From: a virus
Length of the DNA: 61,875 bases
Reading direction: 5' to 3' (one strand)
UHGV virus genome: UHGV-0856201
Part shown: positions 1-61,875 of the stretch, piece after piece
How the letters are laid out: every line of letters begins with the position of its first letter
Position numbering within the stretch: position 1 is the first letter of the stretch
Notes under the pieces: model-generated
What the model was told of the DNA's origin: nothing
Seen by the model: the letters and a program-made list of their open reading frames with translations, nothing else
Database searches by the model: none
Made by a program: the position numbers and the translations under genes

Positions 1-139
1 TATTCAACAGGAAAACCACCTAATTAGAATTGCCGACCACAAACGGTCACTAACTTCCCTATGTTCTCTAACTTCCTCTTTACATCATTATTATTCATTA
101 GATACATTAGTAATCTGCGTCACAAGGAGGAGTGTCTTA

Positions 140-190
140 TGTGCTATATATTTGAAGACAGTGACGAATGGCTGAGTTTATGCCGCCAGA
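140..190 (+). promoter_or_regulatory. Anellovirus UTR core (TATA-like box plus conserved UTR motif)
   Basis: tatata at 145-150; cgaatggctgagtttatgccgc at 165-186, recognised as the conserved anellovirus UTR element. Confidence 0.6.
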
Positions 191-333
191 CGAAGACGGG
201 ATCACTTCAGTGACTCCAGGCTGAACTTGGGCGGGTGCCGAAGGTGAGTGAAACCACCGAAGTCAAGGGGCAATTCGGGCTAGTTCAGTCTGGCGGAACG
301 GGCAAGAAACTTAATATATATTATTTTACAGAT

Positions 334-618
334 ATGTTCCACAACCCAAACTATGGACACCACCGCCTACAATTGAAAATAACTAACACCTGCATCCAAG
401 TCCACGGATTAACCTGTTCCTGCAACAATCCAGGATTCCACTTACTACAAATTCTAACCACCCAAATAGGAAAAGAACTAAAACCAGAAGAAAAAAATCA
501 AATTAAACAATGCCTTGGAAACCAAGATACTACCGCCGCCGGTGGAGACGACGACCATATTTTTGGAGACCTAGAAGAACTTTTCGAAAAAGATTTTACA
601 GACGCCGATACTGGGTAA
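334..618 (+). CDS. Anellovirus ORF2-like protein
   Basis: ATG at 334 in frame of ORF 235-618; H-x3-C-x-C-x5-H signature (HGLTCSCNNPGFH); overlaps ORF1 start as in anelloviruses. Confidence 0.55.
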   Translation: MFHNPNYGHHRLQLKITNTCIQVHGLTCSCNNPGFHLLQILTTQIGKELKPEEKNQIKQCLGNQDTTAAGGDDDHIFGDLEELFEKDFTDADTG

Positions 619-1619
619 GCAGACGACGCTTTAAAAGAAAATTAAAAAAACTTTTAGTTAAAGAATATCAACCGCATTCTATAAGAAAATGTACTGTTAA
701 AGGACTACTATGTTTATTTCAGACTGATGTACAAAGAATAGGATTTAATTTTGATATGTATGAAGAATCTTTTGTACCAGATAAACTACCAGGTGGAGGA
801 GGCTTTAGCATAAAAAACTTATCATTATACAGTTTATATATAGAACACATAAACGGCCACAACATTTTTACACACTCCAACATCTATTACCCTCTGGTTA
901 GATACTTAGGATGCCAACTAAAATTTTACCAAAGTGCAAATGTAGACTACATAGTAACATACAGCAATACATGGCCATTAGAAAGCAACTTACAAATGTA
1001 CAACACCATGCAACCAGCCATTCACTCACTACAAAAAAACAAAATAATGATACCAGCAAAATCCACACAAAAAAGAAAAAGACCTTATAAAAAAGCATTT
1101 ATACCACCACCAACACAAATGAAATCACAATGGTACTTTGCCGCAGACATAGCAAAAAAACCACTACTAATGCTAAGAACCTCTAGCTGTTCTTTTGATC
1201 ACTGGTACATAGGCACAAGAATGATCAGCACAAACATAACTATATACACATTAAACTCATTAATGATTCAAAACAGACACTGGAATATATCAAACTATCA
1301 ATACTTCTCAAGATACTTAGGAACACAAAAATACTACCTATACAGCACAACACAAACATTTAATGTAATTACAGAACTAGAATTAAAACATGTTATATGT
1401 CTAGGAGACACAAAAAGAAATGTACCAGGAATTTCCTACTGGGACTTATATAAACAAGACCCCACAACAACAGAATTAGAAAAATACAAATCCCAAAAGA
1501 ACTGGGGAAACTGCTTTCATACTAATTATTTACAAGAACATGACCCTGTATTTGCAAGTCAAACAGACTGGGCAACAATAATCACAAAAATAGCAAGCAA
1601 AACCAAAAGACCACAGTAG
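510..1619 (+). CDS. Anellovirus ORF1 (capsid) N-terminal portion, interrupted
   Basis: Arg-rich N-terminus MPWKPRYYRRRWRRRPYFWRPRR; A-rich composition unlike rest of window; stops at 1617-1619, 61 nt before the phage junction. Confidence 0.75.
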   Translation: MPWKPRYYRRRWRRRPYFWRPRRTFRKRFYRRRYWVSRRRFKRKLKKLLVKEYQPHSIRKCTVKGLLCLFQTDVQRIGFNFDMYEESFVPDKLPGGGGFSIKNLSLYSLYIEHINGHNIFTHSNIYYPLVRYLGCQLKFYQSANVDYIVTYSNTWPLESNLQMYNTMQPAIHSLQKNKIMIPAKSTQKRKRPYKKAFIPPPTQMKSQWYFAADIAKKPLLMLRTSSCSFDHWYIGTRMISTNITIYTLNSLMIQNRHWNISNYQYFSRYLGTQKYYLYSTTQTFNVITELELKHVICLGDTKRNVPGISYWDLYKQDPTTTELEKYKSQKNWGNCFHTNYLQEHDPVFASQTDWATIITKIASKTKRPQ

Positions 1620-1684
1620 CAGATTTACCATACACATTTACAGACATACAACTAGTGGAACAAGTAAGATACAACCCATTCCTG

Positions 1685-2029
1685 TCAGTTAACATACTTC
1701 GCGATCAGTTTATCACAGTCCTCGCGACAGGTAGCATACTTAAACAGGTCACTTGCTGCTTCTGCCCGGTAGTCAGTATCAATAGTGTAATGTTCATTGA
1801 CATAGTTATAGGCTGCAAGGTAATTGCTGAACATCCCACTGGTTACCACTTTCGGTTGTCCCCTTACGACCTTACCGTTAAACAGATATGCTATTAGCAA
1901 AATCAGACCACCGATCACAGGACTTGTGAGAAATGCGATAAAGAACCATACACCAGAGTTACGACCTGTTTGTTTGGCAACACCCGCGACAACCAGAGAG
2001 AAAAGAATCCATAAAATAGTGAATAGCAT
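1685..2029 (-). CDS. small membrane protein (phage)
   Basis: 114-aa ORF with hydrophobic segments; RBS aaggagg; first gene downstream of promoter copy at 2050-2100. Confidence 0.5.
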   Translation of the reverse strand: MLFTILWILFSLVVAGVAKQTGRNSGVWFFIAFLTSPVIGGLILLIAYLFNGKVVRGQPKVVTSGMFSNYLAAYNYVNEHYTIDTDYRAEAASDLFKYATCREDCDKLIAKYVN

Positions 2030-2049
2030 GATTATGTCCTCCTTTGTTT

Positions 2050-2100
2050 TGATGTTTGTAGGTTACACGTCCTTGTGTAATCCGTCAAGAATTATTTTAA
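2050..2100 (-). promoter_or_regulatory. conserved phage early promoter (copy 1)
   Basis: plus-strand gtcaagaattatttta at 2084-2099; -35 TTGACG on minus strand with AT-rich upstream element. Confidence 0.6.
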
Positions 2101-2340
2101 ATTATCGTAGACAGGCGGTAAGCCCATTGCAGCCTGTACAGACCGTTTTTCGTATTCCTCCCGAAGTTTCTGAAGTCGTTCAATACCGATGTCACAACCA
2201 CGTATTATATCAGCGCACAGGTCGTTGTAGGTCGCTTCAGATTGCTTGCTGTGTGGGTAATCAACACAGGATGGATCTGCAATAATGACTTTCGGCAGAT
2301 ACGCGACAGTATCGCCCATTGCGTTTTTAAATATCGTCAT
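2092..2340 (-). CDS. hypothetical protein
   Basis: 82-aa ORF in compact minus-strand operon; no recognised motif. Confidence 0.4.
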   Translation of the reverse strand: MTIFKNAMGDTVAYLPKVIIADPSCVDYPHSKQSEATYNDLCADIIRGCDIGIERLQKLREEYEKRSVQAAMGLPPVYDNLK

Positions 2341-2666
2341 AAATACGACCCCACAATTGCAGCACAGTTGACGATCGCTAAACGCGTTGCTTTTTCACGG
2401 TCTTCCCCGTGGCTAACTGGTTGCTTATAACTAACGCCAGTGTCAGGGTTATTAACCGTCACTTCGTTGTCACGAACATCCAGATCCATGTACATGTTAA
2501 CCATCAGACTGAAAGCATCCTCATTACGTGTAAGAGGGTTCCACAGGCGACCATTACCTATATCAATACCTTCGTTTATGTAACGTTCGTCGTACGCGAC
2601 GTAATATTTACCCTGGATTTCAGCAGCCCGTGCTGCGTTGACTAATAAATCACGATTGTTCATCAC
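2337..2666 (-). CDS. hypothetical protein
   Basis: 109-aa ORF, start/stop overlap with neighbours; no confident family. Confidence 0.4.
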   Translation of the reverse strand: MMNNRDLLVNAARAAEIQGKYYVAYDERYINEGIDIGNGRLWNPLTRNEDAFSLMVNMYMDLDVRDNEVTVNNPDTGVSYKQPVSHGEDREKATRLAIVNCAAIVGSYL

Positions 2667-3022
2667 ATGTTCCCCGTTGTACGTTTATATTCTTGAACAC
2701 AGTAATCAAAGTATTCACCATGTGTTTTAACATAATTAATTAGTTCAATTATTACGTCACCGTGGCATGGTTTAGGAGAACAGAAACAAACTAAATCTTT
2801 ACCGTCTAAAGATAAAATATCAGATTTAGTTATGTTTCCTTTCAAACATTCATTCCACAACCATGTTTTATAACGAAATAATGTCGCACCTCGTTCTTCA
2901 TTTTCCGAAAGTTTAAAAGGGTTTGCGAATTTACTTTGTGTTAACCCTTTACCACCGCGACCAATATAAACAGCACCTTCTGGGATTTGTTTACCAATAT
3001 GGTAGAAGTTTAACACTTTCAT
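2663..3022 (-). CDS. DUF4326-family protein
   Basis: Start at internal Met (MKVLNFYHIG); motifs VYIGRGGKG, FANPF, CFCSPKPCHGDV match my recollection of DUF4326. Confidence 0.6.
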   Translation of the reverse strand: MKVLNFYHIGKQIPEGAVYIGRGGKGLTQSKFANPFKLSENEERGATLFRYKTWLWNECLKGNITKSDILSLDGKDLVCFCSPKPCHGDVIIELINYVKTHGEYFDYCVQEYKRTTGNM

Positions 3023-3023
3023 G

Positions 3024-3527
3024 TTACATGTCCCCCGTTGATCCAAACCCGCCATTACGCTGACTATCAACATCTGGTAATTCTTCCACTTCAACCAGGT
3101 TAACAGGTTCGACACGTTCAACCATAAGCTGACAAACACGTTCACCGTCTGCGATAGTCTGTAATTTCTGCCCGTGGTTAGTCAGCGAAACGTAGTATTC
3201 TTCTTTGTAATCACGATCACCGATACCCACACAGTTGATCAGTGATAAACCGTATTTAAGACTCATGCCGGAACGTGGGTAAATTTTAATGCAATATCCG
3301 CTATCAACTGACATTTTCAGACCAGTGGGGATCATAGCGCGGTCGCCGGGCCATAATGCGATTGTTCCTGCAACAACCGGACGTTCCACTTTAGCGCCTG
3401 ATTCTGTGAATATAGTTACCGATTCTTCCCACAGGCAAGCACGAACGTCTAACCCTGCGCTGTCTGGTGTTGCACGTGTCGGAAGTTCAGCGTGGGGTGT
3501 TAGTTTTTTGATATACAGGTTAGTCAT
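3024..3527 (-). CDS. dut: dUTP diphosphatase (dUTPase)
   Basis: Canonical dUTPase motifs: DSAGLDVRA, PRSGMSLKYG, GIGDRDYKEE, RNGGFGSTG. Confidence 0.9.
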   Translation of the reverse strand: MTNLYIKKLTPHAELPTRATPDSAGLDVRACLWEESVTIFTESGAKVERPVVAGTIALWPGDRAMIPTGLKMSVDSGYCIKIYPRSGMSLKYGLSLINCVGIGDRDYKEEYYVSLTNHGQKLQTIADGERVCQLMVERVEPVNLVEVEELPDVDSQRNGGFGSTGDM

Positions 3528-3554
3528 TGTTTGATTCCTCAGTGTGTTTCGTTC

Positions 3555-3605
3555 GTGACAAATGTTAGTGTGACCGCTTGCAATGTGTCAAGAATTATTT
3601 TAAAC
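3555..3605 (-). promoter_or_regulatory. conserved phage early promoter (copy 2)
   Basis: tgtcaagaattattttaaa; -35 TTGACA at 3586-3591 (minus); drives dut operon. Confidence 0.6.
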
Positions 3606-3634
3606 TTCTGTCAACGTTAACCAATGAGGAATAA

Positions 3635-4453
3635 ATGATGTTTGAACATCCGTGGAATATACCTGCATATGATGCTGAAAGTGAAAAACAATCACTTGAC
3701 TATCGAATGAAAACACAACAAGTAGACTGGAGTGAAGCGCCAGACTGGGCTACATGTGTTGTTCTTAATAAGACAACAAACACTTTTGCATGGTCTGACG
3801 GTTCAATGTACGCACCAATTTTAAGAAATCCACCACAAATTATGGAGAATGCTGATGACTTTGAAATCTTTGAAAAACGCTCTTGTGGTCCAGCAACACC
3901 TGTCAAAACAAAACTGTTAATGACACCGAAAGCCCGTGGTAATACTTACGAAGAATTCATTGCGACCGGGTGGAATGACGACCAGTTAGTCGAACATGGT
4001 TATGCTGTTCGCACCAATGATGAAATGACAAAATATAAACAACAGTCATTAGCAGACTTACACCTGGCGCATCTATTCACACCTGTTCAACAACCATCAA
4101 CAGTAACCCGTGCACCTAGACCAACACCACCTTCAAATTGTCGGTGTACATTCACACCTGTTCAACAACCATCAACAGCGTCTGACTTGCTGAAACAGGC
4201 TGAACAGCTACTGACTGAACGTGGTAAGCAGTACGACACGTCTGGTCAGGAACGTTCGTCAGCTAAAATCGTTGCTGCGTTTAACACAATTACCGGGCGC
4301 GACTTAACACCGGGTGAAGGGTGGTTGTTTCTGATGTTGTTAAAAGCGGTTCGTTTCTATTCCAACACTGAAACACTACATCGTGACAGTCTGGAAGACC
4401 TGATTAGCTACGCTGCATTACACGCAGAGGAATATCTTAACGATGAACGGTGA
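3635..4453 (+). CDS. hypothetical protein with internal direct repeat and conserved C-terminal domain
   Basis: 272 aa; repeat FTPVQQPST twice; motif TYEEFIATGWNDDQLVEHGYAV shared with ORF 33970-34881. Confidence 0.5.
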   Translation: MMFEHPWNIPAYDAESEKQSLDYRMKTQQVDWSEAPDWATCVVLNKTTNTFAWSDGSMYAPILRNPPQIMENADDFEIFEKRSCGPATPVKTKLLMTPKARGNTYEEFIATGWNDDQLVEHGYAVRTNDEMTKYKQQSLADLHLAHLFTPVQQPSTVTRAPRPTPPSNCRCTFTPVQQPSTASDLLKQAEQLLTERGKQYDTSGQERSSAKIVAAFNTITGRDLTPGEGWLFLMLLKAVRFYSNTETLHRDSLEDLISYAALHAEEYLNDER

Positions 4454-4625
4454 ACAGGCATTCGACCTTCTGGTTAAATACGACATTATTGTTATTCACT
4501 GTGACCGTGAACAAATCGTTTTCACAGACGATCTTCGTTATGAAGAACCTTATGACGGTGATAAACGGTCTGCCACGATTCGATTAATCGAACGTGTGGC
4601 ACGTGACAGAGGGGAACTATTATAA
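4443..4625 (+). CDS. hypothetical protein
   Basis: 60-aa ORF overlapping neighbours by a few nt (coupled). Confidence 0.35.
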   Translation: MNGEQAFDLLVKYDIIVIHCDREQIVFTDDLRYEEPYDGDKRSATIRLIERVARDRGELL

Positions 4626-4819
4626 TGGCTCAAACTATTTCTGAATTACTACCCACCGTTTATGGCAACGTGACAGAACTTGCCAGGCGGATTGGGTGTA
4701 ACAAAGCGACAGTTTATAAATATATGGATGACACCAACGGTGAATTTCACGCGGTGGTGAATGGTAAGTTGATGGTCAGACCAGGTTTTAAAGGACGTTA
4801 TACTCGTGACAAAAGATGA
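4625..4819 (+). CDS. small helix-turn-helix DNA-binding protein
   Basis: 64 aa; HTH-like segment TELARRIGCNKATVYKY. Confidence 0.45.
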   Translation: MAQTISELLPTVYGNVTELARRIGCNKATVYKYMDDTNGEFHAVVNGKLMVRPGFKGRYTRDKR

Positions 4820-4963
4820 AAAATTATTACGTGAACTTGAAATAGACTACGAACGAGCACAAAAAGCGTTACAGTTTCTGGAAGAACAGATCCGCGAAGT
4901 TAAGAACCGCATTCAGGGAACTGAAAAACGTAATCTTCCACGCCCGTAACACGTGATATAATC

Positions 4964-4992
4964 GGCCTCAGTGTGTTAACTGAGGCTTTTTT
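4964..4992 (+). terminator. rho-independent terminator
   Basis: hairpin ggcctcag...ctgaggc followed by TTTTTT. Confidence 0.7.
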
Positions 4993-5952
4993 ATGGCTAC
5001 TAAAGACCCATACCCGGATATTTCAGACAAGTATGACGCTCGCATTCGCGAAGCACTTGACGTTGTGTGGGAAAACGTGCGTCGTAGTGAGTCGTTAGCT
5101 AACCTGGAATACATCATTGAAACTCAGGGTATTGCCGGGCTACTCCCCATTCTTGAAACACTCCCTGATGAACTTAGTGCACAGTTGCGCCCGGTTATTG
5201 AAGACGCGATCGCCGAATCAGGTCGTGTAGTCGTTCAGGTTTTACCGAAAGCGGCTGTGACAGGTCCGGTTGTGTTCAGTCTGGTCACCCCACAGGTCAG
5301 TACATACATCAACAACTATGTCGGACAACTGATCCGTGAAGTCAGTGACGAAACAGTCAAAGCTGTTCAGATTGCTGTTAACCAGGGTGTGGTAACCGGA
5401 CGAAATCCGCGTCAGATAGCCCGTGATTTTCGATCATCAATAGGGTTAACCACACGGCAGGAAATGACGGTTCAACGTCTGCGATCAGCACTGGAAAAAG
5501 GTGAAGCAGGTTATGTGAACAGTCTGACCACTGTTACAGACAGTGCAAAGAACGCTGTAAGTGCCGGGAAACTATCACAGGCGAAGATTGACCAGATAAT
5601 CGAACAGACACGCTTGCGTTACGTAAAACAGCGTACAGAGACAATAGCGCGTACTGAATCACTTCGTGCTGTATCAGTTGGTCAGGATCAGGCAATACGT
5701 CAGGGACAGATTACCGGGGCTATTAGTAATGAATTGCTGAAGCGCTGGTTATATAGAAAGGATGGTCGGACACGTGATGCGCATATTTCCACGGGTGAAA
5801 CGAACGGTTGGATACCAATGGACAGACCGTTTTCAACGCCGTTAGGACCACTCATGTTTCCTCGTGATCCTAACGGTAGTGCCGCGAACGTGATTAATTG
5901 TCGTTGCAGGGTTGCTTATTCTCTCCCTCAAGATATAAATGTTATCCCGTGA
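4993..5952 (+). CDS. head morphogenesis protein (Mu F-like / SPP1 gp7-like)
   Basis: 319 aa; C-terminal NVINCRCRV motif and overall pattern typical of Mu-F family minor head proteins. Confidence 0.65.
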   Translation: MATKDPYPDISDKYDARIREALDVVWENVRRSESLANLEYIIETQGIAGLLPILETLPDELSAQLRPVIEDAIAESGRVVVQVLPKAAVTGPVVFSLVTPQVSTYINNYVGQLIREVSDETVKAVQIAVNQGVVTGRNPRQIARDFRSSIGLTTRQEMTVQRLRSALEKGEAGYVNSLTTVTDSAKNAVSAGKLSQAKIDQIIEQTRLRYVKQRTETIARTESLRAVSVGQDQAIRQGQITGAISNELLKRWLYRKDGRTRDAHISTGETNGWIPMDRPFSTPLGPLMFPRDPNGSAANVINCRCRVAYSLPQDINVIP

Positions 5953-6865
5953 TTATACGTATTAGAGTGGTTATATTTGGATTCCATTTTAACCACTCTG
6001 TACAACCATCGAACCCGGTTAATCCTGCAGATTCAAAATGAGAATGAAAATCTTTTTCAAGTGAACGAATGGTTTTACCATCAGAATTATATATTTCAAT
6101 AACATTGAATTCAAAAGGTGTTCTTTTCTTCAATATTTTTATTCTATTTTCAACATTGTTGCTAATACCTATTTTAACATAACTACCGCATAGAGATCTT
6201 AAAACATATAAGCTAGCTTTGTTTTTGATTTTAAAACCTGTTGCAGCGCAACCTGCACAACGTCTGTCAGTATGTAATAATGTTGTAGGTGTTGTTATAA
6301 ATTCACCATGTTTTTGACATTTAATTTTTATCTTACTGTATTGATTAACATACCCATTGACCCAACCCAAAAATTCATAATTTAATGACAAACATTTTTC
6401 ATTTATCTCTTTTTCTCTTATATGTAATGGTGTCTTTTTATTTTCAAAATAACATTTCTTACAGAAACTTTTATTTATAGTAATGTTGTTACCGGAAGAC
6501 ACCCACTGACCATGTTTAGTACATTCTATTAATGCTTTTGTGCGAACACCATGATAATTTTCAATCCATTTTACAAATTTATAACCTCGCGAGTTACAAA
6601 TATTAGTGATACGTTTTTCATATTCTTTTTGGTCTATACTATTTTTTAGTGCTATGTTCTCATTACTACATTTCTTACAAAAATTTCTACCATTCACTAT
6701 CAAATCAGAGGATGTTTCCCACTCACCATGTTTTTGACAATGCATTATTAGTCTACTTGATGCATTCTTGTAACCATTTAAGAATCTGACAAAATGATAA
6801 ATAGTACCTTTGCAAATTTCTGAAATCTCTGAAAGTCTTTCATGTTCTGTTTTTCGTTTAGTCAA
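5942..6865 (-). CDS. T5orf172-domain protein with Zn-ribbon repeats (homing-endonuclease-like), paralog 1
   Basis: Repeated CxKHGxW...CKKC modules; C-terminal YVLRS...KIGIS...GFDGCTEWL typical of T5orf172 domain. Confidence 0.65.
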   Translation of the reverse strand: MTKRKTEHERLSEISEICKGTIYHFVRFLNGYKNASSRLIMHCQKHGEWETSSDLIVNGRNFCKKCSNENIALKNSIDQKEYEKRITNICNSRGYKFVKWIENYHGVRTKALIECTKHGQWVSSGNNITINKSFCKKCYFENKKTPLHIREKEINEKCLSLNYEFLGWVNGYVNQYSKIKIKCQKHGEFITTPTTLLHTDRRCAGCAATGFKIKNKASLYVLRSLCGSYVKIGISNNVENRIKILKKRTPFEFNVIEIYNSDGKTIRSLEKDFHSHFESAGLTGFDGCTEWLKWNPNITTLIRIITG

Positions 6866-6941
6866 AATAAAACCTCCTGTTGTTTAACTCAATATTAGCA
6901 ACAGGAGGTTAAGTGGTCAAGCAAGATATTGGTTCGTTGGG

Positions 6942-7208
6942 TTAATCAGGTTCACGCCAGTCAAGAGGTCGCACATCACATAACAGACGAACATTATCTT
7001 CAAATTTTATGTTTACCCTGTGATGTGCCGTATCATTTTCATAAACAGAGGGCCATATTTCATAACCCTGAACAGTTCGTGCCACCCACTTGTTAATGCT
7101 TGCCAGATGGATCAACACTTCACAACCAACGGGAGGAAGGTTTTTACCATCCCAAATCTGTTTCATTCCCATAGCGGTTACTCCTGTTTCTCCCCGCAGA
7201 ACGGACAA
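6942..7208 (-). CDS. hypothetical protein
   Basis: 88-aa ORF; no recognised motif. Confidence 0.4.
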   Translation of the reverse strand: MSVLRGETGVTAMGMKQIWDGKNLPPVGCEVLIHLASINKWVARTVQGYEIWPSVYENDTAHHRVNIKFEDNVRLLCDVRPLDWREPD

Positions 7209-7453
7209 TAAGACATTTTGATGTTGGTTTCCAGGCGTGTGAAGTTCTTCGCCAGTTCACCGTTTTTCTTTTTAGCGCGGTATGTAAGACGATATTTCAA
7301 CATGACGTGTGTTTTACCAGACGTCAGACCGAAACACTGATTATCCCAGCCAACTTTATCAAACAGGTTAGTGCTGACTTCCGAACCTACTGGTACTTTT
7401 TCCATCAGACGTTTTTGAAGTTCGTCACCAACTTTTTTCATGCAATCACACAT
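7178..7453 (-). CDS. hypothetical protein with C-terminal Zn-binding motif
   Basis: 91 aa; CDC near N-term and CPFCG at C-term. Confidence 0.4.
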   Translation of the reverse strand: MCDCMKKVGDELQKRLMEKVPVGSEVSTNLFDKVGWDNQCFGLTSGKTHVMLKYRLTYRAKKKNGELAKNFTRLETNIKMSYCPFCGEKQE

Positions 7454-7617
7454 TATGCATACCTCGATAGGCGTTTTAATTTAACGATCAACCTTGTGAC
7501 TTTACTCCAGTCAGATTCAGTAAAGTCGTCCACATCTTTAGCCCATAACTCATTAACATGTCGTGGGTTATATGGTTCTTTCTTGACGGGCGGTTTCCTT
7601 TTCTTTTTACCCATAGG

Positions 7618-8169
7618 TTATAATCCAAGTAAAAGTTTAAGCGCACGTTTACGAACATCATCCTGTTTACGCAAAGCAGTTAATTCTTTTTGCAGATTTT
7701 CTTTCTCTTCCCGTAACTTTTTCATGTCTACCAACAACAAATCATAGGTCTTACGATCGACTTCAATTTCGTTACGTAGTTCGTCATTTTGTTTGTGCAA
7801 TTCTCCGATTTCACACTGTAGTTGCAGTAATGGCTGTGGTTGATGCGTCTGTTGCAACTTCTTTAATTTGGCTAATACAGCTTTGCGAACGGCTTTAGAT
7901 TCACGCATACCCACAAGAAGCATTTGATCCATGTTTAGATCGACCACTTCAAACGGTTTTCTATTACCACCTCTTCCCTGAAGTTTGGGTGTGAAAAGTT
8001 TCGTAACCAAAACTTGACCTTCTAATTCATCCTTAACTCTGGCTAAGAAATCATTATGACGAACCCAGACTTCCTCACCTGCAGCCACACGTGCTGGGTT
8101 GATAAAATTCTTCAAGAAATCCAGACTGGATATTGTGAATTCGTCATCAACATTCATAACTTCAAACAT
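7618..8169 (-). CDS. hypothetical protein with coiled-coil C-terminus
   Basis: Start at MFEVMN (8169), just after leader peptide; heptad-rich C-terminus. Confidence 0.45.
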   Translation of the reverse strand: MFEVMNVDDEFTISSLDFLKNFINPARVAAGEEVWVRHNDFLARVKDELEGQVLVTKLFTPKLQGRGGNRKPFEVVDLNMDQMLLVGMRESKAVRKAVLAKLKKLQQTHQPQPLLQLQCEIGELHKQNDELRNEIEVDRKTYDLLLVDMKKLREEKENLQKELTALRKQDDVRKRALKLLLGL

Positions 8170-8174
8170 AACCG

Positions 8175-8243
8175 TCAACCTCTTACTATTCCTACAATTA
8201 CAGGTACTGCGAAAATCATGAAAGCCAGTATGTAGTAAATCAT
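8175..8243 (-). CDS. small hydrophobic leader peptide (22 aa)
   Basis: MIYYILAFMIFAVPVIVGIVRG; RBS aaggag 8 nt upstream; directly downstream of promoter copy 3. Confidence 0.3.
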   Translation of the reverse strand: MIYYILAFMIFAVPVIVGIVRG

Positions 8244-8264
8244 CGCGTATCTCCTTTTTTCTTC

Positions 8265-8316
8265 CCGTTAACCACAAGATAGTCGTGTCGGTGTAATCCG
8301 TCAAGAATTATTTTAA
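8265..8316 (-). promoter_or_regulatory. conserved phage early promoter (copy 3)
   Basis: ccgtcaagaattattttaaag; -35 TTGACG 8299-8304 (minus), 17-nt spacer, -10 tatctt. Confidence 0.6.
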
Positions 8317-8319
8317 AGA

Positions 8320-8600
8320 TACAGCTAATACAGAACGTGTACTAACTATACATGGTTTTACATAGGTTTCATGATTTTGAGTTACAGCTAATACAGATTC
8401 TGTATTAGTAGATCATAGATTCATAGATTTCGTCATGTTTATTTTTTAACCAACCCCTTTCTATCTTATTCTTTTTATTATCTTTTTATAGATAACATAG
8501 AAAACATAGATAAATAGAAGAGTAGTATAAGTAGTAAAAGTTGCTGCAAGTAGGAGAGGTTTAAAAGGTATAGGGGGTCGCATACTTCCCATGAATCTAT
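8320..8600. other. AT-rich divergent intergenic region with repeats (candidate origin/regulatory hub)
   Basis: Flanked by outward-facing promoters; repeated acagctaataca; ~90-bp block also present at 47697-47785. Confidence 0.4.
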
Positions 8601-8645
8601 ACGTAAAATAATTCTTGACGGATTACACCGACACAACTACCCTGT
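8600..8645 (+). promoter_or_regulatory. conserved phage early promoter (copy 4)
   Basis: aaaataattcttgacggattacaccgac; -35 TTGACG at 8615-8620. Confidence 0.6.
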
Positions 8646-8673
8646 GGTTAAGAAAACAAGAAGGGATGAATGT

Positions 8674-9189
8674 ATGGATCCGAACATCAGAGTTGCTACA
8701 GACGAATTCATTCGTCGCGCCCGTAAAATTCACGGTGATCGTTACGACTACTCATTCAGCATTGTTGAAGATAGTTCCAGCACCGTGGTTATTATTGATC
8801 GTGAAACTAACACAGTGTTCTTTCAGGTCGTCTCTGAACATCTGGACGGTGTTGAACCAGTAACCACTGCTGTTGAACCAGTAACCACTGCTGTTGAACC
8901 AGTAACCACTGCTGTTGAACCAGTAACGACTACTGTTGAACCAGTAACGACTACTGTTGAACCGGTAACGACTGCTGTTGAACCAGTAACCACTGCTGTT
9001 GAACCAGTAACGACTACTGTTGAACCGGTAACGACTGCTGTTGAACCGGTAACGACTGCTGTTGAACCGATCAAGAATCTTTCTGAGATATTCGGTAACG
9101 TTGTAAACAGCGTGTATCACCAGTGCAATTATTCATCTGAAATGTTAGAATTTAGTCATGTTAAAACAATACGAGGACAATCCCCGTGA
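8674..9189 (+). CDS. repeat-containing protein (VEPVTTA x ~10)
   Basis: N-terminal FIRRARKIHGDRYDYS shared with T5orf172 paralogs; central 21-bp in-frame tandem repeats. Confidence 0.5.
   Translation: MDPNIRVATDEFIRRARKIHGDRYDYSFSIVEDSSSTVVIIDRETNTVFFQVVSEHLDGVEPVTTAVEPVTTAVEPVTTAVEPVTTTVEPVTTTVEPVTTAVEPVTTAVEPVTTTVEPVTTAVEPVTTAVEPIKNLSEIFGNVVNSVYHQCNYSSEMLEFSHVKTIRGQSP
8851..9070 (+). repeat. 21-bp tandem repeat (~10 units) inside CDS
   Basis: gttgaaccagtaac(c/g)act(g/a)ct repeated head to tail. Confidence 0.9.
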
Positions 9190-9596
9190 TTAACGTAAAA
9201 GTTAATAAGGTTGACAACTCACTACGTATGGTATTCGGTTGGGGTAGCATCTGTAAAAAACGTAATCAGGAGACAGGCCAGTTAGAAATTTACACAGACA
9301 CGGATAACGAGCAATTTCCCGAGGATGTCACTCTGAAAGCATGGTTGGACTTCATGAATTCTGATCAGCGCATTATGGATAATATGCACAATGAACAACC
9401 TGTTGGGAAAGTTGTGTTTGCGTTTCCGATGACTGAAGACATTGCGGCAAGTTTTGGGCTGGTTGATAAACTGGATCAGACAGGCGTCATTGTTGGTACG
9501 TTGATAACTGATGACGAAGTTTTGAAAAAGTTTCAGACTGGTGAATATACGGGATATAGTATCGGTGGGACTGCATATTATGAGGATGTGGAATAA
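9186..9596 (+). CDS. putative prohead protease
   Basis: 136 aa; position before scaffold/capsid genes; weak resemblance to XkdF-like proteases. Confidence 0.35.
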   Translation: MINVKVNKVDNSLRMVFGWGSICKKRNQETGQLEIYTDTDNEQFPEDVTLKAWLDFMNSDQRIMDNMHNEQPVGKVVFAFPMTEDIAASFGLVDKLDQTGVIVGTLITDDEVLKKFQTGEYTGYSIGGTAYYEDVE

Positions 9597-10861
9597 TGCG
9601 TACAGATGGTACTAATCATTTACGCCGCGCTAAATCGATGAAGATCGGTTTTCTGTCCGGCGTGACAAAACCTGCTCACGAGGGAGCAAATGCTCTTGTT
9701 CTTAAATCACATTCAGAACCGCCTGCTGTTGTTCTTTTAAAGTCAACATTTAGTGCAGCACTGGCTGAAAAAGAACTTGAACAGAAAGTTCGCGATTTCC
9801 TCTCTAATTCGTGGATGTTGAACGATGCGCTTTATGAAGCAGCAGAGGATATTGCAAAAGATGATTCTATTACCGATAAACAAGCAGCATTGCGTGACGC
9901 GGTAAATGAATATATTATAACGTTGCAACAGGCCGCTGGTATTTCGATGAATAAAGCGAAAGGTGGTAAAACTGAAGACGGTGAAGTTTTCCCGGCATCT
10001 GATTATGCATATGTACCAGATCCAGAAAAACCTTCAACCTGGAAACTTCGTTTAACAGCCACCCCTGGCGGTGAACCTGATGCGCGTATTGTAGGCGCTG
10101 CACTTGCTGCATTAGGTCCGGGTTATCGCGGTAACAAAGTTGAAATCCCTGAAGCCGATTTAGCAGGTGTGAAAAACAAAGTCCGATCCGCGTGGAAAAA
10201 ATTACACCCGGACCAGGAAGTACCTCAAGTTTTAAAAACGGCAGAGGAAATCGAAATGTCCGAACTGGAACTGGAAAAATACAAAGCCCTGGCTGAGATG
10301 AACGACGTCCATAAGGCGTATCATAATTCTCTGCCTGAATCTGATCAGGAAGCATTCCGTAAAATGGATGCGACTGCTCGCGATGTCCTCGTGACGATGG
10401 CTAAACAGGCTGATGAATCGTTTACCACGATTGCGGGTCAGGTTGTTCAGAAATCTGTAGCTGGTCCGATGTATGACGTTCTGAAATCTCAGGACGAACA
10501 ACTTCGCAAAGCACAGACTGAAGCGGCACTGGCGAAAGCTAAAGAAACCGTGAACGCTGATTTCGCACACATTCCGGGTGAAATGGTACAGAAAACCCAG
10601 ATGGTCATGACTCTTGAGCGTTTGCCGGAAGCGGATCGTAACTTCCTGGTTGAAAAACTCAAACAGGCCGATGAACTCTGGAAAGCACGTAAAGAGCCAG
10701 CAGCGCCGAATGGCAGTGGTAAAGGTTCCAGTGCACTGGAAGACATGATCAACGAATGGCTGAAAGCAAATCCGGGTAAAACACGCACCCAGGCTATGCA
10801 GGCAGTTTCTGCAACTAAAAAAGGTCAGGAAGCAATCGAAGCGATGCGAGGTGACGAATAA
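9596..10861 (+). CDS. putative scaffolding protein
   Basis: 421 aa, A/E/K-rich and coiled-coil-like; upstream of decoration and major capsid genes. Confidence 0.45.
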   Translation: MRTDGTNHLRRAKSMKIGFLSGVTKPAHEGANALVLKSHSEPPAVVLLKSTFSAALAEKELEQKVRDFLSNSWMLNDALYEAAEDIAKDDSITDKQAALRDAVNEYIITLQQAAGISMNKAKGGKTEDGEVFPASDYAYVPDPEKPSTWKLRLTATPGGEPDARIVGAALAALGPGYRGNKVEIPEADLAGVKNKVRSAWKKLHPDQEVPQVLKTAEEIEMSELELEKYKALAEMNDVHKAYHNSLPESDQEAFRKMDATARDVLVTMAKQADESFTTIAGQVVQKSVAGPMYDVLKSQDEQLRKAQTEAALAKAKETVNADFAHIPGEMVQKTQMVMTLERLPEADRNFLVEKLKQADELWKARKEPAAPNGSGKGSSALEDMINEWLKANPGKTRTQAMQAVSATKKGQEAIEAMRGDE

Positions 10862-11271
10862 TGGCTAAGAACAGCAAAATCTACTGGAACTATGAGCGCC
10901 CGACCCGTGCCGTTGCATCGGTGGCTATTTCGGCAGGTGTTGGTCTTGTTCTGGATACCAGTTTAGGTGACACTAATCAGTGTGTACCTAAATACAAACT
11001 CCCAACAGCTGGCGGTCGCATCGACGGTGTAGCTGTTGACGATGCCACTGCTGGTGTATTCTTCGACCTGGTAAACGAAAAAGAAAAATTTGTACCAGTA
11101 AAAGCATCTGCAGCGTTCGGTACAGGTGTCGAACTTGCTGTTGGTGCTGACGGACGATTCCAGACCGCTACTGCTGAACAACTGGTCGTGGCTATTTCTC
11201 AAACTGGTGCCACTGCTGAAAACCAGGTAGCTACCGCATTACTTATTGCACCGTATTCTAAAGGAGCATAA
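10861..11271 (+). CDS. putative head decoration protein
   Basis: 136 aa Gly/Ala/Val-rich; between scaffold and major capsid, as for lambda D. Confidence 0.4.
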   Translation: MAKNSKIYWNYERPTRAVASVAISAGVGLVLDTSLGDTNQCVPKYKLPTAGGRIDGVAVDDATAGVFFDLVNEKEKFVPVKASAAFGTGVELAVGADGRFQTATAEQLVVAISQTGATAENQVATALLIAPYSKGA

Positions 11272-11274
11272 CCG

Positions 11275-12294
11275 ATGAGTTACAAACAGAATTTTCGCGA
11301 CGTTGGCGCACCAGATACATTCCTGTCTAACTTTTCTGTAAGTTACTGGCAGGATACGTCACTGTTTGTCGGTACTCGTTATTTCCCGGTAGTTCCTGTT
11401 AACCAGGCTGCTGGTAAATTCCTGACTTACCCGAAAGGTTATTTCGGTCGTCCGGTTAACTCCAAACGTGCCGAAGATGGTGTTGCTAATACTATTGGTT
11501 ACAAAACCAAAAACCAGGGTTACACCGTTGATGACGATGCGATCCGCATCTTTATTTCTGACAAAAAACGTGCAAACGTTCAAAATGGTCAGCAACTGGA
11601 TATGGAAGCGTCAGCAGTAACCACAGATGCGTTGCTGATCAACAAAGAAGTGGATTTTGCTGAAAAATTCCTGACCGCTGGTAAATGGGGTCTTGATTTC
11701 AAGGGTAAAGACGCGTCTCCGTCCACGGGCGAATTCCTGAAATGGTCTAATGCGAATGCCGATCCGATTGGTGATATCCTGTCACGTCGTGTTGCGTTCT
11801 CTCTGGCATCCGGTGGTCGTCGCTGGAACAAAGCGCTGATGACGCTGGACGTGTATGACGCACTGACCCGTAGCCCGGCTGTTATTGACCGCATTAACGG
11901 TGGTTCTACCACTCAGAATCCGGGGATCGTGACTAAACAGGCACTGGCTGCACTGCTGGAAGTTGACGAATTGGAAATCATGCAGTCCGTGGTCAACATG
12001 GCTGCTGATGGCGTTGAAGACAGTAACGGCAATCCGCTGTCAGACTTCCAGTTTGCTAAAACTGGTGTACTGATGCTCAACTATGTTGAACCGACTGTTG
12101 GCAATATGAAACCTGTTGCGGCTGCGGGCTTCGTGTGGAACGAGTTCATCGGTCTGGGCGTTAACAACGGTCCGTCTATCCGTACCTATCCGGGTGTCGA
12201 AGGCCGTCGTGGTAATTTCGTTGAAGCGGAATTTGCCATTGATGTTCAGATGGTTGCACCTGACCTGGGCGTTCTGTTCTACGACGCGGTTTAA
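11275..12294 (+). CDS. major capsid protein
   Basis: 339 aa; gene order protease-scaffold-decoration-capsid; followed by terminator. Confidence 0.65.
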   Translation: MSYKQNFRDVGAPDTFLSNFSVSYWQDTSLFVGTRYFPVVPVNQAAGKFLTYPKGYFGRPVNSKRAEDGVANTIGYKTKNQGYTVDDDAIRIFISDKKRANVQNGQQLDMEASAVTTDALLINKEVDFAEKFLTAGKWGLDFKGKDASPSTGEFLKWSNANADPIGDILSRRVAFSLASGGRRWNKALMTLDVYDALTRSPAVIDRINGGSTTQNPGIVTKQALAALLEVDELEIMQSVVNMAADGVEDSNGNPLSDFQFAKTGVLMLNYVEPTVGNMKPVAAAGFVWNEFIGLGVNNGPSIRTYPGVEGRRGNFVEAEFAIDVQMVAPDLGVLFYDAV

Positions 12295-12313
12295 TAACAA
12301 CTGTGGTATCATT

Positions 12314-12341
12314 AAGGGGTGGCTTATGCTGCCCCTTTTTT
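12314..12341 (+). terminator. putative rho-independent terminator after capsid gene
   Basis: aagggg...cccctt stem followed by T-run. Confidence 0.5.
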
Positions 12342-12356
12342 CATGAGGTTAAAATC

Positions 12357-12710
12357 ATGCGTAATTCATATGATCCGTCACTGAAATATGTTTTCACCCG
12401 TCCGATACTGTGGAACGGTAAACAGATGTCCGCTGGCGATAAAGTATCAACATCAAAAGCTACCCCGGCTGTTTTAAATGCCCTTGTGCGTATGCGCCAC
12501 ATTGAACCAGCTACTGCGACTGTTGAAGAACCAGTGATTGTAGCAACCGAAGAATCGGCATCAACCACATCTGCTGAAATCCGACGTGACGCGCCAAAAA
12601 CCTATAACGTTTATGTTATGGGTATGCCGATGAATTCAGAATCGTTTAGTAGTAAAAGTGCCGCTGCTGAATGGTGTGAATCACAAGGCTTGACATATAA
12701 CTATTCTTGA
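12357..12710 (+). CDS. hypothetical protein
   Basis: ATG at 12357 with RBS gaggt; 117 aa. Confidence 0.45.
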   Translation: MRNSYDPSLKYVFTRPILWNGKQMSAGDKVSTSKATPAVLNALVRMRHIEPATATVEEPVIVATEESASTTSAEIRRDAPKTYNVYVMGMPMNSESFSSKSAAAEWCESQGLTYNYS

Positions 12711-13392
12711 CCTATTGTTAGTTGTAGATAGTTTTCGTGGCGACTTTGCGGACTTTTTAGAAACTGACCACAAAGATAAATGCAAACGAAGAACGTTTTC
12801 TGATGGCGGCGTAATAGCCTGTAAGTCAGCAAGGTCTTCCGATTCCTTGTAAATAAATTCGGCGCACTGGCCCGGTGTGATTAATAATGGGCACCCACGA
12901 ATGAGAGTACTGTGATTGATCGTCGTTCTTGCGCGCAAAGTCTGCTCGAAGACAGTATTCTCATTCGTGGGTAACAACGGGCATATCGCCTTAGTAAATC
13001 CCTCAAGGGTGCGGCGAATAATCCGGTAATGTCGTTGCCGTAAGCCACACGAAACGTGGCACACAACAGGTAAGAGCATTGGGTAATGTAAAGCTGTGCT
13101 GCGACGATTACCATACATCTCAGTGCTCTTATCGTTGTGGTGAATTGCAGTTCTCAGAAACAACCAGAAGATAAGCGCCTGGCACTGCAACCAAACACTC
13201 GCTGATAAGGAGGTGATCCTTATCTTGCTGGCGGGAAAGCCGCAAATCGTGGGTAAAGCATGTTGTGAAACATCCTGAACTGCGTGTCGTTTTACATAAC
13301 TGGTTATTCACGTGTCACGCATAGGGGTATGTTGGGACGTCAGGTGTGGATGACCAGTTATGTAAAACCCTCATTATCACCCAGAGCCATTT
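12711..13392. other. long non-coding structured region inside structural module
   Basis: No convincing ORF on either strand; 19-bp inverted repeat 12894-12912/12952-12970; hairpin gataagga-ggtga-tccttatc. Confidence 0.4.
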
Positions 13393-13418
13393 GCCGTCTG
13401 TTTAAGACGGCTTTTTTT
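13393..13418 (+). terminator. rho-independent terminator
   Basis: gccgtctgtttaagacggc followed by TTTTTTT. Confidence 0.65.
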
Positions 13419-13457
13419 CGTGCTAATATAACGAAAACATTTCTCACAGGTGATCAC

Positions 13458-13868
13458 ATGGCTATTACAGTTGAAGGTATTCGTTATTTGATCAGTGTCC
13501 CTGATGTTACTGATGAACAAATTCAGTGGTACATTGACAACGGTTATACAAATCCTCTCAGTATTTGCGTCGCTCTCTGTGATTATATGGCGTCTATTGC
13601 CAGCAACGATACTGACATTAAAGTAGGTCCGATCTCACTCAGCAGTAGTCAGTCAGCAGACGCCTGGAATAAACTTAAAAAAGATTTTATTTTACGTATT
13701 AATACTGGCGCTGATTCAGGTGGCGGTTTGTTAGGTGGTTTTATGGGTGTCGGTGGAGCTACATTAACTGGCGCTGGTATGCAACCTGCTATTCAGCGTG
13801 GTCAGTTCGACAACCCACCTGTAACACTTGAAAGCGGTGGTCGTGCACTTAACGAAGGTGAACGGTGA
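13458..13868 (+). CDS. hypothetical structural protein (head-tail region)
   Basis: ATG 13458 after terminator; 136 aa, Gly-rich C-terminus. Confidence 0.4.
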   Translation: MAITVEGIRYLISVPDVTDEQIQWYIDNGYTNPLSICVALCDYMASIASNDTDIKVGPISLSSSQSADAWNKLKKDFILRINTGADSGGGLLGGFMGVGGATLTGAGMQPAIQRGQFDNPPVTLESGGRALNEGER

Positions 13869-14242
13869 TGACAGACAAACGTCAAAGTGTCCTGAATGGT
13901 GTTACTCGTGCACTTGCTGAAGTAGGTGAGGATTTGACGGTAAAACGTGTGACAACAGTTCCCAACCCGTCTAATCCTACATTACCGGGTACAACCGTTA
14001 CTGAATCACACACCTGCCGTGGTTATATTTACCCATTAGAAAAGTGGGATCCGACTACTATGACCCGAATAGCCACAACGATGGTAATTATGGATAGTCA
14101 GAGTTTTGAACCACGATTTGTTCCTGATCGGGGTGATGTTGTGGTTGATGAACGTGGTAAAGAATATCGCCTTCTTGATCGTCAAAACCCACGATTGTTA
14201 GGGGATGATATGGCATTTATTCACCCTGTTGGAGCGGTATAA
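13865..14242 (+). CDS. hypothetical structural protein (head-tail region)
   Basis: 125 aa; ATGA overlap with upstream gene. Confidence 0.4.
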   Translation: MMTDKRQSVLNGVTRALAEVGEDLTVKRVTTVPNPSNPTLPGTTVTESHTCRGYIYPLEKWDPTTMTRIATTMVIMDSQSFEPRFVPDRGDVVVDERGKEYRLLDRQNPRLLGDDMAFIHPVGAV

Positions 14243-15214
14243 CTATAACATCCGTATCAGAGTGGTTATATTTGGATTCCATTTTAACCACTCTGTACAA
14301 CCATCGAACCCTGTTAATCCTGCAGATTCAAAATGAGAATGAAAATCTTTTTCAAGTGAACGAATGGTTGCCCCGTGTCCATTCAATTTTTCTATTACTT
14401 GAAAATCAAATGGTGTTTTTCTACGAAGTGTATTAATTCTTTGCTCTACACAATTACTGATACCTATTTTAACGTAACGACCGCATGTGGACCGCAAGAC
14501 ATAAAGTGTTGCATACTTACCAGCTTTAAACCCTGTTTTACTACAGTTTGGACAACCTTTTTGTTTACTAAGAAAAGAATTAATTGTTGTAACAAAATCA
14601 CCATGCGTTGAACACTTTAATGATATTTTAGATTTCCATGTCGGATGTTCGTCGAATATCTTATTAAAAAACAACCCTGTTTCTTTACATCTATTTGTTA
14701 TTTCAATTTCTCGTTCTTGTTTAGTTTTCTGTCTATTCGTTATACACAATGGACAATCAACAGATGTAAAGATTAGTCTATTGACTGTTGTCTCCCATCC
14801 ACCATGATCAATACAGCTCAGCAAACAAACAGAATTTCCATTTTGAAAATTAGTTTTAAATTTAATAAACTTTGATTTAGAATCTGTTAAACTGTTTTTA
14901 ATCTGTGCAATTCTTAACCCTTTTGTGGTTCGTGTTCCACCACAGATTGGACAACCAGAACCATTCAAAAAATGATAACATTTAGTGTCCCATTCCCCGT
15001 GTGTAACACAAGATAAAATAATTCGTGATTCTTTGTTTTTAAACCCGTCTTTCCATTTTATAAATTTGTAATTTTTTGATTGACAAATATCTTTTATGTT
15101 ATGCTCTAGTTGTTCTTTGGTTAGTCTTTTACCGCCCATTTTTCTACCTTTAGGTTTGTCAATGACTAGCAAAATCAATGATATAAATCGTATTACTGGA
15201 GTGTTTAAAGACAT
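14243..15214 (-). CDS. T5orf172-domain protein with Zn-ribbon repeats, paralog 2
   Basis: C-terminus nearly identical to paralog 1 (GFDGCTEWLKWNPNITTLIR); repeated C..HGxW..C modules. Confidence 0.65.
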   Translation of the reverse strand: MSLNTPVIRFISLILLVIDKPKGRKMGGKRLTKEQLEHNIKDICQSKNYKFIKWKDGFKNKESRIILSCVTHGEWDTKCYHFLNGSGCPICGGTRTTKGLRIAQIKNSLTDSKSKFIKFKTNFQNGNSVCLLSCIDHGGWETTVNRLIFTSVDCPLCITNRQKTKQEREIEITNRCKETGLFFNKIFDEHPTWKSKISLKCSTHGDFVTTINSFLSKQKGCPNCSKTGFKAGKYATLYVLRSTCGRYVKIGISNCVEQRINTLRRKTPFDFQVIEKLNGHGATIRSLEKDFHSHFESAGLTGFDGCTEWLKWNPNITTLIRML

Positions 15215-15590
15215 AAAAGCCGACTTACAAGATTTTACGGATCGTCAAGTCATTAGATATGTTTTAACACTACGTAACATACTCATAAGTGAGCCTCCTG
15301 ATGGTACACCAATATTGAGTGGCTGGGCAAGCAACAACTGGTGGTTCGATCAGGGGCAACCCGCTAATAGTCCTGATACACCAACAGGTAATGTTGAAGC
15401 CAGTAAAGCACGTATCGAACAGGATACGGTCACTATCAGCAGTATTAAAGTTAATGGTCAGGAACTGCATATTACTAACAACGTTCCTTACATTGGGGTT
15501 CTCAATGGTGGTAGCAGTACACAGACACCTTCCGGGTTTGTCGAACGTGCTATATTAAAAGCCGGAATAATGGTGAGGTTTAATCAGTGA
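15162..15590 (+). CDS. putative neck / tail-completion protein
   Basis: Start at internal Met 15162 (MTSKINDINR); position between head and tail genes. Confidence 0.35.
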   Translation: MTSKINDINRITGVFKDIKADLQDFTDRQVIRYVLTLRNILISEPPDGTPILSGWASNNWWFDQGQPANSPDTPTGNVEASKARIEQDTVTISSIKVNGQELHITNNVPYIGVLNGGSSTQTPSGFVERAILKAGIMVRFNQ

Positions 15591-16012
15591 TGACACTCTC
15601 AGATGTTTCAGGAATTGTTTATAATCGCGTTCTGGCGAATCTCCCCGTGGAAATTACGCCTGACAGATTTACAATCGCTTCTGGTCAACTTCCTGACGAC
15701 ACTACAGAAAAACCAGGTCTGATTCTGACACACAATCCCGGTCCGTGGACAATAACCACGCTGGGTGGGGAAGGTGTTTGTCGCCGTCGTTTAAGAACAG
15801 GAAACGTTTTTTTACAGGTACGCACACCTGCTCAGTATGGTATGGACACTTTGAGTATTGATATTGCGGATCGGCTTGCAAAATTATTTGAAGGTGTCTG
15901 GCAGGATCGCCCGTTAATTTACACGAGTGTTGATATTCGTCATCAGGGTCGTGATAACGCGTGGTTTTTAACGAACGTCGTACTTAGTTACGAATACGAA
16001 GAAATATATTAA
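15587..16012 (+). CDS. putative tail-completion protein
   Basis: 141 aa; coupled to upstream gene; precedes major tail gene. Confidence 0.35.
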   Translation: MMTLSDVSGIVYNRVLANLPVEITPDRFTIASGQLPDDTTEKPGLILTHNPGPWTITTLGGEGVCRRRLRTGNVFLQVRTPAQYGMDTLSIDIADRLAKLFEGVWQDRPLIYTSVDIRHQGRDNAWFLTNVVLSYEYEEIY

Positions 16013-16048
16013 ACTACGAATGATTGCAATCAAACGAGGCTTAGAACA

Positions 16049-17506
16049 ATGGCTGAATCAATTTTTAAATGTTCGCAAACACCTGCGGCTGATGTAAACG
16101 CAACACGACTCAGTGTAGCAAAAGTCTGTGAACCTGTTTCTGGTACACCCTGGACGGTTCAACAACCGAATGAAATCAGTTCTTACAGTGCTGATATTAC
16201 AAAGACTCAGCGTACACCGATCAGTACGGACCGATCTGCACGTAAAGGCACGGTAACTAACGTTGAAGTTGCACCGGGCTTTCAGACAGACCTGACACTT
16301 GATGCGTTCCGCTACTGGGGTGACGGATTCCTTTATAGTAAATGGGTCGGTGCTGGTGCAATTGATATCGACGTTACCAGTGTTGACGCTGACGCTTATA
16401 ACGTTACTACTCTTGATGCGGCATTACCTGAAGGTGCTCTTGTTTATGCGACAGGTTTTACACTGGCTGCAAACAACGGTTTGAAAACTGTAGGTACTGA
16501 TAGTACCACTACTGCTATCAACGTGTCAGGGCTTAGTGCCGAAGCGTCACCGCCTGCTGAAGCTCGTTTATATCTCGTGGGGTATGCTGCAGCGTCTGGT
16601 GACATCGCTGTTAACAGTAATGGTCAGTTGACGTCTACCACCCTGGATTTTTCCACACTGGGTTTAGTACCGGGACAGTATATTTATATTGATGGTCTAA
16701 CACAGTCTGTAACCAGTAAAATGGCCCGTGTGACTATGGTTGGCGATCATGTTCTGACTCTCGCTAACAGTGAATTCACCACTGAAGAAGGTACGGGTAA
16801 AACTGTACGTTTATTTGTTTCCAGTTTTGTTCGAAACGTTCCTGTTGACTCTGCAGAGTTCGTTAAAACTGAATACACAATGGAAGCACGTTACAACACG
16901 ACACCTGTCATTTATGAATATGCGCGTGCTGTAGCTGCAAATCAGATGACGATCAACGCGCCGTTGACTGAAAAAATGACAATGGATCTGACGTTTGTCG
17001 CACAAGACTTGTCAGCACCGTCAGAAACCGCGTTACCGGGTTCCGGGTATATTGAATTCGTGGCTAACGAAGCGTACAACACCGTAACGAACCTGAACCG
17101 TGTACGACTGACCGGTATTGATGATAGTGGCCTCAGTACGTTCCTGAAAGACGTTACTGTCACCGTGAATAACAACGTGTCAGGTGAAAACGTGCTGGGC
17201 GTGATGGGTGCTGCGTTTACCAACATCGGTAACCTGGAAATCACGATGGAAACTGAAACGGTGATGACGGACGGTACTGTATTGGCTGCGATCCGTAACA
17301 ACGCGACCGTTAACTTCGAACTTGCTGGGGTAAACGGTGATGGTGCAATCGTGGTTAACATTCCTGCGATGACACTGGGCGACGGTTCTAAGAACCTGGC
17401 AACTGGCGAAAAAGTGAAAGTTACTGTCAGTGGTAACGCTCACGAAGAAGAATCGATCGGCTTTATGATTGGTTTCAGCTTGTTCCCGTACTTGCCTACA
17501 GCATGA
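16049..17506 (+). CDS. major tail protein (large, possibly with Ig-like extension)
   Basis: 485 aa, Thr/Val-rich; directly upstream of G/GT chaperone and tape measure genes. Confidence 0.5.
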   Translation: MAESIFKCSQTPAADVNATRLSVAKVCEPVSGTPWTVQQPNEISSYSADITKTQRTPISTDRSARKGTVTNVEVAPGFQTDLTLDAFRYWGDGFLYSKWVGAGAIDIDVTSVDADAYNVTTLDAALPEGALVYATGFTLAANNGLKTVGTDSTTTAINVSGLSAEASPPAEARLYLVGYAAASGDIAVNSNGQLTSTTLDFSTLGLVPGQYIYIDGLTQSVTSKMARVTMVGDHVLTLANSEFTTEEGTGKTVRLFVSSFVRNVPVDSAEFVKTEYTMEARYNTTPVIYEYARAVAANQMTINAPLTEKMTMDLTFVAQDLSAPSETALPGSGYIEFVANEAYNTVTNLNRVRLTGIDDSGLSTFLKDVTVTVNNNVSGENVLGVMGAAFTNIGNLEITMETETVMTDGTVLAAIRNNATVNFELAGVNGDGAIVVNIPAMTLGDGSKNLATGEKVKVTVSGNAHEEESIGFMIGFSLFPYLPTA

Positions 17507-17526
17507 CATGGTGGTTGGTAGTGGTT

Positions 17527-17549
17527 GCCCGGTTAACGCCGGGCTTTTT
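17527..17549. terminator. bidirectional rho-independent terminator
   Basis: gcccggttaacgccgggc followed by TTTTT. Confidence 0.65.
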
Positions 17550-17550
17550 G

Positions 17551-17718
17551 TTAGCGTTTGGCGAGATAGTCACAACGGGCGATTGCTAAATCTGCAGTCT
17601 TGTACGAAGACTCACTTGTTGAATGGGTTGTTCCAATAACCATTACATGATATCCGTCTTTGTTTTTTAGAACCCAAAACTTACCGTTTTCATGAATAAT
17701 ATTTTTCTCTTTGGTCAT
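17551..17718 (-). CDS. small hypothetical protein (55 aa)
   Basis: MTKEKNIIHENGKFWVLKNKDGYHVMV...; downstream of promoter copy 5. Confidence 0.35.
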   Translation of the reverse strand: MTKEKNIIHENGKFWVLKNKDGYHVMVIGTTHSTSESSYKTADLAIARCDYLAKR

Positions 17719-17739
17719 CGTCTTATCCTCAGTTCGTTT

Positions 17740-17792
17740 CGTTGAGTTAAAGATACCTTAACAGGTGTAATTCGTCAAGAATTATTTTAAAT
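17740..17792 (-). promoter_or_regulatory. conserved phage early promoter (copy 5)
   Basis: ttcgtcaagaattattttaaat; -35 TTGACG 17773-17778 (minus). Confidence 0.6.
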
Positions 17793-17855
17793 ATCTTGCG
17801 TAATTTGTACAGAACTATTACTATCTAATCGTCTACTACATAAAAGGTAAAAACC

Positions 17856-18278
17856 ATGTCAAAGTTTGACCATCTGAAAAAAGCACTTTCTCCATTAGTG
17901 CTGAAGTCTTCTGCTGAACTGATTTTAAATGAAAATTTCAGTATCACCGTGTTGAACCTGAACACCGCTAACCAGGTATATAACGTAACAGTTGCGGACT
18001 ATGTAAAACAGAACGGTGTGTTGTCTGAAAACTTCTTTGAAAAACTGTGGAATCAGGAATATACACCAGAAGGTGTTAAGTTCGTGGCTAACGTTCTTAT
18101 GCTGGACTGGAAACTGATTGGTGAAGATGACAAACCGGAACCATTCAGTGTTGAAGAAGCTATTGAACTGTTAAGTGATGAACGTTTTGGTCAGGTGATC
18201 TACAGCCGTGTTATTCAGTTCGCAATTAATTCCGCATTCTTCCAGGACGAATGGGAGAAACAGATTGAAAAAAACTGA
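17856..18278 (+). CDS. tail assembly chaperone (G-like)
   Basis: 140 aa between major tail and tape measure genes; ends at slippery heptamer A_AAA_AAC. Confidence 0.6.
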   Translation: MSKFDHLKKALSPLVLKSSAELILNENFSITVLNLNTANQVYNVTVADYVKQNGVLSENFFEKLWNQEYTPEGVKFVANVLMLDWKLIGEDDKPEPFSVEEAIELLSDERFGQVIYSRVIQFAINSAFFQDEWEKQIEKN

Positions 18279-18574
18279 TCGACTTCCTCTTGTGGAACGA
18301 TAAGACAGACGGGGACGACCTGGACTGGGTTACACAAGGGGCGGCTGCACGTGGTATATCTGTTCCGGTTGTTGTACAGAAACGTCCTGAATTGCGACCT
18401 GATGCTATCTTTTACTGGAATGCTTATTTGGATCTGATGGAAGCTGATTGGGTTGCTTGTGAGCGTTATGCACGGGTGTATAACGTTGATGTACAATTCT
18501 TGTGGAAATTATTGGTAGCATTGCGGTCTGCACGTGTTGTCGAGATGAAGAAAAATAAACAAAAGCCCGGTTAG
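17856..18574 (+). CDS. tail assembly chaperone frameshift product (G-T-like fusion via -1 frameshift)
   Basis: Zero-frame gaa aaa aac tga; -1 frame opens at 18275 and runs to 18574 (..LIDFLLWNDKTDGDD..). Confidence 0.5.
18269..18275 (+). other. -1 programmed frameshift slippery heptamer A_AAA_AAC
   Basis: Heptamer in X_XXY_YYZ register just before the G stop codon. Confidence 0.55.
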
Positions 18575-18588
18575 TTCCGGGCGTTTTC
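18564..18588. terminator. putative bidirectional terminator
   Basis: gcccggttagttccgggc then gttttc, between convergent genes. Confidence 0.45.
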
Positions 18589-19485
18589 ATTTATGTAGTC
18601 GAGGATTGCAGGAGAGTATTTAAACCACTCTGTAGCACCGTCAAAGCCTTTGAGACGCGCATTAAGTTCACGGAAGACCTTGTGTACCTCTTGTTCCAGT
18701 TTGTAAGCATCAGCGCCGTGTGGAAACAGGTACGACACGAGTTTAACCACTGGGTGTGTTGTTTCGCGTTGTAGTTGTCGTAGTCGCCGTTTTAAGTCGT
18801 TTGTGATACCGACTTTAAGCAGAGTAGGGCACTTTTTATCGTCAGCTAACACGTAGAGTGTACCGGGTTCTGACGGGTTAAAACCTGTTTGTGAACACTG
18901 AGGACAACCATGTTTTTTATGCAAATGCATGGCTGGACGTTGTTCAAACACTCCATGCTCTGGGCAGATGATTTTTATTCGAGTGAAATTGTTAATATAC
19001 GCCACCAACGAATAGTCGTAACGGTCCCCATGAACTTCGCGAGCACGAGTAATGAAATCTTCGGCGCCTAAGCGTTTTTGTTCAGACGACTGTTTACGAG
19101 CACATTGTGGGCAACCTTTCCCGTGAACATGATTGCCCGGTGTCTGTTCAAACACATCATGTATCGGACAGATAATCTTCACAGGTGTGCACCAATTCAC
19201 ATACTCCACCAGCGAATAGTCATACTTGTCACCATGAACTTCACGAGCACGAGTGATAAACTCTTCTGTGGTTAAACGTTTTTGTTCAACAGTACATTGG
19301 GTACAACCTGCTTTCATTGAAGTGTGATTGTTCGGAGTCTGTTCAAATACCCCGTGTTCGGGGCAGATAATTTTTACTTTGGTGTTAGCACCTTCATACT
19401 CCACTAGCGAGTAATCGTATTTGTGCCCATGAACTTCACGGGCACGCGTGATAAACTCTTCTGTGGTTAAACGTTTCCTACTCAT
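18571..19485 (-). CDS. T5orf172-domain protein with three Zn-ribbon repeats, paralog 3
   Basis: Three repeats of FITRAREVHGxKYDYSLV..KIICPEHGVFEQ; C-terminal GTLYVL..LKVGIT..GFDGATEWF. Confidence 0.65.
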   Translation of the reverse strand: MSRKRLTTEEFITRAREVHGHKYDYSLVEYEGANTKVKIICPEHGVFEQTPNNHTSMKAGCTQCTVEQKRLTTEEFITRAREVHGDKYDYSLVEYVNWCTPVKIICPIHDVFEQTPGNHVHGKGCPQCARKQSSEQKRLGAEDFITRAREVHGDRYDYSLVAYINNFTRIKIICPEHGVFEQRPAMHLHKKHGCPQCSQTGFNPSEPGTLYVLADDKKCPTLLKVGITNDLKRRLRQLQRETTHPVVKLVSYLFPHGADAYKLEQEVHKVFRELNARLKGFDGATEWFKYSPAILDYINENARN

Positions 19486-19486
19486 C

Positions 19487-19666
19487 TTATTTGTCGCTTT
19501 TTAACACAGACCAGATTAACGCACCTAACCAACCGACGAATGTCCAACCCGCAAAGATGTTAAGTAAAATAATTGCTGTTTGTTGTTTATGTTTAACGTT
19601 AATCGCGATGAGTGCTGGGATCAGATATACAGCAGCGATTAAGAAAAGAATGATGAAAGTAGCCAT
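19487..19666 (-). CDS. small membrane protein, superinfection-immunity-like
   Basis: 59 aa MATFIILFLIAAVYLIPALIAINVKHKQQTAIILLNIFAGWTFVGWLGALIWSV; resembles Imm_superinfect family. Confidence 0.45.
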   Translation of the reverse strand: MATFIILFLIAAVYLIPALIAINVKHKQQTAIILLNIFAGWTFVGWLGALIWSVLKSDK

Positions 19667-19689
19667 TTTGTAACCCTCCTTTGTTTTGA

Positions 19690-19738
19690 TGTTTGTAGGT
19701 TACACGTCCTTGTGTAATCCATCAAGAATTATTTTAAA
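19690..19738 (-). promoter_or_regulatory. conserved phage early promoter (copy 6)
   Basis: ccatcaagaattattttaaacg; -35 TTGATG; upstream segment near-identical to copy 1. Confidence 0.55.
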
Positions 19739-19800
19739 CGTTTGTCGCTTTTTAGACCCGTGTTAAACTGTGTACATGCTTCACGAAAAGGTTAACCAAC

Positions 19801-22703
19801 ATGGCACAATATCCTATTGATATTAAGATTGACACCGGTTCGGCTGACCGCAATCTTAATAATCTTAACAGTCAGTTAGATCAGACTGAAAAATCAACCA
19901 TAGCGGCAACACAGGCTGCTAATCAGTTATCTGTGGCTGAACAGCAGGTTGCAAAAGCAGCACAGCAACTGGCACAACAACAAGCTAATCAGGCTGCGCG
20001 TACTATAGCAACTGCTCGCGCTACTCGTGAAGCGGCACAGGAACAATCACGCCTGTTAGCAACACAGGGTGCTGCTGCTCGTGCGGCTGGTCAGACTGTT
20101 AATAATCAACAGAAATTTGCTGAATTAGCCAAAATTATCAAACAAGCAACTGCTGATGAAAAGAAAGCAATTGACGATCTGACTAACAGTCTTAAAAAAC
20201 TTGATAATCAGCAGAATAACACTAACCAATCAACACAAAAAACTAAGGGCGCTCTTGAAACACTTGTCACTGGTGCAAAAGCGTTTGTCGGTTTACAGAT
20301 TGCAGGATCGCTTTACGACTGGGGTAAAGCCTTTGTAGATACTGCAACGAAAGTCGAACTGCTACAAAGTCGTATCAATCTGTACACATCAACGTCTGTC
20401 GAATCACAACAGATATTTGCGCAATTAGTACAACAAGCTAACCGTGCTGGTACAGATATTGACGCTGTGGCAAACAGTTTTCAGCGTTTTGCCGCTGCTG
20501 GTAAAGATGCCGGGATTAGTAATCAGGTTATTTTACAGTTTACCGACAACCTGCAAAAAATGGCCCGTGTATCTGGTGCATCCAGTGCTGAAGCATCTGC
20601 GGCTATTTATCAATTGTCACAGGCATTTGCATCTGGTCTTTTGCAGGGGGATGAATTCCGATCTGTGTCAGAACAGTTACCAACTGTTCTTCAGGTGCTG
20701 GCTAAACAGATGGGTGTTACCACGGATGAACTTAAACAGTTAGGTTCTGATGGCGAAATTACCCGTGATAAACTGTTATTGTTAAACAACGCGACTGATG
20801 AAATCAGCGCACAGTTCGATAAACTTCCTCGTTCTGTAGATCAGTCTGCCACTGCGTTACGTAACAACCTGTCCGTGGCTATCGCTGAACTCGATCAGCA
20901 GATTGGCGCATCTAAATTCCTGGCTAAATTCCTGGACCTGTTAGCAGGTGGTGTATCGGGTACAACAGAGTTAATAAAAGCCGCTGCAGGTGCTGACAAA
21001 CTGGCACAAGCCACTAACAATCTGAATAGTGTTACCGCAAAACGTGAAGCCAATCTGAAAGAAATTGCAGATCTGGAAGCACAAATTCAGCGTGGGTATA
21101 CAACACAGTCAATTGGTGGGTATACAAAATTTGTTGGTGACACCAGTGCTGCACAGAAGAAATTAAACGAACTTAAAAAACTTGATGTTCAGTTAACAAA
21201 ACAACAAGCAGAAGCACAACGAGGGGTTGTTCAGGCTACTCCGTTGGGTAAGGGTGTTGCTGAAAATCTTGCAAATCAGGCAAGCACTTTACAGGCGAGT
21301 ATTACGGCTGCTCAGGCTGCCGGACGTCCTGATGCCGAATCTGCAAAACAGATTAAAAACCTGAAAGAACAGATCACCTACACCCAGGCGCTTGCTGACG
21401 GTAACTATGAACTGGCAGCAAGTCAGAAACTGGGTAATAAAGCAACTAAGGAACAGATTGCAGACTATGCTGCATTGTTGAAACAACAGGCAGAATATAA
21501 AGAAAACCAAAAAAACAGAAGGAATCAGCGAGTGCTGCTAAACGTGCACAGAAAGAACTGGAACGTAATCAGGCTGCTAACCAGAAATACCTGAAAACGC
21601 TTCAGGATAAAATCAATGCTGGTAATTATGATGTTCAGTTAGCCCGCGAACAGGTTCAGATTGCTTTAACACAGGGGTCGTCTGTTGAACAACTTACAGC
21701 AACGTATCAGAAAGAATATCAGGTACGTCAACAGTTAACGCTGGCTTCACAACAAGCAGAAGCACAGTCACGACTGAATAAAGACGCGACAGATGCTGAA
21801 CGTGCTGCTGTTGATGCACATGTGGCTGCATTGCAACGTCAACAGCAGATAGCACAGTTAAGCGCAGATGTAAAACAAGTTGACATTGATGTGAAAGCAC
21901 AGTTGAACCCGTATCAATCACAAATTGATCAGGTTAATCAACAGGAAGCAACACGTCTTAGTATTATCCAAGCTGCCCGTGAACAAGATTTAATCAACGA
22001 ACAACAATACCAGGATATGAAAACGCAGATTCAACAGGCTGGGGAACAAGCCCGTACGAATCTTGCAAACGCTAACTACAGCTTGTTGCTACAATCCAGT
22101 GCTGATTTTTTGGGTCAAATGGCTGCTGGTCTGGCACAATCTAAAGGTGAGCAATCAAACGCGTATAAAGCGATGTTTGCACTGTCTAAAGCCTTTAGTA
22201 TCGCACAGGCGAGTATTAACCTGTGGACAGCCGTTAGTCAGGCTATGGCGTTGCCGTTCCCGGCGAATATTCCGTTCATTGCACAGGCTTTATCATACGG
22301 GACAAGTGTGTTAGGTAACATTCAGTCTGTGGCTGCAACAGGTTTTGCAACGGGTGGTTATGTTAAAGGTCCGGGTACAGGTCAGAGTGACAGTATAAAC
22401 GCACGTTTGAGTAATGGTGAGTTTGTCAGTACCAAACAGGCTACCAGTCGTTATCGTAGCACTCTGGAAGCAATGAATCGTGGCACATATACACCAGGAT
22501 CTGAAGGTGGTTCATCACCTAATATTCAGGTTCATAACTACGGTGGTGAACGTGTTCAGGTGAAACAAGGATTAACACGAGATGACGTAGTGCTTATCAT
22601 AGGTGAAGAATTCCCACGACAATCAGCGGCACAATGGAATGACCCGTACAGTCAGACGAATAAAGCGTTCAGGTCTAACTATGATGCGAACAGGAAAATA
22701 TAA
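19801..22703 (+). CDS. tape measure protein, split by a -1 frame change at an A7 run
   Basis: ORFs 19801-21594 and 21501-22703 are both TMP-like; frames overlap 21501-21594. Confidence 0.7.
21510..21516 (+). other. A_AAA_AAC heptamer at the tape measure frame change
   Basis: Same heptamer and register as the chaperone site; a -1 slip here continues the ORF to 22703. Confidence 0.4.
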
Positions 22704-23206
22704 TGAGCAATACAGATGATTTACCACGACTTGAGTACGGCGCGAAAATGGTGTTACCTGAGCGTGATAATTACAGTTATAACCCGCCGTGGGGTGTAAC
22801 TAAATCTGATATTTCCGGGACGCTATCACGGTTAGGTCGTAGCGCCTTTGGTGGTCCTGCTCAGGTATCGTGTACAATTCAGTTATATAGTCCTGCGATG
22901 CTTCAGTGGTGGGACGATTTTTATAATCTGGAAATCGCTGAAGGTAGTAAGCGGTTTGTGATGCAACTGTTTGTGAACGGTTTGATTCAGGAACACGTTG
23001 TTCAGATTGTCAGTAACCCGTCATCCTCTGTTGTAGGATGGAAAGGATCTGTCGATCTACAGTTGCAAGCTGTTCCGGTAATCGACCGTTGCGCAATGGC
23101 ATCACGATTGTTAATCACTAAATGCCAGGGTGATTACGCTGCTTGTTACCTTAAAGAAATTATTGATACTGGCCTACTCTTAAATAACGCGTGGACACCA
23201 GAATGA
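22703..23206 (+). CDS. minor tail protein
   Basis: 167 aa immediately after tape measure gene. Confidence 0.4.
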   Translation: MSNTDDLPRLEYGAKMVLPERDNYSYNPPWGVTKSDISGTLSRLGRSAFGGPAQVSCTIQLYSPAMLQWWDDFYNLEIAEGSKRFVMQLFVNGLIQEHVVQIVSNPSSSVVGWKGSVDLQLQAVPVIDRCAMASRLLITKCQGDYAACYLKEIIDTGLLLNNAWTPE

Positions 23207-23709
23207 AAGACGAACTACGTGAATTATTAACGGTCGCAACAACTGGTAAAGGTGTTGTTGACGGTGTGAAACTGAATCATAGTTCATGGCCCAATCCGCT
23301 ATACATCACCAGTGTTTATCCGGGATTTATCGCTGTGCATGAAGACGGTAAGGAATACGAGTATGAGTACGTTCCTATGTCCGTCAAGAAGGCGAATAAA
23401 CAAAACGATTTATCACAGGATTATTCATTCACCATTCAGGATCTGAATGAAGTTGTCGGTGTATATCTGGACTTAATTCCACTTGACAGCAATGAAAAAC
23501 CATCTGTTGAGTTACGAACGTTTGTTTATCGTGAAGATGGTTCCATGTCTGATATTCAGGATGGGCCATATCTTCTGGAATCTGGTGACATTACTACCGA
23601 ACCACAGGGTTGTACGTTCACAGCATCACCACCTATTACGAACTTTGCCGGGACAGGTGAATTATATACGTTTGAACGTTTTCCCACTCTACTGGCGTAT
23701 GCAACATGA
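23191..23709 (+). CDS. minor tail protein
   Basis: 172 aa; coupled in tail-tip operon. Confidence 0.4.
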   Translation: MDTRMKDELRELLTVATTGKGVVDGVKLNHSSWPNPLYITSVYPGFIAVHEDGKEYEYEYVPMSVKKANKQNDLSQDYSFTIQDLNEVVGVYLDLIPLDSNEKPSVELRTFVYREDGSMSDIQDGPYLLESGDITTEPQGCTFTASPPITNFAGTGELYTFERFPTLLAYAT

Positions 23710-24065
23710 TCGGTGACCGCTACGATATTGACAAATGGAATTGTACACACGAGGTTAGTCAGTGGTATCAGGTCCACAACTACCCATACGTATTGAAAAC
23801 TGTTTCAGGTGATGAATGGGATATTGCGTTTGTCAGATGGATGCGAAAACGTTTTTCACCAATTACCACACCGGAACAAGGCGCACTTGTACTGATGAAG
23901 AACCGATATTCAGGCGGTTTTCATGTCGGCGTGTGGGATTGTGGAATGGTTCATCATTGTTATCAACCACCGGGTGATTCACCAGGACAGACAATCAGAT
24001 CACCTTTAAGTATAATCAAGACAGCACATAAAGAAATCACGTTCTGGAGAATGAAAAGTGTCTAA
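23706..24065 (+). CDS. tail assembly protein, NlpC/P60-like
   Basis: 119 aa; candidate Cys/His residues (WNCTH, GGFHVGV, VHH); position as lambda K. Confidence 0.4.
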   Translation: MIGDRYDIDKWNCTHEVSQWYQVHNYPYVLKTVSGDEWDIAFVRWMRKRFSPITTPEQGALVLMKNRYSGGFHVGVWDCGMVHHCYQPPGDSPGQTIRSPLSIIKTAHKEITFWRMKSV

Positions 24066-26586
24066 AGTCATCTATCACACTAACCCTGTTGAACACGCTG
24101 ATAACGTTGACTTTGGTGAATGGATGCTGAAACGCTGGCCCGTGGGTACAGTTCGTCCGCGTGGGTTACTGATTTATAAAAACGACGAAAACATTACCCA
24201 AAAGTGGGTTACTGACCCCAGCGTATTGACTGATCCTGACGCTGTTTATCATATTTATGAACTACCAAAAGGAGGAGTGGTTAGTGCAATAACGAAAGTT
24301 ATTAGCACAATTCTAAACCCCATTTTAAAATTGTTTATGCCGAACACCAGTGCGTCGGCTAATCTTAAGAACTCACGTTCAGCGTCGTCTAACAACGCGC
24401 TTCAGGGGCGTACTAATGCTTCACGACCGGGTGAACGTATTTCTGATATCCGTGGTCGTGTACTGGCATATCCTGACCTGTTAATGGACTACCGAATCTT
24501 CATTGACCGAACAGAATACGAAGTTCAGTTTCTGTGTCTGGGTGCTGGTGAATACGAAGTCGAAGACGTTCGTGATGGTATTACACCTGCTGTAAACATC
24601 AGCGGTGAAAAATTAGACTTTTATAAAAAAGGTAATGCACCAGGGTATGGTTCTCCATATATGAATATCGGTGGTGCAATTGATATTAACACTTTTCCGA
24701 TCATGGTTGCTAAGTCATCGAACGAAGCAGACGGATCTGAAGTCAAGCCACCAAACTATGCTGATATCAGCAAAGCGAGTTTTAAAATTTACAGCACAGG
24801 TGAAATTGATACTACGATTTCCAGCGACGATAATACTACAATCGACTGGTCAGAACGTGCACCAATCGGTAGTAAAATTCGTTTATCACAATTTTACAGT
24901 TTTACACCTAATACGTTACCGTTAAACACGTATGTACGCAATGACCTGTCCGGTGAATATGATGTTATTTATGCAGGTGAGAATACGTTAATCATTGATA
25001 CTAATGGTCATGATGGTTGGGATGCTCTATCTGAAAGTGGTCAGGCTGCGTATACACAGGCTTATTTGCGAAACGATGGTTACTGGGAACTTGAAACCAC
25101 TGAAGGAAGTGGAAGTATTTTATACAAGTTTTCACCGTCTCTTGACAGTACCACGCCGTATATTGTCGGGCCTTATCTGATTGATAGTGCGGATAAGTTG
25201 ATGATTAACCTTTATGCACAAAATGGCGTGTATAAAACTGATGGCGACATTTATCCGTTTACCTGTGATTTCCAGGTAATCTTGTCAGACCCGAACGGTG
25301 TAAAAGCGAATGTGACACACTCTATGTCTGTCCGCGGTCGTTATACAGAAGCTGTAGGTAATTCATTAATTGTGGACAACCCTTTTGACGGTCCTGTCAA
25401 CGTGTCTGTAAGACGACTGTCAAATACAGACAAAGACTTCGAAGGGTCTGTTGTTGACAACATCAAGTGGCGCGATTTGTACGCTATCACGAACGTTTCC
25501 CCGCGTTCCTATGGTGATGTGACATTGATCCATACAGTGACGAAAGCAACAAATGCGGCACTGAAACAAAAAGAACGTAAATTAAACATGATTGCAACCC
25601 GTGTGTATAACGGTGTTGCAAGTAGTAATTTTGCAGACGTTGTATTGTCAATGCACACAGATCCTTTATTTGGTCGTCGCACATTAGACACCATTGATCG
25701 TGATGCTTTATATGCTGTTCAGGCACAAATTCTTGAATATTTTGGTGACCAACGAGCAATTGAAGTTGGCTATACATTTGATAACAACAGTACGACGTAC
25801 GAAGAAGGATTGGACACTATCTGTAACACGGTGAACATTAAACCGTATCAGATCGGTAGTGTATTGTATTTCTGGCCTGAATTACCGCAAGACCAGTCCG
25901 CAATGCAGTTTGGTCATGCGTTTAAAATTCCTGACAGTGACAAACGCACACGTTCTTTCGCACCACCTAAAGAATACACTGGTGTTCAGGTTAAATACTT
26001 CGACCACGATGAAAAATCATATTTGTATGTAACCAAAGGTGAAGAAACAAACCTTAATAAGATAGACCTTGTTGCGTGTCAGTCGCGATATCTTGCAAAC
26101 ATTCGCGCTAATCGTGAGATGAATAAGTTACGTTATCAACGTATCACCCATGAATGTACAGCGCTTAGTATCGGGTTACAGGCTACCCCGGGTATGCGCG
26201 TGGACATGATTGATAACACCCGTATGAAACAACACGAAGGTGTCGTAGTTGACGTTGACGGTTTAACGCTTATTCTCAGCGATCCTGTTACGTTCACCAC
26301 GGGTAATACATACAGCATAACGTTAACACACCGACTGGGAACACTTGAAAATATTCCTATAACTGCCGGGGATAATGAATTTTCAGTGGTAATGGCTTAT
26401 CAACCGTCTGAAGAAATTTATACAGGATGGTTGCGTGACCGTACAGCATATGTGATCCGTGCTGATGATGAAAGAAGTAAATTAGCGATGCTTGTTCAGA
26501 GTATGGAACCGTCAGGAAGGAATAATAACTATCAGGTAGGTTTAACGTGCATCAATTACGATGCACGTTATTATCAGGATGATTAA
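24058..26586 (+). CDS. tail tip / central fiber protein (J-like)
   Basis: 842 aa; last large gene of tail operon. Confidence 0.45.
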   Translation: MSKVIYHTNPVEHADNVDFGEWMLKRWPVGTVRPRGLLIYKNDENITQKWVTDPSVLTDPDAVYHIYELPKGGVVSAITKVISTILNPILKLFMPNTSASANLKNSRSASSNNALQGRTNASRPGERISDIRGRVLAYPDLLMDYRIFIDRTEYEVQFLCLGAGEYEVEDVRDGITPAVNISGEKLDFYKKGNAPGYGSPYMNIGGAIDINTFPIMVAKSSNEADGSEVKPPNYADISKASFKIYSTGEIDTTISSDDNTTIDWSERAPIGSKIRLSQFYSFTPNTLPLNTYVRNDLSGEYDVIYAGENTLIIDTNGHDGWDALSESGQAAYTQAYLRNDGYWELETTEGSGSILYKFSPSLDSTTPYIVGPYLIDSADKLMINLYAQNGVYKTDGDIYPFTCDFQVILSDPNGVKANVTHSMSVRGRYTEAVGNSLIVDNPFDGPVNVSVRRLSNTDKDFEGSVVDNIKWRDLYAITNVSPRSYGDVTLIHTVTKATNAALKQKERKLNMIATRVYNGVASSNFADVVLSMHTDPLFGRRTLDTIDRDALYAVQAQILEYFGDQRAIEVGYTFDNNSTTYEEGLDTICNTVNIKPYQIGSVLYFWPELPQDQSAMQFGHAFKIPDSDKRTRSFAPPKEYTGVQVKYFDHDEKSYLYVTKGEETNLNKIDLVACQSRYLANIRANREMNKLRYQRITHECTALSIGLQATPGMRVDMIDNTRMKQHEGVVVDVDGLTLILSDPVTFTTGNTYSITLTHRLGTLENIPITAGDNEFSVVMAYQPSEEIYTGWLRDRTAYVIRADDERSKLAMLVQSMEPSGRNNNYQVGLTCINYDARYYQDD

Positions 26587-26648
26587 CCAACTATCAAGTA
26601 GGGTTAACGTGCATCAATTACGATGCACGTTATTACCAGGATGATTAA
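26527..26648 (+). repeat. tandem ~60-bp duplication at the 3' end of the tail tip gene
   Basis: 26527-26586 and 26589-26648 near-identical, each with palindrome cgtgcatc..gatgcacg. Confidence 0.85.
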
Positions 26649-28652
26649 CTAACCATCATACCATGTTCCGTTTAAAAATTGAGTAACTCTATTCCTTGAT
26701 AGTTCAAATAGCTGAGTGCCGTTTTGTACGCCTGTTAAGTCCGTCCTGCTATTTTTGGTTAACATATCCCATCCCGTGGCAGATGGTGATACATATATTT
26801 TGGTTGTAGCATTATAAATTATGTTGCCACGGAGACTAATGTCTGAAATAGAACCTGAACCTGTTACTTCCAGTGAAATTCCTATGTTGGATGCCGGACA
26901 TAAAATAGTGTTGCCAGAAGCAATAAAACCAGTCATGGAACCTGACGTTAGCATATTTATTCCATCTGAAAGAGTGGAGATGTTATTATTAGTGACCTTC
27001 ACATTTGATGTCGTACCTGCGTCACCTGACTTAATGAAATTGGTTGTGTTGCTTGACCGGTTGTAGTCAACATTAAGCCCTGCTATTGTTGACGCTCTCA
27101 GGAAATAACTATCATTAGAACTATTGCCAGAGAATACATTTTCAGAAATATAAACATCTTCAGACATATATACATCTGCAAATGATTTACACGTCCCTTT
27201 TGCCCTGTTGCGGTTTATTTTGATGTGTTTACTACCACTACCATCATATGTCTTGATGAATAATGGGATTACAACAGCACCGCCGATCAGGTCGTTATCC
27301 GTAATTTCAATCTCATCCGCATGGTTTCCTATATGAAATGCTTCTGTGCCGTATTGCCCGGCGGACAGGGTATTGCCATAGACCTTAATGTAAGAGGTGT
27401 TAGCGTGTATATCAATACCAAAGGTTTGACCTACACCAGCACCTTCCGTGAAGTAACGTGATGCAAATCCTACAATGGTATTATTGTAAACCTTACCATT
27501 ACTGGTTGTGTAAACAGAATCAGGTTCAATGTCTATAGCGGCCAATAGAGTATCACCAATGTAATTATTATGTACTTTAAAGTGGATACAATCACTACCT
27601 ATTGAGATACCCATACGGTTAGTAGTAACAGTGTTGTTGTTTCGGATAGTGAAGTTTTTCGCGTTATAAACCAGGATGCCATCACCACGCTGCATCCCTA
27701 CACCGCCAATATTGTTAATGCGGCAATTTTGGATTAATAGTCCATCAGTTTGATTCTCATAGTGTGCGTAGTCTCCGAACCAGATCCCCATGCCGCACTC
27801 GCCAGTCAATGCTGAAACCCCGATGTCGTGAACACTCACTCCGTCAATAACGATATTGCTGCCACCGTACCCACGAATGCCACCGTCCAGGGTTCCGGTT
27901 ATATCAACATCAATCACTTTGGCATTAGCGATGTTAGCCATAAGTATCCCGGATTTCTCTTGCTGAGTTCCACCAACAAACTGAAAATTCAGGGAACCAC
28001 TATGTATCACTTTATTGCTTTTGTGGTTAATGGTATCGGAAACCTTGGAAACAAATCCTCTTCCGCCGAGCTTTATACTCGGTGAATCAGAGTTTAGAGC
28101 CGCTAAAATGGCTGAATCATTGAATCCACCGTCTACAGCCCCCCACCCTCTAATGTCACCCTCATCTCTCCATTGCTGAATTTTAATATGCTGATCCATC
28201 GATGGGATTAGAAGATATCCGTTTGGACCAGCTAATTGTGCTCTCAATGTCAAATCAGTTTGGTTTACCCATCCTGTAGGACTAATACCACCTGTTGTTG
28301 CAGGTGTTGAACCAACCGGGACAACTTTAGGTAGTGTGCCCATCCATTGATAATAATTACCTTCTGCTTCGTATATTAATACTTCCCAGCGATGATTAAT
28401 CGTACCACCGCCTTCAAATGAACCATCCGTAGGTTTAAATCCAATAGAACCAAAAAAACCATCTAGTGTTTTGTTAGTAACTGATTCACCACGGATAGTA
28501 TCTGTTACTTCCAGTGCGGGATTGCCAGCAGCATCACGACTTTTTGCAACGTGTTCAATATGTAAAATCGCTTGTTTGCCTGTTTTTAAATCATCAGCAC
28601 TGATATAATCGTTACAGTTAGCCATCTTTAAGTCTCCAGGAGTGTAGAACAA
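26649..28652 (-). CDS. tailspike / tail fiber protein with beta-helix
   Basis: 667 aa; repetitive N/G/I-rich beta-solenoid-like pattern; convergent to tail operon. Confidence 0.55.
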   Translation of the reverse strand: MFYTPGDLKMANCNDYISADDLKTGKQAILHIEHVAKSRDAAGNPALEVTDTIRGESVTNKTLDGFFGSIGFKPTDGSFEGGGTINHRWEVLIYEAEGNYYQWMGTLPKVVPVGSTPATTGGISPTGWVNQTDLTLRAQLAGPNGYLLIPSMDQHIKIQQWRDEGDIRGWGAVDGGFNDSAILAALNSDSPSIKLGGRGFVSKVSDTINHKSNKVIHSGSLNFQFVGGTQQEKSGILMANIANAKVIDVDITGTLDGGIRGYGGSNIVIDGVSVHDIGVSALTGECGMGIWFGDYAHYENQTDGLLIQNCRINNIGGVGMQRGDGILVYNAKNFTIRNNNTVTTNRMGISIGSDCIHFKVHNNYIGDTLLAAIDIEPDSVYTTSNGKVYNNTIVGFASRYFTEGAGVGQTFGIDIHANTSYIKVYGNTLSAGQYGTEAFHIGNHADEIEITDNDLIGGAVVIPLFIKTYDGSGSKHIKINRNRAKGTCKSFADVYMSEDVYISENVFSGNSSNDSYFLRASTIAGLNVDYNRSSNTTNFIKSGDAGTTSNVKVTNNNISTLSDGINMLTSGSMTGFIASGNTILCPASNIGISLEVTGSGSISDISLRGNIIYNATTKIYVSPSATGWDMLTKNSRTDLTGVQNGTQLFELSRNRVTQFLNGTWYDG

Positions 28653-28975
28653 TGTCTGATAACCCAGTGTTGAGGTATTGGCCTATAATAGCATTTGTTG
28701 CCACGGGGTTGGTAGGTTACGGGGTAACTCAAAACCAAATCAATTCTAATGAAAAAGATATTACAGATGCAAAAACCTATGCGCATGAGGCGCTTAATCT
28801 GGCAAAACGAGTGGAATCCCGTGTGGATGTTCATGATATCAAAATCGAATATCAGGCGACACAGAACGCTGAAATTCTCACCAGTGTTAAAGAGCTAACA
28901 CAGTCAACAAATGACCTGAAAGTTGTTATTGAAGGTTTAAAAGCGGAACAACGTAAAACCGGGGGTAAGCAATGA
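28652..28975 (+). CDS. putative holin (single TMD plus coiled coil)
   Basis: 107 aa; TMD YWPIIAFVATGLVGYGV; directly upstream of endolysin. Confidence 0.4.
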   Translation: MSDNPVLRYWPIIAFVATGLVGYGVTQNQINSNEKDITDAKTYAHEALNLAKRVESRVDVHDIKIEYQATQNAEILTSVKELTQSTNDLKVVIEGLKAEQRKTGGKQ

Positions 28976-29361
28976 GTAACTTTAAATTCAGTCAGAGAAG
29001 TGAAAATAATCTGAAAAAGGTTAACCCGGATCTTGTGAAAATCGTGCGTCGGGCACTTCAGTTATCACCCGTTGATTTCGGTATCACAGAAGGTTTACGA
29101 ACTGTTGAACGACAACGACAACTGGTTGCTGCAGGTAAAAGTCAGACAATGAACAGTCGTCATATTTCGGGTCACGCCGTGGATGTATTTGCTTACCCTA
29201 CATCTGCCGGGTCGTGGGAGTGGAAGTATTACGAACAAATTGCCACTGCATTTAAACAGGCTGCAAAAGAACTGAATATTCCTGTTGAATGGGGCGGTGA
29301 CTGGAAAACACTGAAAGATGGTCCACACTTCCAGTTACCACATGAGAAATATCCCGCGTGA
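28972..29361 (+). CDS. endolysin, L-alanyl-D-glutamate peptidase (M15-type)
   Basis: SRHISGHAVDV and DGPHFQL metal-binding motifs; N-terminus resembles T5-type endolysin. Confidence 0.85.
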   Translation: MSNFKFSQRSENNLKKVNPDLVKIVRRALQLSPVDFGITEGLRTVERQRQLVAAGKSQTMNSRHISGHAVDVFAYPTSAGSWEWKYYEQIATAFKQAAKELNIPVEWGGDWKTLKDGPHFQLPHEKYPA

Positions 29362-29371
29362 GATAACAATC

Positions 29372-29602
29372 ATGGACAAATTCAGCATATTACGTAACAC
29401 AACCGGGGGGATCTCTTTAAGCCGCGCACAAGCGGCTTTAGGCTTCCTCGTGGTAACAGGGATTCTGATTTATCAGGCCGTGGACCGCACACTTGATGAT
29501 ACAGTGCTGTTAACCTATTTCGGTTTCTGTATAGGTCAGTATGTTGGTGCTAAAAAAATCGCTGTAGATAAACAACGAGGTACGCCAAATGACAACCCGT
29601 AG
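29372..29602 (+). CDS. small membrane protein (holin/antiholin candidate)
   Basis: Start at MDKFSIL; TMD ALGFLVVTGILIY; between endolysin and spanins. Confidence 0.35.
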   Translation: MDKFSILRNTTGGISLSRAQAALGFLVVTGILIYQAVDRTLDDTVLLTYFGFCIGQYVGAKKIAVDKQRGTPNDNP

Positions 29603-29987
29603 CGTGTTAATCACCGTTGTTGCAACTGTTCTGGTATTAGGCGCTGGTGCGTATACGTGTTACCACGCGGGATATAAAGCACGGGTAAATGAAGAACGTC
29701 AGGAACGTTTAGACGATGCACAACGGGAACAACAACGGTTAAAGGCACAACAGGAACTGGCGGATGATGTACTCCGTGGTTTAGCTGACTGGTCACAGAA
29801 TACTAAAATCGTGGAAATACGACATGAAAAGACTAATACTGTTTTTCGTAATGAGTGTCTTACTTCTGAATATCAACGCCTGTACAACGAACGAGTTACC
29901 GAAGCAGAAGCCCGTTTATCAGGCCGCATTAGTTCAGAAGTGTCAGACCGAAAACCTTCCACGGCTGAACGGTCTGACAGGAAATGA
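29589..29987 (+). CDS. i-spanin (Rz-like)
   Basis: N-terminal TMD then charged coiled-coil region; lysis cassette context. Confidence 0.5.
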   Translation: MTTRSVLITVVATVLVLGAGAYTCYHAGYKARVNEERQERLDDAQREQQRLKAQQELADDVLRGLADWSQNTKIVEIRHEKTNTVFRNECLTSEYQRLYNERVTEAEARLSGRISSEVSDRKPSTAERSDRK

Positions 29988-30072
29988 TTCAACAGATGTT
30001 AACGACCAGTGGTTAGATATTTATTTCAAATGTGCAACTATTCACAACGCATTAGTAGACAGTCTTCAGTAA
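29824..30072 (+). CDS. o-spanin (Rz1-like lipoprotein), overlapping i-spanin in +1 frame
   Basis: Signal peptide with lipobox-like LLNINAC; overlapped architecture typical of Rz/Rz1. Confidence 0.45.
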   Translation: MKRLILFFVMSVLLLNINACTTNELPKQKPVYQAALVQKCQTENLPRLNGLTGNDSTDVNDQWLDIYFKCATIHNALVDSLQ

Positions 30073-30285
30073 ATCTTCAACTGATACTTCAATCCACGAT
30101 GCAGGAACCGGATATTCAGTCCTGTACATAAACAAGGATGTTCCTATCAACCCGTGTGGGTCTGTTTTAATCCCTCGCATGTTCAACAACGGAAAAAACT
30201 GTTCACGCGTTTGTGGTAATCGTGCAAAGCGTCCTGTCGGGCGTTTAGCAGGATCCATAGGGTTGAATTCAACGATTGTGGACAT
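30052..30285 (-). CDS. hypothetical protein
   Basis: 77-aa ORF at the end of the minus-strand replication operon. Confidence 0.35.
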   Translation of the reverse strand: MSTIVEFNPMDPAKRPTGRFARLPQTREQFFPLLNMRGIKTDPHGLIGTSLFMYRTEYPVPASWIEVSVEDLLKTVY

Positions 30286-30790
30286 AACAATAACTCCTGT
30301 ACGCTTGTCTTTTTATTTTCTGATAGTCGGAAACTTTTACAGATCTTGTTTTACATTCACCAATACGATGTGGGTCGAAAATAAACATCATCTGTGAACG
30401 GTCATTTCCTCCTGCTGGTAACCCGGTGTCAGGGTCTACAAATGCTATACGGCCTTTAAACACCCATAGTTCCGAACAATGTGTCAGTGCTTTGTGAAAC
30501 CAGTCTGCAGACGTCATAGCGTTCACGAGTAATAACGAACCAGTTCCCTGATGAACAGTGGTTATTATTTTATTAACCCAGGGAGACGGATCGCTGTACG
30601 GTGGGTTACACCAGATGAACCCACCACCATTATTTTGAACAATCGAATGCCAGTCTTTATTCAGACTATCAGTGATAAATAACGAACATTTAGCGTTAGA
30701 ACCATCGGTACACACATCAAGAACAAGTGGGAATTCACGAGAAACGTTATCAATAAAATCCCACGGTGTTTCCCAGTTGTCTTTAGCCAT
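30269..30790 (-). CDS. DNA N6-adenine methyltransferase (phage Dam-type)
   Basis: Start at MAKDNWETPW; motifs WETPWDF, LDVCTDGSNAKC, WCNPPYS. Confidence 0.7.
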   Translation of the reverse strand: MAKDNWETPWDFIDNVSREFPLVLDVCTDGSNAKCSLFITDSLNKDWHSIVQNNGGGFIWCNPPYSDPSPWVNKIITTVHQGTGSLLLVNAMTSADWFHKALTHCSELWVFKGRIAFVDPDTGLPAGGNDRSQMMFIFDPHRIGECKTRSVKVSDYQKIKRQAYRSYCYVHNR

Positions 30791-31136
30791 GTTCAGGTAC
30801 ACTCTCCACGCTGTAATACACAGGAATACCCAGACGTTCAGCTTCTGCAATTTCTGCAATAGTCCCGGACGAACGACGATAATCAGGAAGCACCAGAACA
30901 GCGTCACAGCGGCGCATAATTTCTAACGTGCCTGACAGGTAGTATTCAGGTTGTATATTGCGTAAACCGCCGTCAAAGTCCCACAATTCGGTGTTCTTGT
31001 GAGGGATAACCGGGAACCACCCCGGACGTTGTAAAGCAAGTCGTTTACCCGCCTGTTCAGCACGTGACACGTTACGGGATGTTTTAAGCGCACAGTCAGC
31101 ACGATAAGGCCCTGCAATGTAACAGAGTTTAATCAT
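30783..31136 (-). CDS. DUF4406 / nucleoside 2-deoxyribosyltransferase-like protein
   Basis: Start MIKLCYIAGPYRA; later DAVLVLPDY..SSGTIAEIAEAERLGIPV. Confidence 0.5.
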   Translation of the reverse strand: MIKLCYIAGPYRADCALKTSRNVSRAEQAGKRLALQRPGWFPVIPHKNTELWDFDGGLRNIQPEYYLSGTLEIMRRCDAVLVLPDYRRSSGTIAEIAEAERLGIPVYYSVESVPEHG

Positions 31137-31464
31137 GGTTGTTTTCCTGCATCTGTAAGAACACAATCATTGCTGCACGGAGTGGATTAGCGTGAGAACA
31201 ATAAATTGTAGGTTCGTTAATCATATCCCAACCACATTGATCAAATTCAAAATCACCCCAGGCTAACCATTCGTTTTCATTAGTGTCAAACGCAATGCTA
31301 ATCTTATTTTCAACAATAATCGGCATTGCGTCTGTAGGGTTATTGCAGTAATCAACTACTTGATTCACCAGTTCCAGACGATGTTCGTGTGATGGTTCAC
31401 CGTATAATTTACGACTAACCATTGCGTTGATTGAAATATCACTTAAAACGCTGTAATCAGTCAT
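31129..31464 (-). CDS. hypothetical protein
   Basis: 111-aa ORF, coupled. Confidence 0.4.
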   Translation of the reverse strand: MTDYSVLSDISINAMVSRKLYGEPSHEHRLELVNQVVDYCNNPTDAMPIIVENKISIAFDTNENEWLAWGDFEFDQCGWDMINEPTIYCSHANPLRAAMIVFLQMQENNHD

Positions 31465-31993
31465 GACGATTCATTCCTTCTAACATATCCCAGATAAGTG
31501 CAACACGACGCGGATCCGTGCTGATAGTGTGTAAAGTTTCACATCCGTAATGCCACCCCCAACGAACGGATAATTCTGACAATAGATAACCACGGGAATT
31601 AGCCAGTTCAGCCAGTTCACCGGGTTTAAACGTCGTTGTATTAGGTTCTGTAAGAACACGAGTACCACAGATAGCGTCACTGATGCGCCACGGTTTCATC
31701 AGGTCATCAACTTTGTACCAGTTACTGATACTGATTTCAGATGTTCCCCAGCGTGCAGCCAGTTTCAGACGTTCCTGACGGGCCGGGAACATTGGCATTT
31801 GTGGTAAACGCAGTTGGATCTGTTCTGCAGGTTCGAACATGTCATCATCTGTTAAACGGAATTCACCACGGTCATCAATATAAAAACCACGGGAACGACC
31901 ATCACGGGTGAACCCGTCAACACGGTTGTAAATTTTACCGGGAGTAAAGACACCAATCGGTGAACCAGCTACAAATTTGTGTGAAGTATGCAT
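31457..31993 (-). CDS. hypothetical protein
   Basis: 178-aa ORF downstream of polymerase gene. Confidence 0.4.
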   Translation of the reverse strand: MHTSHKFVAGSPIGVFTPGKIYNRVDGFTRDGRSRGFYIDDRGEFRLTDDDMFEPAEQIQLRLPQMPMFPARQERLKLAARWGTSEISISNWYKVDDLMKPWRISDAICGTRVLTEPNTTTFKPGELAELANSRGYLLSELSVRWGWHYGCETLHTISTDPRRVALIWDMLEGMNRHD

Positions 31994-32032
31994 TGTTATC
32001 GCCTCAATAAGTTTTAAATAATTCTATACGGT

Positions 32033-33889
32033 TTACCGAAGTGGTGCAACGAGTTTTTCAGCTTCTTTGATGTAAAAATCATAATTGAGTGTTGCCCGGT
32101 TAAAACGTTTCATGTCGTTGCACTCAGTGGTCAACCAACCTTTACACACTGACATACGGCGTTCAGGCGCATCAGGGTTCAGTTTCAGTGATTTTGCCAG
32201 TGGTGGCATGACTTTTGTCAACGGCGCACCATCTGTACTGACGTAATAACGGGTAATGTTCTGAACCTGTTTATCACCCCATAGTAATTTGCTGTTACGC
32301 GGTACTTTCGTCACTAACATGAAATCGTGAATATCTTCGTGTGATGTTATAAAATCACGAATATCTTTATTGTGTACCAGTGCTGCTTCAGCCGCTTTTG
32401 CGACAACCTGCATACTGTGGTTTTGATGCCAACCAAGGTCAACGCTGTGACAATAAGCGCCTTTACGTTTAACTTTCTTACCACCTTCGTAAACAGCGAT
32501 GTAGTTGTTTACGTCGCGAATAAACATCACGTCATAAATCGCTTCTTCAAGCTGGAGTCTGGTTAATTTTTCCCACGCGTGACGAACCTGTTCTACTTGT
32601 CCGGTAAACACTCGTGGTACGTAAACCGTAAGACCATCTGTGTTAGCCTGGATCATGGACAAACCAGGGATTTTCAGAAGTTCTTCAGCCAACATGCACA
32701 AAAGTAACTGTCCATTAATCGTAATAGCCATTGTATAAGCAGGATCGTAGAATGGACTGTATATGTTATTACTGTCACCATACACACCGTTTAACGCCAG
32801 TTTTAACATTGCATTTTCTGGTGTACCTTTCGGGTAACTGGAACGCATGTCGTAAACATTTTTATAAATGGTGCAAAATTGTTTTCCCAGATGTGCCGGG
32901 TAAAGTTCATTACTGATCGCAAGGTTCGGGTAAAAACTGGCAACGTCCAGATCGATGATCACATAATTTTCAGTGGACCTGATAGTTTGAGACTCAATAG
33001 ACCCGTGGATACCACCCGTACCAAAATCAAACGAGAACCCGTTAATGTCTGCGCTTAAATCTGTGAATACACCTTTTGTTTCAGTGATGACCTGTTGACG
33101 TAACCAGTTAAGAACACGATTAAATTCAGGTTGTTCAAAACGGACATAAGGGAAAATCACACTGTTTAATGCGATTGATGGTCTGTGCGTCTGCCGTGGT
33201 TTTCTGCTACCCGGTTCGAAACATTGAATACCTGATTTTTCAAGTTCCATGATGAAATAGTCTTTACCGATTTTCGTGTCGTTATGGTTCATGAAATTAC
33301 GACCGTATTTAGCAGAAAGTTCACGACGAAAATCGATCAGCTTTTTACTGTGTTTATAAAACATCAAAGTCGCTTTCAAATCGTGCATCAGATATTGACG
33401 AAGCGTATCAATTTGAGAATCGGTTAAATAAGTCCCTGGGATAAACGGAAGGTCTTCAATGTTTTCCATTCTCATGTTGAACTCAAGTGTTTTCAGACTT
33501 GTTCGTTTTGCCTGATTGTCGAAATGATGAATTTTGTACAAATCAAGCTGGGGAACTATCCAGTCTTTTTCCCACACCATATGAGCAAAACGATTTTCAT
33601 CACCGGCGTTAATTATCGAATCGCCTTTTTTGTAAATGTCTGCGTTGGTGATATACATGATGTTGTTCAAAATAGAATGCTGAACAGGATAGTCGTAACC
33701 CAGATTGTTATAACCAACTTCTTCAGCACGATGTTCACGCAAATATTCCGTGAAGAAGTAAAAAGCCTGACGATCATCGCGACGATGTGAAATCTCAAAA
33801 ATATAAGGCGTTTCAGTTAACGCGTGAATAGCACCGAACAGGAAAACATTAGGATAGTTTTCAATATCGTGAACGTAAGCATCTGACAT
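32033..33889 (-). CDS. DNA polymerase (compact; PolB-like motifs)
   Basis: Exo-like DIE near N-term; DLDVASFYPN, KLALNGVYGDSNN, NTDGL resemble polymerase motifs A/B/C; family uncertain. Confidence 0.6.
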   Translation of the reverse strand: MSDAYVHDIENYPNVFLFGAIHALTETPYIFEISHRRDDRQAFYFFTEYLREHRAEEVGYNNLGYDYPVQHSILNNIMYITNADIYKKGDSIINAGDENRFAHMVWEKDWIVPQLDLYKIHHFDNQAKRTSLKTLEFNMRMENIEDLPFIPGTYLTDSQIDTLRQYLMHDLKATLMFYKHSKKLIDFRRELSAKYGRNFMNHNDTKIGKDYFIMELEKSGIQCFEPGSRKPRQTHRPSIALNSVIFPYVRFEQPEFNRVLNWLRQQVITETKGVFTDLSADINGFSFDFGTGGIHGSIESQTIRSTENYVIIDLDVASFYPNLAISNELYPAHLGKQFCTIYKNVYDMRSSYPKGTPENAMLKLALNGVYGDSNNIYSPFYDPAYTMAITINGQLLLCMLAEELLKIPGLSMIQANTDGLTVYVPRVFTGQVEQVRHAWEKLTRLQLEEAIYDVMFIRDVNNYIAVYEGGKKVKRKGAYCHSVDLGWHQNHSMQVVAKAAEAALVHNKDIRDFITSHEDIHDFMLVTKVPRNSKLLWGDKQVQNITRYYVSTDGAPLTKVMPPLAKSLKLNPDAPERRMSVCKGWLTTECNDMKRFNRATLNYDFYIKEAEKLVAPLR

Positions 33890-33969
33890 AATAAAACCCT
33901 GATAAGTAAATGGGGCACTATGGCCCCATGTCTGTTTAAAGCGGTATGTCGTCCCAGTTCCAGTAACTA

Positions 33970-34881
33970 TCAGTAACCGTTACCGTTGAGAAAATTCGGG
34001 GCCGGGGTGGTCATTACCATATAACCGTTAGCGATCAGTTGTTCATCGTTCCAACCTTGCGTAATAAACTGTTCGTAAGTTGCACCACCTGCTTTTTCAG
34101 TCATTACCTTCACAGGTGCTGCCGCTGCTACAGGTGCTGCCGCTGGTGTAGGCGCTGCTACAGGTGCTGCCGCTGGTGTAGGCGCTGCTACAGGTGCTGC
34201 CGCTGGTGTAGGCGCTGCTACAGGTGCTGCCGCTGGTGTAGGCGCTGCTACAGGTGCTGCCGCTGGTGTAGGCGCTGGTGTTACGCCGATCGGACGTGCA
34301 CCTTCAGGCATTGCAGGAGCCGCACCGAACACAGAGGCAGGGGCCGGACCGGAAATGATTTCTTCACCTGCATAAAGCAATTGCGCCATTTCCATGTTGA
34401 TATATACACCAGCCTGATTACCTGTACGACCGTTTGCAACAGATGATCCGCTGATACGGTAGTAATAACCTTTTTTCGCCAGATTTTTATCAATAACTGG
34501 CTGGTACGCTGCGTTATAAACCGGACACGCGTCAATAGCCACGTTGCGTGAGAAACCAATTACCCAGTGACCAGCATAACCAGTTTTACTCGCATGTTTC
34601 GGATCGTCACCGTTAATAATTTTCCATGCGAAAGTAGGTTGTTGTGGTTCGCCGTTCACATAGTGTGAGTTAGCCGCTCGCATGATGGCCTGGAACACCG
34701 CACCAAGTTCACCTTGTTCTTCCCACCAGTTCGCAGCTGTTTTAGGAAATGCCAGACCAACCCACCAGTTATGTTTTTCAGGTGCTAACGGTTTATTTTC
34801 GTGGTCATGAGTGTTGATATCGAAAAAAGAACCGCCAACCAGACGACCAACCGGAGTTACAAAAGATTCTTTCTGTGCCAT
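33970..34881 (-). CDS. putative ssDNA-binding / replication accessory protein with Pro/Ala repeat linker
   Basis: 303 aa; between nuclease and polymerase; AAPVAAPTPA x5; C-terminal YEQFITQGWNDEQLIANGY. Confidence 0.4.
   Translation of the reverse strand: MAQKESFVTPVGRLVGGSFFDINTHDHENKPLAPEKHNWWVGLAFPKTAANWWEEQGELGAVFQAIMRAANSHYVNGEPQQPTFAWKIINGDDPKHASKTGYAGHWVIGFSRNVAIDACPVYNAAYQPVIDKNLAKKGYYYRISGSSVANGRTGNQAGVYINMEMAQLLYAGEEIISGPAPASVFGAAPAMPEGARPIGVTPAPTPAAAPVAAPTPAAAPVAAPTPAAAPVAAPTPAAAPVAAPTPAAAPVAAAAPVKVMTEKAGGATYEQFITQGWNDEQLIANGYMVMTTPAPNFLNGNGY
34115..34280 (-). repeat. 30-bp tandem repeat (5 units) inside CDS
   Basis: ggtgctgccgctggtgtaggcgctgctaca repeated in frame. Confidence 0.9.
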
Positions 34882-34896
34882 GTTATTAACCTTCTT

Positions 34897-36042
34897 TTAA
34901 AGTGGACGTGCGCCAGTCGGCATCGTCACGGGTTTATTAAAAACAGATTCTGCCAGTGTGCTGTGACCTTTACGTGGGTCACTGTCAGGTACTAAAACTG
35001 GCTGACCTTCTGGTTTTGTCGTACACATGTCAACAAGTGCCGGAGGCAGTGATTTTTCCAATGTTGACAACGGTTTTAATTTACGTTCGTACAATGTTTC
35101 AGGGTTTACACCAAACATGGGTGCAGCACCGATCAATTTTCCTTCGTCCGTAAGTTGACGTCGGGTTTGCTTTGTTGCAAGTTTAAAACCCGGTAAAGCC
35201 TTACCCATGCGAACAAAATGTAACCCCTGAGTATGTAAAGCTGTTTTTGCTTCAGAAGAACGCGTATACAGTTCTTCAAGAAGTGCCAGACGACGCGCTA
35301 CTTCTTCTGGCGTAAGTGATGGTGGTGCATCAAGAACAGTAGCCAATTCTAAAATCCTCTCATACATCGCCGGACACATACCACGCGCCGGACAGTAATG
35401 ACAATGACTACCAACATTTAACGGTGCGTCTGGTTTATGTGCCTCGTTAAACCCGTGTTTAAATCGTTCAGCCCATTCCATCAATGTTGCCCGGTTAAAC
35501 TCCCATCGTCTTACAGGTCCGAGTGGGTGATAAGCCCGTGGCTGAACAATTGTGAACACAACGCGCTTAACAGTATCAATACAACGTTGGTCCAGTGCGT
35601 AATAGACCCCCTGTGAGTTATCAACTGCTTCAACTGCAACACGACCATATTTATAATCCCATACGTAAAGCGTATCAGTAATAAAGTCATACCAGCGATA
35701 ATCACAGGTTCCGTACTGACCGGGTAATAACCAGTCAATGTGAATGCGAACTTCTGAAAACAGCGGATCAAGTTTCGCACCAACTGAAAGAACATCTGCT
35801 ATAAAGTCATCCGCGTAAATATGCATGTCTTCAGTAACCTGAACACCGTTAGGAGCAAGACACGGCATTAATGGCGGTTCACCTTTAATCTTCTGTTCTA
35901 ACACCCAGTGTCCGGCTGTACCTTCTTCAGCACTGGGTGATGATGGTTCTACATAGTCAATCTGCTGTGACAGTTGAACGCTACCCGGACAAGCTAACCA
36001 ACGTTTTGATCCACTGGCACTAAAGGTAGCGTGACTGGTCAT
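34897..36042 (-). CDS. PD-(D/E)xK-type nuclease with C-terminal Cys cluster (DUF2800-like)
   Basis: N-terminus SHATFSASGSKRWLACPGS; cluster CHYCPARGMC. Confidence 0.55.
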   Translation of the reverse strand: MTSHATFSASGSKRWLACPGSVQLSQQIDYVEPSSPSAEEGTAGHWVLEQKIKGEPPLMPCLAPNGVQVTEDMHIYADDFIADVLSVGAKLDPLFSEVRIHIDWLLPGQYGTCDYRWYDFITDTLYVWDYKYGRVAVEAVDNSQGVYYALDQRCIDTVKRVVFTIVQPRAYHPLGPVRRWEFNRATLMEWAERFKHGFNEAHKPDAPLNVGSHCHYCPARGMCPAMYERILELATVLDAPPSLTPEEVARRLALLEELYTRSSEAKTALHTQGLHFVRMGKALPGFKLATKQTRRQLTDEGKLIGAAPMFGVNPETLYERKLKPLSTLEKSLPPALVDMCTTKPEGQPVLVPDSDPRKGHSTLAESVFNKPVTMPTGARPL

Positions 36043-36803
36043 CAGAATGCCCCACCCATTTGTTTAACAGATTCAGCCTGACCAACAATGTTTTCAGCAT
36101 CAGCCGGGGCTGCGTTAATGCGTTCAATCAGTTCGATGATAGATTTCAGTTTTACTGGGTCGTCAATCTGCATCACGTTCTGAGTTTCATACAGTCCCAT
36201 GATTCGCTGACTTAATGGCGCAGCACGGTCACCCGTAATTTGTCCAAACATCTGCATCAGTGCTGACTGAAGAACCTGTGTGTTATAAACTTTAGCCGGA
36301 TCCGTGGTTACAGGTTGCTCGACTGGTGCAGCCGGTGCTGCTGGTACAACTGGAGCTACCGGAGCGGCAGGAACCGCTGGAGCAGGATCAACAGGTGCTA
36401 CATAACCCGGTGCAAGTTCTGCAGGTCCGGTATAACGCCCTGCTTCAACTGCTTCAGCAATAAGTTCACGTTTAACACCGTCAACAAACGCTTCATCCAG
36501 TTTTTTCTTCTGACGCCACAGACCATCACCTTTGTTCAGGGATTTACTGTCAATGTGGATACGCGGATCGTGACGCAAACCCCATTTGTCGAACTCTTCA
36601 GTGCTGGTTTCGTTATCGTCAACATCTTCAGTTGGTGCAGATACAACAGGCAGTGATTCAGCAACGACAGTCACAGTTTCTTTAGTGATACCATCACCCT
36701 GAGCAGTCATGAGTGGTGCAGCACCAGTCGCAATCGCTGCTGCCAGATTGTTGATCGCAGTTTCCAGACCCGGAGCAGTTACAAGTAATTTAACTTCGAA
36801 CAT
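36042..36803 (-). CDS. hypothetical protein (first gene of replication operon)
   Basis: 253 aa; Pro/Ala-rich linker; start coupled to promoter copies 7/8. Confidence 0.4.
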   Translation of the reverse strand: MFEVKLLVTAPGLETAINNLAAAIATGAAPLMTAQGDGITKETVTVVAESLPVVSAPTEDVDDNETSTEEFDKWGLRHDPRIHIDSKSLNKGDGLWRQKKKLDEAFVDGVKRELIAEAVEAGRYTGPAELAPGYVAPVDPAPAVPAAPVAPVVPAAPAAPVEQPVTTDPAKVYNTQVLQSALMQMFGQITGDRAAPLSQRIMGLYETQNVMQIDDPVKLKSIIELIERINAAPADAENIVGQAESVKQMGGAF

Positions 36804-36824
36804 TACGTTTTCCTCTTGTTGTTT

Positions 36825-36876
36825 GGTTGTCGCTAACTTTAAAAGGTGTTGTGTAATCTGTCAAGAATTATTTTAC
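36825..36876 (-). promoter_or_regulatory. conserved phage early promoter (copy 7)
   Basis: ctgtcaagaattattttacac; -35 TTGACA 36859-36864 (minus). Confidence 0.6.
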
Positions 36877-36889
36877 ACTCACCTTTCGT

Positions 36890-36940
36890 TGATGCAGATG
36901 TTAGAGGAATGAGTTGCAATACGTCAAGAACTATTTTAAA
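36890..36940 (-). promoter_or_regulatory. conserved phage early promoter (copy 8, tandem)
   Basis: acgtcaagaactattttaaac; -35 TTGACG 36922-36927 (minus). Confidence 0.5.
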
Positions 36941-36973
36941 CTTTTTTCACGATTCGATATTACAGGGTAGAAA

Positions 36974-38635
36974 ATGAAAGCTCGTTATTATCAGACTGAA
37001 GCTATCAATAACGTATGTCAGGCATGGTCAAGCGGTGCTGACGACGTGATTCTTGTGCTTCCCACGGGGGCAGGAAAAACGTTCTGTATGTCTGAACTGG
37101 TAAAAACAAGAGACGGTGTAAAAGTCATCCAGGCACACCGTAAAGAACTGGTTAGTCAAATAGCAATGGCTGTTGCTCGCCAGGGGTTAGCACACAGATT
37201 TATAGCGCAAAAAGATACTGTTAAGTTTGCAACTAATCAGCAGATGAAAACGCTTGGTTACAGTACCTATTCCCCCGGTGCTGACATCGTTATTACCAGT
37301 TCACAAACGTTAAGAACAAAACAGTACGAACGATGGTACAACGACGTGTCTCTTGTATTCAGCGATGAAGCGCATCACCTGGTGCGTGGAACACAGTGGG
37401 GAGACTGCCGGGAAAAATTCCCTAACGCTAAAGGTCTGGGTGTTACAGCTACACCGATCCGTGCTGACGGTAAAGGCTTGGGTCGTCATGCGTCAGGTTA
37501 CGCAGATCAGATGATCATTGGTCCGTCAATGCGTGAGTTAATCAGTCAACAACATCTGGCTGATTATCGTCTGATTATGGCTGAAACAGACCTGGAATTA
37601 ACCGCAGAAATGATTTCCCATACCACGGGTGATTACAAACCTTCTGCATTAAAAAAAGCGATGGAAGATTCAAACATCGTTGGTGATACCGTCAGTACGT
37701 GGAAAACGTACGCAGACGGTTTGCTCACTGTTGTGTTTACGTGTGATGTGGATTCTGCAGAAGCACTGGCAAAAGAATTTCGCGATGCTGGCATTCCTGC
37801 AGAGGCAATCAGTTCACGAAACAGTAATCAGGAACGAGCGGATATTCTGGAACGTTTTGAACGACGTAAAACACTCGTGCTGTGTAACAACGATTTATTC
37901 GGTGAAGGATACGACTGTCCTGCAATGGAATGTGCTGTAATGGACCGTCCAACAGAATCTTACTCTTTGTTTGTACAACAAATGGGTCGTCCGTTGCGTT
38001 TCAAACCGGGTAAAAAAGCACTGATTATTGATAAAGTCGGTAATGTTCGTCGATTTCTGGCCCGTGGTTTTCCACTTCCCGATCAGCATTACAACTGGTC
38101 TTTAGATGACCGTGACCGTCGTTCATCTAACAGCAGTGGGAACAGTAACACAACATGCACAAACAAGGGTGATCCTGATAACGGTATTCCACCGTGTCTG
38201 AAGCCTTATCCGTCTGGTCTTCCGTGCTGCCCGTATTGTGGTCATATTCCTGAAAAAGCCGAACGCTCAGGACCGGATCGTGTAGAAGGTAATTTACGTG
38301 AACTGACACCTGAAGAACTGGAAGAATTACGCCGGGCAGTTGTGATAATCGACCGTGATCCTGTTGCGGTAAAAGAACAAATGTTGAATGCTGGTGCACC
38401 ACCTGTTGCAGCTTACAGTGCAATGAAAAACATTCAGGCAATGAACGATGCACAGCGTAAATTACGTAGCATGATTACCACATGGGCCGGTATTCAGCGT
38501 GATAAAGGTATACCCGTTGATGACGCTTACAAGATGTTTTACAGGGTGTTTGGTGTTGATGTACTTAGTGCACAGGGCTTACGTACTCGTGAAGCTAATG
38601 AACTCGCCGCAAGGGTTGCAAGTTCATTAATCTGA
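36974..38635 (+). CDS. SF2 DEAD/DEAH-box DNA helicase
   Basis: Walker A LPTGAGKT, DEAH box FSDEAHH, C-terminal CCPYCGH zinc finger. Confidence 0.8.
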   Translation: MKARYYQTEAINNVCQAWSSGADDVILVLPTGAGKTFCMSELVKTRDGVKVIQAHRKELVSQIAMAVARQGLAHRFIAQKDTVKFATNQQMKTLGYSTYSPGADIVITSSQTLRTKQYERWYNDVSLVFSDEAHHLVRGTQWGDCREKFPNAKGLGVTATPIRADGKGLGRHASGYADQMIIGPSMRELISQQHLADYRLIMAETDLELTAEMISHTTGDYKPSALKKAMEDSNIVGDTVSTWKTYADGLLTVVFTCDVDSAEALAKEFRDAGIPAEAISSRNSNQERADILERFERRKTLVLCNNDLFGEGYDCPAMECAVMDRPTESYSLFVQQMGRPLRFKPGKKALIIDKVGNVRRFLARGFPLPDQHYNWSLDDRDRRSSNSSGNSNTTCTNKGDPDNGIPPCLKPYPSGLPCCPYCGHIPEKAERSGPDRVEGNLRELTPEELEELRRAVVIIDRDPVAVKEQMLNAGAPPVAAYSAMKNIQAMNDAQRKLRSMITTWAGIQRDKGIPVDDAYKMFYRVFGVDVLSAQGLRTREANELAARVASSLI

Positions 38636-38676
38636 TGGTAATCTGCATAGAAATATTTTAAACGTAAGGAACTGTA

Positions 38677-39183
38677 ATGCGTGATTTGATGGTTGACATT
38701 GAAACGTGTGGTACTAAACCGGGTTGTGCAGTGCTGTCAATTGGCGCTGTTTATTTTGATCGTCAGGGTAATATTGGTGAAACGTTTTACGCATCAATGG
38801 GTTTTAATGCACTTGCTTATGGTCACACGGACCCTGACACTATGAAGTGGTGGTCGCAGCAGTCAGAACAAGCACAAAAAGATGCTTTTGGTGGTACTGC
38901 CGATCCTGTTCAGGTTGCTAAAGATTTTGCCAAATTCATCTGGCACGATGCTAAACCGTGGGGAAATGGTTCCACATTCGATATCACTATTCTGGAAGCA
39001 TGGTTTAATGCTGTTGGGGTTCGTTGCCCGTGGAAGTTCTGGAATGTTCGTGATGTTCGTACAGCTGTTGATTTGCTGGGTATTAACCCGAAAGAATTTA
39101 CCCGTGACGGTACTTACCACAATGCGTTAGACGACTGTTTACACCAGATTAAATATCTTACTAGTGGGACTAAAACATTATGA
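38677..39183 (+). CDS. 3'-5' exonuclease (DnaQ-like fold)
   Basis: MVDIETCG (DxE) and YHNALDD motifs. Confidence 0.65.
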   Translation: MRDLMVDIETCGTKPGCAVLSIGAVYFDRQGNIGETFYASMGFNALAYGHTDPDTMKWWSQQSEQAQKDAFGGTADPVQVAKDFAKFIWHDAKPWGNGSTFDITILEAWFNAVGVRCPWKFWNVRDVRTAVDLLGINPKEFTRDGTYHNALDDCLHQIKYLTSGTKTL

Positions 39184-39671
39184 CAACGCTTGAACAATGG
39201 GCGATTCGTCACGGTATTAGTCAGATGGCGTTGTACGAGTTATACGCGCTTTATCAGCCTGATGGAACACCACACGAAGACGGTGTAAGTGAAAGCGCCA
39301 CCAGTAAAGAGTGTGAACTGATTGCGGCACGTGCCGGGCAACGTATCTGGCGTAATAACTCAGGTGCTCTGAAAAACGAAAAAGGAATGATGGTTCGTTA
39401 TGGTCTTGGTAACACCAGTGCGAAAATCAACGCTGTTATGAAGTCAAGCGACTACATCGGAATTAAAACCAAAATCGTTACACCGGATATGATCGGTTCG
39501 AAAGTGGGCGTCTTTATTGCTGCCGAAATGAAACGCCCTGACTGGCACATGATCCCCAGTGATAAACGTGCACAAGCACAGGCCACTTTCGGTGCGATTG
39601 TTGAAAACGCAGGTGGTGAATTTCGTTTCATTACTCACCCTTCACAATTTGAAAAATGGATTAAACAATGA
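39180..39671 (+). CDS. VRR-NUC domain nuclease
   Basis: IWRNNSGA ... DYIGI ... GVFIAAEMK pattern. Confidence 0.6.
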   Translation: MTTLEQWAIRHGISQMALYELYALYQPDGTPHEDGVSESATSKECELIAARAGQRIWRNNSGALKNEKGMMVRYGLGNTSAKINAVMKSSDYIGIKTKIVTPDMIGSKVGVFIAAEMKRPDWHMIPSDKRAQAQATFGAIVENAGGEFRFITHPSQFEKWIKQ

Positions 39672-39841
39672 ATACTGAACGCATTGAACGTCTGCAAAAA
39701 CTGATTGATAACCACGGTATTGAAGCTGTTGCCAAACGTCTGAACGTTACTGAAATTCATGTTAAACGTAATCTGCTTACCGGGCGATCTGCTATCAACC
39801 TGGTCAAACTGATGGCTGCTGAACGTCAGTTCGGAGCGTAA
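39668..39841 (+). CDS. small DNA-binding protein (57 aa)
   Basis: ATGA overlaps with both neighbours; HTH-like; below ORF-track size cutoff. Confidence 0.4.
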   Translation: MNTERIERLQKLIDNHGIEAVAKRLNVTEIHVKRNLLTGRSAINLVKLMAAERQFGA

Positions 39842-39844
39842 ATT

Positions 39845-42199
39845 ATGAAAGGGTTACTGAACCGTAAACAGTGGGTCATGTGGCGACTTGAGACAGTCGC
39901 CGATCGTCCAAAACCAACGAAAGTACCATACAGCCCGGTACACGGTTATAAAGCCAGTACCACTAACCCTAACGACTGGTCTGACTATCACACCGCGTTA
40001 GGTATGGCGCAAATGTACGGTATGTCCGGTGTTGGTTTTGTATTCACAGAAAACGACCCTTATTTCTTTATCGATGTTGATAACTGTCTGGTAGATCAGG
40101 CAACAGCTACGTGGTCACCACTGGCGCATGAATTCGTAAACCGTTTCCCAAATGCTTACACTGAAGTAAGTCAGTCAGGAACAGGTTTACATATCATCTG
40201 TGCTTATACCAGCATACCGGAAGGTTTTAACAGTCTTAACGACCAGAAAACCGGACTGGAAATGTACTGGCGTGATCGTTTCGTCGCGATGACGCTCACG
40301 GGTAATGGTGATGTTGATATTGATTATACCCAGGGTATTCATGATTCTATTGCCCGGTATGGTCGCATCCGTTCAGACCGTTCCGCACGCTGGACAACAG
40401 CACCCTGTGATGACTGGTCAGGCCCAGCAGACGATGATGAACTGATTAAAATGGCGTTAAATTCGTCCAGTGCTGCTTCAGTATTTGGTAATAAAGCATC
40501 ATTTGCGGATCTGTGGAATGCAAACGTTGAACGCCTGTCTGTGTCATATCCCAGCGACCAGGGAAAAGACTACAATGCATCTGCCGCTGATGCTGCCCTG
40601 TGCTCACACCTTGCTTTCTGGACCGGGAAAGATTGCGAACGCATTGAACGGTTGTTTAACCGTTCCGGGCTGGTTCGTGGTAAATGGACAGACCGTCAGG
40701 ATTACCGTGAGAATACGATTCTGGGCGCTGTGGAACGTTGTGATACGGTTTATTGTAGTCAACCGACACTGACACCAGAACTGATGAAAGCAGTCACACC
40801 AGCACCTACCGTTGTTCCTAACGGTGGAACACCTGCGTACATGAGTGTGAAACCCGGTGAAGGTGCGTATGGTTCAAACCACACGGTTAACGCATCCACG
40901 TTCGTTAATAACTATTATCCGAACAACACATTGATTTTCGTCCAGCAACAGCCGTACCGGTTCAACGGTCGCGTATGGGAACGTGTCAGTGAAGATGAAC
41001 TGAAACATCAGATATCTATGGCAATGCTCGCCAGCGAACCAAAAGCCGATGTGATTAATGGTACGTACAAGGTATTGTCGTATTTATTCACGCGGGCTGA
41101 TCGTGAGCTTGGAACATGGCCCGGTGTTGATGTATCGCACTATATTGTTTGTCAGAACGGAATACTGGATGTACACACGGGTAAATGTGATGCACATAAC
41201 CCGGATTTCTTTACGACCAGTATTTTACCGTATAGCTACGATCCGTTTGCCCGTGCGCCAGCATTTGAACAGTTTTTAAATACAACTCTGGAAGGTGATC
41301 AGGAACGTATTGCATTGTTGCAGGAATGGCTGGGTTACATGCTTGTCAACTCGTATGACTATCAGAAAGCAATGCTGTTGATTGGTGCACCACGTTCCGG
41401 TAAAGGTACGATTGGTCGCATCATTCAGGCACTGGTAGGTGATGAAGCGTATGCAGGGATCACACTGGAGGGTTTAGCAAGTGATGCGGTACTTGAAACT
41501 GTGCTGGATAAATCTGTGCTGTTTATCGGTGATGCTCACAGTGTGTCCGGGCCTGATCGCAACCGAATTCTGGACCGTTTCAAATCTATTACAGGTTGTG
41601 ATGCGATTCCGGTTAATCGTAAGTATAAAGGTGCATGGAACGGTCGTTTACCTGGACGTATGACACTGGCTGCTAACAACATCCCGGCATTTGCTGATGA
41701 TTCCGGTGCAATGGCTAACCGTTTGCTGATCCTACCATTCAACATTTCGTTCCTGGGTCGTGAAGATACCACTCTGGAAGCACGACTGATGAAAGAACTA
41801 CCGGGGATCTGTAACTGGGCGATTGAAGGTTTACAACGATTACGTGCAAACGGACGGTTTACTGAACCAAAAGCAAGTATGGAAGAACGTCAGGAAATTA
41901 TGGATCAACAATCACCACTTAGAAGTTTTATCAGAGATTGTTGCGAATTGGTATCTGATGGTGAGGTGCATACTGAAGAACTATATGGTCGTTATCGTCT
42001 CTGGAAAACACAGGAAGGTGGTCCAGCAATGACTAAAACTGCATTTAGTCGGGCGTTTAAATCCACCCTTCGTGGTAAAGTGAAAAAAGACGTTGTTAAT
42101 ATAAATAACGTACGACTAAACGGTTTCAGGGGTGTTCGTCTTCTCCCTTTTCAGTCAACAGCTAATGTAGTGCCTTTCCCACCTGCGAGTAACGGTTAG
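39845..42199 (+). CDS. primase / D5-like helicase-primase (P4-type)
   Basis: 784 aa; Walker A GAPRSGKGT; Walker B-like VLFIGDAH; N-terminal primase-like region. Confidence 0.75.
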   Translation: MKGLLNRKQWVMWRLETVADRPKPTKVPYSPVHGYKASTTNPNDWSDYHTALGMAQMYGMSGVGFVFTENDPYFFIDVDNCLVDQATATWSPLAHEFVNRFPNAYTEVSQSGTGLHIICAYTSIPEGFNSLNDQKTGLEMYWRDRFVAMTLTGNGDVDIDYTQGIHDSIARYGRIRSDRSARWTTAPCDDWSGPADDDELIKMALNSSSAASVFGNKASFADLWNANVERLSVSYPSDQGKDYNASAADAALCSHLAFWTGKDCERIERLFNRSGLVRGKWTDRQDYRENTILGAVERCDTVYCSQPTLTPELMKAVTPAPTVVPNGGTPAYMSVKPGEGAYGSNHTVNASTFVNNYYPNNTLIFVQQQPYRFNGRVWERVSEDELKHQISMAMLASEPKADVINGTYKVLSYLFTRADRELGTWPGVDVSHYIVCQNGILDVHTGKCDAHNPDFFTTSILPYSYDPFARAPAFEQFLNTTLEGDQERIALLQEWLGYMLVNSYDYQKAMLLIGAPRSGKGTIGRIIQALVGDEAYAGITLEGLASDAVLETVLDKSVLFIGDAHSVSGPDRNRILDRFKSITGCDAIPVNRKYKGAWNGRLPGRMTLAANNIPAFADDSGAMANRLLILPFNISFLGREDTTLEARLMKELPGICNWAIEGLQRLRANGRFTEPKASMEERQEIMDQQSPLRSFIRDCCELVSDGEVHTEELYGRYRLWKTQEGGPAMTKTAFSRAFKSTLRGKVKKDVVNINNVRLNGFRGVRLLPFQSTANVVPFPPASNG

Positions 42200-42214
42200 T
42201 CATTGCACAAGGAT

Positions 42215-42260
42215 GTGTAAAATAATTCTTGACGAATTACAGATGTGTGCGCTATAGTCT
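42215..42260 (+). promoter_or_regulatory. conserved phage early promoter (copy 9)
   Basis: aaaataattcttgacgaattac; -35 TTGACG 42229-42234; -10 tatagt. Confidence 0.6.
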
Positions 42261-42289
42261 GTACATCAAGTGAACAAGGAGTGATTGTT

Positions 42290-42502
42290 ATGAAACCACG
42301 CTACCGATTAATGAGACTTTCACAGTGTCCTAACGGAACACGGTTTTATTTTTATCGTCTGAAGCAACTATTACCTTTCACGTTAATTGCTAACAGTTTT
42401 AAGAAATACGAAAGTATTTATCACGAAGGTCACGATTTTAATATAACCGCGCGAAAATACAGAACGTCTATTCATAAACTTGTGTGGGCTAAGGTGAACT
42501 AA
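42290..42502 (+). CDS. hypothetical protein
   Basis: Start MKPRYRL with RBS aaggag. Confidence 0.4.
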   Translation: MKPRYRLMRLSQCPNGTRFYFYRLKQLLPFTLIANSFKKYESIYHEGHDFNITARKYRTSIHKLVWAKVN

Positions 42503-42504
42503 TA

Positions 42505-42744
42505 ATGGGTGGTCGTGGGTCATGTCGTCGAACTCGTTCGTTACGTTGTAGCAAATGTTATGAGCGAAATCTACGTGATTATTTATTAGGGTTTGGTACA
42601 CGCAACTGGGAAAACGTTGATGTAACAGGTAAAAACGGAAACGCTTACACCTGTCGTTGTAAATCCTGTGGTCACACTTATCAAACAACATCAGCGGCTG
42701 CACGTCGCGAATGGAACTGGAGAAAGAACCATGTTATTAACTAG
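42505..42744 (+). CDS. Cys4 zinc-ribbon protein
   Basis: C..C...CRCKSCGH arrangement; 79 aa. Confidence 0.4.
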   Translation: MGGRGSCRRTRSLRCSKCYERNLRDYLLGFGTRNWENVDVTGKNGNAYTCRCKSCGHTYQTTSAAARREWNWRKNHVIN

Positions 42745-42988
42745 TATTTTCATACTTGTATTTTGGATAATTATCGTTATACGTATAATTATTTGTGCTG
42801 TCATACAAAGAAAAATGATTGATTTTTATTACTCTGATGAAAGTGGTTGGGACACACATCAACAGAGTATGTTTGATGCTTACCCACAATTAGATACTTT
42901 CAAAATGATTTTTAAATTCTGGGTATGGCCTATGTCAAAATTCTATCCTGAATACAGGAAAGGTAAAAACCATGAAAAACATATTTGA
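42731..42988 (+). CDS. small membrane protein
   Basis: Start MLLTSIFILVFWIIIVIRIIICAV, strongly hydrophobic. Confidence 0.35.
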   Translation: MLLTSIFILVFWIIIVIRIIICAVIQRKMIDFYYSDESGWDTHQQSMFDAYPQLDTFKMIFKFWVWPMSKFYPEYRKGKNHEKHI

Positions 42989-43169
42989 CCGTTTAATCAC
43001 TGTTATCGTGTTCCTTGTGTCCGTAACACTAGCGTCTTGTATTGTCGGACTAATGACCCGTGGTAATCATGCGGAAACTCCGTGGTGGTTCCTGGCGGGT
43101 ATTGGATTATTAGCGGCTGCGGCATCAATTGGTGCTTGCATGTGGGGAGTGAAAAACGATCATGACTGA
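42972..43169 (+). CDS. small membrane protein (two TMDs)
   Basis: LITVIVFLVSVTLASCIVGL and WWFLAGIGLLAAAASIGA. Confidence 0.4.
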   Translation: MKNIFDRLITVIVFLVSVTLASCIVGLMTRGNHAETPWWFLAGIGLLAAAASIGACMWGVKNDHD

Positions 43170-43377
43170 GTTCGGTGCTGTAATCAAAAAAGAAGACCGT
43201 TATGCACATATTGATACCCGGATTACCTGGGTTGATATCAGTGAAGCTACTCTATTCAGTTCAACTTACATGGCTGGTGTTGCACTTAAAGCACTTCGTG
43301 ATCAAGGTTTCAATTGCAGAAAAGTAACAATCGCGCCTGTTAAAATCACGCGGATCGTCGAGGAGACAGAAGGATGA
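43162..43377 (+). CDS. hypothetical protein
   Basis: 71-aa ORF, coupled. Confidence 0.35.
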   Translation: MTEFGAVIKKEDRYAHIDTRITWVDISEATLFSSTYMAGVALKALRDQGFNCRKVTIAPVKITRIVEETEG

Positions 43378-43769
43378 TAATAGTCGTCACAGGTGGTCGT
43401 GACTTTAACGACAGAACAGCAGTGTTTTCCGCGTTAGGACTACTTCACAAACAATTCCCCATTACCGAACTAATTGAAGGAGGTGCGTCAGGTGTTGATA
43501 ACCTGTGTAAGCAATGGGCGCAATTACACGGTATTCCTGTGCGTAGTTGTCCGGCAGCGTGGGACGATCTGACTGTACCGGGTGCGGTTGTAAAACAAGG
43601 TAAGCATGGGCCTTATAACGCTGTTGCAGGTCATCAACGTAATCAGGCAATGTTAGAGGGCGAACCACGCCCTACATACGGTGTTGTGTTCCCCGGTGGG
43701 CGTGGTACTGCCGACATGCATCGTCGTATGTTGAAAGCTGGTTTAACTGTGTGGGTTCCGTATCCTTAA
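43374..43769 (+). CDS. SLOG-family (DUF2493-like) protein
   Basis: IVVTGGRDFND ... IEGGASGVD resembles DprA/LOG-like SLOG Rossmann motifs. Confidence 0.5.
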   Translation: MIIVVTGGRDFNDRTAVFSALGLLHKQFPITELIEGGASGVDNLCKQWAQLHGIPVRSCPAAWDDLTVPGAVVKQGKHGPYNAVAGHQRNQAMLEGEPRPTYGVVFPGGRGTADMHRRMLKAGLTVWVPYP

Positions 43770-43810
43770 AATAATTCTTGACAGATTACCAACCCTCCCC
43801 GATAATCAGC
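43762..43810 (+). promoter_or_regulatory. conserved phage early promoter (copy 10, near-consensus)
   Basis: -35 TTGACA 43778-43783, 17-nt spacer, -10 gataat 43801-43806. Confidence 0.7.
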
Positions 43811-43840
43811 CTCAGTTAACACACATGAGGCTGAACACAA

Positions 43841-44071
43841 ATGGCTAACAAGATTCATAGAGTCGATGACACTTTTGTCATTTCAGACGATGGCGGTTGG
43901 TTGCCTGGCTGTTATGACAGTTTTGAAACAGCAGAAAAAGCACATGCTGTTAAACATTTGGAAAACTGGAATTTCCTCCAGCGTCTTCAGAATGAAGTAA
44001 ACACCCGTAACGGTGGCGTAGACGGTGTAATCACTCTTAATGATATTGAAAACAAATCTGCACGGAGCTAA
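43841..44071 (+). CDS. hypothetical protein
   Basis: 76-aa ORF after promoter copy 10. Confidence 0.4.
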   Translation: MANKIHRVDDTFVISDDGGWLPGCYDSFETAEKAHAVKHLENWNFLQRLQNEVNTRNGGVDGVITLNDIENKSARS

Positions 44072-44076
44072 TAACC

Positions 44077-44844
44077 ATGAGCAACATTAACTCACTTCGC
44101 AAGCTATCTGATACCGATAAAACCAACGTAAAACGTGGTAACGCATATCGCATTGATCCGCGTATTATCAAGATTCGTCCAGGACATAACCCACGCGGTG
44201 TGTTTACCGACAACTACTGGGAAACTGAAGCAGCACTGACACACATTGAAAACTTTCGTCAGGCTTATACTAACGGTGATTTCGTTCCACCGATCGTGGT
44301 ACAGGTTGTTGACGGTGTTCCGTATGTTCAGGATGGTGAACATCGTTTACGTGGTGTATTGGCAGCTATTGAAGCCGGGACGCCGATTCTGACAGTAGAT
44401 GTTGTTGAATCGTCCGGTGACGAACTACAACAGACCCTGACACTGTTAAAAGGTAATGAAGGTAAACCGTGGTCGCCTGTTGAACGTGCTGTTATTTACG
44501 GTCGTTTCCGTTCATATGGGATGAGTGTTGAGCAGATCGCTACACAGGTTGGTAAAACCGTTCAGCATGTTTACGAACAACTGAATATTCTTGATATGCC
44601 GCTGGAACTTAAACGTCGTATTCAGAACGGTGAAATCAGCGCATCAGCAGCCATTCGCCAGTTTAAAGCAGGTGATAAAGAACCAATAATCACACGTCGC
44701 CCGCCTGCTAAACTGGTACGGTCTGCAGTGGAAGCAATCCGCGGTGAATGGTCTGTAACCCGTTCGGAAGGTGGTAAAGTCCTGGTTGAACTCACTGCTG
44801 AACAGTTCGAAGCGTTAAAAGCACTGAAGGATCACCAGTTATGA
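44077..44844 (+). CDS. ParB-like nuclease domain protein
   Basis: ParB N-terminal-like region (VDGVPYVQDGEHRLRGVLAA) plus HTH-like segment. Confidence 0.55.
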   Translation: MSNINSLRKLSDTDKTNVKRGNAYRIDPRIIKIRPGHNPRGVFTDNYWETEAALTHIENFRQAYTNGDFVPPIVVQVVDGVPYVQDGEHRLRGVLAAIEAGTPILTVDVVESSGDELQQTLTLLKGNEGKPWSPVERAVIYGRFRSYGMSVEQIATQVGKTVQHVYEQLNILDMPLELKRRIQNGEISASAAIRQFKAGDKEPIITRRPPAKLVRSAVEAIRGEWSVTRSEGGKVLVELTAEQFEALKALKDHQL

Positions 44845-45032
44845 AAAACCGTAAAGCTAAGATGCTTATCTCCCGTGTATACAGACTTTGCTATCCCAGC
44901 CAGTGGTTGAGAGTTAGCAATCGTCGTGTGGTGTTGTTTTCATTTTCTGGAATTGCCAGAGAGGGAGTCCAAGATAAGCCCAGCGCGGCACAAAACCGCT
45001 GGAAAAACCACCTGCGCACTAAAGGAGACTAG
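44841..45032 (+). CDS. hypothetical protein
   Basis: 63-aa ORF, coupled. Confidence 0.3.
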   Translation: MKNRKAKMLISRVYRLCYPSQWLRVSNRRVVLFSFSGIAREGVQDKPSAAQNRWKNHLRTKGD

Positions 45033-45035
45033 TTT

Positions 45036-45197
45036 ATGTCAGACAACTTAACATCAATTTACGGTACATTGACCTGTCGTTCTAAATTTAAACCGTTGAC
45101 AAAAGAAGAAGAACGTCAGTGTAAATTCAATAATAGTTTCACCAGCGTTAATGAAAATCGTTGGATTGCTAAACTAACCGGGAGTAAAAAGAAATGA
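45036..45197 (+). CDS. small hypothetical protein (53 aa)
   Basis: RBS aaggag before ATG 45036; ATGA overlap with next gene. Confidence 0.3.
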   Translation: MSDNLTSIYGTLTCRSKFKPLTKEEERQCKFNNSFTSVNENRWIAKLTGSKKK

Positions 45198-45418
45198 ATA
45201 TCCGACTGATGAATCCAACCGTTGCCCGTGATATTAAACCGGGTGATAAGATTGAAGTGTTTAACGATTGGTATTGGGTGCGTTATATCAATTACCACGG
45301 GTCACAGATTACGCTTCGTTTACAGCCGGAAGAGGAACCGCTATCACCATTTTGCGAAAACGACCGCGTTGTGGTGACAGTACCAGAAGATTTAATGATT
45401 GATGTCGAGGTGCGTTAA
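45194..45418 (+). CDS. hypothetical protein
   Basis: 74-aa ORF. Confidence 0.35.
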   Translation: MNIRLMNPTVARDIKPGDKIEVFNDWYWVRYINYHGSQITLRLQPEEEPLSPFCENDRVVVTVPEDLMIDVEVR

Positions 45419-45853
45419 ATGACTGTATATGAAATGGAAGGTTTTCTTCGTGGTAAATGTCTTCCGGGTGATCTGAAAGTTAACGAAACAAACGCTGAAT
45501 ATCTGGTGCGTAAATTTGCTGAACTTGAAAATAAATGCGCGTCGCTGGCGGCGGAGAATGCTGGGCTGAAACATGCAATGGCTGTAACTCTTGAGCATGT
45601 GTCGGTCACGGATGCAGGTCAGGCCGGAGTTGCTGCAATGATTATCAACGATGCCCTGCACCACAGCGAAACCCCAGATACCGACGCTCTCCTGGCTGAA
45701 GTACGTGCGCAGGGGGTGGATATGGCTCGTAACGCGATGATTGATTTTGTTGATGGTGAAGTTGGGCCAAACAAGAACGTTCCGGGGCTGATTAGAGGCG
45801 CAGAGATATGCGTAAGTATTGCCGCACAGCTTCGCAAAGGAGGCAACCAGTGA
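45419..45853 (+). CDS. hypothetical protein
   Basis: 144-aa ORF; GTGA overlap with next gene. Confidence 0.4.
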   Translation: MTVYEMEGFLRGKCLPGDLKVNETNAEYLVRKFAELENKCASLAAENAGLKHAMAVTLEHVSVTDAGQAGVAAMIINDALHHSETPDTDALLAEVRAQGVDMARNAMIDFVDGEVGPNKNVPGLIRGAEICVSIAAQLRKGGNQ

Positions 45854-46233
45854 GCAAGATTGACTATCAGGCACTGCGTGAAAAGGCAGAGAAAGCAACA
45901 AGTGGTGTGTGGTCGCTCGAATATGGAGAGGAGAGATTTGATGCTGATGATGCGCTAATTCATCGTGAAGTTGCTGGATATATTCCTATTTGCAGAATTG
46001 AAGGAGCGCATCCAGAAAGCTGTTTCGATGAAGATTTCCAAATGGAACAGCAGGCCAATGCTGAATTCATCTCCGCAGCCAATCCGGCTACCGTGCTTGC
46101 TCTTCTTGATGAAATGGAAGCTCAAAACAAACGCATTGCAGAGCTTGAGTCTGCATTAAATCGCCATTATGAGTTGCCTGACGTTTATGATATGGCGATA
46201 AAGCAATTCGAAAACCTGGCTAAAAGTGAATAG
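45850..46233 (+). CDS. Ea22/Ead-like protein
   Basis: GTG start with RBS ggagg; motif NAEFISAANPATVLALLDEMEAQN resembles lambda Ea22 C-terminus. Confidence 0.45.
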   Translation: MSKIDYQALREKAEKATSGVWSLEYGEERFDADDALIHREVAGYIPICRIEGAHPESCFDEDFQMEQQANAEFISAANPATVLALLDEMEAQNKRIAELESALNRHYELPDVYDMAIKQFENLAKSE

Positions 46234-46296
46234 CTACCCGTTCATATTAATTATCAGTGCGCTCTATGTGGCGCACGTTTTCTGGGAGATGTACCG

Positions 46297-46635
46297 ATGA
46301 GTTTATTTCAATGTGAAAACTGTGGATGTGTTGAAAATACCGCTCTGTCTTCTCAGGGGTTTAACGGTTTCTTTGAAAAATTATACGACTGGTCATATGC
46401 GCCTGAAAGGAAAGGTAAACGATTATGTTCAGCGTGTGGTCCCGTTAAATACAAAAATGGAAAAGATACCGAATACGGTAAATGGCATAACGTTTTTCCA
46501 CGTCAGTATTTACCATTGGGTAAGTTTAAAACGAATCGTCAGGGTAATCTGGAACATGTTGAAACGGGTGAAACAGATTATCAACCTTACATACTTAAAC
46601 AGGATGGTGACTGGAAAAACGAACCCTTCTGTTAA
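46297..46635 (+). CDS. hypothetical Cys-rich protein
   Basis: CENCGC ... CSACG arrangement; 112 aa. Confidence 0.4.
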   Translation: MSLFQCENCGCVENTALSSQGFNGFFEKLYDWSYAPERKGKRLCSACGPVKYKNGKDTEYGKWHNVFPRQYLPLGKFKTNRQGNLEHVETGETDYQPYILKQDGDWKNEPFC

Positions 46636-46640
46636 CAAAA

Positions 46641-46660
46641 AGCGGGGTAATTACCCCGCT
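46641..46660. terminator. putative bidirectional terminator hairpin
   Basis: agcggggtaattaccccgct between convergent genes. Confidence 0.45.
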
Positions 46661-46664
46661 ATCT

Positions 46665-47468
46665 TTATTGACCCATCATATCTTTATACATCATCAAAAC
46701 AACATCATCCGGCATATTATCTACATCGCAATGCGGGTTGTGTGATAACGCATACAACCTGATTTTCTCCTTCAAATCGCTGACATCGACTACAGGTGCT
46801 TCCACTCGTGCTACAGGTGCTTCCACTCGTGCTACAGGTGCTTCCACTCGTGCTACAGGTGCTTCCACTCGTGCTACAGGTGCTTCCACTCGTGCTACAG
46901 GTGCTTCACAAACCATCACGTTAAACGGTGTCCCGGTGTCTTCGTATTTTTCAAGCAAATCGACCATTACATTTACACATTCCGGGATCCATCCCCGGCG
47001 CAAACCATTCTGAATCCAACTGTCAGTAATTGTGTGTTCATTTAAATTCCTGCGTAACACGTATCTTGCACATTCAAAATTACCACACATCGCCTCAAAC
47101 CGTGTCCACACGTCGTGACCGTGAACAGCTTCCAGGATCTGTGAATCAACGTATCTGACACGTTGCCAGTAGTTATTAGCAAAACGCCTGTGTGGTAATT
47201 TCTGACGCAGTTCGGTAACCGGTATTGTGTGTTTAAGAACAATGTTTTCGTCAGAATGTTGTACTGACAAGGGTGACAGTGTGAAGTCAGTAATCTCTTC
47301 AAGAATAATACTGATCGTTTCATATTTAGGATGAAACCTACCGCTTAACCATTGGTTGTAACGACCAACAGTTACCTTAACACCTCGACGATTAAGGTAT
47401 TCAACAGCATTTTGTACCCCGCCTTTTAAATCTATCAATTCGTCTAAAAGGTTCTTTTTCATTATCAC
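46665..47468 (-). CDS. hypothetical protein with EAPVARV x6 repeat
   Basis: 267 aa; HTH-like N-terminus; adjacent to iteron-rich region. Confidence 0.5.
   Translation of the reverse strand: MIMKKNLLDELIDLKGGVQNAVEYLNRRGVKVTVGRYNQWLSGRFHPKYETISIILEEITDFTLSPLSVQHSDENIVLKHTIPVTELRQKLPHRRFANNYWQRVRYVDSQILEAVHGHDVWTRFEAMCGNFECARYVLRRNLNEHTITDSWIQNGLRRGWIPECVNVMVDLLEKYEDTGTPFNVMVCEAPVARVEAPVARVEAPVARVEAPVARVEAPVARVEAPVVDVSDLKEKIRLYALSHNPHCDVDNMPDDVVLMMYKDMMGQ
46788..46915 (-). repeat. 21-bp tandem repeat (6 units) inside CDS
   Basis: tccactcgtgctacaggtgct repeated head to tail. Confidence 0.9.
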
Positions 47469-47479
47469 CCCTCCTTATT

Positions 47480-48050
47480 TAACCACGGGTAAATCATAAC
47501 TCGTGTTAGCAGCTAGTGCAAGATGTGCTTTATATGTTAGTGTATTTACACCTAATGCATGTTGTGCTTTAGCAGCTAGTGCAAGATGCACGTTGTGTAT
47601 TAGCTGTTAGTGCACGTTGTGTATCTATGTTGGTACAGCTAATGCATGTTGTGCTTTATATAGTGCATATTGTGCATTAAAGTTATACTTAACATAGATT
47701 TCGTCATGTTTATTTTTTAACCAACCTCTCTCTATCTTATTCTTTTTATTATCTTTTTATAGATAACATAGAAAACATAGATATAAAGAAGAAGTAGTAT
47801 AGAAAGATAGAGATAGTGCATATAGTGTATTAGCTGTAAATAGAGCTAAAATAAAAGTCTGGGAGATACCTATTGTAATCTATGTTTTTATGCAAGTCTT
47901 TGAAATGATTGTGATTATGGGTTACGTATTTATGTATGTGGTCGAAAATTAGTGCATGTTGTGCACTAACTGTAAACTTAATACTAACATTGTATTAGCT
48001 GTAAAACAGGCCGTGTAGACAACCCGCGGGTATCTGTGGGAAACTAATTT
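47480..48050. other. iteron-rich AT-rich intergenic region (candidate origin / pac / operator array)
   Basis: Multiple agctagtgcaagatg and tgcatgttgtgc copies; second copy of the ~90-bp block at 8421-8510. Confidence 0.45.
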
Positions 48051-48072
48051 AAAATTTATGGGAGACAAATTT

Positions 48073-48708
48073 ATGAAAATTTCAGACCGGGCTAAAAGGG
48101 CTGCTCTGGAGTTAACAACAGATCAACTCCGTTTCGCTAACCTGTGGTTAGATCGTGTCAATAACGGCTTCAGCAACGCTCAGTGCGTCTTACACGCTTA
48201 TCCGGGGCATAAAGACCCTGACGCAGCTAAAGTCACCGCACACCGCCTCCTGTCGAATACAAAGGTGTTGAACTATCTGGACGCGATGGGGAGTCATGCG
48301 CTTGAGTCTGTCGGGGAATCGTTAACGAGTCGTGTCGAGTGGTGGAAACGAGCGGCAAGCACGGCTGAAGAATTACTGGAACCGTATTGTCAGCGCGTTA
48401 TCGTCCCTGGCGAAGACGACACAGAAGCGAAACACCTGTGGGTGAACAGTACCGACGATATCCCCAGCCATCTGCAACAGTACGTAGTTTGCTACAAACG
48501 TTACATGCTGGGCGGATATATTCTGGTGACGCGTGAATTGTTCGATCCGAAAACTCGTGCAAAAGCGTCTGAACAACTGGATAAGATCACCGGGAACAGT
48601 ATCGACCGTGTGGAATTGTCTGGCGTGGTTGGTAACGTGGTTCAGAGTGTTCCTGAAGGTGCAACTATCGACGACATCGCGCAACTGTACCAGAAAGCAC
48701 TTAAATAA
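48073..48708 (+). CDS. terminase small subunit
   Basis: Start MKISDRAK; N-terminal DNA-binding-like region (LTTDQLRFANLW...NAQCVLHAY) resembles Terminase_2 family. Confidence 0.55.
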   Translation: MKISDRAKRAALELTTDQLRFANLWLDRVNNGFSNAQCVLHAYPGHKDPDAAKVTAHRLLSNTKVLNYLDAMGSHALESVGESLTSRVEWWKRAASTAEELLEPYCQRVIVPGEDDTEAKHLWVNSTDDIPSHLQQYVVCYKRYMLGGYILVTRELFDPKTRAKASEQLDKITGNSIDRVELSGVVGNVVQSVPEGATIDDIAQLYQKALK

Positions 48709-48800
48709 CGCCGGAAACCGTTTGCGTTTTCGATAAACAGGGTTGAGTGGCACAAGTGTACTGGTGAGAGTATTAAATTCGTCAGAGAGCGTTTTAGAAA

Positions 48801-48818
48801 GCCGGGTTAATTCCCGGC
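48801..48818. terminator. putative bidirectional terminator hairpin
   Basis: gccgggttaattcccggc between convergent genes. Confidence 0.45.
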
Positions 48819-48826
48819 GATGTTTG

Positions 48827-49033
48827 TTACTGTGCTACAACTTCAAAAACTGTCCGTTCTGTACCGTTATCAAAACGACCTAAAGCAAAACGACCATCTT
48901 CACGCTTGTGAACGTTCCATGCCAGACCCTGGTGATATACAATCATGTCATCAACATCCAGTGAAACAACAGCGCCGATTTTAAAAGCGCCTGACATCAT
49001 ATCTTTAGCGCGTTTGATTACTTTCAGTTCCAT
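48827..49033 (-). CDS. hypothetical protein
   Basis: 68-aa ORF at end of island operon. Confidence 0.35.
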   Translation of the reverse strand: MELKVIKRAKDMMSGAFKIGAVVSLDVDDMIVYHQGLAWNVHKREDGRFALGRFDNGTERTVFEVVAQ

Positions 49034-49059
49034 TTTTCAGTTCCTCACAATTCGTTGTC

Positions 49060-49112
49060 TATGTAAGTAATTTACACGTCCTTGTGTAATCCGTCAAGAA
49101 TTATTTTAAACT
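49060..49112 (-). promoter_or_regulatory. conserved phage early promoter (copy 11)
   Basis: ccgtcaagaattattttaaactg; -35 TTGACG 49092-49097 (minus). Confidence 0.6.
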
Positions 49113-49348
49113 GCAATTAACCAATCATCAGCTAAAATATCAGTTTGACTTGCAAGCCACGGAACAAACTTGTTATCGGCGGTTTTCATACCGATCCACG
49201 GGAGAGCATCCGGGGCTTCATACTCAAAGGCCACTTTGTCAGCGATGTCTGCTGGCACCAGTTTTAACCACATGCCTTTTCCATTCCACCCGGAACGGCA
49301 AACGCGCTTACCTTCTTTCATCATTGTAACTGCTTCGCCAAAATTCAT
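49106..49348 (-). CDS. DUF2829-family protein (Tad2-like, candidate anti-Thoeris sponge)
   Basis: Likely start MNFGEAVTMMKEGKRVCRSGWNGKGMWL; later KTADNKFVPWLASQTDILADDW; pattern matches my recollection of DUF2829. Confidence 0.55.
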   Translation of the reverse strand: MNFGEAVTMMKEGKRVCRSGWNGKGMWLKLVPADIADKVAFEYEAPDALPWIGMKTADNKFVPWLASQTDILADDWLIAV

Positions 49349-49349
49349 A

Positions 49350-49508
49350 CTATTCACCTTTTAAATATTCGTCATTACCTGCAACCCAGAAACGATCACC
49401 AACATCAGGTGACGATTCCCAGGGCATTTTTTCAGTTACTTCAATTTCAACTTCCCCGTGTTCATTACGGTTAATAATTTTCACGGGTACACCGTCATAG
49501 GTTTTCAT
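49350..49508 (-). CDS. small hypothetical protein (52 aa)
   Basis: [52 protein letters not shown]; coupled between rdgC and DUF2829 gene. Confidence 0.3.
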
Positions 49509-50419
49509 CGTTTCGCTTCCCCACCCAAAGCCGTGATAAGTTGTTTAATCAGCGCCTGAAGTTCACCTGTCATTAGTACAAAATCAGCGTCAAATCGTGC
49601 CAGTCCATCTTCAAGGTCAATATCGTCGTTCTGGTCGAGCAACCCGTCGCAGAATTTCACACGGTTTAACGTCATGCTGTCAGTTAGTGTAAACGTTACC
49701 CGCTGCTGCCAGTCCATCGCCAGCTTTGTAACGACTTTCCCTGCTTCAATATGTGTGGCTATTTCATCACTGGTTAAATCCTGTTTTTTAACGCGTGCAA
49801 CACCGCCATCAGTCAGGATCGCTTTCAGTTCCGCAGAATCACCCATTGTAAAACCTGTTGGCGCGTTTCCTGAACGTACCCACTCCGTTGTTGTCAGTTC
49901 AACAGGGTTTTCCATCGTCAGCGGGACGACTGGCAGACTACCCAGGGATTTACGCAACAGCGCTAACGCATCTTCAGCCCGTTTAGCACTGGGCGCATCA
50001 ACCACGATCAACCCGCTAGTGATATCAATCCACAACTGTGTACGACTGTTTTTAACGAACGCCCGTGGTAACAGACTGTGCAACACTTCGTCTTTCAGCG
50101 CGTCTTTCTCTGTTTTCTTCAGCTTACGCGCCTGTTCAGTTTCCAGTTTGGCGATTCGCGCGTTCAGATGCTGTTTAATGACCGGACCAGGAATAATCTT
50201 TTCCTGTTTCTGGATGGTCAGCAGATATTGCCCGTTAGCCTGGTGAACCAGTGTATAATGTTGTTCGGTTGCCGGAACCCAACCAGTACGCGCCATATCC
50301 TGTGAACCGCAAGGATTGAATTGAAACGTACACAAGCTGTCTTCCAGCGTTGGCAACTGGGTCATTAATGCCATCGGGTTGGTCAGACGATAAATAATAG
50401 CGTTTTTAAAGAAGTTCAT
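49505..50419 (-). CDS. rdgC: recombination-associated protein RdgC homolog
   Basis: Full-length collinear similarity to E. coli RdgC ([79 protein letters not shown]). Confidence 0.85.
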
Positions 50420-50496
50420 AGTTGTTTTCCTGTTTAATTTATGAATGAGATAATCAACCGTTTTGGTTTACTTTTCACATAATCAACCAAAGCATT

Positions 50497-50730
50497 TCAT
50501 TTCCGGTTCCTTCTTTTCTTCGCCTCGCATCGGGCTTTTGCAATACTTGTTTTACGATGTGGTTGTTTACGGCCAGTAATAAGTCGTTGTGGTGGAACAC
50601 CCCATAAAGTATTGTTCAGACCATAATTATCTGCCGAATAATACAAACCGTTGGCGGTGATAATTACATTCGGATCGTACACAGTAACTTTCCGAAAACA
50701 GTTGATAATTGTTGTTTTCGTACTCATCAT
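50497..50730 (-). CDS. hypothetical protein
   Basis: 77 aa with basic C-terminus. Confidence 0.35.
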   Translation of the reverse strand: MMSTKTTIINCFRKVTVYDPNVIITANGLYYSADNYGLNNTLWGVPPQRLITGRKQPHRKTSIAKARCEAKKRRNRK

Positions 50731-50993
50731 ACGTTCACCACTTTTAAATCAGGTGTCAGACTACGATGGTCATGATGACCGTTCATAGTAAATGAGAAAG
50801 TGTAATTGCACTGTTCATCGTTGAACGTGAAGGGGGTTTGAAACCCTGTATCGTCAGCGATGCGAACTTTAACCGGGTATTCAGCTTGCGGATCGACTGC
50901 TACAACAGTACCAAACGGTTTAGATTTGCGACGTGCGAGAATTTCTAACAATCGTGGACTGGTGATTTCTACGTGTTGACCAGTTTTAAACAT
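50727..50993 (-). CDS. hypothetical protein
   Basis: Start MFKTGQHV with RBS ggag, first gene after promoter copy 12. Confidence 0.4.
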   Translation of the reverse strand: MFKTGQHVEITSPRLLEILARRKSKPFGTVVAVDPQAEYPVKVRIADDTGFQTPFTFNDEQCNYTFSFTMNGHHDHRSLTPDLKVVNV

Positions 50994-51014
50994 GGTAATA
51001 ACTCCAGTTGTTTT

Positions 51015-51066
51015 ACACAAACTGAAGTCTATCTGACAATGCGTAAACCGTCAAGAATTATTTTAA
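51015..51066 (-). promoter_or_regulatory. conserved phage early promoter (copy 12)
   Basis: ccgtcaagaattattttaaactg; -35 TTGACG 51049-51054 (minus); -10 tagact. Confidence 0.6.
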
Positions 51067-51235
51067 ACTGTCCGTCACTGCCTGCAGCGTAACAAATACC
51101 GTGACTGTAGATTGTCGCAGTTCGTGTAATGCGTTGATAGTCTGAGCATTGGTTACGAATACGCAGGTCATACCCGGACTGTATAATCAGCCAGGTTGCA
51201 ATGATGGCGAGTAATTTTAAAACGTATCTGAACAT
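51029..51235 (-). CDS. small hydrophobic protein (uncertain)
   Basis: MFRYVLKLLAIIATWLII with RBS aggag; 3' end overlaps promoter copy 12. Confidence 0.3.
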   Translation of the reverse strand: MFRYVLKLLAIIATWLIIQSGYDLRIRNQCSDYQRITRTATIYSHGICYAAGSDGQFKIILDGLRIVR

Positions 51236-51296
51236 GTTCCACACTCCTGTTTGATAGTTTCAGGGTAGTGTGGAACTGGTGAAGATGGTATAGGAT

Positions 51297-51695
51297 TTAC
51301 GATAATTTAACAGTTAACCCGGCGTTGGTCAGAACGTTAGCGACATCGCGCACACCAGCTTCATATCCGTCTATAGGTGTTGCGGATGATTTAATACAAA
51401 TGCCAGTATGCTTTGGTAATTCAATTACCAACTGTTCCCGGCTGGCTTTCCACATGTCCCACGCGCGATTCAAACGATCGCCTTCTTCCACGGTGTACTC
51501 GTCATCTTTCCTTAATTTTTCTAAGACGTTTTTTGGTGTTCCGTATTTGTCTGAATAACACGCTTCAAACTGTTCACGACTCTTATCCACTTTTTCAACC
51601 CTCCACCCATATTTGGCACGATTCATAGCGGTCCGTTCATCATTCGTGGTGAACAGTACGTACCCGGATTTATGACAAATGTTCCAAGTCGTCAT
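51297..51695 (-). CDS. hypothetical protein
   Basis: 132-aa ORF. Confidence 0.4.
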   Translation of the reverse strand: MTTWNICHKSGYVLFTTNDERTAMNRAKYGWRVEKVDKSREQFEACYSDKYGTPKNVLEKLRKDDEYTVEEGDRLNRAWDMWKASREQLVIELPKHTGICIKSSATPIDGYEAGVRDVANVLTNAGLTVKLS

Positions 51696-51747
51696 TTCGC
51701 TAATACACCAATAATGAAAATTAGCATGTAGAATAAAACATTACGGG

Positions 51748-51906
51748 TCATAATTTATAAACCTTAAAATTACCGCCTGAATAGCGATGTTTACCACACA
51801 ACTTACAACGGTGTTCCTGAGTGGCGTAATTACGTTCATCACCGTGGGTAGTACGATATAAATACCATTCGTGTTTACAGAATAATCGTTTGAGAAATAT
51901 CTTCAT
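51748..51906 (-). CDS. small zinc-ribbon protein (52 aa)
   Basis: MKIFLKRLFCKHEW...HRCKLCGKHRY; two Cys pairs; below ORF-track cutoff. Confidence 0.3.
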   Translation of the reverse strand: MKIFLKRLFCKHEWYLYRTTHGDERNYATQEHRCKLCGKHRYSGGNFKVYKL

Positions 51907-51909
51907 AGT

Positions 51910-52140
51910 TCAATAACCCCTCCTCGACTGGTAATCAATTTTCTTCAGTGATTGTTGCACAATCTGCCAGGACGACAACATGAATAATTGCGCGTATTGC
52001 CCCAGTGCTAAATTTCGTGGTTTATCCTGATAAGCGTAAATCGTTGCAACGTCATCACCATTTAAACGGATCCGCCACGGTGTCAGAGTTGGTTTATCAC
52101 CCATGTTCGACGCGCTCCAGTAGTTCACGAATGTTTTCAA
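51910..52140 (-). CDS. hypothetical protein
   Basis: 76-aa ORF. Confidence 0.35.
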   Translation of the reverse strand: MKTFVNYWSASNMGDKPTLTPWRIRLNGDDVATIYAYQDKPRNLALGQYAQLFMLSSWQIVQQSLKKIDYQSRRGY

Positions 52141-52420
52141 TTACACGTTGTTTTGTCTGAGTAGTGACACATGCACCATCGGTACGCCCAAAAGTTTCTA
52201 ACACGGTTTGAAGTGCTTGATACATTTCAGGACTGTTTAACATTAATGACAGGTTACCCCGGAGTTCCTGGAGTTTTTCTTGTTCTTCGTTTGGTAAGTA
52301 ACAAGGGTCTTCCATTTTAATAACCACTTGCGCGATTGCCCCGTGGTCTGGTGATGAAATGCTCACATGATTTTCAACCCACCCTTCATCTTTAAACCAC
52401 GGTAATTGTGAACATTTCAT
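52097..52420 (-). CDS. hypothetical protein
   Basis: Start at MKCSQLPW (52420) preferred over upstream Met. Confidence 0.4.
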   Translation of the reverse strand: MKCSQLPWFKDEGWVENHVSISSPDHGAIAQVVIKMEDPCYLPNEEQEKLQELRGNLSLMLNSPEMYQALQTVLETFGRTDGACVTTQTKQRVIENIRELLERVEHG

Positions 52421-52527
52421 AATATTTACCTTTTTGTTTAGTGACAAGATATCTCTTCAACCCGACATGCACCAAAATCTTTAAGTTCATTTTTAGTAAT
52501 TTTCATTCTGTATAACCCTCTGTTCAT

Positions 52528-52617
52528 TTACCGACTGATTTTAGACCCAACATATATACCTGCGAACACGGTTAAAGCACCCATGATAAAGCCTATTGCA
52601 AACGTATATTCTTCCAC
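52528..52617 (-). CDS. small hydrophobic leader peptide (29 aa, GTG start)
   Basis: RBS aggag then GTG; (V/M)EEYTFAIGFIMGALTVFAGIYVGSKISR; downstream of promoter copy 13. Confidence 0.25.
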   Translation of the reverse strand: MEEYTFAIGFIMGALTVFAGIYVGSKISR

Positions 52618-52639
52618 GATTCACTACTCCTGTTCATTT

Positions 52640-52692
52640 GATAACCAGATTCTAGTTGTTCACCTGTAATCTGTCAAGAATTATTTTAAATC
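52640..52692 (-). promoter_or_regulatory. conserved phage early promoter (copy 13)
   Basis: ctgtcaagaattattttaaatc; -35 TTGACA 52673-52678 (minus); -10 tagaat. Confidence 0.6.
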
Positions 52693-52753
52693 TCTGTTAC
52701 CACCCGTCACCCGTGGTAAACTGTACAGAACAATTACAAACGGACCGATAACC

Positions 52754-54517
52754 ATGAATAAGTTTACTGGAAATATTCATAATTACCCGCGCTGGCGTGA
52801 TGCCTACGCAAACGACGAACGTATCTGGCGAAAAGGTCAGCCACGACCGGATTACAAACAGTGTTACATTGACCGTATTAACCTGTTAAATCGTATGCGC
52901 ACGGATCGGGCAATTGTCCCGGTACTGAAAAAGTATTACGAAACAAACCCTGTAGCGTTCATTCTCGACTGGGCGTTTACTTATGACCCGCGTAACGTTG
53001 GTACTGAATACCCGCCAAACATGCCTTTCTGCCTTTTCGAACGTCAAATCGACATGGTTCAGTTTGTTTACGAAGCGCTTGAAGACAAAGAAAAGGGGCT
53101 TTGGGAAAAATCGCGAGATTATGGTGCGACCTGGGTAGCCTGTGGTTTGTCCGTGTGGGCGTGGTTGTATCGTCCTGGTTCGTCAGTCGGCTGGGGTTCA
53201 CGTAAAGAACAGCTTGTCGATAAACTGGGTGACCCGGATAGTATTTTTGAAAAGATTCGCCAGATTATCCGCGCATTACCACCGGAATTACGTCCTATTA
53301 GTCTGCGTGAAAAAGACCATCTGGTTTACACGAAATGTATCAACCCTGAAAACGGTGCGACAATTACTGGTGAAGCTGGCGATAACATCGGTCGTGGTGG
53401 TCGTAAATCTGTTTATTTTTTGGACGAAGCAGCACACGTAGATCGTCCTGAACTGATTGAAGCGTCGTTGTCAGCTAACACCAACGTTCGAATTGATATC
53501 AGTTCCGTTAACGGTGTTGGTAACGTTTTTTATCGCAACCGTAAAGCTGGTCTGGAATGGGAACCTGGCAAGAAATTACCCCGTGGTAAATTGCGTGTCA
53601 TGGTTCTGGACTGGCGTGATCACCCGGCTAAAGACGACGAATGGTATAAACGAGAAAAACAATCGTTCGCTGAAAAGGGTTTACAGCATATTTTCGCACA
53701 GGAAGTTGACCGCGATTATGCAGCTGCTGTCCAGGGTGTACTGATTAAAGCTGAATGGGTACGTGCTGCTTTTGACGCTTTCCGTGACACAGAATGGCGC
53801 AAAGCTAACGGACTACTTACACCAACAGGTCAACGTATCGCCGGACAGGACGCAGCAGACGGTGGTGAAGACGCAAGCGCACTGGTAATTGCTCACGGTG
53901 TATTCCTGACACATCTGCAACTTGACCACAGAGGCGCTGAACTGGCTGCACCAGGGATGTTGACGATGGCTAATATGCTGGGTGTTGATGAATACTGGTA
54001 CGAAGTTAACGGTGTTGGTACAGGCGTTAAAGTAGCGGCAAACGACCGGAAAGATACTTTACGCTTCCGTGTGCGCCCGTGGTTACCGAATGGAAAAGTT
54101 GTGGATCCGGGTGGTGATATTATTGGTGGTACAAAACCTGGTGACAAAGACCGTAAATCAAACAAAGATTATTTCTCAAATTATAAAGCACAAGCATCGT
54201 GGGCGTTACGCCTGCGTTGTCAGCGAATTTATAAATGGTATGTGGAAGGTCAACCACAGGATCCGGACGAAATCATTCTGATTGATCCGTCACTGGAAAA
54301 CGCACAACGGTTAGAAGCTGAGTTAAGTCAGCCAACGTATACCAGTAACGGTGCCGGGAAGATTGTGATCGACAAGAAACCAAACGGAAGTAAGTCACCA
54401 AACTTTTTCGATGCTGCGGTTATTGCACTATCACCAAAACGCACTGAATTTGTCGAAGAACCATTTACTGGTGGTGTGAACCCTGTTGGTACTCCTGAAT
54501 ACGGTGACATTTTTTAA
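52754..54517 (+). CDS. terminase large subunit
   Basis: 587 aa; Walker B-like VYFLDEAAH; size and position before portal; followed by strong terminator. Confidence 0.65.
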   Translation: MNKFTGNIHNYPRWRDAYANDERIWRKGQPRPDYKQCYIDRINLLNRMRTDRAIVPVLKKYYETNPVAFILDWAFTYDPRNVGTEYPPNMPFCLFERQIDMVQFVYEALEDKEKGLWEKSRDYGATWVACGLSVWAWLYRPGSSVGWGSRKEQLVDKLGDPDSIFEKIRQIIRALPPELRPISLREKDHLVYTKCINPENGATITGEAGDNIGRGGRKSVYFLDEAAHVDRPELIEASLSANTNVRIDISSVNGVGNVFYRNRKAGLEWEPGKKLPRGKLRVMVLDWRDHPAKDDEWYKREKQSFAEKGLQHIFAQEVDRDYAAAVQGVLIKAEWVRAAFDAFRDTEWRKANGLLTPTGQRIAGQDAADGGEDASALVIAHGVFLTHLQLDHRGAELAAPGMLTMANMLGVDEYWYEVNGVGTGVKVAANDRKDTLRFRVRPWLPNGKVVDPGGDIIGGTKPGDKDRKSNKDYFSNYKAQASWALRLRCQRIYKWYVEGQPQDPDEIILIDPSLENAQRLEAELSQPTYTSNGAGKIVIDKKPNGSKSPNFFDAAVIALSPKRTEFVEEPFTGGVNPVGTPEYGDIF

Positions 54518-54524
54518 ACAGTGT

Positions 54525-54556
54525 GGCGGGATTATTCCCGCCCGTTTTCTTTTTTT
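54525..54556 (+). terminator. rho-independent terminator after terL
   Basis: ggcgggattattcccgcc followed by gttttcttttttt. Confidence 0.7.
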
Positions 54557-54600
54557 AATTCTTGACAAATTACATTATAAATGTTTGTAAATTATCTGTT
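54548..54600 (+). promoter_or_regulatory. conserved phage early promoter (copy 14)
   Basis: ttaattcttgacaaattac; -35 TTGACA 54563-54568; -10 not clearly assigned. Confidence 0.5.
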
Positions 54601-54680
54601 AGGCTAATGTAACGCGTTTATACTCCTGTAGGTAACCGATCGGTTACAGTTAATTAACATTCTCTCACAGGAGTTTCAAC

Positions 54681-55376
54681 ATGTCTGACATGACTTTAGT
54701 TCCCACTGGCGGTTTCGGCGGTGAAGCTGGCGCGGCTGCACTTGGTGGTGGTATCGGCGGTCTTATCGGTTCCTGGTTCGGTAACGGCTGGGGTGGCGGT
54801 GGTGGCTGGGGTGGTCGCGGTAACTTTGGTGGTCCTGTAGAAGTTCAAGCCTCTGTAGATACCAACGCTATTCTGCAAGCCATCAATAACGGTGCTCTTC
54901 AGACCATTCAGGGTCAGAATGGTACAAACCTGACCGTTGAACGCGCTGCAGCTTCCACTTTTAACGGTATCACTCAACAGAACACACAAAACCTGCTGGC
55001 ATCTGTACAAGGTTTTGCAGGTCTGAACACGCAGATTCAACAGGGTACTAACACTGTGACCAATGCGATCTGTGCATCTGAAACTGCGGCACTGACTCGT
55101 TCTTTCCAGGCACAGTTAGCGGCTGAGAAGTGTTGTTGCGAAACCAACCTGAACATTGAACGTCAGGCAGAAGCAACTCGTGCACTGATCCGTGACCAGT
55201 TCGCACAGTCTCAGGCTGTTCTGATTTGTGACCTGAAATCTCAGATTCAAACCCGTGACTTCCAGTTGTCTCAATTATCACAAACGTCTCAGTTGGAGTG
55301 CAAAATTAACCAGGTCGATCAGCTTATTAACTTCAAGCTGCCTACTCCGCAAACTCCACCGACTGGCTGCTGCTAA
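54681..55376 (+). CDS. Gly-rich / Gln-Asn-rich protein with Cys motifs
   Basis: N-terminus GGFGGEAGAAALGGGIGGLIGSWFGNGWGGGGGWGGRGNFGG; CCC internal and C-terminal GCC; RBS aggag. Confidence 0.5.
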   Translation: MSDMTLVPTGGFGGEAGAAALGGGIGGLIGSWFGNGWGGGGGWGGRGNFGGPVEVQASVDTNAILQAINNGALQTIQGQNGTNLTVERAAASTFNGITQQNTQNLLASVQGFAGLNTQIQQGTNTVTNAICASETAALTRSFQAQLAAEKCCCETNLNIERQAEATRALIRDQFAQSQAVLICDLKSQIQTRDFQLSQLSQTSQLECKINQVDQLINFKLPTPQTPPTGCC

Positions 55377-55426
55377 TTGGTCAACTAAGCGCCTCTGTAC
55401 GGGGCGCTTTAACAGGAGATGAGAGT

Positions 55427-55786
55427 ATGCATTACAAACCGTATTACGTTATCAAAAAAGACGATGATGACGATGAAGAGGAAGATGTAGAAATTCATCA
55501 CCACCATCATTATCACCACGGGCATCACCCGGACACGATGGGAGTATTTCATCATGATAGCTCTGTTAGCGAACATGGTTCAGTTATGGCCCATGTTAAA
55601 GCACGTATGGATAACCCTCCTTCGACTTGGGCGTCGTACCACGATAAGCCCGGCGGGATGATGTCCATTGTTGAAATGGAATATCGCGAACTAATGGAAG
55701 AAAAAGCCGAAGGTTCGACGTCTGGTATTAAAAAAGAGCTAACAGATCTGGCTGCAGCCTGTATCAACGCGCTTAAAAAGATGTAA
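55427..55786 (+). CDS. His-rich acidic protein
   Basis: DDDDDEEEDVEIHHHHHYHHGHH near N-terminus; 119 aa. Confidence 0.45.
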   Translation: MHYKPYYVIKKDDDDDEEEDVEIHHHHHYHHGHHPDTMGVFHHDSSVSEHGSVMAHVKARMDNPPSTWASYHDKPGGMMSIVEMEYRELMEEKAEGSTSGIKKELTDLAAACINALKKM

Positions 55787-55802
55787 CTAACAGGAAACCG
55801 AC

Positions 55803-56306
55803 ATGCAGAATATTAACGCAGGTATGGGTGTCACCCAGTTTAACGGCATGAAACCGCGAAGCACTATTAACATTGGTGGTGTGGAGTGGTCATTACGTCG
55901 GGATGCCACTGACTCAACAACAATGTTTCCTCATCCGAAGGTAAGCTGGCTTAACGCTGGTTGTGAACCGATGGGTGATGGTCGTTTTCATTACTGTTGG
56001 ATTTTGGGTGTGATTCCCCCGACACCGGGGACAATCGAACGACCGGTTAATGTGATGTATGTTGGTTTCCATCAATTTAAAATTAATATTGCACCTAATT
56101 CAATTAGTCAGGCTGATTTGGACAGGATGCATGTTTATGTCAGCGACACTTCACATTTTGCTGGTGAATTTGTCAGTAAGTTTTTAGGTACAGAACCTGA
56201 ACCTGTGGAAACTCGTGAAAATATCAGCCCGTGGCCCCCGATGAATGATCCTCGTGAGCAACCAAAAGTAGCCAAAAATAAGGTAAACGAAGATGACGAA
56301 GAATGA
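55803..56306 (+). CDS. hypothetical protein
   Basis: 167 aa, acidic C-terminus. Confidence 0.4.
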   Translation: MQNINAGMGVTQFNGMKPRSTINIGGVEWSLRRDATDSTTMFPHPKVSWLNAGCEPMGDGRFHYCWILGVIPPTPGTIERPVNVMYVGFHQFKINIAPNSISQADLDRMHVYVSDTSHFAGEFVSKFLGTEPEPVETRENISPWPPMNDPREQPKVAKNKVNEDDEE

Positions 56307-56547
56307 AGGGGTAGACAAAGTAGTCGAAAGTCTGGGGTTACGCGCACACGTAATCGTAGACGAAGGTCACAGTCAAGAAGCGATCATGAAGTCGGCATTT
56401 AACGATTTTAAAGCGTTGGGTTCAATGAGTGGGATCATGGGAGTGATGGCTACCGGGAAATTAAGTCAGCAACAGTTAGATCTGGCACAACGTATCGCTG
56501 TGAAAGTAATTGCCGTTTTAGGTCTTAAAGAGTCAGAAAAAGCGTAA
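56293..56547 (+). CDS. hypothetical protein
   Basis: 84-aa ORF overlapping previous stop. Confidence 0.35.
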   Translation: MTKNEGVDKVVESLGLRAHVIVDEGHSQEAIMKSAFNDFKALGSMSGIMGVMATGKLSQQQLDLAQRIAVKVIAVLGLKESEKA

Positions 56548-56560
56548 AAAGGGGGTTATT

Positions 56561-56725
56561 ATGTGTTGTAGAACATCATGTTGTCTGGGAAGTCCTGCTA
56601 CGCAATTTGGTCTTCTTCAGTCACAGATTGCACATACTCAGGCCGTTTTCAGAGGGTTTACCAGTCCGTTCATAGTACCGTTACAGTTTTCCGCGTTCAC
56701 GTTTAGGCCTTTTGTATTTTACTGA
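56561..56725 (+). CDS. small Cys-rich peptide (54 aa)
   Basis: Strong RBS aaaaagggggt; MCCRTSCCLGSPATQFG...; ends at terminator. Confidence 0.3.
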   Translation: MCCRTSCCLGSPATQFGLLQSQIAHTQAVFRGFTSPFIVPLQFSAFTFRPFVFY

Positions 56726-56733
56726 TCGACTTT

Positions 56734-56759
56734 GCCCCGGAACTGTCCGGGGCTTTTTT
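56734..56759. terminator. bidirectional rho-independent terminator
   Basis: gccccggaactgtccggggc followed by TTTTTT. Confidence 0.7.
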
Positions 56760-57040
56760 CAACGTCTGAAAGATGAAAGAACAGCGAGGCTAGCAGAACC
56801 TAAACCGAATATGACGGCGTATGTTAGTTGATGTTGAAGTTTCACAAAACCGTAATAATCGCTTTGTAATTCCACGATGTCAAAAGCAATTGAAAAACTG
56901 GTTACCAGCAACATGATTGAAAGAACACGAATCAGAGCAACTGCTAACCCTATCACCCCTTGTTCTTTTTTCTCAGTTGTAATAACGACAACAATCATTA
57001 ACAGAAGTGAAAAAGCAATGTACATGTATTCCATAATCAT
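56759..57040 (-). CDS. small membrane protein
   Basis: 93 aa with two hydrophobic helices. Confidence 0.4.
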   Translation of the reverse strand: MIMEYMYIAFSLLLMIVVVITTEKKEQGVIGLAVALIRVLSIMLLVTSFSIAFDIVELQSDYYGFVKLQHQLTYAVIFGLGSASLAVLSSFRR

Positions 57041-57201
57041 TAGTCCCGATAAACTTCAGCACACCCGTAATTTTTACCAGGGTTGTAAGCCTGTTCAGCT
57101 TGTAAAGCACCCTGACACTGTTCGAACGTCATGATGCGTTCTGTCACAGGTTCAATAGCCACACCGTATAGAACAAGCACCAGTACATAACCAATTAACA
57201 T
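57040..57201 (-). CDS. small membrane/secreted protein (53 aa)
   Basis: MLIGYVLVLVLYGVAIEPV...; TAATG-type overlap with downstream gene. Confidence 0.3.
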   Translation of the reverse strand: MLIGYVLVLVLYGVAIEPVTERIMTFEQCQGALQAEQAYNPGKNYGCAEVYRD

Positions 57202-57530
57202 TCTCTTAGAGTCTCCGCCCAGTCCAGACCATGTAGGTTTACAGTTGCAAGCCTCACTTTTGGGATACCGTAACGACGATTATCCCAAAATTCATCACAG
57301 AGTTCTGGTTCACTAAAATACCCGTAAACAACCCCGTAACTATTCGTGGCTATATAGTCAATATCTTCAGGAACAGTTAAAGACAAACCAAAATAATTGA
57401 CCGTTTTATACACGTCTGCACTAGCCAGTGTCATTTTACAATCTGGTGCTTCTTCGTGGATATCCCACGATTTACCACAATGCGAACACTGATATTCATC
57501 ATTACAGCGAATAGCGTTTACATGATTCAT
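57195..57530 (-). CDS. hypothetical Cys-containing protein
   Basis: CNDEYQCSHCGKSWDIHEEAPDC; 111 aa. Confidence 0.4.
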   Translation of the reverse strand: MNHVNAIRCNDEYQCSHCGKSWDIHEEAPDCKMTLASADVYKTVNYFGLSLTVPEDIDYIATNSYGVVYGYFSEPELCDEFWDNRRYGIPKVRLATVNLHGLDWAETLREC

Positions 57531-57542
57531 GATTATTCTTCC

Positions 57543-57878
57543 TCAGTTACGGATGATACCGTTGATGGAATGTGAATTAGCACATGACTTTGTAGTAATA
57601 TTTCCATTAACTGTTTTGATATTACCGCTATCCCCAGTGACAGAAACATTACCATTAACCGTTTTGATATCTCCACTGTTTCCTGAAATGTTAACTTCAC
57701 CGTTAGTCGTTTCAATGGATTCGACATCACCATAAACACTGATCGATATGTTACCAACCAGATTACCATCAACCTGTATGCCATCAACAATTACTTTATC
57801 ACCGTTAATTTCAAATTTACGCCCTGTAAATTCACGACCGTCAATTATTACTTTACCATTACTCATATTTATTTTCAT
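57543..57878 (-). CDS. beta-solenoid repeat protein (bactofilin-like)
   Basis: Repeats VIVDGIQVDGNLVGNISISVYGDVESIETTNGEVNISGNSGDIKTVNGNVSVTGDSGNIKTVNGNI. Confidence 0.45.
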   Translation of the reverse strand: MKINMSNGKVIIDGREFTGRKFEINGDKVIVDGIQVDGNLVGNISISVYGDVESIETTNGEVNISGNSGDIKTVNGNVSVTGDSGNIKTVNGNITTKSCANSHSINGIIRN

Positions 57879-58195
57879 TTAACTGTCTCCGGTACAAACC
57901 ACATTGACGCAAGATATGCACACCCGGCAATTTTATGTTCGTGTTTAGGTTCGAAACTACCCAGGATCACTTTGATATGTGCGTGAGCATCTTTAAAGTT
58001 CACACCTTCAACAGCAACTGCGTATTCTTTCAGACCGTTGAAAAACCATTTGCTGATCCACTGATTCCACGGGTTAGAATTTTCGAAAAATTCTTTCGGA
58101 ATACTACCCATCGTCGGGAGGAATTCAGCAATGTTTTTAGGTCCAAAAGCAATATCCAGTTGTGTAATATTTTCATTCGGTTTCATAGTCATCAC
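57875..58195 (-). CDS. hypothetical protein
   Basis: 106 aa; first gene after promoter copy 15. Confidence 0.4.
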   Translation of the reverse strand: MMTMKPNENITQLDIAFGPKNIAEFLPTMGSIPKEFFENSNPWNQWISKWFFNGLKEYAVAVEGVNFKDAHAHIKVILGSFEPKHEHKIAGCAYLASMWFVPETVK

Positions 58196-58209
58196 CCTTC
58201 GTTCATTTG

Positions 58210-58260
58210 ATGACTAAAGCATAATCGCAAGTTTGCAATCCGTCAAGAATTATTTTAACA
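58210..58260 (-). promoter_or_regulatory. conserved phage early promoter (copy 15)
   Basis: ccgtcaagaattattttaacacc; -35 TTGACG 58241-58246 (minus). Confidence 0.6.
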
Positions 58261-58328
58261 CCGTGCAAAAAAACCATCACTGATATAACATACGTTAAGA
58301 ACCGTAAACCGTATGGAGCCTGTAAAAC

Positions 58329-59684
58329 ATGGCTGATCAACAATTCGAACAACTAGCCGTTGCCGGGTACAGTCGAACAGGCAACCAGGTAAACGACGAT
58401 TTCCTTCCTAAACTAAACGGTAAACAAGGCCGTCGTATTCTTCGTCAGATGGCTGAGAACGACGAAACTATTGGCGGTGTGTTGTTCGCCATGAGTAGCG
58501 TTTATCGTTCTGTACAGTGGATTTTTGACCCGTCTGACAAAGATGATCCAGAAGCTATCCGTTATTCAGAATGGTTACAGGATGCTATTGAAAATAAAAT
58601 GGGTGATCCGCGTGGTGCACTCCCGGATGATACCTGGTCTGCGTTCGTTCAGACATGGACAGACGTTGATGTATTCGGCTGGGGTTGGTATGACATCTGG
58701 GTCAAAGATCTTGATGACGGCACTGTGGGTATTGCCCGTCTGGTTCCTGTAGCACCTGAAACGCTTGCTGGCTGGGATATTGAAGAACCGACAGGTTATG
58801 TTCGTGGTATTTATCAACGTTCACCTAATCAGGGTACAACGACGTTAATCACACGTGACCGTTCGCTTCATTTGATTTCAAGTCCGAATAAAGGTAACCC
58901 GGAAGGTTTATCACTGCTGCGCACAGCTTATCGTCCGTGGTATTACAAAAAAGTGAATATGGAAATCGAATCCATACTTGCCGAACGTGGTACAGGGTTC
59001 CCGGTAATTACTGTTAACGCAGATATTAAGAAAGCGGCTAATGACCCTAATGTTCCTGAACAACAGCGTCAGGCAGCACAGGCGATGATTGATAACTATG
59101 AAAATATCGTTGCTAATATCAAACGCAATGAACAATCAGGACTGGTGATTTATTCTAAACCTTATATCACGGGTTACGATAACGAAACAGGTGTTACCAC
59201 GTACGGTGGTGAACAACAGGTGAAGCTGGAATTCGTTACACCTAACCAGACCAGTTCCGTGGATATTGACCGGACGATTAAACGCCTGGATACCAGTATT
59301 GCCCGTGCGTTACTGGCTGATTTCATGTTTTTCGGAACGGGTGGTAATACCGGGAATAACGCCAACCTGGGTAGTCGTACTGAATTATGGATCCGCGCAA
59401 TGCAATCACGTATTGACAGCATTGTAGAATGTGTTAATCGTCAGTTGATACCGCAGTTATGGTCGTTAAACGCATTTCCTGATGAATACCGCCCGTCGAT
59501 TCGCGCCGGATCGATCAGTAAAGACAGTATCGAAACGTTGACCACTGCACTTGCACGACTTGCACAAGCTGGCGCACCTGTATTCCCGGATCCAGACCTT
59601 CAGGAATACGTATATAAAGAGGCGGGTCTACCAATTACGGGGATTGATAAAGCAGGGGACGGATTACCGTCTATTGACGACTGA
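58329..59684 (+). CDS. putative portal protein
   Basis: 451 aa; downstream of terL and, across the circular join, upstream of the Mu-F-like gene. Confidence 0.5.
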   Translation: MADQQFEQLAVAGYSRTGNQVNDDFLPKLNGKQGRRILRQMAENDETIGGVLFAMSSVYRSVQWIFDPSDKDDPEAIRYSEWLQDAIENKMGDPRGALPDDTWSAFVQTWTDVDVFGWGWYDIWVKDLDDGTVGIARLVPVAPETLAGWDIEEPTGYVRGIYQRSPNQGTTTLITRDRSLHLISSPNKGNPEGLSLLRTAYRPWYYKKVNMEIESILAERGTGFPVITVNADIKKAANDPNVPEQQRQAAQAMIDNYENIVANIKRNEQSGLVIYSKPYITGYDNETGVTTYGGEQQVKLEFVTPNQTSSVDIDRTIKRLDTSIARALLADFMFFGTGGNTGNNANLGSRTELWIRAMQSRIDSIVECVNRQLIPQLWSLNAFPDEYRPSIRAGSISKDSIETLTTALARLAQAGAPVFPDPDLQEYVYKEAGLPITGIDKAGDGLPSIDD

Positions 59685-59690
59685 ATGAAA

Positions 59691-59712
59691 AAGGGACCGT
59701 TACTGGTCCCTT
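59691..59712. terminator. bidirectional terminator hairpin
   Basis: aagggaccgttactggtccctt between convergent genes. Confidence 0.55.
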
Positions 59713-59717
59713 AATTT

Positions 59718-60050
59718 TTACTTAGCTTCAGGTTGCACGATTGACAGTAATTTGCTCGCTTCATCAACCGCAGTCTGAATACGAGTCTGTAACGGATAAC
59801 TGTTGTTGATCGCACGTTCCAGCGTTTTATCAAGCAATTGCAGTTTGACTTCATCATCGCCAGTGAACGCGTACATGTCAGCAACGACTTCCTTAAACTG
59901 TGATGCTTTCTCAACGATAGTTGTGGTTACAATGTAGTTCCAGACTTTGTTGAGTAGTTTAAATTTCACTTCGTTGTCAGCAACTGCATCAACCAGAATT
60001 TCAGCAGCAGTCTTGTCATATTTAACAAGCTCAAGAATTTCAAAACGCAT
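59718..60050 (-). CDS. hypothetical protein
   Basis: 110-aa ORF; RBS ggagaagac; co-transcribed with 1685-2029 across the circular join. Confidence 0.4.
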   Translation of the reverse strand: MRFEILELVKYDKTAAEILVDAVADNEVKFKLLNKVWNYIVTTTIVEKASQFKEVVADMYAFTGDDEVKLQLLDKTLERAINNSYPLQTRIQTAVDEASKLLSIVQPEAK

Positions 60051-60060
60051 TTAAGTCTTC

Positions 60061-60187
60061 TCCTGTCAGTTAACATACTTCGCGATCAGTTTATCACAGT
60101 CCTCGCGACAGGTAGCATACTTAAACAGGTCACTTGCTGCTTCTGCCCGGTAGTCAGTATCAATAGTGTAATGTTCATTGACATAGT
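60061..60187. repeat. 127-bp exact repeat of phage start (1681-1807); circular-contig overlap
   Basis: 60061-60187 identical to 1681-1807; length 127 equals a common assembler k-mer size. Confidence 0.9.
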
Positions 60188-60287
60188 NNNNNNNNNNNNN
60201 NNNNNNNNNNNNNNNNNNNNNNNNNNNNNNNNNNNNNNNNNNNNNNNNNNNNNNNNNNNNNNNNNNNNNNNNNNNNNNNNNNNNNNN
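60188..60287. other. 100-N scaffold gap
   Basis: Run of exactly 100 N. Confidence 1.
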
Positions 60288-60414
60288 CGTGAATTGTTCG
60301 ATCCGAAAACTCGTGCAAAAGCGTCTGAACAACTGGATAAGATCACCGGGAACAGTATCGACCGTGTGGAATTGTCTGGCGTGGTTGGTAACGTGGTTCA
60401 GAGTGTTCCTGAAG
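60288..60414. repeat. 127-bp exact repeat of phage 48532-48658 (inside terS)
   Basis: Identical to terS internal segment; diverges into anellovirus sequence at 60415. Confidence 0.9.
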
Positions 60415-61454
60415 ACAAACAACAACTAGAGCAACACGCAGGAAACCCTTTTACATCAGAATATTTAACTAATCCAGAAGGACTATTCACAAGCACAAAA
60501 GACCCTACAAACTTTTTTCTACAATTTACAGAAAAAACACAAGCACTTGAAACACATAAAACAACATTAAACTACAATCACCTACAACACCCATTAATAT
60601 TAGAAACAAGATACAATCCAAATAAAGACCAAGGCCTACATAACAAAGCATATGTACTACCAGTAAACAAACCAGGAGTTAACTGGACACCACCAAATGA
60701 TGAAGACTTAATATTAGAAGGATTTCCAATATGGTTACTAATATTTGGATTTATAGACTACATTAAAAAAACTCAAAAGCTAATTAATGTAGACGAAAAA
60801 CATGTACTATGCATACAAACATCTAACACAAACCCAAAATGGGACCAACCTATTATACCACTCTCATATACATTTGAAGAAGGACACAGCCCTTACAGCA
60901 AACAATTAAACCCATATGACACAGACAAATGGTATCCACAAATACAATACCAAGAAGAAGCCATAAATGATATTATAAAATGTGGACCAGGAACAGCTAA
61001 AATAGGAGACAGACTTAGTGAAGAGATTAAATGTGAATATGAATTTTATTGGAAATGGGGAGGACATCCACCTAAAATGCTAACTATAGACAATCCTGCA
61101 CAACAGGGAACATATCCCATACCCCGTAACAGCATCACATCAAATTCGTTACAGAATCCAGCAACACCACCAGAGTACTTCTTATACAGCTTCGACGAAA
61201 GACAGGGACTGCTTACAAAAACAGCTGCAAAAAGAATTAGAAAAGACTGGGAATCTAAAGACTATGTATCTGACTTTACAGAATCAACAAAAGAAGTCCC
61301 AATGCAAACACTCCAAACATCATCCGACGAAACATCGGACTCGGAAAAAGAAGAGGAGACACTACTCCAGCAGCTCCACCGACAGCAACAGCACCAGAAG
61401 CAGCTCAAGCGCCGAATTCTCAGATTAATGCAGAAAAATCCAAATTTAGAATAA
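60415..61454 (+). CDS. Anellovirus ORF1 C-terminal portion (partial)
   Basis: A-rich, Thr/Asn/Lys-rich ORF ending in Ser/Glu-rich and basic tail; composition matches 510-1619. Confidence 0.65.
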
Positions 61455-61658
61455 TACAATGTACTCAATATGTTAAACTGTTTGATGATAAAACTGTAAA
61501 AAATAGACGCATGAATAAGTATGAAATGGAACATGAAAAAGATGTAGCTAAAGCCTTTTGTAGACCACCAAAAAAATTCTTACTTGATGTACCATACTAC
61601 CCATGGGTAGACATCCCAGAACCACTTGTAAACTTTCACCTGAGATATAACTTTGATG

Positions 61659-61664
61659 AATAAA
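61659..61664 (+). promoter_or_regulatory. polyadenylation signal (AATAAA)
   Basis: aataaa ~200 nt downstream of ORF1 stop, as in anelloviruses. Confidence 0.5.
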
Positions 61665-61749
61665 CAAGGCCAACAATATTCACTTAGTGGTGTCAGTTTA
61701 TATAAGTTAAAACCTAAATAAACATCCGTTACCAATTGAAATTTGTTGG

Positions 61750-61840
61750 CGCCAAAAGGGGGCTCCGCCCCCTTTAACCCCCAAGGGGGCTCCGCCCCCT
61801 TAAACCCCCAAAGGGGGCTCCGCCCCCTTAAACCCCCGGA
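61750..61840. repeat. Anellovirus GC-rich region with three ~27-bp repeats
   Basis: gggggctccgccccc at 61758, 61785 and 61813, each followed by ttaaaccccc. Confidence 0.8.
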
Positions 61841-61875
61841 AACCACAAAATTTGCATTGCCGACCACAAACGAAC

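What the first reader, a model, noticed from the sequence alone, without database searches (positions are those of the whole stretch)
5942..19485. Three paralogous T5orf172 / Zn-ribbon-repeat genes on the minus strand inside the late region
ORFs 5942-6865, 14243-15214 and 18571-19485 share a C-terminal T5orf172-type domain (GFDG(C/A)TEW(L/F)) preceded by 2-3 repeats of a CxxHGxW...CxxC module. Paralogs 1 and 2 share a near-identical ~110-bp 3' segment (5963-6070 vs 14253-14370), implying recent duplication or gene conversion. All sit antisense between structural genes, the placement typical of free-standing homing-endonuclease-like selfish genes. The 8674-9189 ORF carries the same N-terminal module without the nuclease domain.
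Basis: partly seen in the sequence, partly recalled or inferred. Interest (0 to 1): 0.6.

Follow-up and report, generated by a model that had tools for sequence, protein, structure and literature searches.

The report
Three homing-endonuclease genes in a phage
Three related selfish nuclease genes, plus the wreck of a fourth, sit between the head and tail genes of a 9NA-like enterobacterial phage; this kind of element is already described, but the filled and empty sites here are clean enough to test experimentally whether such genes really copy themselves.

Summary
ORFs 5942-6865, 14243-15139 (not 15214) and 18571-19485 each encode three CapR/DUF723 zinc-ribbon modules followed by a T5orf172 (GIY-YIG-fold) nuclease domain with all conserved residues intact. 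The window is a Sashavirus/Nonanavirus (9NA-like) phage.

Close relatives (about 94-98% identical in flanking DNA) have or lack each gene at base-sharp junctions. Each insert replaces 9-26 bp of a conserved sequence. Insert 1 supplies a recoded last 12 codons for the head-morphogenesis gene. Insert 2 arrived with about 170 bp of foreign Neck1 sequence, a co-conversion tract. Orthologues of g1 and g2 keep the same slot down to 63-80% identity, with dN/dS 0.05-0.23.

The ORF 8674-9189 is a decayed fourth member: an intact DUF723+T5orf172 gene fills that slot in a relative.

This matches the T5orf172 homing-endonuclease class described by Barth, Dunham and Seed (2023), so it is a new member of a known kind. 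Cleavage and homing remain unproven for the whole class.

Seen in passing: a widespread unannotated structured RNA at 12690-13145 with a conserved 10-codon tmRNA-tag-like frame but no tRNA-like domain. Also, the window ends are anellovirus sequence (chimeric contig).

The parts
5942..6865 (-). g1: 307-aa protein with three CapR-type Zn-ribbon modules (cores at 6668-6739, 6452-6523, 6248-6319) and a T5orf172 nuclease domain (GFDGCTEWL at 5990-6016)
   Evidence: Pfam CapR 77 bits, MUG113 43, T5orf172 24.9; phrog_681; coordinates; orthologues in PDP46 (98.7%) and Klebsiella phage KP13-27 (79.5%) at the same site; dN/dS 0.05-0.11
5913..6922 (.). Insert 1 (1010 bp, 30.1% GC against 43.4% for the phage); replaces 17 bp (ACAGTACAGTTTGCCGG) of the empty allele
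   Evidence: Breakpoints identical against Bas82, PJ16, AVIO78A and 9NA; the left breakpoint is also identical in Sergei; GC
5913..5952 (+). Recoded replacement 3' end of the head-morphogenesis gene, carried by insert 1 (VAYSLPQDINVIP* instead of VQYSLPEDIGSLG*); most of the last 12 codons are changed, including synonymous changes
   Evidence: PDP46 (g1-positive) has the same recoded end, and all g1-free relatives have the other end
6923..6945 (+). Orphaned original 3' end of the head-morphogenesis gene (AAGATATTGGTTCGTTGGGTTAA), now downstream of the insert
   Evidence: Aligns to the last 23 nt of the gene in Bas82
8674..9189 (+). g4: decayed fourth T5orf172 gene. It keeps a Zn-less N-terminal module and the C-terminal tail. 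The Zn module and catalytic core are lost, and 10.4 copies of a 21-bp (VEPVTTA) repeat lie at 8850-9068
   Evidence: P0124 (239 aa, DUF723+T5orf172) occupies the same slot on the same strand, directly upstream of the 136-aa head gene; alignment shows shared ends and the internal loss; TRF; more than 100 variants of 108-171 aa
14243..15139 (-). g2: 298-aa protein with three Zn-ribbon modules (cores at 14942-15010, 14744-14815, 14543-14614) and a T5orf172 domain (GFDGCTEWL at 14285-14311)
14236..15176 (.). Insert 2 (941 bp, 32.5% GC); replaces about 26 bp spanning the stop of the upstream gene and the start of Neck1, and supplies a new stop and a new Neck1 start (MTSKIND... instead of MAKANVND...)
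   Evidence: empty in all six phage relatives compared
15177..15350 (+). Co-conversion tract in the 5' end of Neck1: 33 mismatches in 150 bp against every g2-free close relative, then about 0; only 1-3 mismatches per 50 bp against g2-positive lineages and 9NA
18571..19485 (-). g3: 304-aa protein with three DUF723-type Zn-ribbon modules (cores at 19294-19365, 19102-19170, 18895-18966) and a T5orf172 domain (GFDGATEWF at 18622-18648)
   Evidence: Pfam T5orf172 55 bits, DUF723 48 bits; Bas82 orthologue 98.4% at the same site; the PJ16 copy spans 705 bp instead of 915, i.e. one module fewer; dN/dS 0.15
19487..19666 (-). 59-aa superinfection-immunity-family gene that travels with g3 inside insert 3
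   Evidence: Pfam Imm_superinfect 62.5 bits; adjacent to the endonuclease in Bas82 and PJ16, absent with it from AVIO78A, Sergei and PDP46
18595..19758 (.). Insert 3 (1164 bp, 43.1% GC): g3 + immunity gene + upstream region; replaces 9 bp between the tail-chaperone terminator and the tape-measure gene
   Evidence: The right edge is also a mosaic boundary: downstream DNA resembles g3-free Sergei/PDP46 more than g3-positive Bas82/PJ16
18565..18582 (.). Bidirectional terminator-like hairpin shared by the tail-chaperone gene (+) and g3 (-); the last codons of g3 are encoded in it
5964..6010 (-). 47-nt block (second copy at 14259-14305), identical in g1 and g2 and nearly invariant, including at synonymous sites, in the g1 and g2 lineages examined

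Best explanation
g1, g2 and g3 are free-standing homing-endonuclease genes of the T5orf172 branch of the GIY-YIG superfamily. Each is tied to its own cognate site in the structural-gene region of 9NA-like phages. Inferred mechanism: when a phage carrying the gene co-infects a cell with a relative that lacks it, three tandem zinc-ribbon modules (CapR/DUF723 type) read an extended DNA sequence that exists only in the empty allele. The C-terminal GIY-YIG-type domain cuts nearby, and recombinational repair using the carrier genome copies the gene plus a stretch of flanking DNA into the broken genome. The carrier is immune because the insert has replaced 9-26 bp of the site and, at sites 1 and 2, recoded the adjacent codons while keeping the structural genes intact. 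g4 is the end of the same life cycle, a copy whose nuclease core has been deleted.

Shown here: domain identity, conserved catalytic-type residues, fold, presence/absence at fixed sites, junction anatomy, an imported flank, and purifying selection. Inferred: DNA binding by the Zn modules, cleavage of the empty alleles, and homing itself.

For: Polymorphism: base-sharp filled and empty alleles in genomes about 94-98% identical in the flanks. Site fidelity: g2 orthologues at 84, 68 and 63% identity in the same slot; g1 orthologue at 79.5% in Klebsiella phage KP13-27 in the same slot. Target: empty-site sequences are conserved, at site 1 even in 9NA; the occupied allele is recoded. Co-conversion: about 170 bp of donor-type Neck1 sequence next to g2.

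Foreign origin: inserts 1 and 2 have 30-32% GC against 43%. Function retained: dN/dS 0.05-0.23, no frameshifts. Decay stage: g4 compared with the intact P0124 in the same slot. All of this fits the class described in PMC10448857.
Against: No cleavage, DNA-binding or homing experiment exists for these proteins, and the authors of the reference study state that homing by T5orf172 genes has not been verified experimentally. Purifying selection would equally fit a function useful to the phage. Site 1 shows no long co-conversion tract beyond the 40 recoded bases, and its left flank is mosaic in a way that does not track the presence of g1. Insert 3 has backbone-like GC and carries a second gene, so the mobile unit there is a two-gene cassette. 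The three empty sites share no obvious common sequence, so nothing can be said about recognition rules. Promoter-like matches are not enriched over shuffles. The contig is chimeric at its ends, although each junction is independently confirmed in isolate genomes or other assemblies.
Confidence: 0.8

Rival explanations
1. The genes are domesticated: nucleases or DNA-binding proteins retained because they help the phage. Examples would be cutting competitors or satellites (Odn-like) or repressing transcription at their binding sites (CapR- or I-TevI-like), rather than spreading by homing today.
For: dN/dS 0.05-0.23 over long divergence. g3 is linked to a superinfection-immunity gene. Relatives of this family have been domesticated in the ICP1/PLE system. 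Weak matches of the nuclease domain to a candidate defence family, PDC-S57.
Against: Patchy presence among near-identical genomes, replaced and recoded target sites and an imported flank are signatures of recent insertion, not of a fixed useful gene. No RepA_N or other satellite-derived DNA-binding domain is present. g4 shows such genes being lost. PADLOC hits are domain-level only, and NCBIfam finds nothing.
Confidence: 0.1
2. They are passive accessory genes ('morons') shuffled between phages by ordinary homologous or illegitimate recombination. The encoded nuclease plays no part in their spread.
For: 9NA-like genomes are mosaic in many places that have no nuclease gene: 7622-8291, 12720-13130 and the tape-measure N-terminus. 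Site-1 flank mosaicism does not track g1.
Against: Each paralogue lineage keeps one precise slot across 63-99% divergence and across genera. Inserts sit inside conserved coding ends and rebuild them. All family-conserved catalytic-type residues are intact under purifying selection.
Confidence: 0.07
3. The arrangement is an assembly artefact: a consensus of a mixed phage population in which no single genome carries all three genes.
For: The window is demonstrably chimeric at its ends, with anellovirus ORF1 halves, a 127-bp terminal overlap and a stray 127-bp terS fragment. The tape-measure gene carries a 1-nt deletion beside a homopolymer run.
Against: Every junction is reproduced independently: g1 in the PDP46 isolate, g3 in the Bas82 isolate, and g2 in an NCBI Salmonella assembly and several Logan contigs. 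The region 4000-22000 is collinear with relatives. Only the co-occurrence of all three in one genome rests on this contig.
Confidence: 0.03

Closest known systems
T5orf172 putative homing-endonuclease genes of vibriophage ICP1 and other phages (Barth, Dunham and Seed 2023, NAR Genom Bioinform, PMC10448857)
   Same: T5orf172 nuclease domain preceded by one or more CapR/DUF723/DUF4397 Zn-finger modules. Location next to capsid, tail-chaperone and tape-measure genes. Several paralogues per genome. In-frame loss of a repeat by recombination (ICP1 gp174*; here the PJ16 copy of g3). Positions at boundaries of genetic exchange (here the right edge of insert 3).
   Different: A different phage lineage: 9NA-like Nonanavirus/Sashavirus is not among the enriched groups named there and '9NA' does not occur in the text. 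Here the empty and filled alleles, the recoded gene ends, an imported flank and a decayed copy with its intact counterpart are all resolved at base level.
Free-standing GIY-YIG homing endonucleases of phage T4 (Seg proteins; I-TevI as the structural reference)
   Different: Domain order is reversed: the nuclease is C-terminal here and N-terminal in I-TevI/Seg. DNA binding is by tandem treble-clef-type Zn ribbons rather than by a helix-turn-helix with a Zn-finger linker. Sequence similarity is at the fold/clan level only.
CapR of the Vibrio cholerae satellite PLE (Netter et al. 2021, NAR, PMC8096241)
   Same: The DNA-binding module is the same Pfam family (PF21817 CapR homology domain; g1 77 bits, g2 67 bits).
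   Different: CapR is a nuclease-less transcriptional repressor of a satellite. g1-g3 keep the nuclease domain. g4 lacks the nuclease but has also lost the Zn ligands, so it looks decayed rather than domesticated.
Odn, the origin-directed nuclease of ICP1 (Barth et al. 2021, eLife, PMC8263062)
   Same: T5orf172 nuclease domain. It is the only member of the family with demonstrated nuclease activity, which depends on the conserved Glu (as summarised in PMC10448857).
   Different: [quoted passage not shown] No such domain is present here.

Membership tests
T5orf172 / GIY-YIG superfamily nuclease domain | Match to the family profile above the curated threshold | tested here: met
   PF10544 scores 24.9, 23.9 and 55.2 bits (cut-off 20); PF13455 MUG113 scores 43, 34.6 and 46.7 bits (cut-off 22.3) for g1, g2 and g3
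T5orf172 / GIY-YIG superfamily nuclease domain | Conserved core residues (Tyr of the first strand, K-[IV]-G-[IV], Arg, and the Glu of the TEW motif) | tested here: met
   Y213, K224, G226, R234, E263, H267 and E283 are invariant in 21 sequences, including g1-g3
T5orf172 / GIY-YIG superfamily nuclease domain | GIY-YIG alpha/beta fold | tested here: met
T5orf172 / GIY-YIG superfamily nuclease domain | Metal-dependent DNA cleavage | not testable with these tools
   Needs purified protein
CapR / DUF723 Zn-ribbon DNA-binding module | Profile match and four Zn ligands per module | tested here: met
   PF21817 scores 77 and 67 bits (g1, g2); PF05265 scores 48 bits (g3); three C..H...C..C cores per protein; nine Cys invariant. 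For g4: not met, because the ligands are replaced
CapR / DUF723 Zn-ribbon DNA-binding module | Sequence-specific DNA binding | not testable with these tools
   Shown for PLE CapR in the literature; needs EMSA or footprinting here
Free-standing homing-endonuclease gene (functional class) | Presence/absence polymorphism at one fixed site among otherwise similar genomes | tested here: met
   All three sites; breakpoints identical across relatives; same slot in divergent lineages
Free-standing homing-endonuclease gene (functional class) | The sequence present in the empty allele is destroyed or altered in the carrier (self-immunity) | tested here: met
   17, about 26 and 9 bp are replaced; adjacent codons are recoded at sites 1 and 2
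Free-standing homing-endonuclease gene (functional class) | Co-conversion of flanking DNA with the gene | tested here: met
   Clear for g2 (15177-15350). For g1 only the 40 recoded bases. For g3 a mosaic boundary rather than a tract
Free-standing homing-endonuclease gene (functional class) | Cleavage of the empty allele and super-Mendelian inheritance in mixed infection | not testable with these tools
   Not shown for any T5orf172 gene, according to PMC10448857
Domesticated nuclease-less CapR-type regulator | DNA-binding module retained, nuclease domain absent | tested here: not met
   g1-g3 keep the nuclease domain; g4 lacks it but has also lost the Zn ligands

The most novel reading that the evidence does not exclude
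The genes are more than selfish passengers. On this reading, together with the linked superinfection-immunity gene they act as inter-phage competition devices that exclude the markers of co-infecting relatives and so set the boundaries of the head and tail modules that are exchanged. The 47-nt block at the 3' end, conserved even at synonymous sites in g1 and g2 lineages as distant as 63% protein identity, would be a cis-acting recombination handle (or RNA signal) through which paralogues swap nuclease modules while keeping their own DNA-binding arrays.
Probability: 0.15. Interest if true: 0.55.

Novelty: new member of a known kind. Interest (0 to 1): 0.32.

Why it matters
T5orf172 genes are among the most common nuclease genes in phage genomes: this family hits about 800-1,100 of 50,697 phage records. 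Yet their homing has never been demonstrated. This lineage offers cultivable E. coli phages that differ by a single insert: Bas82 carries g3, PDP46 carries g1, and AVIO78A carries none. The exact empty-site sequences are known, and there is a natural series from intact to decayed copies. That makes the homing hypothesis, the recognition code of the tandem Zn ribbons and the length of co-conversion tracts directly testable. For annotation, it shows that 'hypothetical protein' or 'HNH endonuclease' labels on these genes are wrong or uninformative. It also shows that the ends of neighbouring structural genes differ between carriers and non-carriers because of the insert.

Tried and rejected
1. 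Recent in-situ duplication of g1 and g2: rejected. They are 44-45% identical in protein and each has its own orthologues at its own site.

3. NCBIfam: no hit. PADLOC: only weak domain-level hits.

4. Promoter and terminator scan: counts are not above shuffled expectation (36 vs 29.8; 14 vs 13.2). I make no claim about transcription beyond noting a promoter-like site inside insert 1 (6920-6892) and the shared hairpin at 18565-18582.

5. A common target motif among the three empty sites: none is evident.

6. My own error, corrected: I first read the hit coordinates as window coordinates and attributed a widely shared 420-bp stretch to g4. The coordinates were offset by 3999, and the stretch is 12726-13145.

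7. In a running comment I estimated the P0124/g3 nuclease-domain identity at about 88%. The computed values are 63% over 235 aa and about 78% (90/115) over the last 115 residues.

8. Homology of the tag-bearing RNA to E. coli ssrA by plain alignment: not significant beyond GCAAACGA.


Full report
WHAT THE WINDOW IS. Megablast of 4000-21000 finds Escherichia and Salmonella phages of the 9NA group (Nonanavirus/Sashavirus): PJ16, BDX09P1, Bas82, AVIO78A, Sergei, Sasha, 9NA and PDP46, at 83-97% identity, none covering more than 76% of the query. The uncovered parts turn out to be the inserts discussed here. The phage part of the window is 1680-60187 with a perfect 127-bp terminal overlap. The two ends of the window are anellovirus sequence. 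The region of the finding is collinear with the relatives.

THE OBSERVATION. The three minus-strand ORFs exist. All pass Pfam thresholds for T5orf172 and MUG113 (both GIY-YIG-related), and for CapR (g1, g2) or DUF723 (g3). PHROGs places them in phrog_681 'endonuclease'. Each protein has exactly three C-x2-H-[G/D]-x-[W/F]...C-x2-C modules followed by the nuclease domain with the GFDG[C/A]TEW[L/F] motif. Pairwise identity is 45% for g1/g2 and 26-29% for g3 against either. No further paralogue is found by tblastn in the window apart from the g4 N-terminus. g2 almost certainly starts at 15139: its six closest relatives are all 298 aa beginning MGGKRL, and the longer ORF would run into Neck1.

FILLED AND EMPTY SITES. 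Local BLAST against six relatives gives identical breakpoints.

Site 1. The insert is 5913-6922. It is absent from Bas82, PJ16, AVIO78A and 9NA; Sergei shares the empty left junction, but its right flank does not align. It is present in PDP46 and, at 79.5% protein identity, in Klebsiella phage KP13-27 in the same convergent position after the head-morphogenesis gene. The insert replaces 17 bp inside the last codons of that gene. It supplies a substitute end of the same length in which most of the last 12 codons are changed (GTT GCT TAT TCT CTC CCT CAA... for GTA CAG TAC AGT TTG CCG GAA...). The original last 23 nt survive as an orphan at 6923-6945.

Site 2. The insert is 14236-15176, absent from all six relatives. 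It replaces about 26 bp spanning the stop of the upstream gene and the start of Neck1, and rebuilds both.

Site 3. The insert is 18595-19758, absent from AVIO78A, Sergei, PDP46 and 9NA, and present in Bas82 (98.4%) and PJ16. It lies between the tail-chaperone terminator and the tape-measure gene and contains g3 plus a 59-aa superinfection-immunity-family gene. The PJ16 copy spans 705 bp instead of 915, a loss of about one module by recombination between the internal repeats. The same kind of event is described for ICP1 gp174.

SIGNATURES OF HOMING. The empty-site sequences are conserved among non-carriers, at site 1 even in 9NA, whose backbone is only about 80% identical. To the right of g2, the first 150-170 bp of Neck1 carry 9, 15 and 9 mismatches per 50 bp against every g2-free close relative and then essentially none. 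The same stretch differs by only 1-3 per 50 bp from g2-positive lineages and from 9NA. So g2 entered this backbone together with a short piece of a more distant donor, which is a co-conversion tract. g2 has no close relative in the phage collection (best 45%). The large protein database, however, holds orthologues at 99, 84, 82, 72, 68 and 63%, and the three I located all sit between the same 124-aa gene and Neck1. Inserts 1 and 2 are 30-32% GC in a 43% GC genome. dN/dS between orthologues is 0.05-0.23. The right edge of insert 3 is a mosaic boundary: the tape-measure 5' end resembles g3-free Sergei and PDP46 rather than g3-positive Bas82 and PJ16. This is the pattern the reference paper calls nucleases at boundaries of exchange.

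THE SHARED 3' SEGMENT. g1 and g2 are 114/119 identical at 5952-6070 vs 14247-14365, while upstream nucleotide identity falls to 32-62%. Two things are superimposed. First, a 47-nt block (GATGGTTGTACAGAGTGGTTAAAATGGAATCCAAATATAACCACTCT) is nearly invariant, including at synonymous sites, in g1 of PDP46 and in g2 orthologues down to 63% protein identity. Another conserved peptide (YVKIGISN) shows ordinary synonymous variation. Second, in the 30 nt just upstream, window g1 differs from PDP46 g1 at six positions, and five of them match window g2. That is a short intragenomic conversion tract. Recent duplication is excluded. Why the 47-nt block is frozen is unexplained; the candidates are repeated conversion among paralogues or a nucleotide-level function.

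THE FOURTH ORF. g4 (8674-9189) matches the first half of the g3 modules (45% over 51 aa, E 1e-7) but has D and T where the Cys and His ligands should be, and no CxxC. From residue 60 it consists of 10.4 copies of a 21-bp repeat (VEPVTTA). More than 100 variants of 108-171 aa exist in similar contigs, so the repeat number varies. One relative, P0124 (239 aa), has the same Zn-less N-terminus, 1.5 repeats, an intact DUF723 module, a T5orf172 domain and the same C-terminal tail (YSSEML...RGQSP). It sits in the same slot on the same strand, overlapping the start of the 136-aa head gene. P0124 is 63% identical to g3 over 235 aa, and about 78% over the last 115 residues. g4 is therefore a decayed fourth member, not a domesticated DNA-binding protein of the CapR type. 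The lineage has still more sites: 9NA gp46 (33% identical to g1 over 91% of its length) lies between the tail terminator and the major tail protein.

COMPARISON WITH WHAT IS KNOWN. Barth, Dunham and Seed (2023) describe T5orf172 genes with one to several CapR/DUF723/DUF4397 Zn-finger modules. They lie next to capsid, chaperone and tape-measure genes, show repeat loss by recombination, exchange domains, and sit at recombination boundaries. Everything found here fits that description. The 9NA group is not among the lineages they highlight, and the BASEL paper that reports Bas82 does not discuss these genes. The verdict is a new member of a known kind. The value of this locus is its clean natural alleles in cultivable E. 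coli phages, because homing by this family is still unverified.

RIVALS. A domesticated, beneficial role cannot be excluded, because purifying selection fits it equally well. The patchy distribution, rebuilt gene ends, imported flank and a decaying copy argue for recent, repeated insertion. Passive shuffling does not explain site fidelity across 63-99% divergence. An assembly artefact is excluded for each junction by independent genomes. Only the co-occurrence of all three genes on one molecule rests on this contig.

SIDE OBSERVATION THAT MAY DESERVE ITS OWN STUDY. The best promoter match in the region (TTGACA-17-TATTGT, 12690-12718) is followed, between ORFs 12303-12710 and 13284-13868, by a stretch of about 420 nt. 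This stretch folds far better than shuffles (z -4.8). It is present in PJ16 but absent from Bas82, Sergei, AVIO78A and PDP46 at this slot. Its core of about 170 nt hits 863 phage records, among them T1-like/Skatevirus, P22-like HK620, Ackermannviridae, Ounavirinae and N4-like Schitoviridae phages, Klebsiella siphoviruses and a Vibrio phage. It also hits 156 of 5,426 complete E. coli genomes, and is almost always unannotated. In lambdoid prophages and HK620 it lies in the late leader between Q/pR'/qut and the holin. In pYD38-A, MK54, ESh22 and JH2 it immediately precedes a same-strand tRNA-Arg(UCU) gene.

All 15 copies examined contain a 10-codon frame with no in-frame start codon: ANEERFLMAA, ANDDVVLMAA, ANEEMYLAVA, ANDN[T/V/A][F/Y]LAVA, ANDDLMLMAA or ANDSEVLMAA. 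The last uses synonymous GCT AAT for the first two codons. The stop codon lies in a hairpin loop. The E. coli tmRNA tag is ANDENYALAA. Eight of 35 predicted pairs show compensatory changes, and 97.7% of cells are paired against 37-44% in slid controls. Rfam gives only sub-threshold tmRNA hits. ARAGORN finds no tmRNA or tRNA-like domain, and plain alignment to E. coli ssrA is not significant. The tmRNA survey of Hudson et al. (PMC4131195) lists phage ssrA only in mycobacteriophages and Bacillus phage G. How a tag frame without a tRNA-like domain would be used is unexplained.

Noticed in passing
window 12690-13145 (+): Promoter-led, structured RNA-like element of about 420 nt (core about 170 nt) carrying a conserved 10-codon tmRNA-tag-like frame (here ANEERFLMAA-stop; AN[D/E]xxxL[A/M][V/A]A in 15/15 copies; no in-frame AUG) but no detectable tRNA-like domain. 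Covariation supports its helices. It hits 863 phage records from many unrelated families and 156 of 5,426 E. coli genomes, nearly always unannotated, often just upstream of tRNA-Arg(UCU) or in the lambdoid late leader. Not in Rfam at threshold and not found in the literature searched.
   Followed up: partly
window 1-1679 and 60188-61875: Both ends of the window are anellovirus (torque teno virus) sequence. ORF 510-1619 matches TT_ORF1 profile positions 3-301 (E 5e-79), and ORF 60171-61454 matches positions 352-525 (E 2e-39). The phage genome (1680-60187, with a 127-bp perfect overlap 1680-1806 = 60061-60187) sits between the two halves, and a stray 127-bp terS fragment lies at 60288-60414. It looks like an assembly chimera of two circular viral genomes with k = 127.
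   Followed up: partly
window 19801-22703 (+), break near 21516: The tape-measure gene is split into two ORFs (597 aa and 293 aa) by a 1-nt deletion next to an A7 run, relative to Sergei. A 12-nt in-frame deletion follows at 21537. This is a sequencing or assembly error, or a genuine frameshift.
   Followed up: partly
window 19487-19666 (-): 59-aa superinfection-immunity-family gene (PF14373, 62.5 bits) that is present or absent together with g3 as a two-gene cassette.
   Followed up: partly
L005 (9NA) 11831-12727; L004 (Sergei) 13213-13836; L010 1-608: Further minus-strand inserts at other slots in relatives. 9NA gp46 (a T5orf172 homologue, 33% to g1) lies between the tail terminator and the major tail protein. 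A 207-aa gene lies between the tail tube and chaperone in Sergei and in L009. A second T5orf172 gene lies at the site-3 position in L010.
   Followed up: partly
window 7618-8304 (-): 228-aa ORF with anti-repressor-like PHROG hits (phrog_20910, phrog_8235) in a segment (about 7622-8291) that does not align to five of the six relatives compared (PJ16 aligns from about 8177). It is another mosaic replacement with no nuclease gene attached.
   Followed up: no
window 8850-9068 (+): The 21-bp tandem repeat (10.4 copies, 94% matches) inside g4 varies in copy number among more than 100 related contigs (proteins of 108-171 aa). Both strands stay open across it, which produces spurious antisense ORFs.
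   Followed up: partly
window 49505-50419 (-), 30269-30907 (-): RdgC-family protein (382 bits) and Dam-family adenine methyltransferase (111 bits) encoded by the phage.
   Followed up: no

What the first reader, a model, noticed from the sequence alone, without database searches (positions are those of the whole stretch)
12711..13457. ~740-bp ORF-poor structured region between capsid and neck genes
Neither strand has a convincing CDS here; the minus ORF 12681-13190 lacks an RBS and looks random. The region is bounded by terminator-like hairpins (12314-12341 and 13393-13418). It contains a 19-bp inverted repeat with one mismatch (12894-12912 / 12952-12970) and the hairpin gataagga-ggtga-tccttatc, whose sequence taaggaggtgatc is a perfect extended Shine-Dalgarno. 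Candidates are a structured ncRNA, a packaging or regulatory signal, or a degraded mobile element.
Basis: seen in the sequence. Interest (0 to 1): 0.5.

Follow-up and report, generated by a model that had tools for sequence, protein, structure and literature searches.

The report
Phage RNA mimicking and targeting tmRNA
The "empty" gap between the capsid and neck genes encodes a non-coding RNA: one part copies the tag-coding section of the bacterial ribosome-rescue RNA (tmRNA) but lacks its tRNA-like end, and the other part is complementary to the host's own tmRNA, which suggests that many enterobacterial phages reprogram or block host ribosome rescue.

Summary
In detail: 12711-13457 has no credible CDS, is highly structured, and lies between a sigma-70-like promoter (12690-12718) and a terminator (13393-13418).

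The key part is 12727-12892.
- Nt 12772-12892 are homologous in layout to the mRNA-like domain of tmRNA: an A-rich linker with U(-5) and A(-4), a 10-codon tag frame (ANEERFLMAA plus UAA UAG), the P5 helix around the stop codon, and two H-type pseudoknots. Covariation across 60 variants is strong (92.5% paired; 0 of 500 shuffles).
- 83 of 83 unique variants keep an intact 10-codon frame.
- The element occurs in 858 phage records from at least five phage families and in lambdoid prophages. It is almost never annotated and is absent from Rfam.
- No tRNA-like (acceptor) domain exists anywhere in the window.
- Instead, the 5' 45 nt (12727-12771) are antisense to host tmRNA nt 55-107 (40 predicted pairs). 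This is the best match to ssrA among 12,366 windows, and it is conserved in all variants.

Best model (inferred): a surrogate "coding piece" docks on host Ala-tmRNA, masks its resume codon and offers a phage tag. The main rival is a pure antisense inhibitor.

The rest of the region is a set of modular hairpins. I found no description of this element in the literature. Interest is high.

The parts
12690..12718 (+). Sigma-70-like promoter: TTGACA, 17-nt spacer, TATTGT. The predicted start is around 12724-12727. It lies inside the 3' end of the upstream gene (12357-12710).
   Evidence: 10 of 12 matches. The same layout, with the promoter ending a few nt before (GAT)AGTTTTCGT, is seen in Sf11, GP-1, HP1 and SUSP2. 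A strict regex finds it in 11 of 112 copies.
12727..12771 (+). Antisense ('docking') arm, complementary to host tmRNA nt 55-107 (E. coli K-12 numbering). Blocks: 12729-38 UAGUUUUCGU with 97-106 (tag codons 3-6); 12740-45 GCGACU with 86-91 (A86 and resume-codon G90, C91); 12746-51 with 75-80 (3' strand of PK1 stem 2); 12753-59 with 68-74; 12760-71 with 55-66.
   Evidence: 40 pairs (38 Watson-Crick, 2 G-U), -42.0 kcal/mol; ranks 1 and 2 of 12,366 windows (scores 50.0 and 47.5; mean 22.5, sd 3.6); all 52 unique arms target the same site; complementarity to host exceeds complementarity to the phage's own RNA in 83 of 83; the seed target is present in about 80 of 120 ssrA genes.
12772..12781 (+). 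10-nt A-rich linker AAAGAUAAAU in front of the resume codon. U(-5), A(-4), A(-3) and U(-1) are nearly invariant.
   Evidence: In E. coli tmRNA the PK1-to-resume-codon linker is 11 nt (AAAAAAUAGUC), and A86 (-4) is essential for frame selection (PMC2481249).
12782..12817 (+). Tag reading frame GCA AAC GAA GAA CGU UUU CUG AUG GCG GCG (ANEERFLMAA), followed by UAA UAG.
   Evidence: (sub-threshold Rfam tmRNA matches), 37 and 38: 83 of 83 unique variants have 10 codons of the form AN[D/E]xxx[L/R]xxA; the last codon is GCN with all four third bases; Leu is CUG or UUG; the stop is UAA, UGA or UAG; local alignment to E. coli ssrA nt 79-129.
12800..12829 (+). P5-like helix that encloses the stop codons (12800-03 with 12826-29; 12808-10 with 12817-19).
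   Evidence: the outer helix is 93% paired and covaries (GC:30 / AU:25). The inner helix is only 64% paired in this alignment, because the LMAA and LAVA types are in different registers.
12830..12862 (+). Pseudoknot A (H-type): stem 1 is 12830-34 with 12845-49; stem 2 is 12839-42 with 12859-62.
   Evidence: 99% and 100% paired; compensatory changes at 6 of 9 pairs (for example CG:30/UA:30 and GC:41/AU:19).
12863..12892 (+). Pseudoknot B: stem 1 is 12863-68 with 12874-79; stem 2 is 12870-73 with 12889-92. The loop UGAUUAAUAA (12878-87) is invariant.
   Evidence: stem 1 is 99.7% paired (CG:44 / GC:11 / UA:5). Stem 2 is 70-87% paired and is expanded in some lineages. The search pattern required the loop in the IMG/VR copies, but it is also invariant in the BLAST-derived copies.
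12893..13059 (+).
   Evidence: Absent in Sf11, GP-1 and most other copies. Conserved in lambdoid prophage L004 with compensatory changes. Found in 9 phage records. The ACGAAAC loop occurs at about +160 in the long-form subset (about 12 loci counted in the 45 of 83 unique cores listed).
13060..13141 (+). 'Module B' punctuation hairpin: 5' half CACAACAGGUAAGAGCAUU, a variable tip, and 3' half GUGCUCUUAUCGUUGUG.
   Evidence: The halves covary between phages (AAGAACAC/GUGUUCUU in Carvaje; AAGGGUAU/GUGCCCUU in cp21; AAUAUU.../...AAUAUU in HP1). It flanks the tag module on both sides in prophage L004. The 3' half is also found next to plp in P1 and P7.
13145..13190 (+). Hairpin UUGCAGU...ACUGCAA.
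   Evidence: present in both the MFE and centroid structures. Conserved in Sasha and PJ16.
13204..13278 (+). Hairpin 13204-13224, which sequesters UAAGGAGGUGAUC (perfect complement of the 16S rRNA 3' end), followed by a 17-codon ORF starting at TTG 13225 (MLAGKPQIVGKACCETS*, 13225-13278). Status undecided.
   Evidence: Carvaje shows 2 synonymous and 2 non-synonymous differences, plus a compensatory pair in an internal hairpin. The segment occurs in only 24 records.
13289..13368 (+). Long hairpin (23-nt arms, 91% complementary).
   Evidence: Absent in Carvaje.
13393..13418 (+). Intrinsic terminator GCCGUCUGUUUAAGACGGC plus U7. This is the likely 3' end of the roughly 690-nt primary transcript.
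   Evidence: Conserved in Sasha, PJ16 and Carvaje. Annotated as a terminator in the Sasha record.

Best explanation
The gap is a non-coding RNA transcription unit of about 690 nt, running from promoter 12690-12718 to terminator 13393-13418. Its functional core is a bipartite RNA of about 166 nt (12727-12892).

- The 3' two-thirds is a tmRNA-derived mRNA-like domain: linker, resume codon, a 10-codon degradation-tag-like frame, P5 and two pseudoknots.
- The 5' 45 nt replace the tRNA-like domain and PK1 of a real tmRNA. They form an arm complementary to the host's own tmRNA, running from the 3' half of PK1 through the resume codon to tag codon 6.

Proposed mechanism (inferred, not shown):
1. The arm anneals to host Ala-tmRNA, opening PK1 and burying the host's A86 and resume codon.
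2. The intermolecular helix takes the structural place of PK1.
3. The phage linker and resume codon emerge 10 nt from that helix, compared with 11 nt in the native molecule.
4. A ribosome rescued by the hijacked host tRNA-like domain and SmpB therefore resumes on the phage template and appends AANEERFLMAA in place of AANDENYALAA.

In effect the phage would turn the host's one-piece tmRNA into a two-piece tmRNA with a phage-specified tag. The downstream hairpins are modular punctuation or processing elements, shared with phage tRNA islands.

What is shown: the RNA structure, the conservation of the frame, the absence of an acceptor domain, and the complementarity to host tmRNA together with its conservation. 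What is inferred: annealing in vivo, translation of the phage tag, and the benefit to the phage.
For: (1) tmRNA-like coding domain.
- Sub-threshold Rfam matches to tmRNA families lie exactly on the tag.
- ARAGORN reads the homologous HP1 copy as a tag peptide with a resume consensus.
- There is a local alignment to E. coli ssrA nt 79-129, which is in the top 0.1% of sense matches in the window.

(2) Translation-type constraint.
- 83 of 83 unique variants have exactly 10 codons.
- The final Ala codon is GCN with all four third bases, and Leu is CUG or UUG.
- The stop interchanges among UAA, UGA and UAG.
- U(-5) and A(-4) are invariant, matching the known frame-setting determinants U85 and A86 (PMC2481249).

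(3) Real RNA structure.
- 92.5% of cells are paired, against 28-45% when partners are slid.
- 0 of 500 shuffles reach the observed covariation, and both pseudoknots show compensatory changes.

(4) No acceptor domain.
- ARAGORN finds nothing in the window, even at relaxed thresholds near the locus.
- No Rfam family reaches gathering score, and T-arm motifs are at chance level.
- Orphan acceptor-like pieces accompany only 8 of 113 copies.

(5) Antisense arm.
- 40 predicted pairs with host nt 55-107.
- Ranks 1 and 2 of 12,366 windows in a block-complementarity scan of the whole 61.9 kb, both strands.
- All 52 unique arms hit the same host site, with a median z of -4.6 against shuffles.
- The arm matches host tmRNA far better than its own RNA in 83 of 83 variants (medians 45.5 and 20).
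- Common substitutions are wobble-preserving.
- Divergent lineages use different arm sequences against the same host nt 79-107.
- The fit is best for Enterobacteriaceae ssrA and decays outside the family.
- The Pantoea phage's arm fits the Pantoea ssrA best.

(6) Feasibility, from established work.
- PK1 and the tag template can be replaced without loss of tmRNA function, and structure around the resume codon abolishes it (PMC2481249).
- Oligonucleotides complementary to tmRNA suppress trans-translation in vitro (PMC3384345).

(7) Context.
- 858 phage records.
- 36 of 112 copies lie within 1 kb of a tRNA gene, all on the same strand.
- In lambdoid prophages the element sits between Q and the holin gene.
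Against: - There are no expression, 5'/3'-end or interaction data.
- Everything about annealing and tag use is in silico.
- Raw RNAduplex energies are not exceptional genome-wide, and a standard BLAST does not flag the antisense match because it is split into blocks of 6-10 nt.
- For the short AU-rich arms of divergent lineages, composition-matched z-scores are only -0.8 to -2.
- The host target is so conserved that host-specific covariation rests on a single position in a single lineage.
- Salmonella-type ssrA (ANDETY) has a central mismatch to the invariant seed, yet many Salmonella phages carry the element unchanged.
- Full pairing requires unfolding host PK1.
- A translating ribosome can unwind a duplex of about 10 bp, so masking may be leaky.
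- Whether a ribosome could load a template that is only base-paired to tmRNA, with the host's own PK2-PK4 ring still attached, is unknown.
- The IMG/VR copies were retrieved with a pattern that fixed TGCAAACGA and TGATTAATAA, which inflates the apparent invariance of those two motifs.
Confidence: 0.42

Rival explanations
1. Pure antisense inhibitor or decoy. The 5' arm anneals to host tmRNA and blocks its template, or triggers cleavage by RNase E or RNase III. The tmRNA-like body serves only for stability, or to bind tmRNA partners such as ribosomal protein S1, SmpB or RNase R. The phage tag is never translated, and the net effect is to shut down or titrate host trans-translation.
For: The complementarity evidence is the same as for the main model. 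Oligos complementary to tmRNA inhibit trans-translation in vitro (PMC3384345). A phage-encoded partial tmRNA (the TLD-only form of phage DS6A) is reported to inhibit endogenous tmRNA (PMC4131195; PMC11915505). This model needs no unusual ribosome loading.
Against: It does not explain why the frame is kept at exactly 10 codons in 83 of 83 variants, with synonymous-type variation, a preserved but interchangeable stop codon, and the U(-5)/A(-4) frame-setting context. It also does not explain why the linker length mimics the native spacing from PK1 to the resume codon. Many phages are reported to need ribosome rescue, so blocking it outright seems costly (general knowledge).
Confidence: 0.27
2. 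The coding piece of a genuine phage tmRNA. The acceptor (tRNA-like) part exists but was not recognised: it could be highly derived, made by processing of the flanking hairpins, or supplied by neighbouring tRNA-like genes in other phages. On this view the complementarity to host tmRNA is incidental.
For: Natural two-piece tmRNAs exist. The best Rfam matches are to permuted or two-piece families, and ARAGORN calls a permuted tmRNA in HP1. Several lineages carry uncalled tRNA-like elements near the module, some ending in NCCA. The long form has a hairpin of T-arm dimensions (5-bp stem, 7-nt loop) whose loop can pair with the 5' motif.
Against: Nothing in the 61.9-kb window has a T-loop, a G3:U70 acceptor stem or a CCA end. 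Copies with their own promoter start transcription at the 5' motif, leaving no room for a 5' acceptor strand. The neighbouring tRNA-like pieces are lineage-specific (8 of 113), lack G3:U70, and are missing in close relatives such as MK-13. ARAGORN's HP1 'acceptor' lies about 500 nt upstream, across three tRNA genes.
Confidence: 0.12
3. Non-functional or selfish passenger. On this view the module is a fragment captured from a bacterial ssrA that travels with mobile tRNA or hairpin cassettes. The region would then be a degraded mobile element, or a spacer with cis roles such as termination, processing or a packaging signal.
For: The distribution is patchy and modular, with indels between close relatives. 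The conserved hairpin ends resemble cassette boundaries. Sasha-type Salmonella phages do without the module.
Against: Covarying helices and an intact frame across 83 unique variants, in at least five phage families at down to about 71% identity, indicate purifying selection. The module differs from host ssrA exactly where self-pairing with its own arm would occur. The same element appears in quite different genomic positions, which argues against a capsid-neck cis signal.
Confidence: 0.07
4. A protein-coding gene on the minus strand (12681-13190, annotated as hypothetical protein PJ16_048 in a relative), or genes disrupted by sequencing errors.
For: An ORF of 169 aa exists, and part of it is annotated in the PJ16 record.
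Against: It has no PHROG or Pfam match. Sasha deletes 337 nt of it and Sf11-type copies delete another 160 nt. Conservation follows RNA helices on the plus strand.
Confidence: 0.01

Closest known systems
Bacterial tmRNA (SsrA; Rfam RF00023 and clan CL00001)
   Same: A-rich linker with U(-5) and A(-4), a GCA resume codon, a 10-codon AND...-type tag ending in Ala plus double stops, the P5 helix around the stop codon, and H-type pseudoknots following it. There is direct sequence similarity to E. coli ssrA nt 79-129.
   Different: It has no tRNA-like domain (no acceptor stem, T-arm or CCA), no P2 and no PK1, and only two downstream pseudoknots. It scores 23-28 bits against gathering thresholds of 47-84. 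The 5' end is antisense to tmRNA and is not part of a tRNA-like fold.
Two-piece (circularly permuted) tmRNAs of alpha- and some beta-proteobacteria and cyanobacteria
   Same: The coding RNA is separate from the acceptor RNA and is held to it only by base pairing. This is the closest mechanistic analogy to the proposed phage-host hybrid.
   Different: In natural two-piece tmRNAs, both pieces come from one gene of the same organism and pair through P1 and P2. Here the partner would be the host's intact one-piece tmRNA, and pairing would be through its PK1 and template region.
TLD-only tmRNA of mycobacteriophage DS6A, and complete tmRNAs of Bxz1-like mycobacteriophages and Bacillus phage G
   Same: These are phage-encoded derivatives of tmRNA. 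The DS6A form is a partial tmRNA reported to inhibit endogenous tmRNA (PMC4131195; PMC11915505).
   Different: DS6A keeps the tRNA-like domain and lacks the tag. This element is the reciprocal, with the tag present and the tRNA-like domain absent, and it adds an antisense arm. The hosts and phage families are different.
Trans-acting base-pairing sRNAs with 5'-terminal seeds, and phage or prophage anti-sRNAs (for example AgvB and AsxR in EHEC; recalled from memory)
   Same: An invariant 9-10-nt seed at the extreme 5' end, with multi-block imperfect pairing to a host RNA.
   Different: The target is tmRNA, not an mRNA or sRNA. The body of the RNA mimics the target's template. Hfq dependence is unknown.
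Synthetic anti-tmRNA oligonucleotides used in cell-free translation
   Same: They pair with tmRNA to suppress trans-translation (PMC3384345).
   Different: They are artificial, carry no replacement template, and are not natural regulators.

Membership tests
tmRNA (one-piece, RF00023) | tRNA-like domain: acceptor stem with G3:U70, T-arm, and a 3' (N)CCA end | tested here: not met
   ARAGORN finds no tRNA or tmRNA in the window, and none at relaxed thresholds around the locus. T-loop motifs are at chance level and none is near the locus. Copies with their own promoter start at the 5' motif.
tmRNA (one-piece, RF00023) | Internal tag reading frame that starts at a resume codon without an SD or AUG and ends in stop codon(s), preceded by the conserved U/A frame-setting context | tested here: met
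   12782-12817. 83 of 83 variants are intact, with coding-type variation and invariant U(-5) and A(-4). The determinants are those described in PMC2481249.
tmRNA (one-piece, RF00023) | Stop codon within helix P5, followed by pseudoknots | tested here: met
   The outer P5 helix and both pseudoknots are supported by covariation. There are only two pseudoknots, where typical tmRNA has three (PK2-PK4).
tmRNA (one-piece, RF00023) | PK1 (or a replacement helix) between P2 and the linker, and a P2 helix closing the ring | tested here: not met
   The 5' region has no conserved cis partner: its score against its own RNA equals background. In the long-form subset, a loop ACGAAAC could pair with the 5' motif.
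tmRNA (one-piece, RF00023) | Reaches Rfam's curated gathering score | tested here: not met
   Best scores are 23.5-27.8 bits in the window (up to 32.3 in relatives), against thresholds of 47-84. Nothing reaches gathering score in the whole window.
Two-piece tmRNA (RF01849, RF01850, RF04321) | Acceptor piece (T-arm, 3' acceptor strand, CCA) encoded upstream of the coding piece in the same precursor | tested here: not met
   None is present in the window. ARAGORN's permuted call in HP1 joins pieces about 500 nt apart, across three tRNA genes. Acceptor-like pieces accompany 8 of 113 copies.
Trans-acting antisense sRNA | Conserved seed complementary to an accessible region of a defined target RNA | tested here: met
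   In silico only. The seed 12729-38 matches host nt 97-106, in the single-stranded template. The arm ranks first of 12,366 windows and is conserved in all variants.
Trans-acting antisense sRNA | Physical interaction with the target, and dependence on a chaperone such as Hfq or ProQ | not testable with these tools
   This needs RIL-seq or CLASH, EMSA, or genetics.
Protein-coding gene | A conserved ORF with family membership | tested here: not met
   The minus-strand ORF has no PHROG or Pfam hit and is disrupted by indels in relatives.

The most novel reading that the evidence does not exclude
Enterobacterial phages of at least five families, and lambdoid prophages, carry a small RNA that parasitises the host's ribosome-rescue system. 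It base-pairs with host tmRNA, silences the host tag template, and inserts its own. Every ribosome rescued during infection would then append a phage-chosen peptide tag. This would be a natural, trans-assembled, inter-organism 'two-piece tmRNA'.
Probability: 0.4. Interest if true: 0.95.

Novelty: categorically new. Interest (0 to 1): 0.86.

Why it matters
tmRNA-SmpB is the near-universal bacterial ribosome-rescue and protein-tagging system, and a candidate antibiotic target. No natural RNA is known to pair with tmRNA, and no acceptor-less, tag-encoding tmRNA derivative has been described. The 2014 and 2025 tmRNA censuses report only complete or tag-less phage forms.

If the model is right:
- Phages can rewrite the degradation tag, or switch off tagging, during infection. 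That would be a new layer of host takeover.
- It would explain a conserved, unannotated element in hundreds of therapeutic-candidate phages (FelixO1-like, Kuttervirus, Schitoviridae, the BASEL collection) and in E. coli prophages.
- It would provide a natural tool for reprogramming trans-translation.
- It would test directly whether the tmRNA template must be covalently linked to the tRNA-like domain.

Even the more modest reading, a natural antisense inhibitor of tmRNA, would be new. In practice, the family deserves an Rfam model so that phage annotations stop calling spurious ORFs across it.

Tried and rejected
- Rfam: no family reaches gathering score in the window. Only sub-threshold tmRNA matches appear, so the element is not a member of any curated family.
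- ARAGORN, default and relaxed: nothing at the locus.
- Search for a tRNA-like domain: T-loop motifs in the whole window are at chance level. Orphan T-arm pieces near other copies are lineage-specific. I considered and dropped a TYMV-like pseudoknotted acceptor formed by PK-B plus 'CCA', because the CCA is part of the next helix, is absent in short forms, and the stem length varies. I also dropped a P1-like pairing GUUGUG/CACAAC via module B, because it is absent in promoter-driven copies and covariation supports the local hairpin.
- Cis partner for the invariant 5' motif: ACGAAAC is present only in the long-form subset. The arm's complementarity to its own RNA is at background level.
- Two further segments, 12966-13016 and 13211-13290, gave large duplex energies with tmRNA nt 3-79 and 265-363. 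They are not outliers under genome-wide empirical nulls, so I treat them as unsupported.
- Raw RNAduplex energy is not discriminating, because G+C-rich windows score as well. Plain BLAST of ssrA against the window misses the block-wise antisense match. A gap-tolerant complementarity score was needed.
- Host-specific covariation: the target is too conserved for a strong test. Only the Pantoea case is informative.
- Minus-strand ORF as a gene: rejected.
- Literature: nine searches and several papers turned up no prior description. One Kuttervirus genome announcement lists '0 tmRNAs'. The library does not hold most subscription-journal papers, so prior description cannot be excluded.
Full report
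OBSERVATION

The interval 12711-13457 lies between the gene that follows the major head protein gene (head protein 11275-12294, PHROG 'major head protein'; following gene 12357-12710) and the first neck-region gene (13458-13868).

- No credible CDS. The only long ORF is minus-strand 12681-13190. It has no PHROG or Pfam match, and most of it is deleted in relatives.
- Terminator-like hairpins at 12314-12337 and 13393-13411, each followed by a T-run.
- A 21-nt inverted repeat, 95% complementary, at 12893-12913 / 12952-12972.
- The hairpin GATAAGGA-GGTGA-TCCTTATC at 13204-13224.
- Nt 12893-13420 fold far better than shuffled sequence, with z = -7.84.

With the terminator, it defines a transcription unit of about 690 nt on the plus strand.

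WHAT THE FIRST 170 NT ARE

A permissive Rfam scan gave only sub-threshold matches, but all were to tmRNA families and all lay on 12720-12863. The sequence reads GCA AAC GAA GAA CGU UUU CUG AUG GCG GCG UAA UAG, which translates to ANEERFLMAA**. The E. coli SsrA tag is ANDENYALAA.

Distribution:
- BLAST against 50,697 phage records found the full 740 bp only in two close relatives (Sashavirus BDX09P1 and E. coli phage PJ16). The first ~170 nt occur in 858 records.
- These records include 46-kb siphoviruses (Sf11, C1, BASEL phages), Schitoviridae, Ackermannviridae, FelixO1-like Ounavirinae and Chaseviridae.
- The element also occurs in E. coli lambdoid prophages, between the Q antiterminator and the holin gene.
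- It is almost never annotated. It often lies in tRNA clusters: 36 of 112 copies are within 1 kb of a tRNA gene, all on the same strand.

I collected 113 copies, of which 83 have unique cores.

Frame conservation:
- Every unique copy has an intact frame of exactly 10 codons, AN[D/E]xxx[L/R]xxA.
- The last codon is always GCN, with all four third bases.
- Leu is CUG or UUG.
- The stop interchanges among UAA, UGA and UAG.
- Positions -5, -4, -3 and -1 (U, A, A, U) are nearly invariant.
- U85 and A86, at -5 and -4, are the established frame-setting determinants of E. coli tmRNA (PMC2481249).
- The search pattern fixed TGCAAACGA and TGATTAATAA in the IMG/VR copies, so invariance of those two motifs is partly by construction. 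The other statements are not affected.

Structure, tested on a 60-sequence alignment:
- The helices tested were P5 around the stop codons, pseudoknot A (12830-34/12845-49 and 12839-42/12859-62) and pseudoknot B (12863-68/12874-79 and 12870-73/12889-92).
- 92.5% of cells are paired, against 28-45% when the 3' partners are slid by 1-3 columns.
- 14 pairs show changes on both sides.
- 0 of 500 shuffles reach the observed covariation.

So 12772-12892 has the architecture of a tmRNA mRNA-like domain (linker, resume codon, tag, P5, pseudoknots) and is under selection both as a structure and as a reading frame.

WHAT IS MISSING

A tmRNA needs an alanine-accepting tRNA-like domain. None is present:
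- ARAGORN finds no tRNA or tmRNA in the whole 61.9-kb window, and nothing at the locus even at relaxed thresholds.
- No Rfam family reaches gathering score.
- T-loop motifs are at chance frequency and none is near the locus.
- In the copies that have their own promoter (this window, Sf11, GP-1, HP1, SUSP2), transcription would start right at the conserved 5' motif (GAU)AGUUUUCGU. That leaves no room for a 5' acceptor strand.
- Uncalled tRNA-like pieces do occur near the module in some lineages, but they are lineage-specific (8 of 113 for the most recurrent type) and lack G3:U70. They are also missing in close relatives.
- ARAGORN's 'permuted tmRNA' in HP1 joins the real tag to a T-arm about 500 nt upstream, across three tRNA genes. 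I regard that as an artefact that nevertheless recognises the tag.

THE 5' ARM

The invariant 5' motif AGUUUUCGU is the exact reverse complement of ACGAAAACU in the E. coli ssrA tag frame (codons D-E-N-Y). This target is present in about 80 of 120 ssrA genes sampled from Enterobacterales and relatives (the ANDENY types). It is absent from the ANDETY, ANDEQY and ANDSQY types.

Extending the comparison, the whole 5' domain 12727-12771 is predicted to form 40 pairs (38 Watson-Crick, 2 G-U; -42 kcal/mol) with host tmRNA nt 55-107:

| Phage nt | Phage sequence | Host tmRNA nt | Host feature |
|---|---|---|---|
| 12729-38 | UAGUUUUCGU | 97-106 | tag codons 3-6 |
| 12740-45 | GCGACU | 86-91 | A86 and resume-codon G90, C91 |
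| 12746-51 | UUUGCG | 75-80 | 3' strand of PK1 stem 2 |
| 12753-59 | CUUUUUA | 68-74 | PK1 |
| 12760-71 | (two short helices) | 55-66 | PK1 |

Host A81-U85 are bulged out.

I challenged this result in several ways.

Controls that did not support it:
- Raw duplex energy is not exceptional genome-wide, because G+C-rich windows do as well.
- Plain BLAST does not see the block-wise match.

Controls that did:
- With a gap-tolerant complementarity score applied to every 50-nt window of the 61.9 kb on both strands, the two best of 12,366 windows are exactly this arm in antisense orientation. They score 50.0 and 47.5, against a mean of 22.5 and sd of 3.6. The next unrelated window scores 42. The adjacent tag region is in the top 0.1% in sense orientation.
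- All 52 unique arms are predicted to bind the same host site, ending at nt 106-108, with a median z of -4.6 against composition-matched shuffles.
- In 83 of 83 variants the arm is far more complementary to host tmRNA (median 45.5) than to its own downstream RNA (median 20, equal to background). So this is not a by-product of a cis fold.
- The phage template differs from the host template exactly at the paired blocks: UAAAUGCAAACGAAGAACGU in the phage, UAGUCGCAAACGACGAAAACU in the host.
- Substitutions in the arm are mostly wobble-preserving. C-to-U opposite host G accounts for 35 cells, while the pair-breaking mirror transition G-to-A opposite host C accounts for 13.
- Divergent lineages (FelixO1-like, Chaseviridae and others) have shorter, differently built arms. 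These pair almost continuously with host nt 79-107, through the seed plus a GCG[A/G/U]CU[A/G]UUUUU block against the linker and resume codon. They are different solutions for the same target, though their composition-matched z-scores are only -0.8 to -2.
- The fit is best for Escherichia-type ssrA and good across Enterobacteriaceae. It is weaker for Pasteurellaceae and Aeromonas, and the site is lost in ANDSQY-type tmRNAs.
- The Pantoea phage's arm (flank AAG) fits the Pantoea ssrA (...AACUUU) best. This is a single informative position.

MECHANISM

Shown:
- A structured RNA under selection.
- A tmRNA-type template under translation-type constraint.
- No acceptor domain.
- A conserved arm complementary to host tmRNA across its resume codon.

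Inferred:
- The arm anneals to host Ala-tmRNA.
- The intermolecular helix replaces PK1. PK1 is replaceable, and structure around the resume codon inactivates tmRNA (PMC2481249).
- The phage linker of 10 nt (11 nt in the native molecule) presents the phage resume codon to the SmpB-loaded ribosome.
- Rescued ribosomes therefore append the phage tag.

I put this 'tag-swap' model at about 0.4. It is the only reading that explains both the arm and the preserved reading frame.

The main rival is a pure antisense inhibitor or decoy, at about 0.27. Precedents are synthetic anti-tmRNA oligonucleotides (PMC3384345) and the inhibitory TLD-only RNA of phage DS6A. It explains the arm but not the frame.

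An unrecognised acceptor partner is at about 0.12. A selfish or cis-acting remnant is at about 0.07. A protein gene is at about 0.01.

Difficulties for the main model:
- Salmonella-type ssrA has a central seed mismatch, although many Salmonella phages carry the element.
- PK1 must be opened.
- Nobody knows whether a non-covalently attached template can be loaded by the ribosome.

THE REST OF THE REGION

- It is absent from Sf11, GP-1 and most other copies.
- It is conserved, with compensatory changes, in lambdoid prophages.
- It ends in a hairpin (13045-59) with a 5-bp stem and a 7-nt loop ACGAAAC. The loop nearly copies the host sequence bound by the seed. It may be a cis competitor or a ring closure, but this is unexplained.

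Nt 13060-13141 are a 'module B' hairpin:
- Its two halves covary between phages.
- The hairpins flank the tag module on both sides in the prophage.
- The 3' half also lies next to plp in P1 and P7.
- Together with the hairpins at 13145-13190 and 13289-13368, these look like punctuation or processing elements of phage tRNA and ncRNA islands.
- Carvaje, a relative with the same capsid-neck layout, carries a tRNA-Ser in this slot.

Nt 13204-13278 combine a hairpin-sequestered, perfect 13-nt anti-16S sequence with a 17-codon TTG ORF. Whether it is coding or RNA is undecided.

Sasha, Sergei and Solent (Salmonella hosts) lack 12721-13057, while the E. coli relatives have it.

COMPARISON AND NOVELTY

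The element works like the coding half of a two-piece tmRNA, but it fails the membership tests for tmRNA: no tRNA-like domain, no P2 or PK1, and scores below every Rfam threshold.

The only partial phage tmRNA described is the reciprocal form, which has a tRNA-like domain and no tag. The censuses of 2014 and 2025, the latter covering RefSeq viruses, list nothing like this element. A Kuttervirus genome announcement reports '0 tmRNAs'. Searches for the tag peptides, for phage tmRNA, and for RNAs pairing with tmRNA found no description. The literature library is incomplete, so prior description cannot be excluded.

I rate the element as categorically new in kind: an acceptor-less, tmRNA-derived template fused to an anti-tmRNA arm. 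Its function remains to be shown experimentally.

Noticed in passing
window 13204-13278: The hairpin GAUAAGGA-GGUGA-UCCUUAUC sequesters UAAGGAGGUGAUC, which is 13 nt perfectly complementary to the 16S rRNA 3' end. Eleven nt downstream, TTG at 13225 opens a 17-codon ORF (MLAGKPQIVGKACCETS*). The Carvaje homolog shows 2 synonymous and 2 non-synonymous changes, plus a compensatory pair in an internal hairpin. The segment occurs in only 24 records of 9NA/Sasha/Carvaje-type phages. It could be a micro-protein or an RNA switch.
   Followed up: partly
window 14243-15214 (-): A 323-aa ORF on the opposite strand to the surrounding neck and tail genes, with CapR plus T5orf172/MUG113 (GIY-YIG-like) and zinc-finger domains. 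It is probably a free-standing homing endonuclease inserted into the structural module.
   Followed up: partly
window 13060-13141; L004 3925-3990 and 4335-4420; P1 NC_005856 69572-69633: A hairpin family with conserved halves (CACAACAGGUAAGAGCAUU ... GUGCUCUU[A/U][U/C]CGUUGUGGUGAA) and variable tips. It punctuates tRNA and ncRNA islands in unrelated phages, prophages and P1/P7 (next to plp). Some tips contain T-arm-like hairpins (Carvaje, GP-1). It may be a processing site or a cassette boundary.
   Followed up: partly
L005 ~1690-1760; L011 ~1350-1500; L005 1270-1345 and L009 970-1045; L012 ~1350-1430: Orphan tRNA-like elements that ARAGORN and Rfam do not call. PhaxI has one ending in CUCCAAU-C-CCA, with a GAAA-capped helix in place of the anticodon arm. 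PhAPEC7 has one of about 125 nt (UACCAGU...ACUGGUA-A-CCA). The Ackermannviridae have one of about 67 nt (GGUGAGG...CCUCGCC-A), whose acceptor stem covaries between PhaxI and cp21.
   Followed up: partly
window 12966-13016 and 13211-13290: These segments give large predicted duplexes with E. coli tmRNA nt 3-79 (-45 kcal/mol) and nt 265-363 (-58 kcal/mol; this includes the exact 10-mer GCUGGCGGGA against the T-stem and acceptor strand UCCCGCCAGC). They are not outliers under genome-wide empirical nulls, so they are probably chance or G+C-driven.
   Followed up: yes
window 13045-13059: A hairpin of T-arm dimensions (5-bp stem, 7-nt loop). Its loop ACGAAAC nearly copies the host tmRNA sequence bound by the 5' seed and can itself pair with the seed. 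The stem covaries with the prophage copy (CCAC/GUGG in the window, CUCC/GGAG in the prophage). It is found only in long-form copies.
   Followed up: partly
window 12878-12887: The loop UGAUUAAUAA of pseudoknot B is invariant in all copies, including those not retrieved with this motif. No pairing partner or known motif was found.
   Followed up: no
L002 (Sasha) 1922-1990, compared with window 12721-13057: The Salmonella phages Sasha, Sergei and Solent carry an unrelated segment of about 70 nt in place of the 337-nt tag module plus long-form module. The rest of the island (13058-13460) is 99% identical. E. coli-infecting relatives keep the module. This may correlate with the host tag type (ANDETY or ANDENY).
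   Followed up: no

What the first reader, a model, noticed from the sequence alone, without database searches (positions are those of the whole stretch)
18269..18275. Programmed -1 frameshift site (A_AAA_AAC) producing a G-T-like tail chaperone fusion
The 140-aa chaperone gene ends gaa-aaa-aac-tga with the slippery heptamer in correct register, and the -1 frame is open for a further ~100 codons to 18574. This is the conserved G/GT arrangement upstream of tape measure genes.
Basis: partly seen in the sequence, partly recalled or inferred. Interest (0 to 1): 0.45.

Follow-up and report, generated by a model that had tools for sequence, protein, structure and literature searches.

The report
Known tail-chaperone frameshift site, confirmed
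The site is a real and strongly conserved ribosome-slipping signal that lets this 9NA/Sasha-type phage make a short and a long tail-assembly chaperone from one gene, but the same site is already annotated in its close relatives, so it is ordinary.

Summary
A 140-codon gene (17856..18278) ends gaA-AAA-AAC-TGA, so the heptamer A_AAA_AAC (18269..18275) is in X_XXY_YYZ register. The -1 frame is closed by TGA at 18266..18268 and then open to TAG at 18572..18574. The two frames therefore overlap only on the heptamer, and slipping gives a 239-aa fusion.

The window is a Sashavirus/Nonanavirus siphophage. GenBank already annotates this fusion in phage Sasha ("frameshift product") and in 9NA ("translated with -1 frameshift").

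My comparison adds support:
- The heptamer is invariant and in register in 26 loci from six clades, down to 26% G identity.
- The codon before it changes amino acid (GAA/ACA/GTA/ATA) but always ends in A.
- The T frame shows third-position-biased substitution.
- 9NA's T frame has no ATG/GTG/TTG at all, so T cannot start on its own.

I found no conserved downstream RNA structure.

One correction: the tape-measure gene is not adjacent here. A minus-strand homing-endonuclease plus superinfection-immunity cassette sits between.

In passing: the tape-measure gene is broken by a 1-nt deletion exactly on a second in-register A_AAA_AAC (21510..21516), and the window ends are anellovirus sequence, so the assembly is chimeric.

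The parts
17856..18278 (+). Gene G: 140-aa tail assembly chaperone, the product of normal (0-frame) translation
   Evidence: ORF list and translation. phrog_8233 'tail assembly chaperone' E 3e-48 and phrog_313 E 9.8e-18. Precomputed Pfam PF27119 Phage_YdaY on identical proteins. 99% identical to Sasha gp44 and 88% to 9NA gp48. The AF2 model of the G domain has pLDDT 70-92 and matches BFVD models named tape-measure or tail assembly chaperone.
18269..18275 (+). Slippery heptamer A_AAA_AAC in X_XXY_YYZ register, the inferred -1 shift site
   Evidence: Invariant and in register in 26 loci (23 distinct sequences) from six clades. The codon before it is GAA, ACA, GTA or ATA, always ending in A although the amino acid changes.
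18266..18268 (+). TGA in the -1 frame directly 5' of the heptamer; with the 0-frame TGA at 18276..18278 it confines any productive shift to the heptamer
18275..18574 (+). T segment: 99 codons in the -1 frame, entered by re-reading C18275, ending at TAG 18572..18574
   Evidence: phrog_8233 profile positions 141-250, E 3.7e-30. A weak match to PF23812 Phage_TAC_18, 23.2 bits against a cut-off of 27. Substitutions by codon position in this frame against 9NA are 12/5/35. T is 36-44% identical to the Morganella, Proteus and Vibrio relatives, against 26-37% for G.
18253..18257 (+). Internal Shine-Dalgarno-like GGGAG, 11 nt upstream of the heptamer; a possible but not conserved stimulator
   Evidence: Sequence. 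Present in the window, 9NA and the Klebsiella clade, but GGGAA in Sasha, Bas82 and most close relatives. It overlaps the conserved Trp-Glu codons, so nucleotide-level selection cannot be separated from protein-level selection.
18283..18344 (+). Candidate downstream hairpin starting 7 nt after the heptamer (outer stem CCUCUUGUG / CACAAGGGG); weakly supported
   Evidence: Folding z-scores of -1.3 to -2.4 in the enteric clade, with one compensatory U-A to C-G change between Sasha-type and 9NA-type. Not conserved across the family: alifold gives no structure and 63% of cells are paired against 59% in shuffles. The 132-nt fold has z = -0.14.
18565..18582 (.). Bidirectional intrinsic-terminator-like hairpin whose loop holds the T stop codon; it also ends the convergent endonuclease gene
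   Evidence: The equivalent terminator is annotated in Sasha right after gp45.
16049..17506 (+). Major tail tube protein gene upstream (485 aa), followed by a terminator-like hairpin at 17527..17544
   Evidence: PF18906 Phage_tube_2 E 9e-18. 98% identical to Sasha gp42 'major tail tube protein'. Terminator scan.
18571..19666 (-). Inserted minus-strand cassette between T and the tape measure gene: a 304-aa T5orf172/DUF723 endonuclease (18571..19485) and a 59-aa Imm_superinfect protein (19487..19666)
   Evidence: Pfam and PHROG hits. Present in Bas82 and several metagenomic relatives, absent in Sasha and 9NA, where the tape measure gene follows T directly.
19801..22703 (+). Tape measure protein gene, the presumed client of G/GT; split in this assembly into 19801..21594 and 21822..22703 by a 1-nt deletion at a second in-register A_AAA_AAC (21510..21516)
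   Evidence: PF20155 TMP_3 E 6e-52. phrog_1107 N-terminal and C-terminal halves match the two ORFs. Alignment to the Sasha and Bas82 genes.

Best explanation
This is the -1 programmed ribosomal frameshift site of the tail assembly chaperone gene of a Sashavirus/Nonanavirus (9NA-like) siphophage.

Most ribosomes translate G (140 aa) and stop at TGA 18276..18278. A minority slip one base 5' while tRNA-Lys and tRNA-Asn sit on AAA-AAC. The tRNAs re-pair with AAA-AAA, the next codon read is C18275-UG (Leu), and translation continues for 98 more codons to give the 239-aa GT fusion with the junction ...QIEKN-LIDFLLWNDK...

By analogy with lambda gpG/gpGT, G and the G part of GT coat the tape measure protein. 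The T part recruits the tail tube protein, the two products are needed in a fixed ratio, and neither ends up in the virion.

Shown here by computation: the sequence geometry, the conservation of the site, selection on the T frame, and the lack of an independent start for T. Inferred: that the ribosome (not RNA polymerase) slips, the efficiency (probably low, a few per cent), and the division of labour between the G and T domains.
For: 1. Geometry. The heptamer is in register. A -1-frame stop lies directly before it and the 0-frame stop directly after, so the overlap of the two frames is the heptamer alone.

2. Conservation. AAAAAAC is invariant and in register in 26 loci (23 distinct sequences) from Sasha-like, 9NA-like, Klebsiella Carvaje-like, Morganella/Flyfo, Proteus Gorganvirus and Vibrio phages, with G identity down to 26%. 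In the gapless 82-column alignment, columns 1-8 are the only run of invariant columns. The codon before the heptamer encodes E, T, V or I, always with the A-ending codon. With the window's codon usage, the codon choices in five clades have a joint probability of roughly 1e-4 (a rough estimate).

3. A long -1 ORF everywhere. The -1 frame is open for 84-99 codons in the 26 loci compared, and the 0-frame stop lies 0-1 codons after the heptamer. Among ten further contigs read, one apparent exception (L032) is a run of N in a scaffold.

4. T is a real coding region in that frame. Substitutions by codon position are 12/5/35 (window against 9NA) and 12/9/33 (against a Klebsiella-like contig). The protein alignment is conserved from the first residue after the junction (KNL invariant). 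T is more conserved than G in distant clades.

5. T has no start of its own. 9NA's T frame has no ATG, GTG or TTG. Klebsiella-type phages have none before codon 40. The window's TTG at 18290 has no Shine-Dalgarno sequence (upstream sequence ctgatcgacttcctc) and is Gln or His in other clades.

6. Family and position. One PHROG profile spans G then T colinearly. The gene lies between the tube and tape measure genes. BFVD fold matches go to proteins named tape-measure or tail assembly chaperone.

7. Prior annotation of the same site: Sasha CPTSasha_45 'frameshift product' and 9NA gp49 'translated with -1 frameshift'.

8. Literature (review PMC5009743). G-T frameshifting is widely conserved in long-tailed dsDNA phages. 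A_AAA_AAC is the g-t shift site of haloarchaeal virus HCTV-2. In E. coli, A_AAA_AAC is much less shifty than A_AAA_AAG, which fits a low GT:G ratio.
Against: - No protein-level or reporter evidence exists for this phage. I could not read the 9NA genomics papers to see whether GT was detected.
- No conserved stimulatory RNA structure was found. The upstream GGGAG is not conserved in the closest relatives. Efficiency therefore rests on the heptamer alone.
- A_AAA_AAC is a weak shifter in E. coli according to the review.
- The run of 6-7 A could in principle also support transcriptional slippage, which sequence comparison cannot separate from ribosomal slippage.
- G has no hit to the lambda gpG or gpT Pfam families. 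No PDB homologue was found by sequence or by Foldseek. The 'chaperone' function is therefore assigned from position, architecture and database names, not from demonstrated homology to a characterised chaperone.
Confidence: 0.9

Rival explanations
1. GT is made by transcriptional slippage. RNA polymerase adds one extra A on the A7 run (18268..18274), which gives an mRNA in which G and T are in one frame with the junction ...IEKK-LIDF...
For: The window and the Sasha and 9NA clades have 7 consecutive A, and the other clades have 6. An A insertion would give the same frame change as a -1 ribosomal slip. The review read treats transcriptional slippage as a real route to frameshifted products.
Against: What is conserved is the exact in-register heptamer including the 3' C, not the run length, which is 6 or 7. 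The -1 and 0-frame stops box the heptamer in codon register, a property that matters to ribosomes and not to RNA polymerase. From my own knowledge, efficient slippage by bacterial RNA polymerase usually needs runs of about 9 or more A/T.
Confidence: 0.06
2. T is a separate 94-aa protein initiated at TTG 18290 (or by termination-reinitiation after the G stop). This is how it is annotated in Bas82, PJ16 and several Proteus and Vibrio phage records, and how gene callers treat it in metagenomes.
For: Bas82 lists two separate 'tail assembly chaperone' CDS. Gene callers call a 94-aa ORF in most metagenomic contigs. TTG 18290 lies 11 nt after the G stop.
Against: There is no Shine-Dalgarno sequence before TTG 18290. 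The codon is CTG in 9NA, CAG in the Klebsiella clade, and CAA or CAT in Morganella and Proteus phages. 9NA has no canonical start anywhere in the T frame. The residues between the heptamer and that codon (L-I/V-D/E-x-L) are conserved at protein level across clades. The phrog_8233 profile is continuous across the junction.
Confidence: 0.03
3. Coincidence: a common A-rich heptamer happens to sit at the end of a gene, and the downstream ORF is not expressed.
For: AAAAAAC is not enriched in the window: 25 copies against 27.95 expected.
Against: The heptamer is invariant in six clades while the flanks diverge. The downstream frame is under purifying selection and is more conserved than G itself.
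Confidence: 0.01

Closest known systems
Salmonella phage Sasha gp44/gp45 (KX987158, CPTSasha_44/45) and Salmonella phage 9NA gp48/gp49 (KJ802832)
   Same: Orthologous genes, with G 99% and 88% identical. They have the same A_AAA_AAC heptamer in the same register at the last two sense codons of G, the same kind of -1 extension (99 and 90 codons), and an annotated joined CDS ('frameshift product'; 'translated with -1 frameshift').
   Different: In Sasha and 9NA the tape measure gene follows T within about 60-70 nt. In the window, as in Bas82, a minus-strand endonuclease plus Imm_superinfect cassette is inserted there. The window has GGGAG 11 nt upstream where Sasha has GGGAA. In 9NA the -1 frame opens 25 nt, not 7 nt, before the G stop.
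Bacteriophage lambda gpG/gpGT (shift site G_GGA_AAG)
   Same: There are two overlapping ORFs between the major tail gene and the tape measure gene. A -1 slip near the end of G gives a G-T fusion. According to the review PMC5009743, low-level shifting sets a fixed ratio of about 30:1, G binds the tape measure protein, T binds the tail tube protein, and neither is in virions.
   Different: The heptamer differs (A_AAA_AAC against G_GGA_AAG). I detected no sequence similarity: no hit to any lambda-type G or T Pfam family at E <= 0.01. The ratio and the binding partners are untested here.
E. coli dnaX tau/gamma frameshift (A_AAA_AAG)
   Same: It uses an A-rich heptamer decoded by tRNA-Lys. The window also has an internal Shine-Dalgarno-like GGGAG at a similar distance upstream (11 nt here; about 10 nt in dnaX, from my own knowledge).
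   Different: The last base is C, so tRNA-Asn is in the A site, and the review reports this as much less shift-prone in E. coli. No strong conserved downstream hairpin was found. The SD-like element is not conserved. The outcome is an extension, not a truncation.
g-t frameshift of haloarchaeal siphovirus HCTV-2
   Same: The review PMC5009743 reports the same heptamer, A_AAA_AAC, as the g-t shift site.
   Different: It is an unrelated virus with an archaeal translation system. I made no sequence comparison.

Membership tests
Conserved G/GT tail assembly chaperone frameshift of long-tailed dsDNA phages (lambda G-T type) | Two overlapping ORFs on the same strand, lying between the major tail (tube) gene and the tape measure gene | tested here: met
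   Tube gene 16049..17506 (PF18906), G 17856..18278, T to 18574, tape measure gene from 19801 (PF20155). A minus-strand cassette of about 1.1 kb and small minus-strand genes interrupt the adjacency.
Conserved G/GT tail assembly chaperone frameshift of long-tailed dsDNA phages (lambda G-T type) | A canonical X_XXY_YYZ slippery heptamer, in register, inside the overlap near the 3' end of G | tested here: met
   A_AAA_AAC at 18269..18275. The overlap of the two frames is exactly these 7 nt.
Conserved G/GT tail assembly chaperone frameshift of long-tailed dsDNA phages (lambda G-T type) | Shift site and downstream ORF conserved among homologues while surrounding sequence diverges | tested here: met
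   26 loci in six clades. The heptamer is invariant, and the T frame is open for 84-99 codons and under purifying selection.
Conserved G/GT tail assembly chaperone frameshift of long-tailed dsDNA phages (lambda G-T type) | T has no independent translation start | tested here: met
   No conserved start codon and no Shine-Dalgarno sequence. 9NA's T frame has no ATG, GTG or TTG.
Conserved G/GT tail assembly chaperone frameshift of long-tailed dsDNA phages (lambda G-T type) | The fusion protein GT is actually made, at a low fixed ratio to G, and is required for tail assembly | not testable with these tools
   This needs mass spectrometry, western blotting, a reporter and genetics. The only support is annotation in relatives, which is itself predictive.
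Conserved G/GT tail assembly chaperone frameshift of long-tailed dsDNA phages (lambda G-T type) | Sequence or fold homology to a characterised tail assembly chaperone | tested here: inconclusive
   phrog_8233 and phrog_313 'tail assembly chaperone' hits are strong, but those names are positional. In Pfam, T is below the cut-off for PF23812 Phage_TAC_18 (23.2 against 27 bits) and G has no local hit; the precomputed hit is PF27119 Phage_YdaY. No NCBIfam or PDB sequence hit. Foldseek against PDB found nothing. BFVD matches to the CcrColossus 'pre-tape measure chaperone' (E 1e-5) and other proteins named chaperone have low TM-scores, and the T half of the model has pLDDT below 50.
dnaX-type stimulated -1 frameshift (SD-like element upstream plus hairpin downstream) | Conserved upstream SD-like element at about 10-14 nt | tested here: not met
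   GGGAG lies 11 nt upstream in the window, 9NA and the Klebsiella clade, but it is GGGAA in Sasha, Bas82 and ten metagenomic contigs with identical G.
dnaX-type stimulated -1 frameshift (SD-like element upstream plus hairpin downstream) | Conserved stable downstream stem-loop 5-9 nt after the heptamer | tested here: inconclusive
   A hairpin from +8 to +69 exists in the enteric clade, with one compensatory change and z of -1.3 to -2.4. Across the family there is no consensus structure, and 63% of cells are paired against 59% in shuffles.

The most novel reading that the evidence does not exclude
The tape measure gene 3.2 kb downstream is interrupted by loss of one C exactly at a second in-register A_AAA_AAC. 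The window reads caA-AAA-AAC-AGA at 21510..21516, where every relative examined reads caA-AAA-AAC-CAG. A -1 slip on that heptamer would re-read the C and restore the ancestral ...ENQKN-QK... sequence and a 967-aa tape measure protein.

If the deletion is real rather than a sequencing artefact, and this phage is viable, then it makes its essential tape measure protein only through -1 slippage on the same heptamer it uses for G/GT. That would be a natural 'saviour' frameshift and a built-in reporter of the heptamer's shiftiness.

Evidence so far:
- It is the only frame-broken gene among about 58 genes shared with Sasha.
- An independent Logan assembly of run ERR975293 is 100% identical over 5.9 kb, including the deletion.
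- No other contig carries the deletion.
- The window is a chimeric virome assembly, so a defective minority variant or a consensus error remains the more likely reading.
Probability: 0.15. Interest if true: 0.55.

Novelty: already known. Interest (0 to 1): 0.15.

Why it matters
For annotation, G and T should be joined as one frameshifted CDS (17856..18275 joined to 18275..18574). Several public records of this phage group (Bas82, PJ16, Carvaje, the Proteus and Vibrio relatives, and automatic gene calls in metagenomes) list T as a separate gene or omit it.

Biologically it adds little. It is one more instance of the conserved G/GT strategy, and it is already annotated in Sasha and 9NA.

Three modest additions come from this work:
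- The same heptamer is conserved out to Vibrio phages with about 27% identical G.
- The T domain is better conserved than G in the distant clades.
- No conserved stimulatory RNA structure accompanies the site.

The tape-measure break on an identical heptamer is the only item here that might repay an experiment or a look at the reads.

Tried and rejected
- **Downstream stimulatory RNA structure.** The single-sequence fold of 18269..18400 gave z = -0.14. Per-relative folds showed an enteric-clade hairpin with z of -1.3 to -2.4. RNAalifold on 23 distinct sequences returned no structure. The count of structure pairs on 18 sequences gave 63% paired against 59% in shuffles. I rejected it as a conserved feature and kept it only as a weak clade-specific candidate.
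- **Upstream SD-like GGGAG as a stimulator.** It is not conserved in the closest relatives.
- **Enrichment of the heptamer.** There is none.
- **Homology to solved structures or curated families.** PDB by sequence, NCBIfam and Foldseek against PDB all found nothing. Pfam for G found nothing locally.
- **Link to E. coli prophage ydaY by DNA similarity.** No match in E. coli genomes.
- **Literature.** The 9NA genomics paper (PMC6819911) is not held. Text searches for 9NA with frameshift found nothing useful. ERR975293 is not mentioned in any held paper.
- **Other carriers of the tape-measure deletion.** None in IMG/VR or the JGI metagenomes. Only the Logan twin of the same sequence carries it.
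- **An apparent exception with a short T frame.** Contig L032 turned out to contain a scaffold N-run.
- **Protein search.** The big search returned only 23 G-type proteins, all 135-142 aa, no fused forms and no T-only hits. The alignment behind the structure model therefore covered G only, and the T half of the model is unreliable.

Full report
**What is in the sequence.** The + strand ORF 17856..18278 encodes 140 aa and ends ...cag att gaA AAA AAC TGA. The heptamer AAAAAAC at 18269..18275 is therefore in X_XXY_YYZ register. In the -1 frame a TGA lies at 18266..18268, directly 5' of the heptamer. That frame then stays open to TAG at 18572..18574, 98 codons past the G stop. The +1 frame closes within about 25 nt. 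The two long frames share only the seven bases of the heptamer, so any event that joins them must happen there. A tandem -1 slip gives a 239-aa protein with the junction ...EWEKQIEKN-LIDFLLWNDK....

**Is it more than chance?** The motif by itself is not unusual: 25 copies on both strands against 27.95 +/- 5.2 in dinucleotide shuffles. I scanned every six-frame ORF of at least 60 aa for in-register XXXYYYZ heptamers and found 86. Those with the longest -1 extensions past the 0-frame stop are either spurious ORFs nested in real genes or one of two sites in genuine genes: this one, and a second A_AAA_AAC in the tape measure gene. The real evidence is comparative, below.

**What the window is.** The region is 93-97% identical to Escherichia phage KarinMuster_Bas82, Sashavirus isolates, and Salmonella phages Sasha, Sergei and Solent. 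It is about 82% identical to Salmonella phage 9NA. The BASEL paper places Bas82 among the 9NA relatives, with a genome of about 58.5 kb (PMC11990801). The gene order is as follows.

| Coordinates | Strand | Feature |
|---|---|---|
| 16049..17506 | + | tail tube gene (PF18906) |
| 17551..17718 | - | small gene |
| 17856..18278 | + | G |
| 18275..18574 | + | T (-1 frame) |
| 18571..19485 | - | T5orf172/DUF723 endonuclease |
| 19487..19666 | - | Imm_superinfect |
| 19801.. | + | tape measure gene (PF20155) |

In Sasha and 9NA the tape measure gene follows T directly. The endonuclease cassette is present in Bas82 and in several metagenomic relatives. Terminator-like hairpins bracket G/T at 17527..17544 and 18565..18582. 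The second holds the T stop codon in its loop and faces both ways.

**Already annotated.** GenBank KX987158 (Sasha) carries a joined CDS CPTSasha_45, 'tail assembly chaperone; frameshift product'. KJ802832 (9NA) carries gp49, 'putative tail assembly chaperone; translated with -1 frameshift'. Both use the same heptamer. Other records treat T differently: Bas82 lists it as a separate CDS, and Carvaje, SP-062 and Henu15 omit it.

**Comparative test.** tblastn with G found 94 phage records. I read 26 loci (23 distinct sequences around the site) from six clades. G identity to the window is given for each representative aligned:

- Sasha-like: 99%
- 9NA-like: 88%
- Klebsiella Carvaje-like: 72-74%
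- Morganella Henu15: 37% (its close relative Flyfo Tbat2_2 was 35.5% by tblastn)
- Proteus Gorganvirus: 32%
- Vibrio: 26-28%

.

In all of them AAAAAAC is present and in register. The 0-frame stop follows 0 or 1 codon later, and the -1 frame is open for 84-99 codons. In a gapless 82-column alignment the heptamer plus the next base is the only invariant block. The codon before the heptamer encodes Glu, Thr, Val or Ile in different clades but is always the A-ending codon (GAA, ACA, GTA, ATA). Lys is always AAA and Asn always AAC. With the window's codon usage, the joint probability over five clades is about 1e-4, a rough figure. Ten further contigs that encode the identical G protein all have the site. 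One apparent exception (L032) is a scaffold gap of N.

**T is coding, in that frame, and cannot start on its own.** Substitutions between the window and 9NA over the first 80 T codons fall 12/5/35 on codon positions 1/2/3 of the -1 frame. Other pairs behave similarly. The translated fusions align without gaps through the junction. K-N-L is invariant, and there are strong motifs further on (DGDxLDW, AAxRG, RPxL, FYWxA, YAR). In the distant clades T is better conserved than G (36-44% against 26-37%). The TTG at 18290 that gene callers use has no Shine-Dalgarno sequence. The same codon is CTG, CAG, CAA or CAT in other clades. 9NA's T frame has no ATG, GTG or TTG at all, and the Klebsiella clade has none before codon 40. 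PHROG family 8233 ('tail assembly chaperone', 271 positions) matches G on positions 5-140 and T on 141-250, so the profile itself is a fusion.

**Stimulators.** I found none that is conserved.

- The 132 nt from the heptamer onward fold no better than shuffles (z = -0.14).
- In the enteric clade a hairpin begins 7 nt after the heptamer (18283..18344 in the window). It has one double-synonymous compensatory change (U-A in Sasha-type, C-G in 9NA-type), but also an A.A mismatch in the Klebsiella clade, and z-scores of only -1.3 to -2.4.
- Across the family RNAalifold returns nothing. The window's structure is 63% paired against 59% in column shuffles and 57% when slid by one.
- A GGGAG lies 11 nt upstream in the window (18253..18257), which recalls dnaX (spacing from my own knowledge). 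It is GGGAA in Sasha, Bas82 and all ten metagenomic contigs with identical G.

According to the review PMC5009743, A_AAA_AAC is much less shift-prone than A_AAA_AAG in E. coli. Lambda needs only a low GT:G ratio of about 1:30, and HCTV-2 uses A_AAA_AAC for its g-t shift. A weak, unstimulated site is thus compatible with the function.

**Function.** The 'chaperone' label rests on position, architecture and database names.

- Pfam gives only a sub-threshold PF23812 Phage_TAC_18 match for T (23.2 against 27 bits) and nothing for G in the local copy. The precomputed tables list PF27119 Phage_YdaY for G.
- NCBIfam and PDB sequence searches found nothing.
- An AlphaFold2 model, built on an alignment of 20 sequences that covers G only, is confident for the G domain (pLDDT 70-92) and poor for T (below 50).
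- Foldseek found nothing in the PDB.
- In BFVD it found the 231-aa 9NA fusion, the CcrColossus 'pre-tape measure chaperone' (E 1e-5) and several proteins named tail or tape-measure chaperone, with modest TM-scores.

The mechanism proposed, that G coats the tape measure protein and T recruits the tube protein, is taken from lambda (PMC5009743). It is an inference here.

**Rivals.**

- Transcriptional slippage on the 6-7 A run would give the same frame change and cannot be excluded from sequence. However, what is conserved is the codon-registered heptamer with its 3' C, boxed by stops in both frames, and not the run length.
- Independent initiation or reinitiation of T is contradicted by the missing or unconserved start and by the conserved residues upstream of it.
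- Coincidence is excluded by the comparative data.

**Noticed in passing.**

1. *The tape measure gene is split in this assembly* into 19801..21594 and 21822..22703. Relatives read caA-AAA-AAC-CAG, while the window reads caA-AAA-AAC-AGA at 21510..21516, and an in-frame 12-nt deletion follows about 20 nt later. This heptamer is also in register, and a -1 slip would restore the ancestral residues exactly and give a 967-aa protein. It is the only frame-broken gene among about 58 genes shared with Sasha. A Logan assembly of run ERR975293 is 100% identical to window 19691..25594, deletion included. No other contig has the deletion.

2. *The window is chimeric.* Bases 1..1679 and about 60188..61875 encode anellovirus ORF2 and ORF1 fragments (PF02957, PF02956). 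Bases 1680..60187 are one full turn of a phage genome of about 58.4 kb. The joins are exact 127-nt repeats, which look like de Bruijn graph joins. The sample is thus a virome, and single-base accuracy should be checked in the reads.

3. *Three paralogous endonuclease genes.* Three T5orf172/phrog_681 genes lie on the minus strand among the + strand structural genes.

**Verdict.** The site is a textbook G/GT -1 frameshift, already annotated in the nearest named relatives. It is of low novelty, and its practical value is in correcting annotation.

Noticed in passing
window 19801..22703, break at 21510..21516: The tape measure gene is split into 597-aa and 293-aa ORFs by loss of one C at a second in-register A_AAA_AAC. 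Relatives read AAC-CAG and the window reads AAC-AG. A -1 slip there would restore the ancestral protein exactly (967 aa). It is the only broken gene among about 58 shared with Sasha, and it is reproduced in Logan contig ERR975293_9. It is absent from IMG/VR and the JGI metagenomes, and ten contigs with identical G have an intact tape measure gene.
   Followed up: partly
window 1..1679 and 60188..61875; joins at 1680..1806 = 60061..60187 and 48532..48658 = 60288..60414: The window ends are anellovirus sequence: a TT_ORF2-like ORF at 235..618, the TT_ORF1 N-terminal part at 510..1619, and the TT_ORF1 C-terminal part inside 60171..61454. They flank one complete turn of the phage genome of about 58.4 kb. 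The joins are exact 127-nt repeats, which suggests a chimeric k=127 graph assembly of a virome.
   Followed up: partly
window 5942..6865, 14243..15214, 18571..19485 (all minus strand): Three paralogous phrog_681 endonuclease genes sit among the + strand structural genes. Pfam T5orf172/DUF723 domains were checked only on the third (18571..19485). Bases 5955..6191 and 14250..14486 are 84% identical. The third one, with an Imm_superinfect gene (19487..19666), separates G/T from the tape measure gene. Their presence varies among close relatives, as expected of homing elements.
   Followed up: partly
L001 (Bas82) 6890..7174; L015 (Isfahan) 1989..2162; L016-L018 and L024-L026 (Vibrio phages); L013, L014, L022: Public records of this phage group are inconsistent about T. 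It is annotated as a separate CDS from an internal TTG or ATG, or truncated, or missing, although all of these records carry the conserved in-register A_AAA_AAC. Only Sasha-type (Sasha, Sergei, Solent, AVIO78A, PDP46) and 9NA records list two chaperone features, and I saw a joined frameshift CDS only in Sasha and 9NA.
   Followed up: yes
window 17527..17544 and 18565..18582; promoter-like site 17758..17785: G/T appears to be its own small transcription unit. It is bracketed by terminator-like hairpins, and a sigma-70-like match (9 of 12 positions) lies about 70 nt before the G start. The downstream hairpin is bidirectional and contains the T stop codon.
   Followed up: no
window 8850..9069, 34123..34277, 46790..46907: A self-comparison shows short tandem direct repeats. 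Those at 8850..9069 have a period of about 21 nt and lie inside ORF 8644..9189. The 60-nt repeat at 34123..34277 lies in the gene equivalent to Sasha gp63, where Sasha annotates a 'direct tandem repeat region'.
   Followed up: no
L032-L041 (contigs encoding the identical G protein): Phages with 100% identical G carry tape measure proteins of three lengths (855, 971 and 1065 aa). The chaperone is thus not co-varying with tape-measure (tail) length in this group.
   Followed up: no
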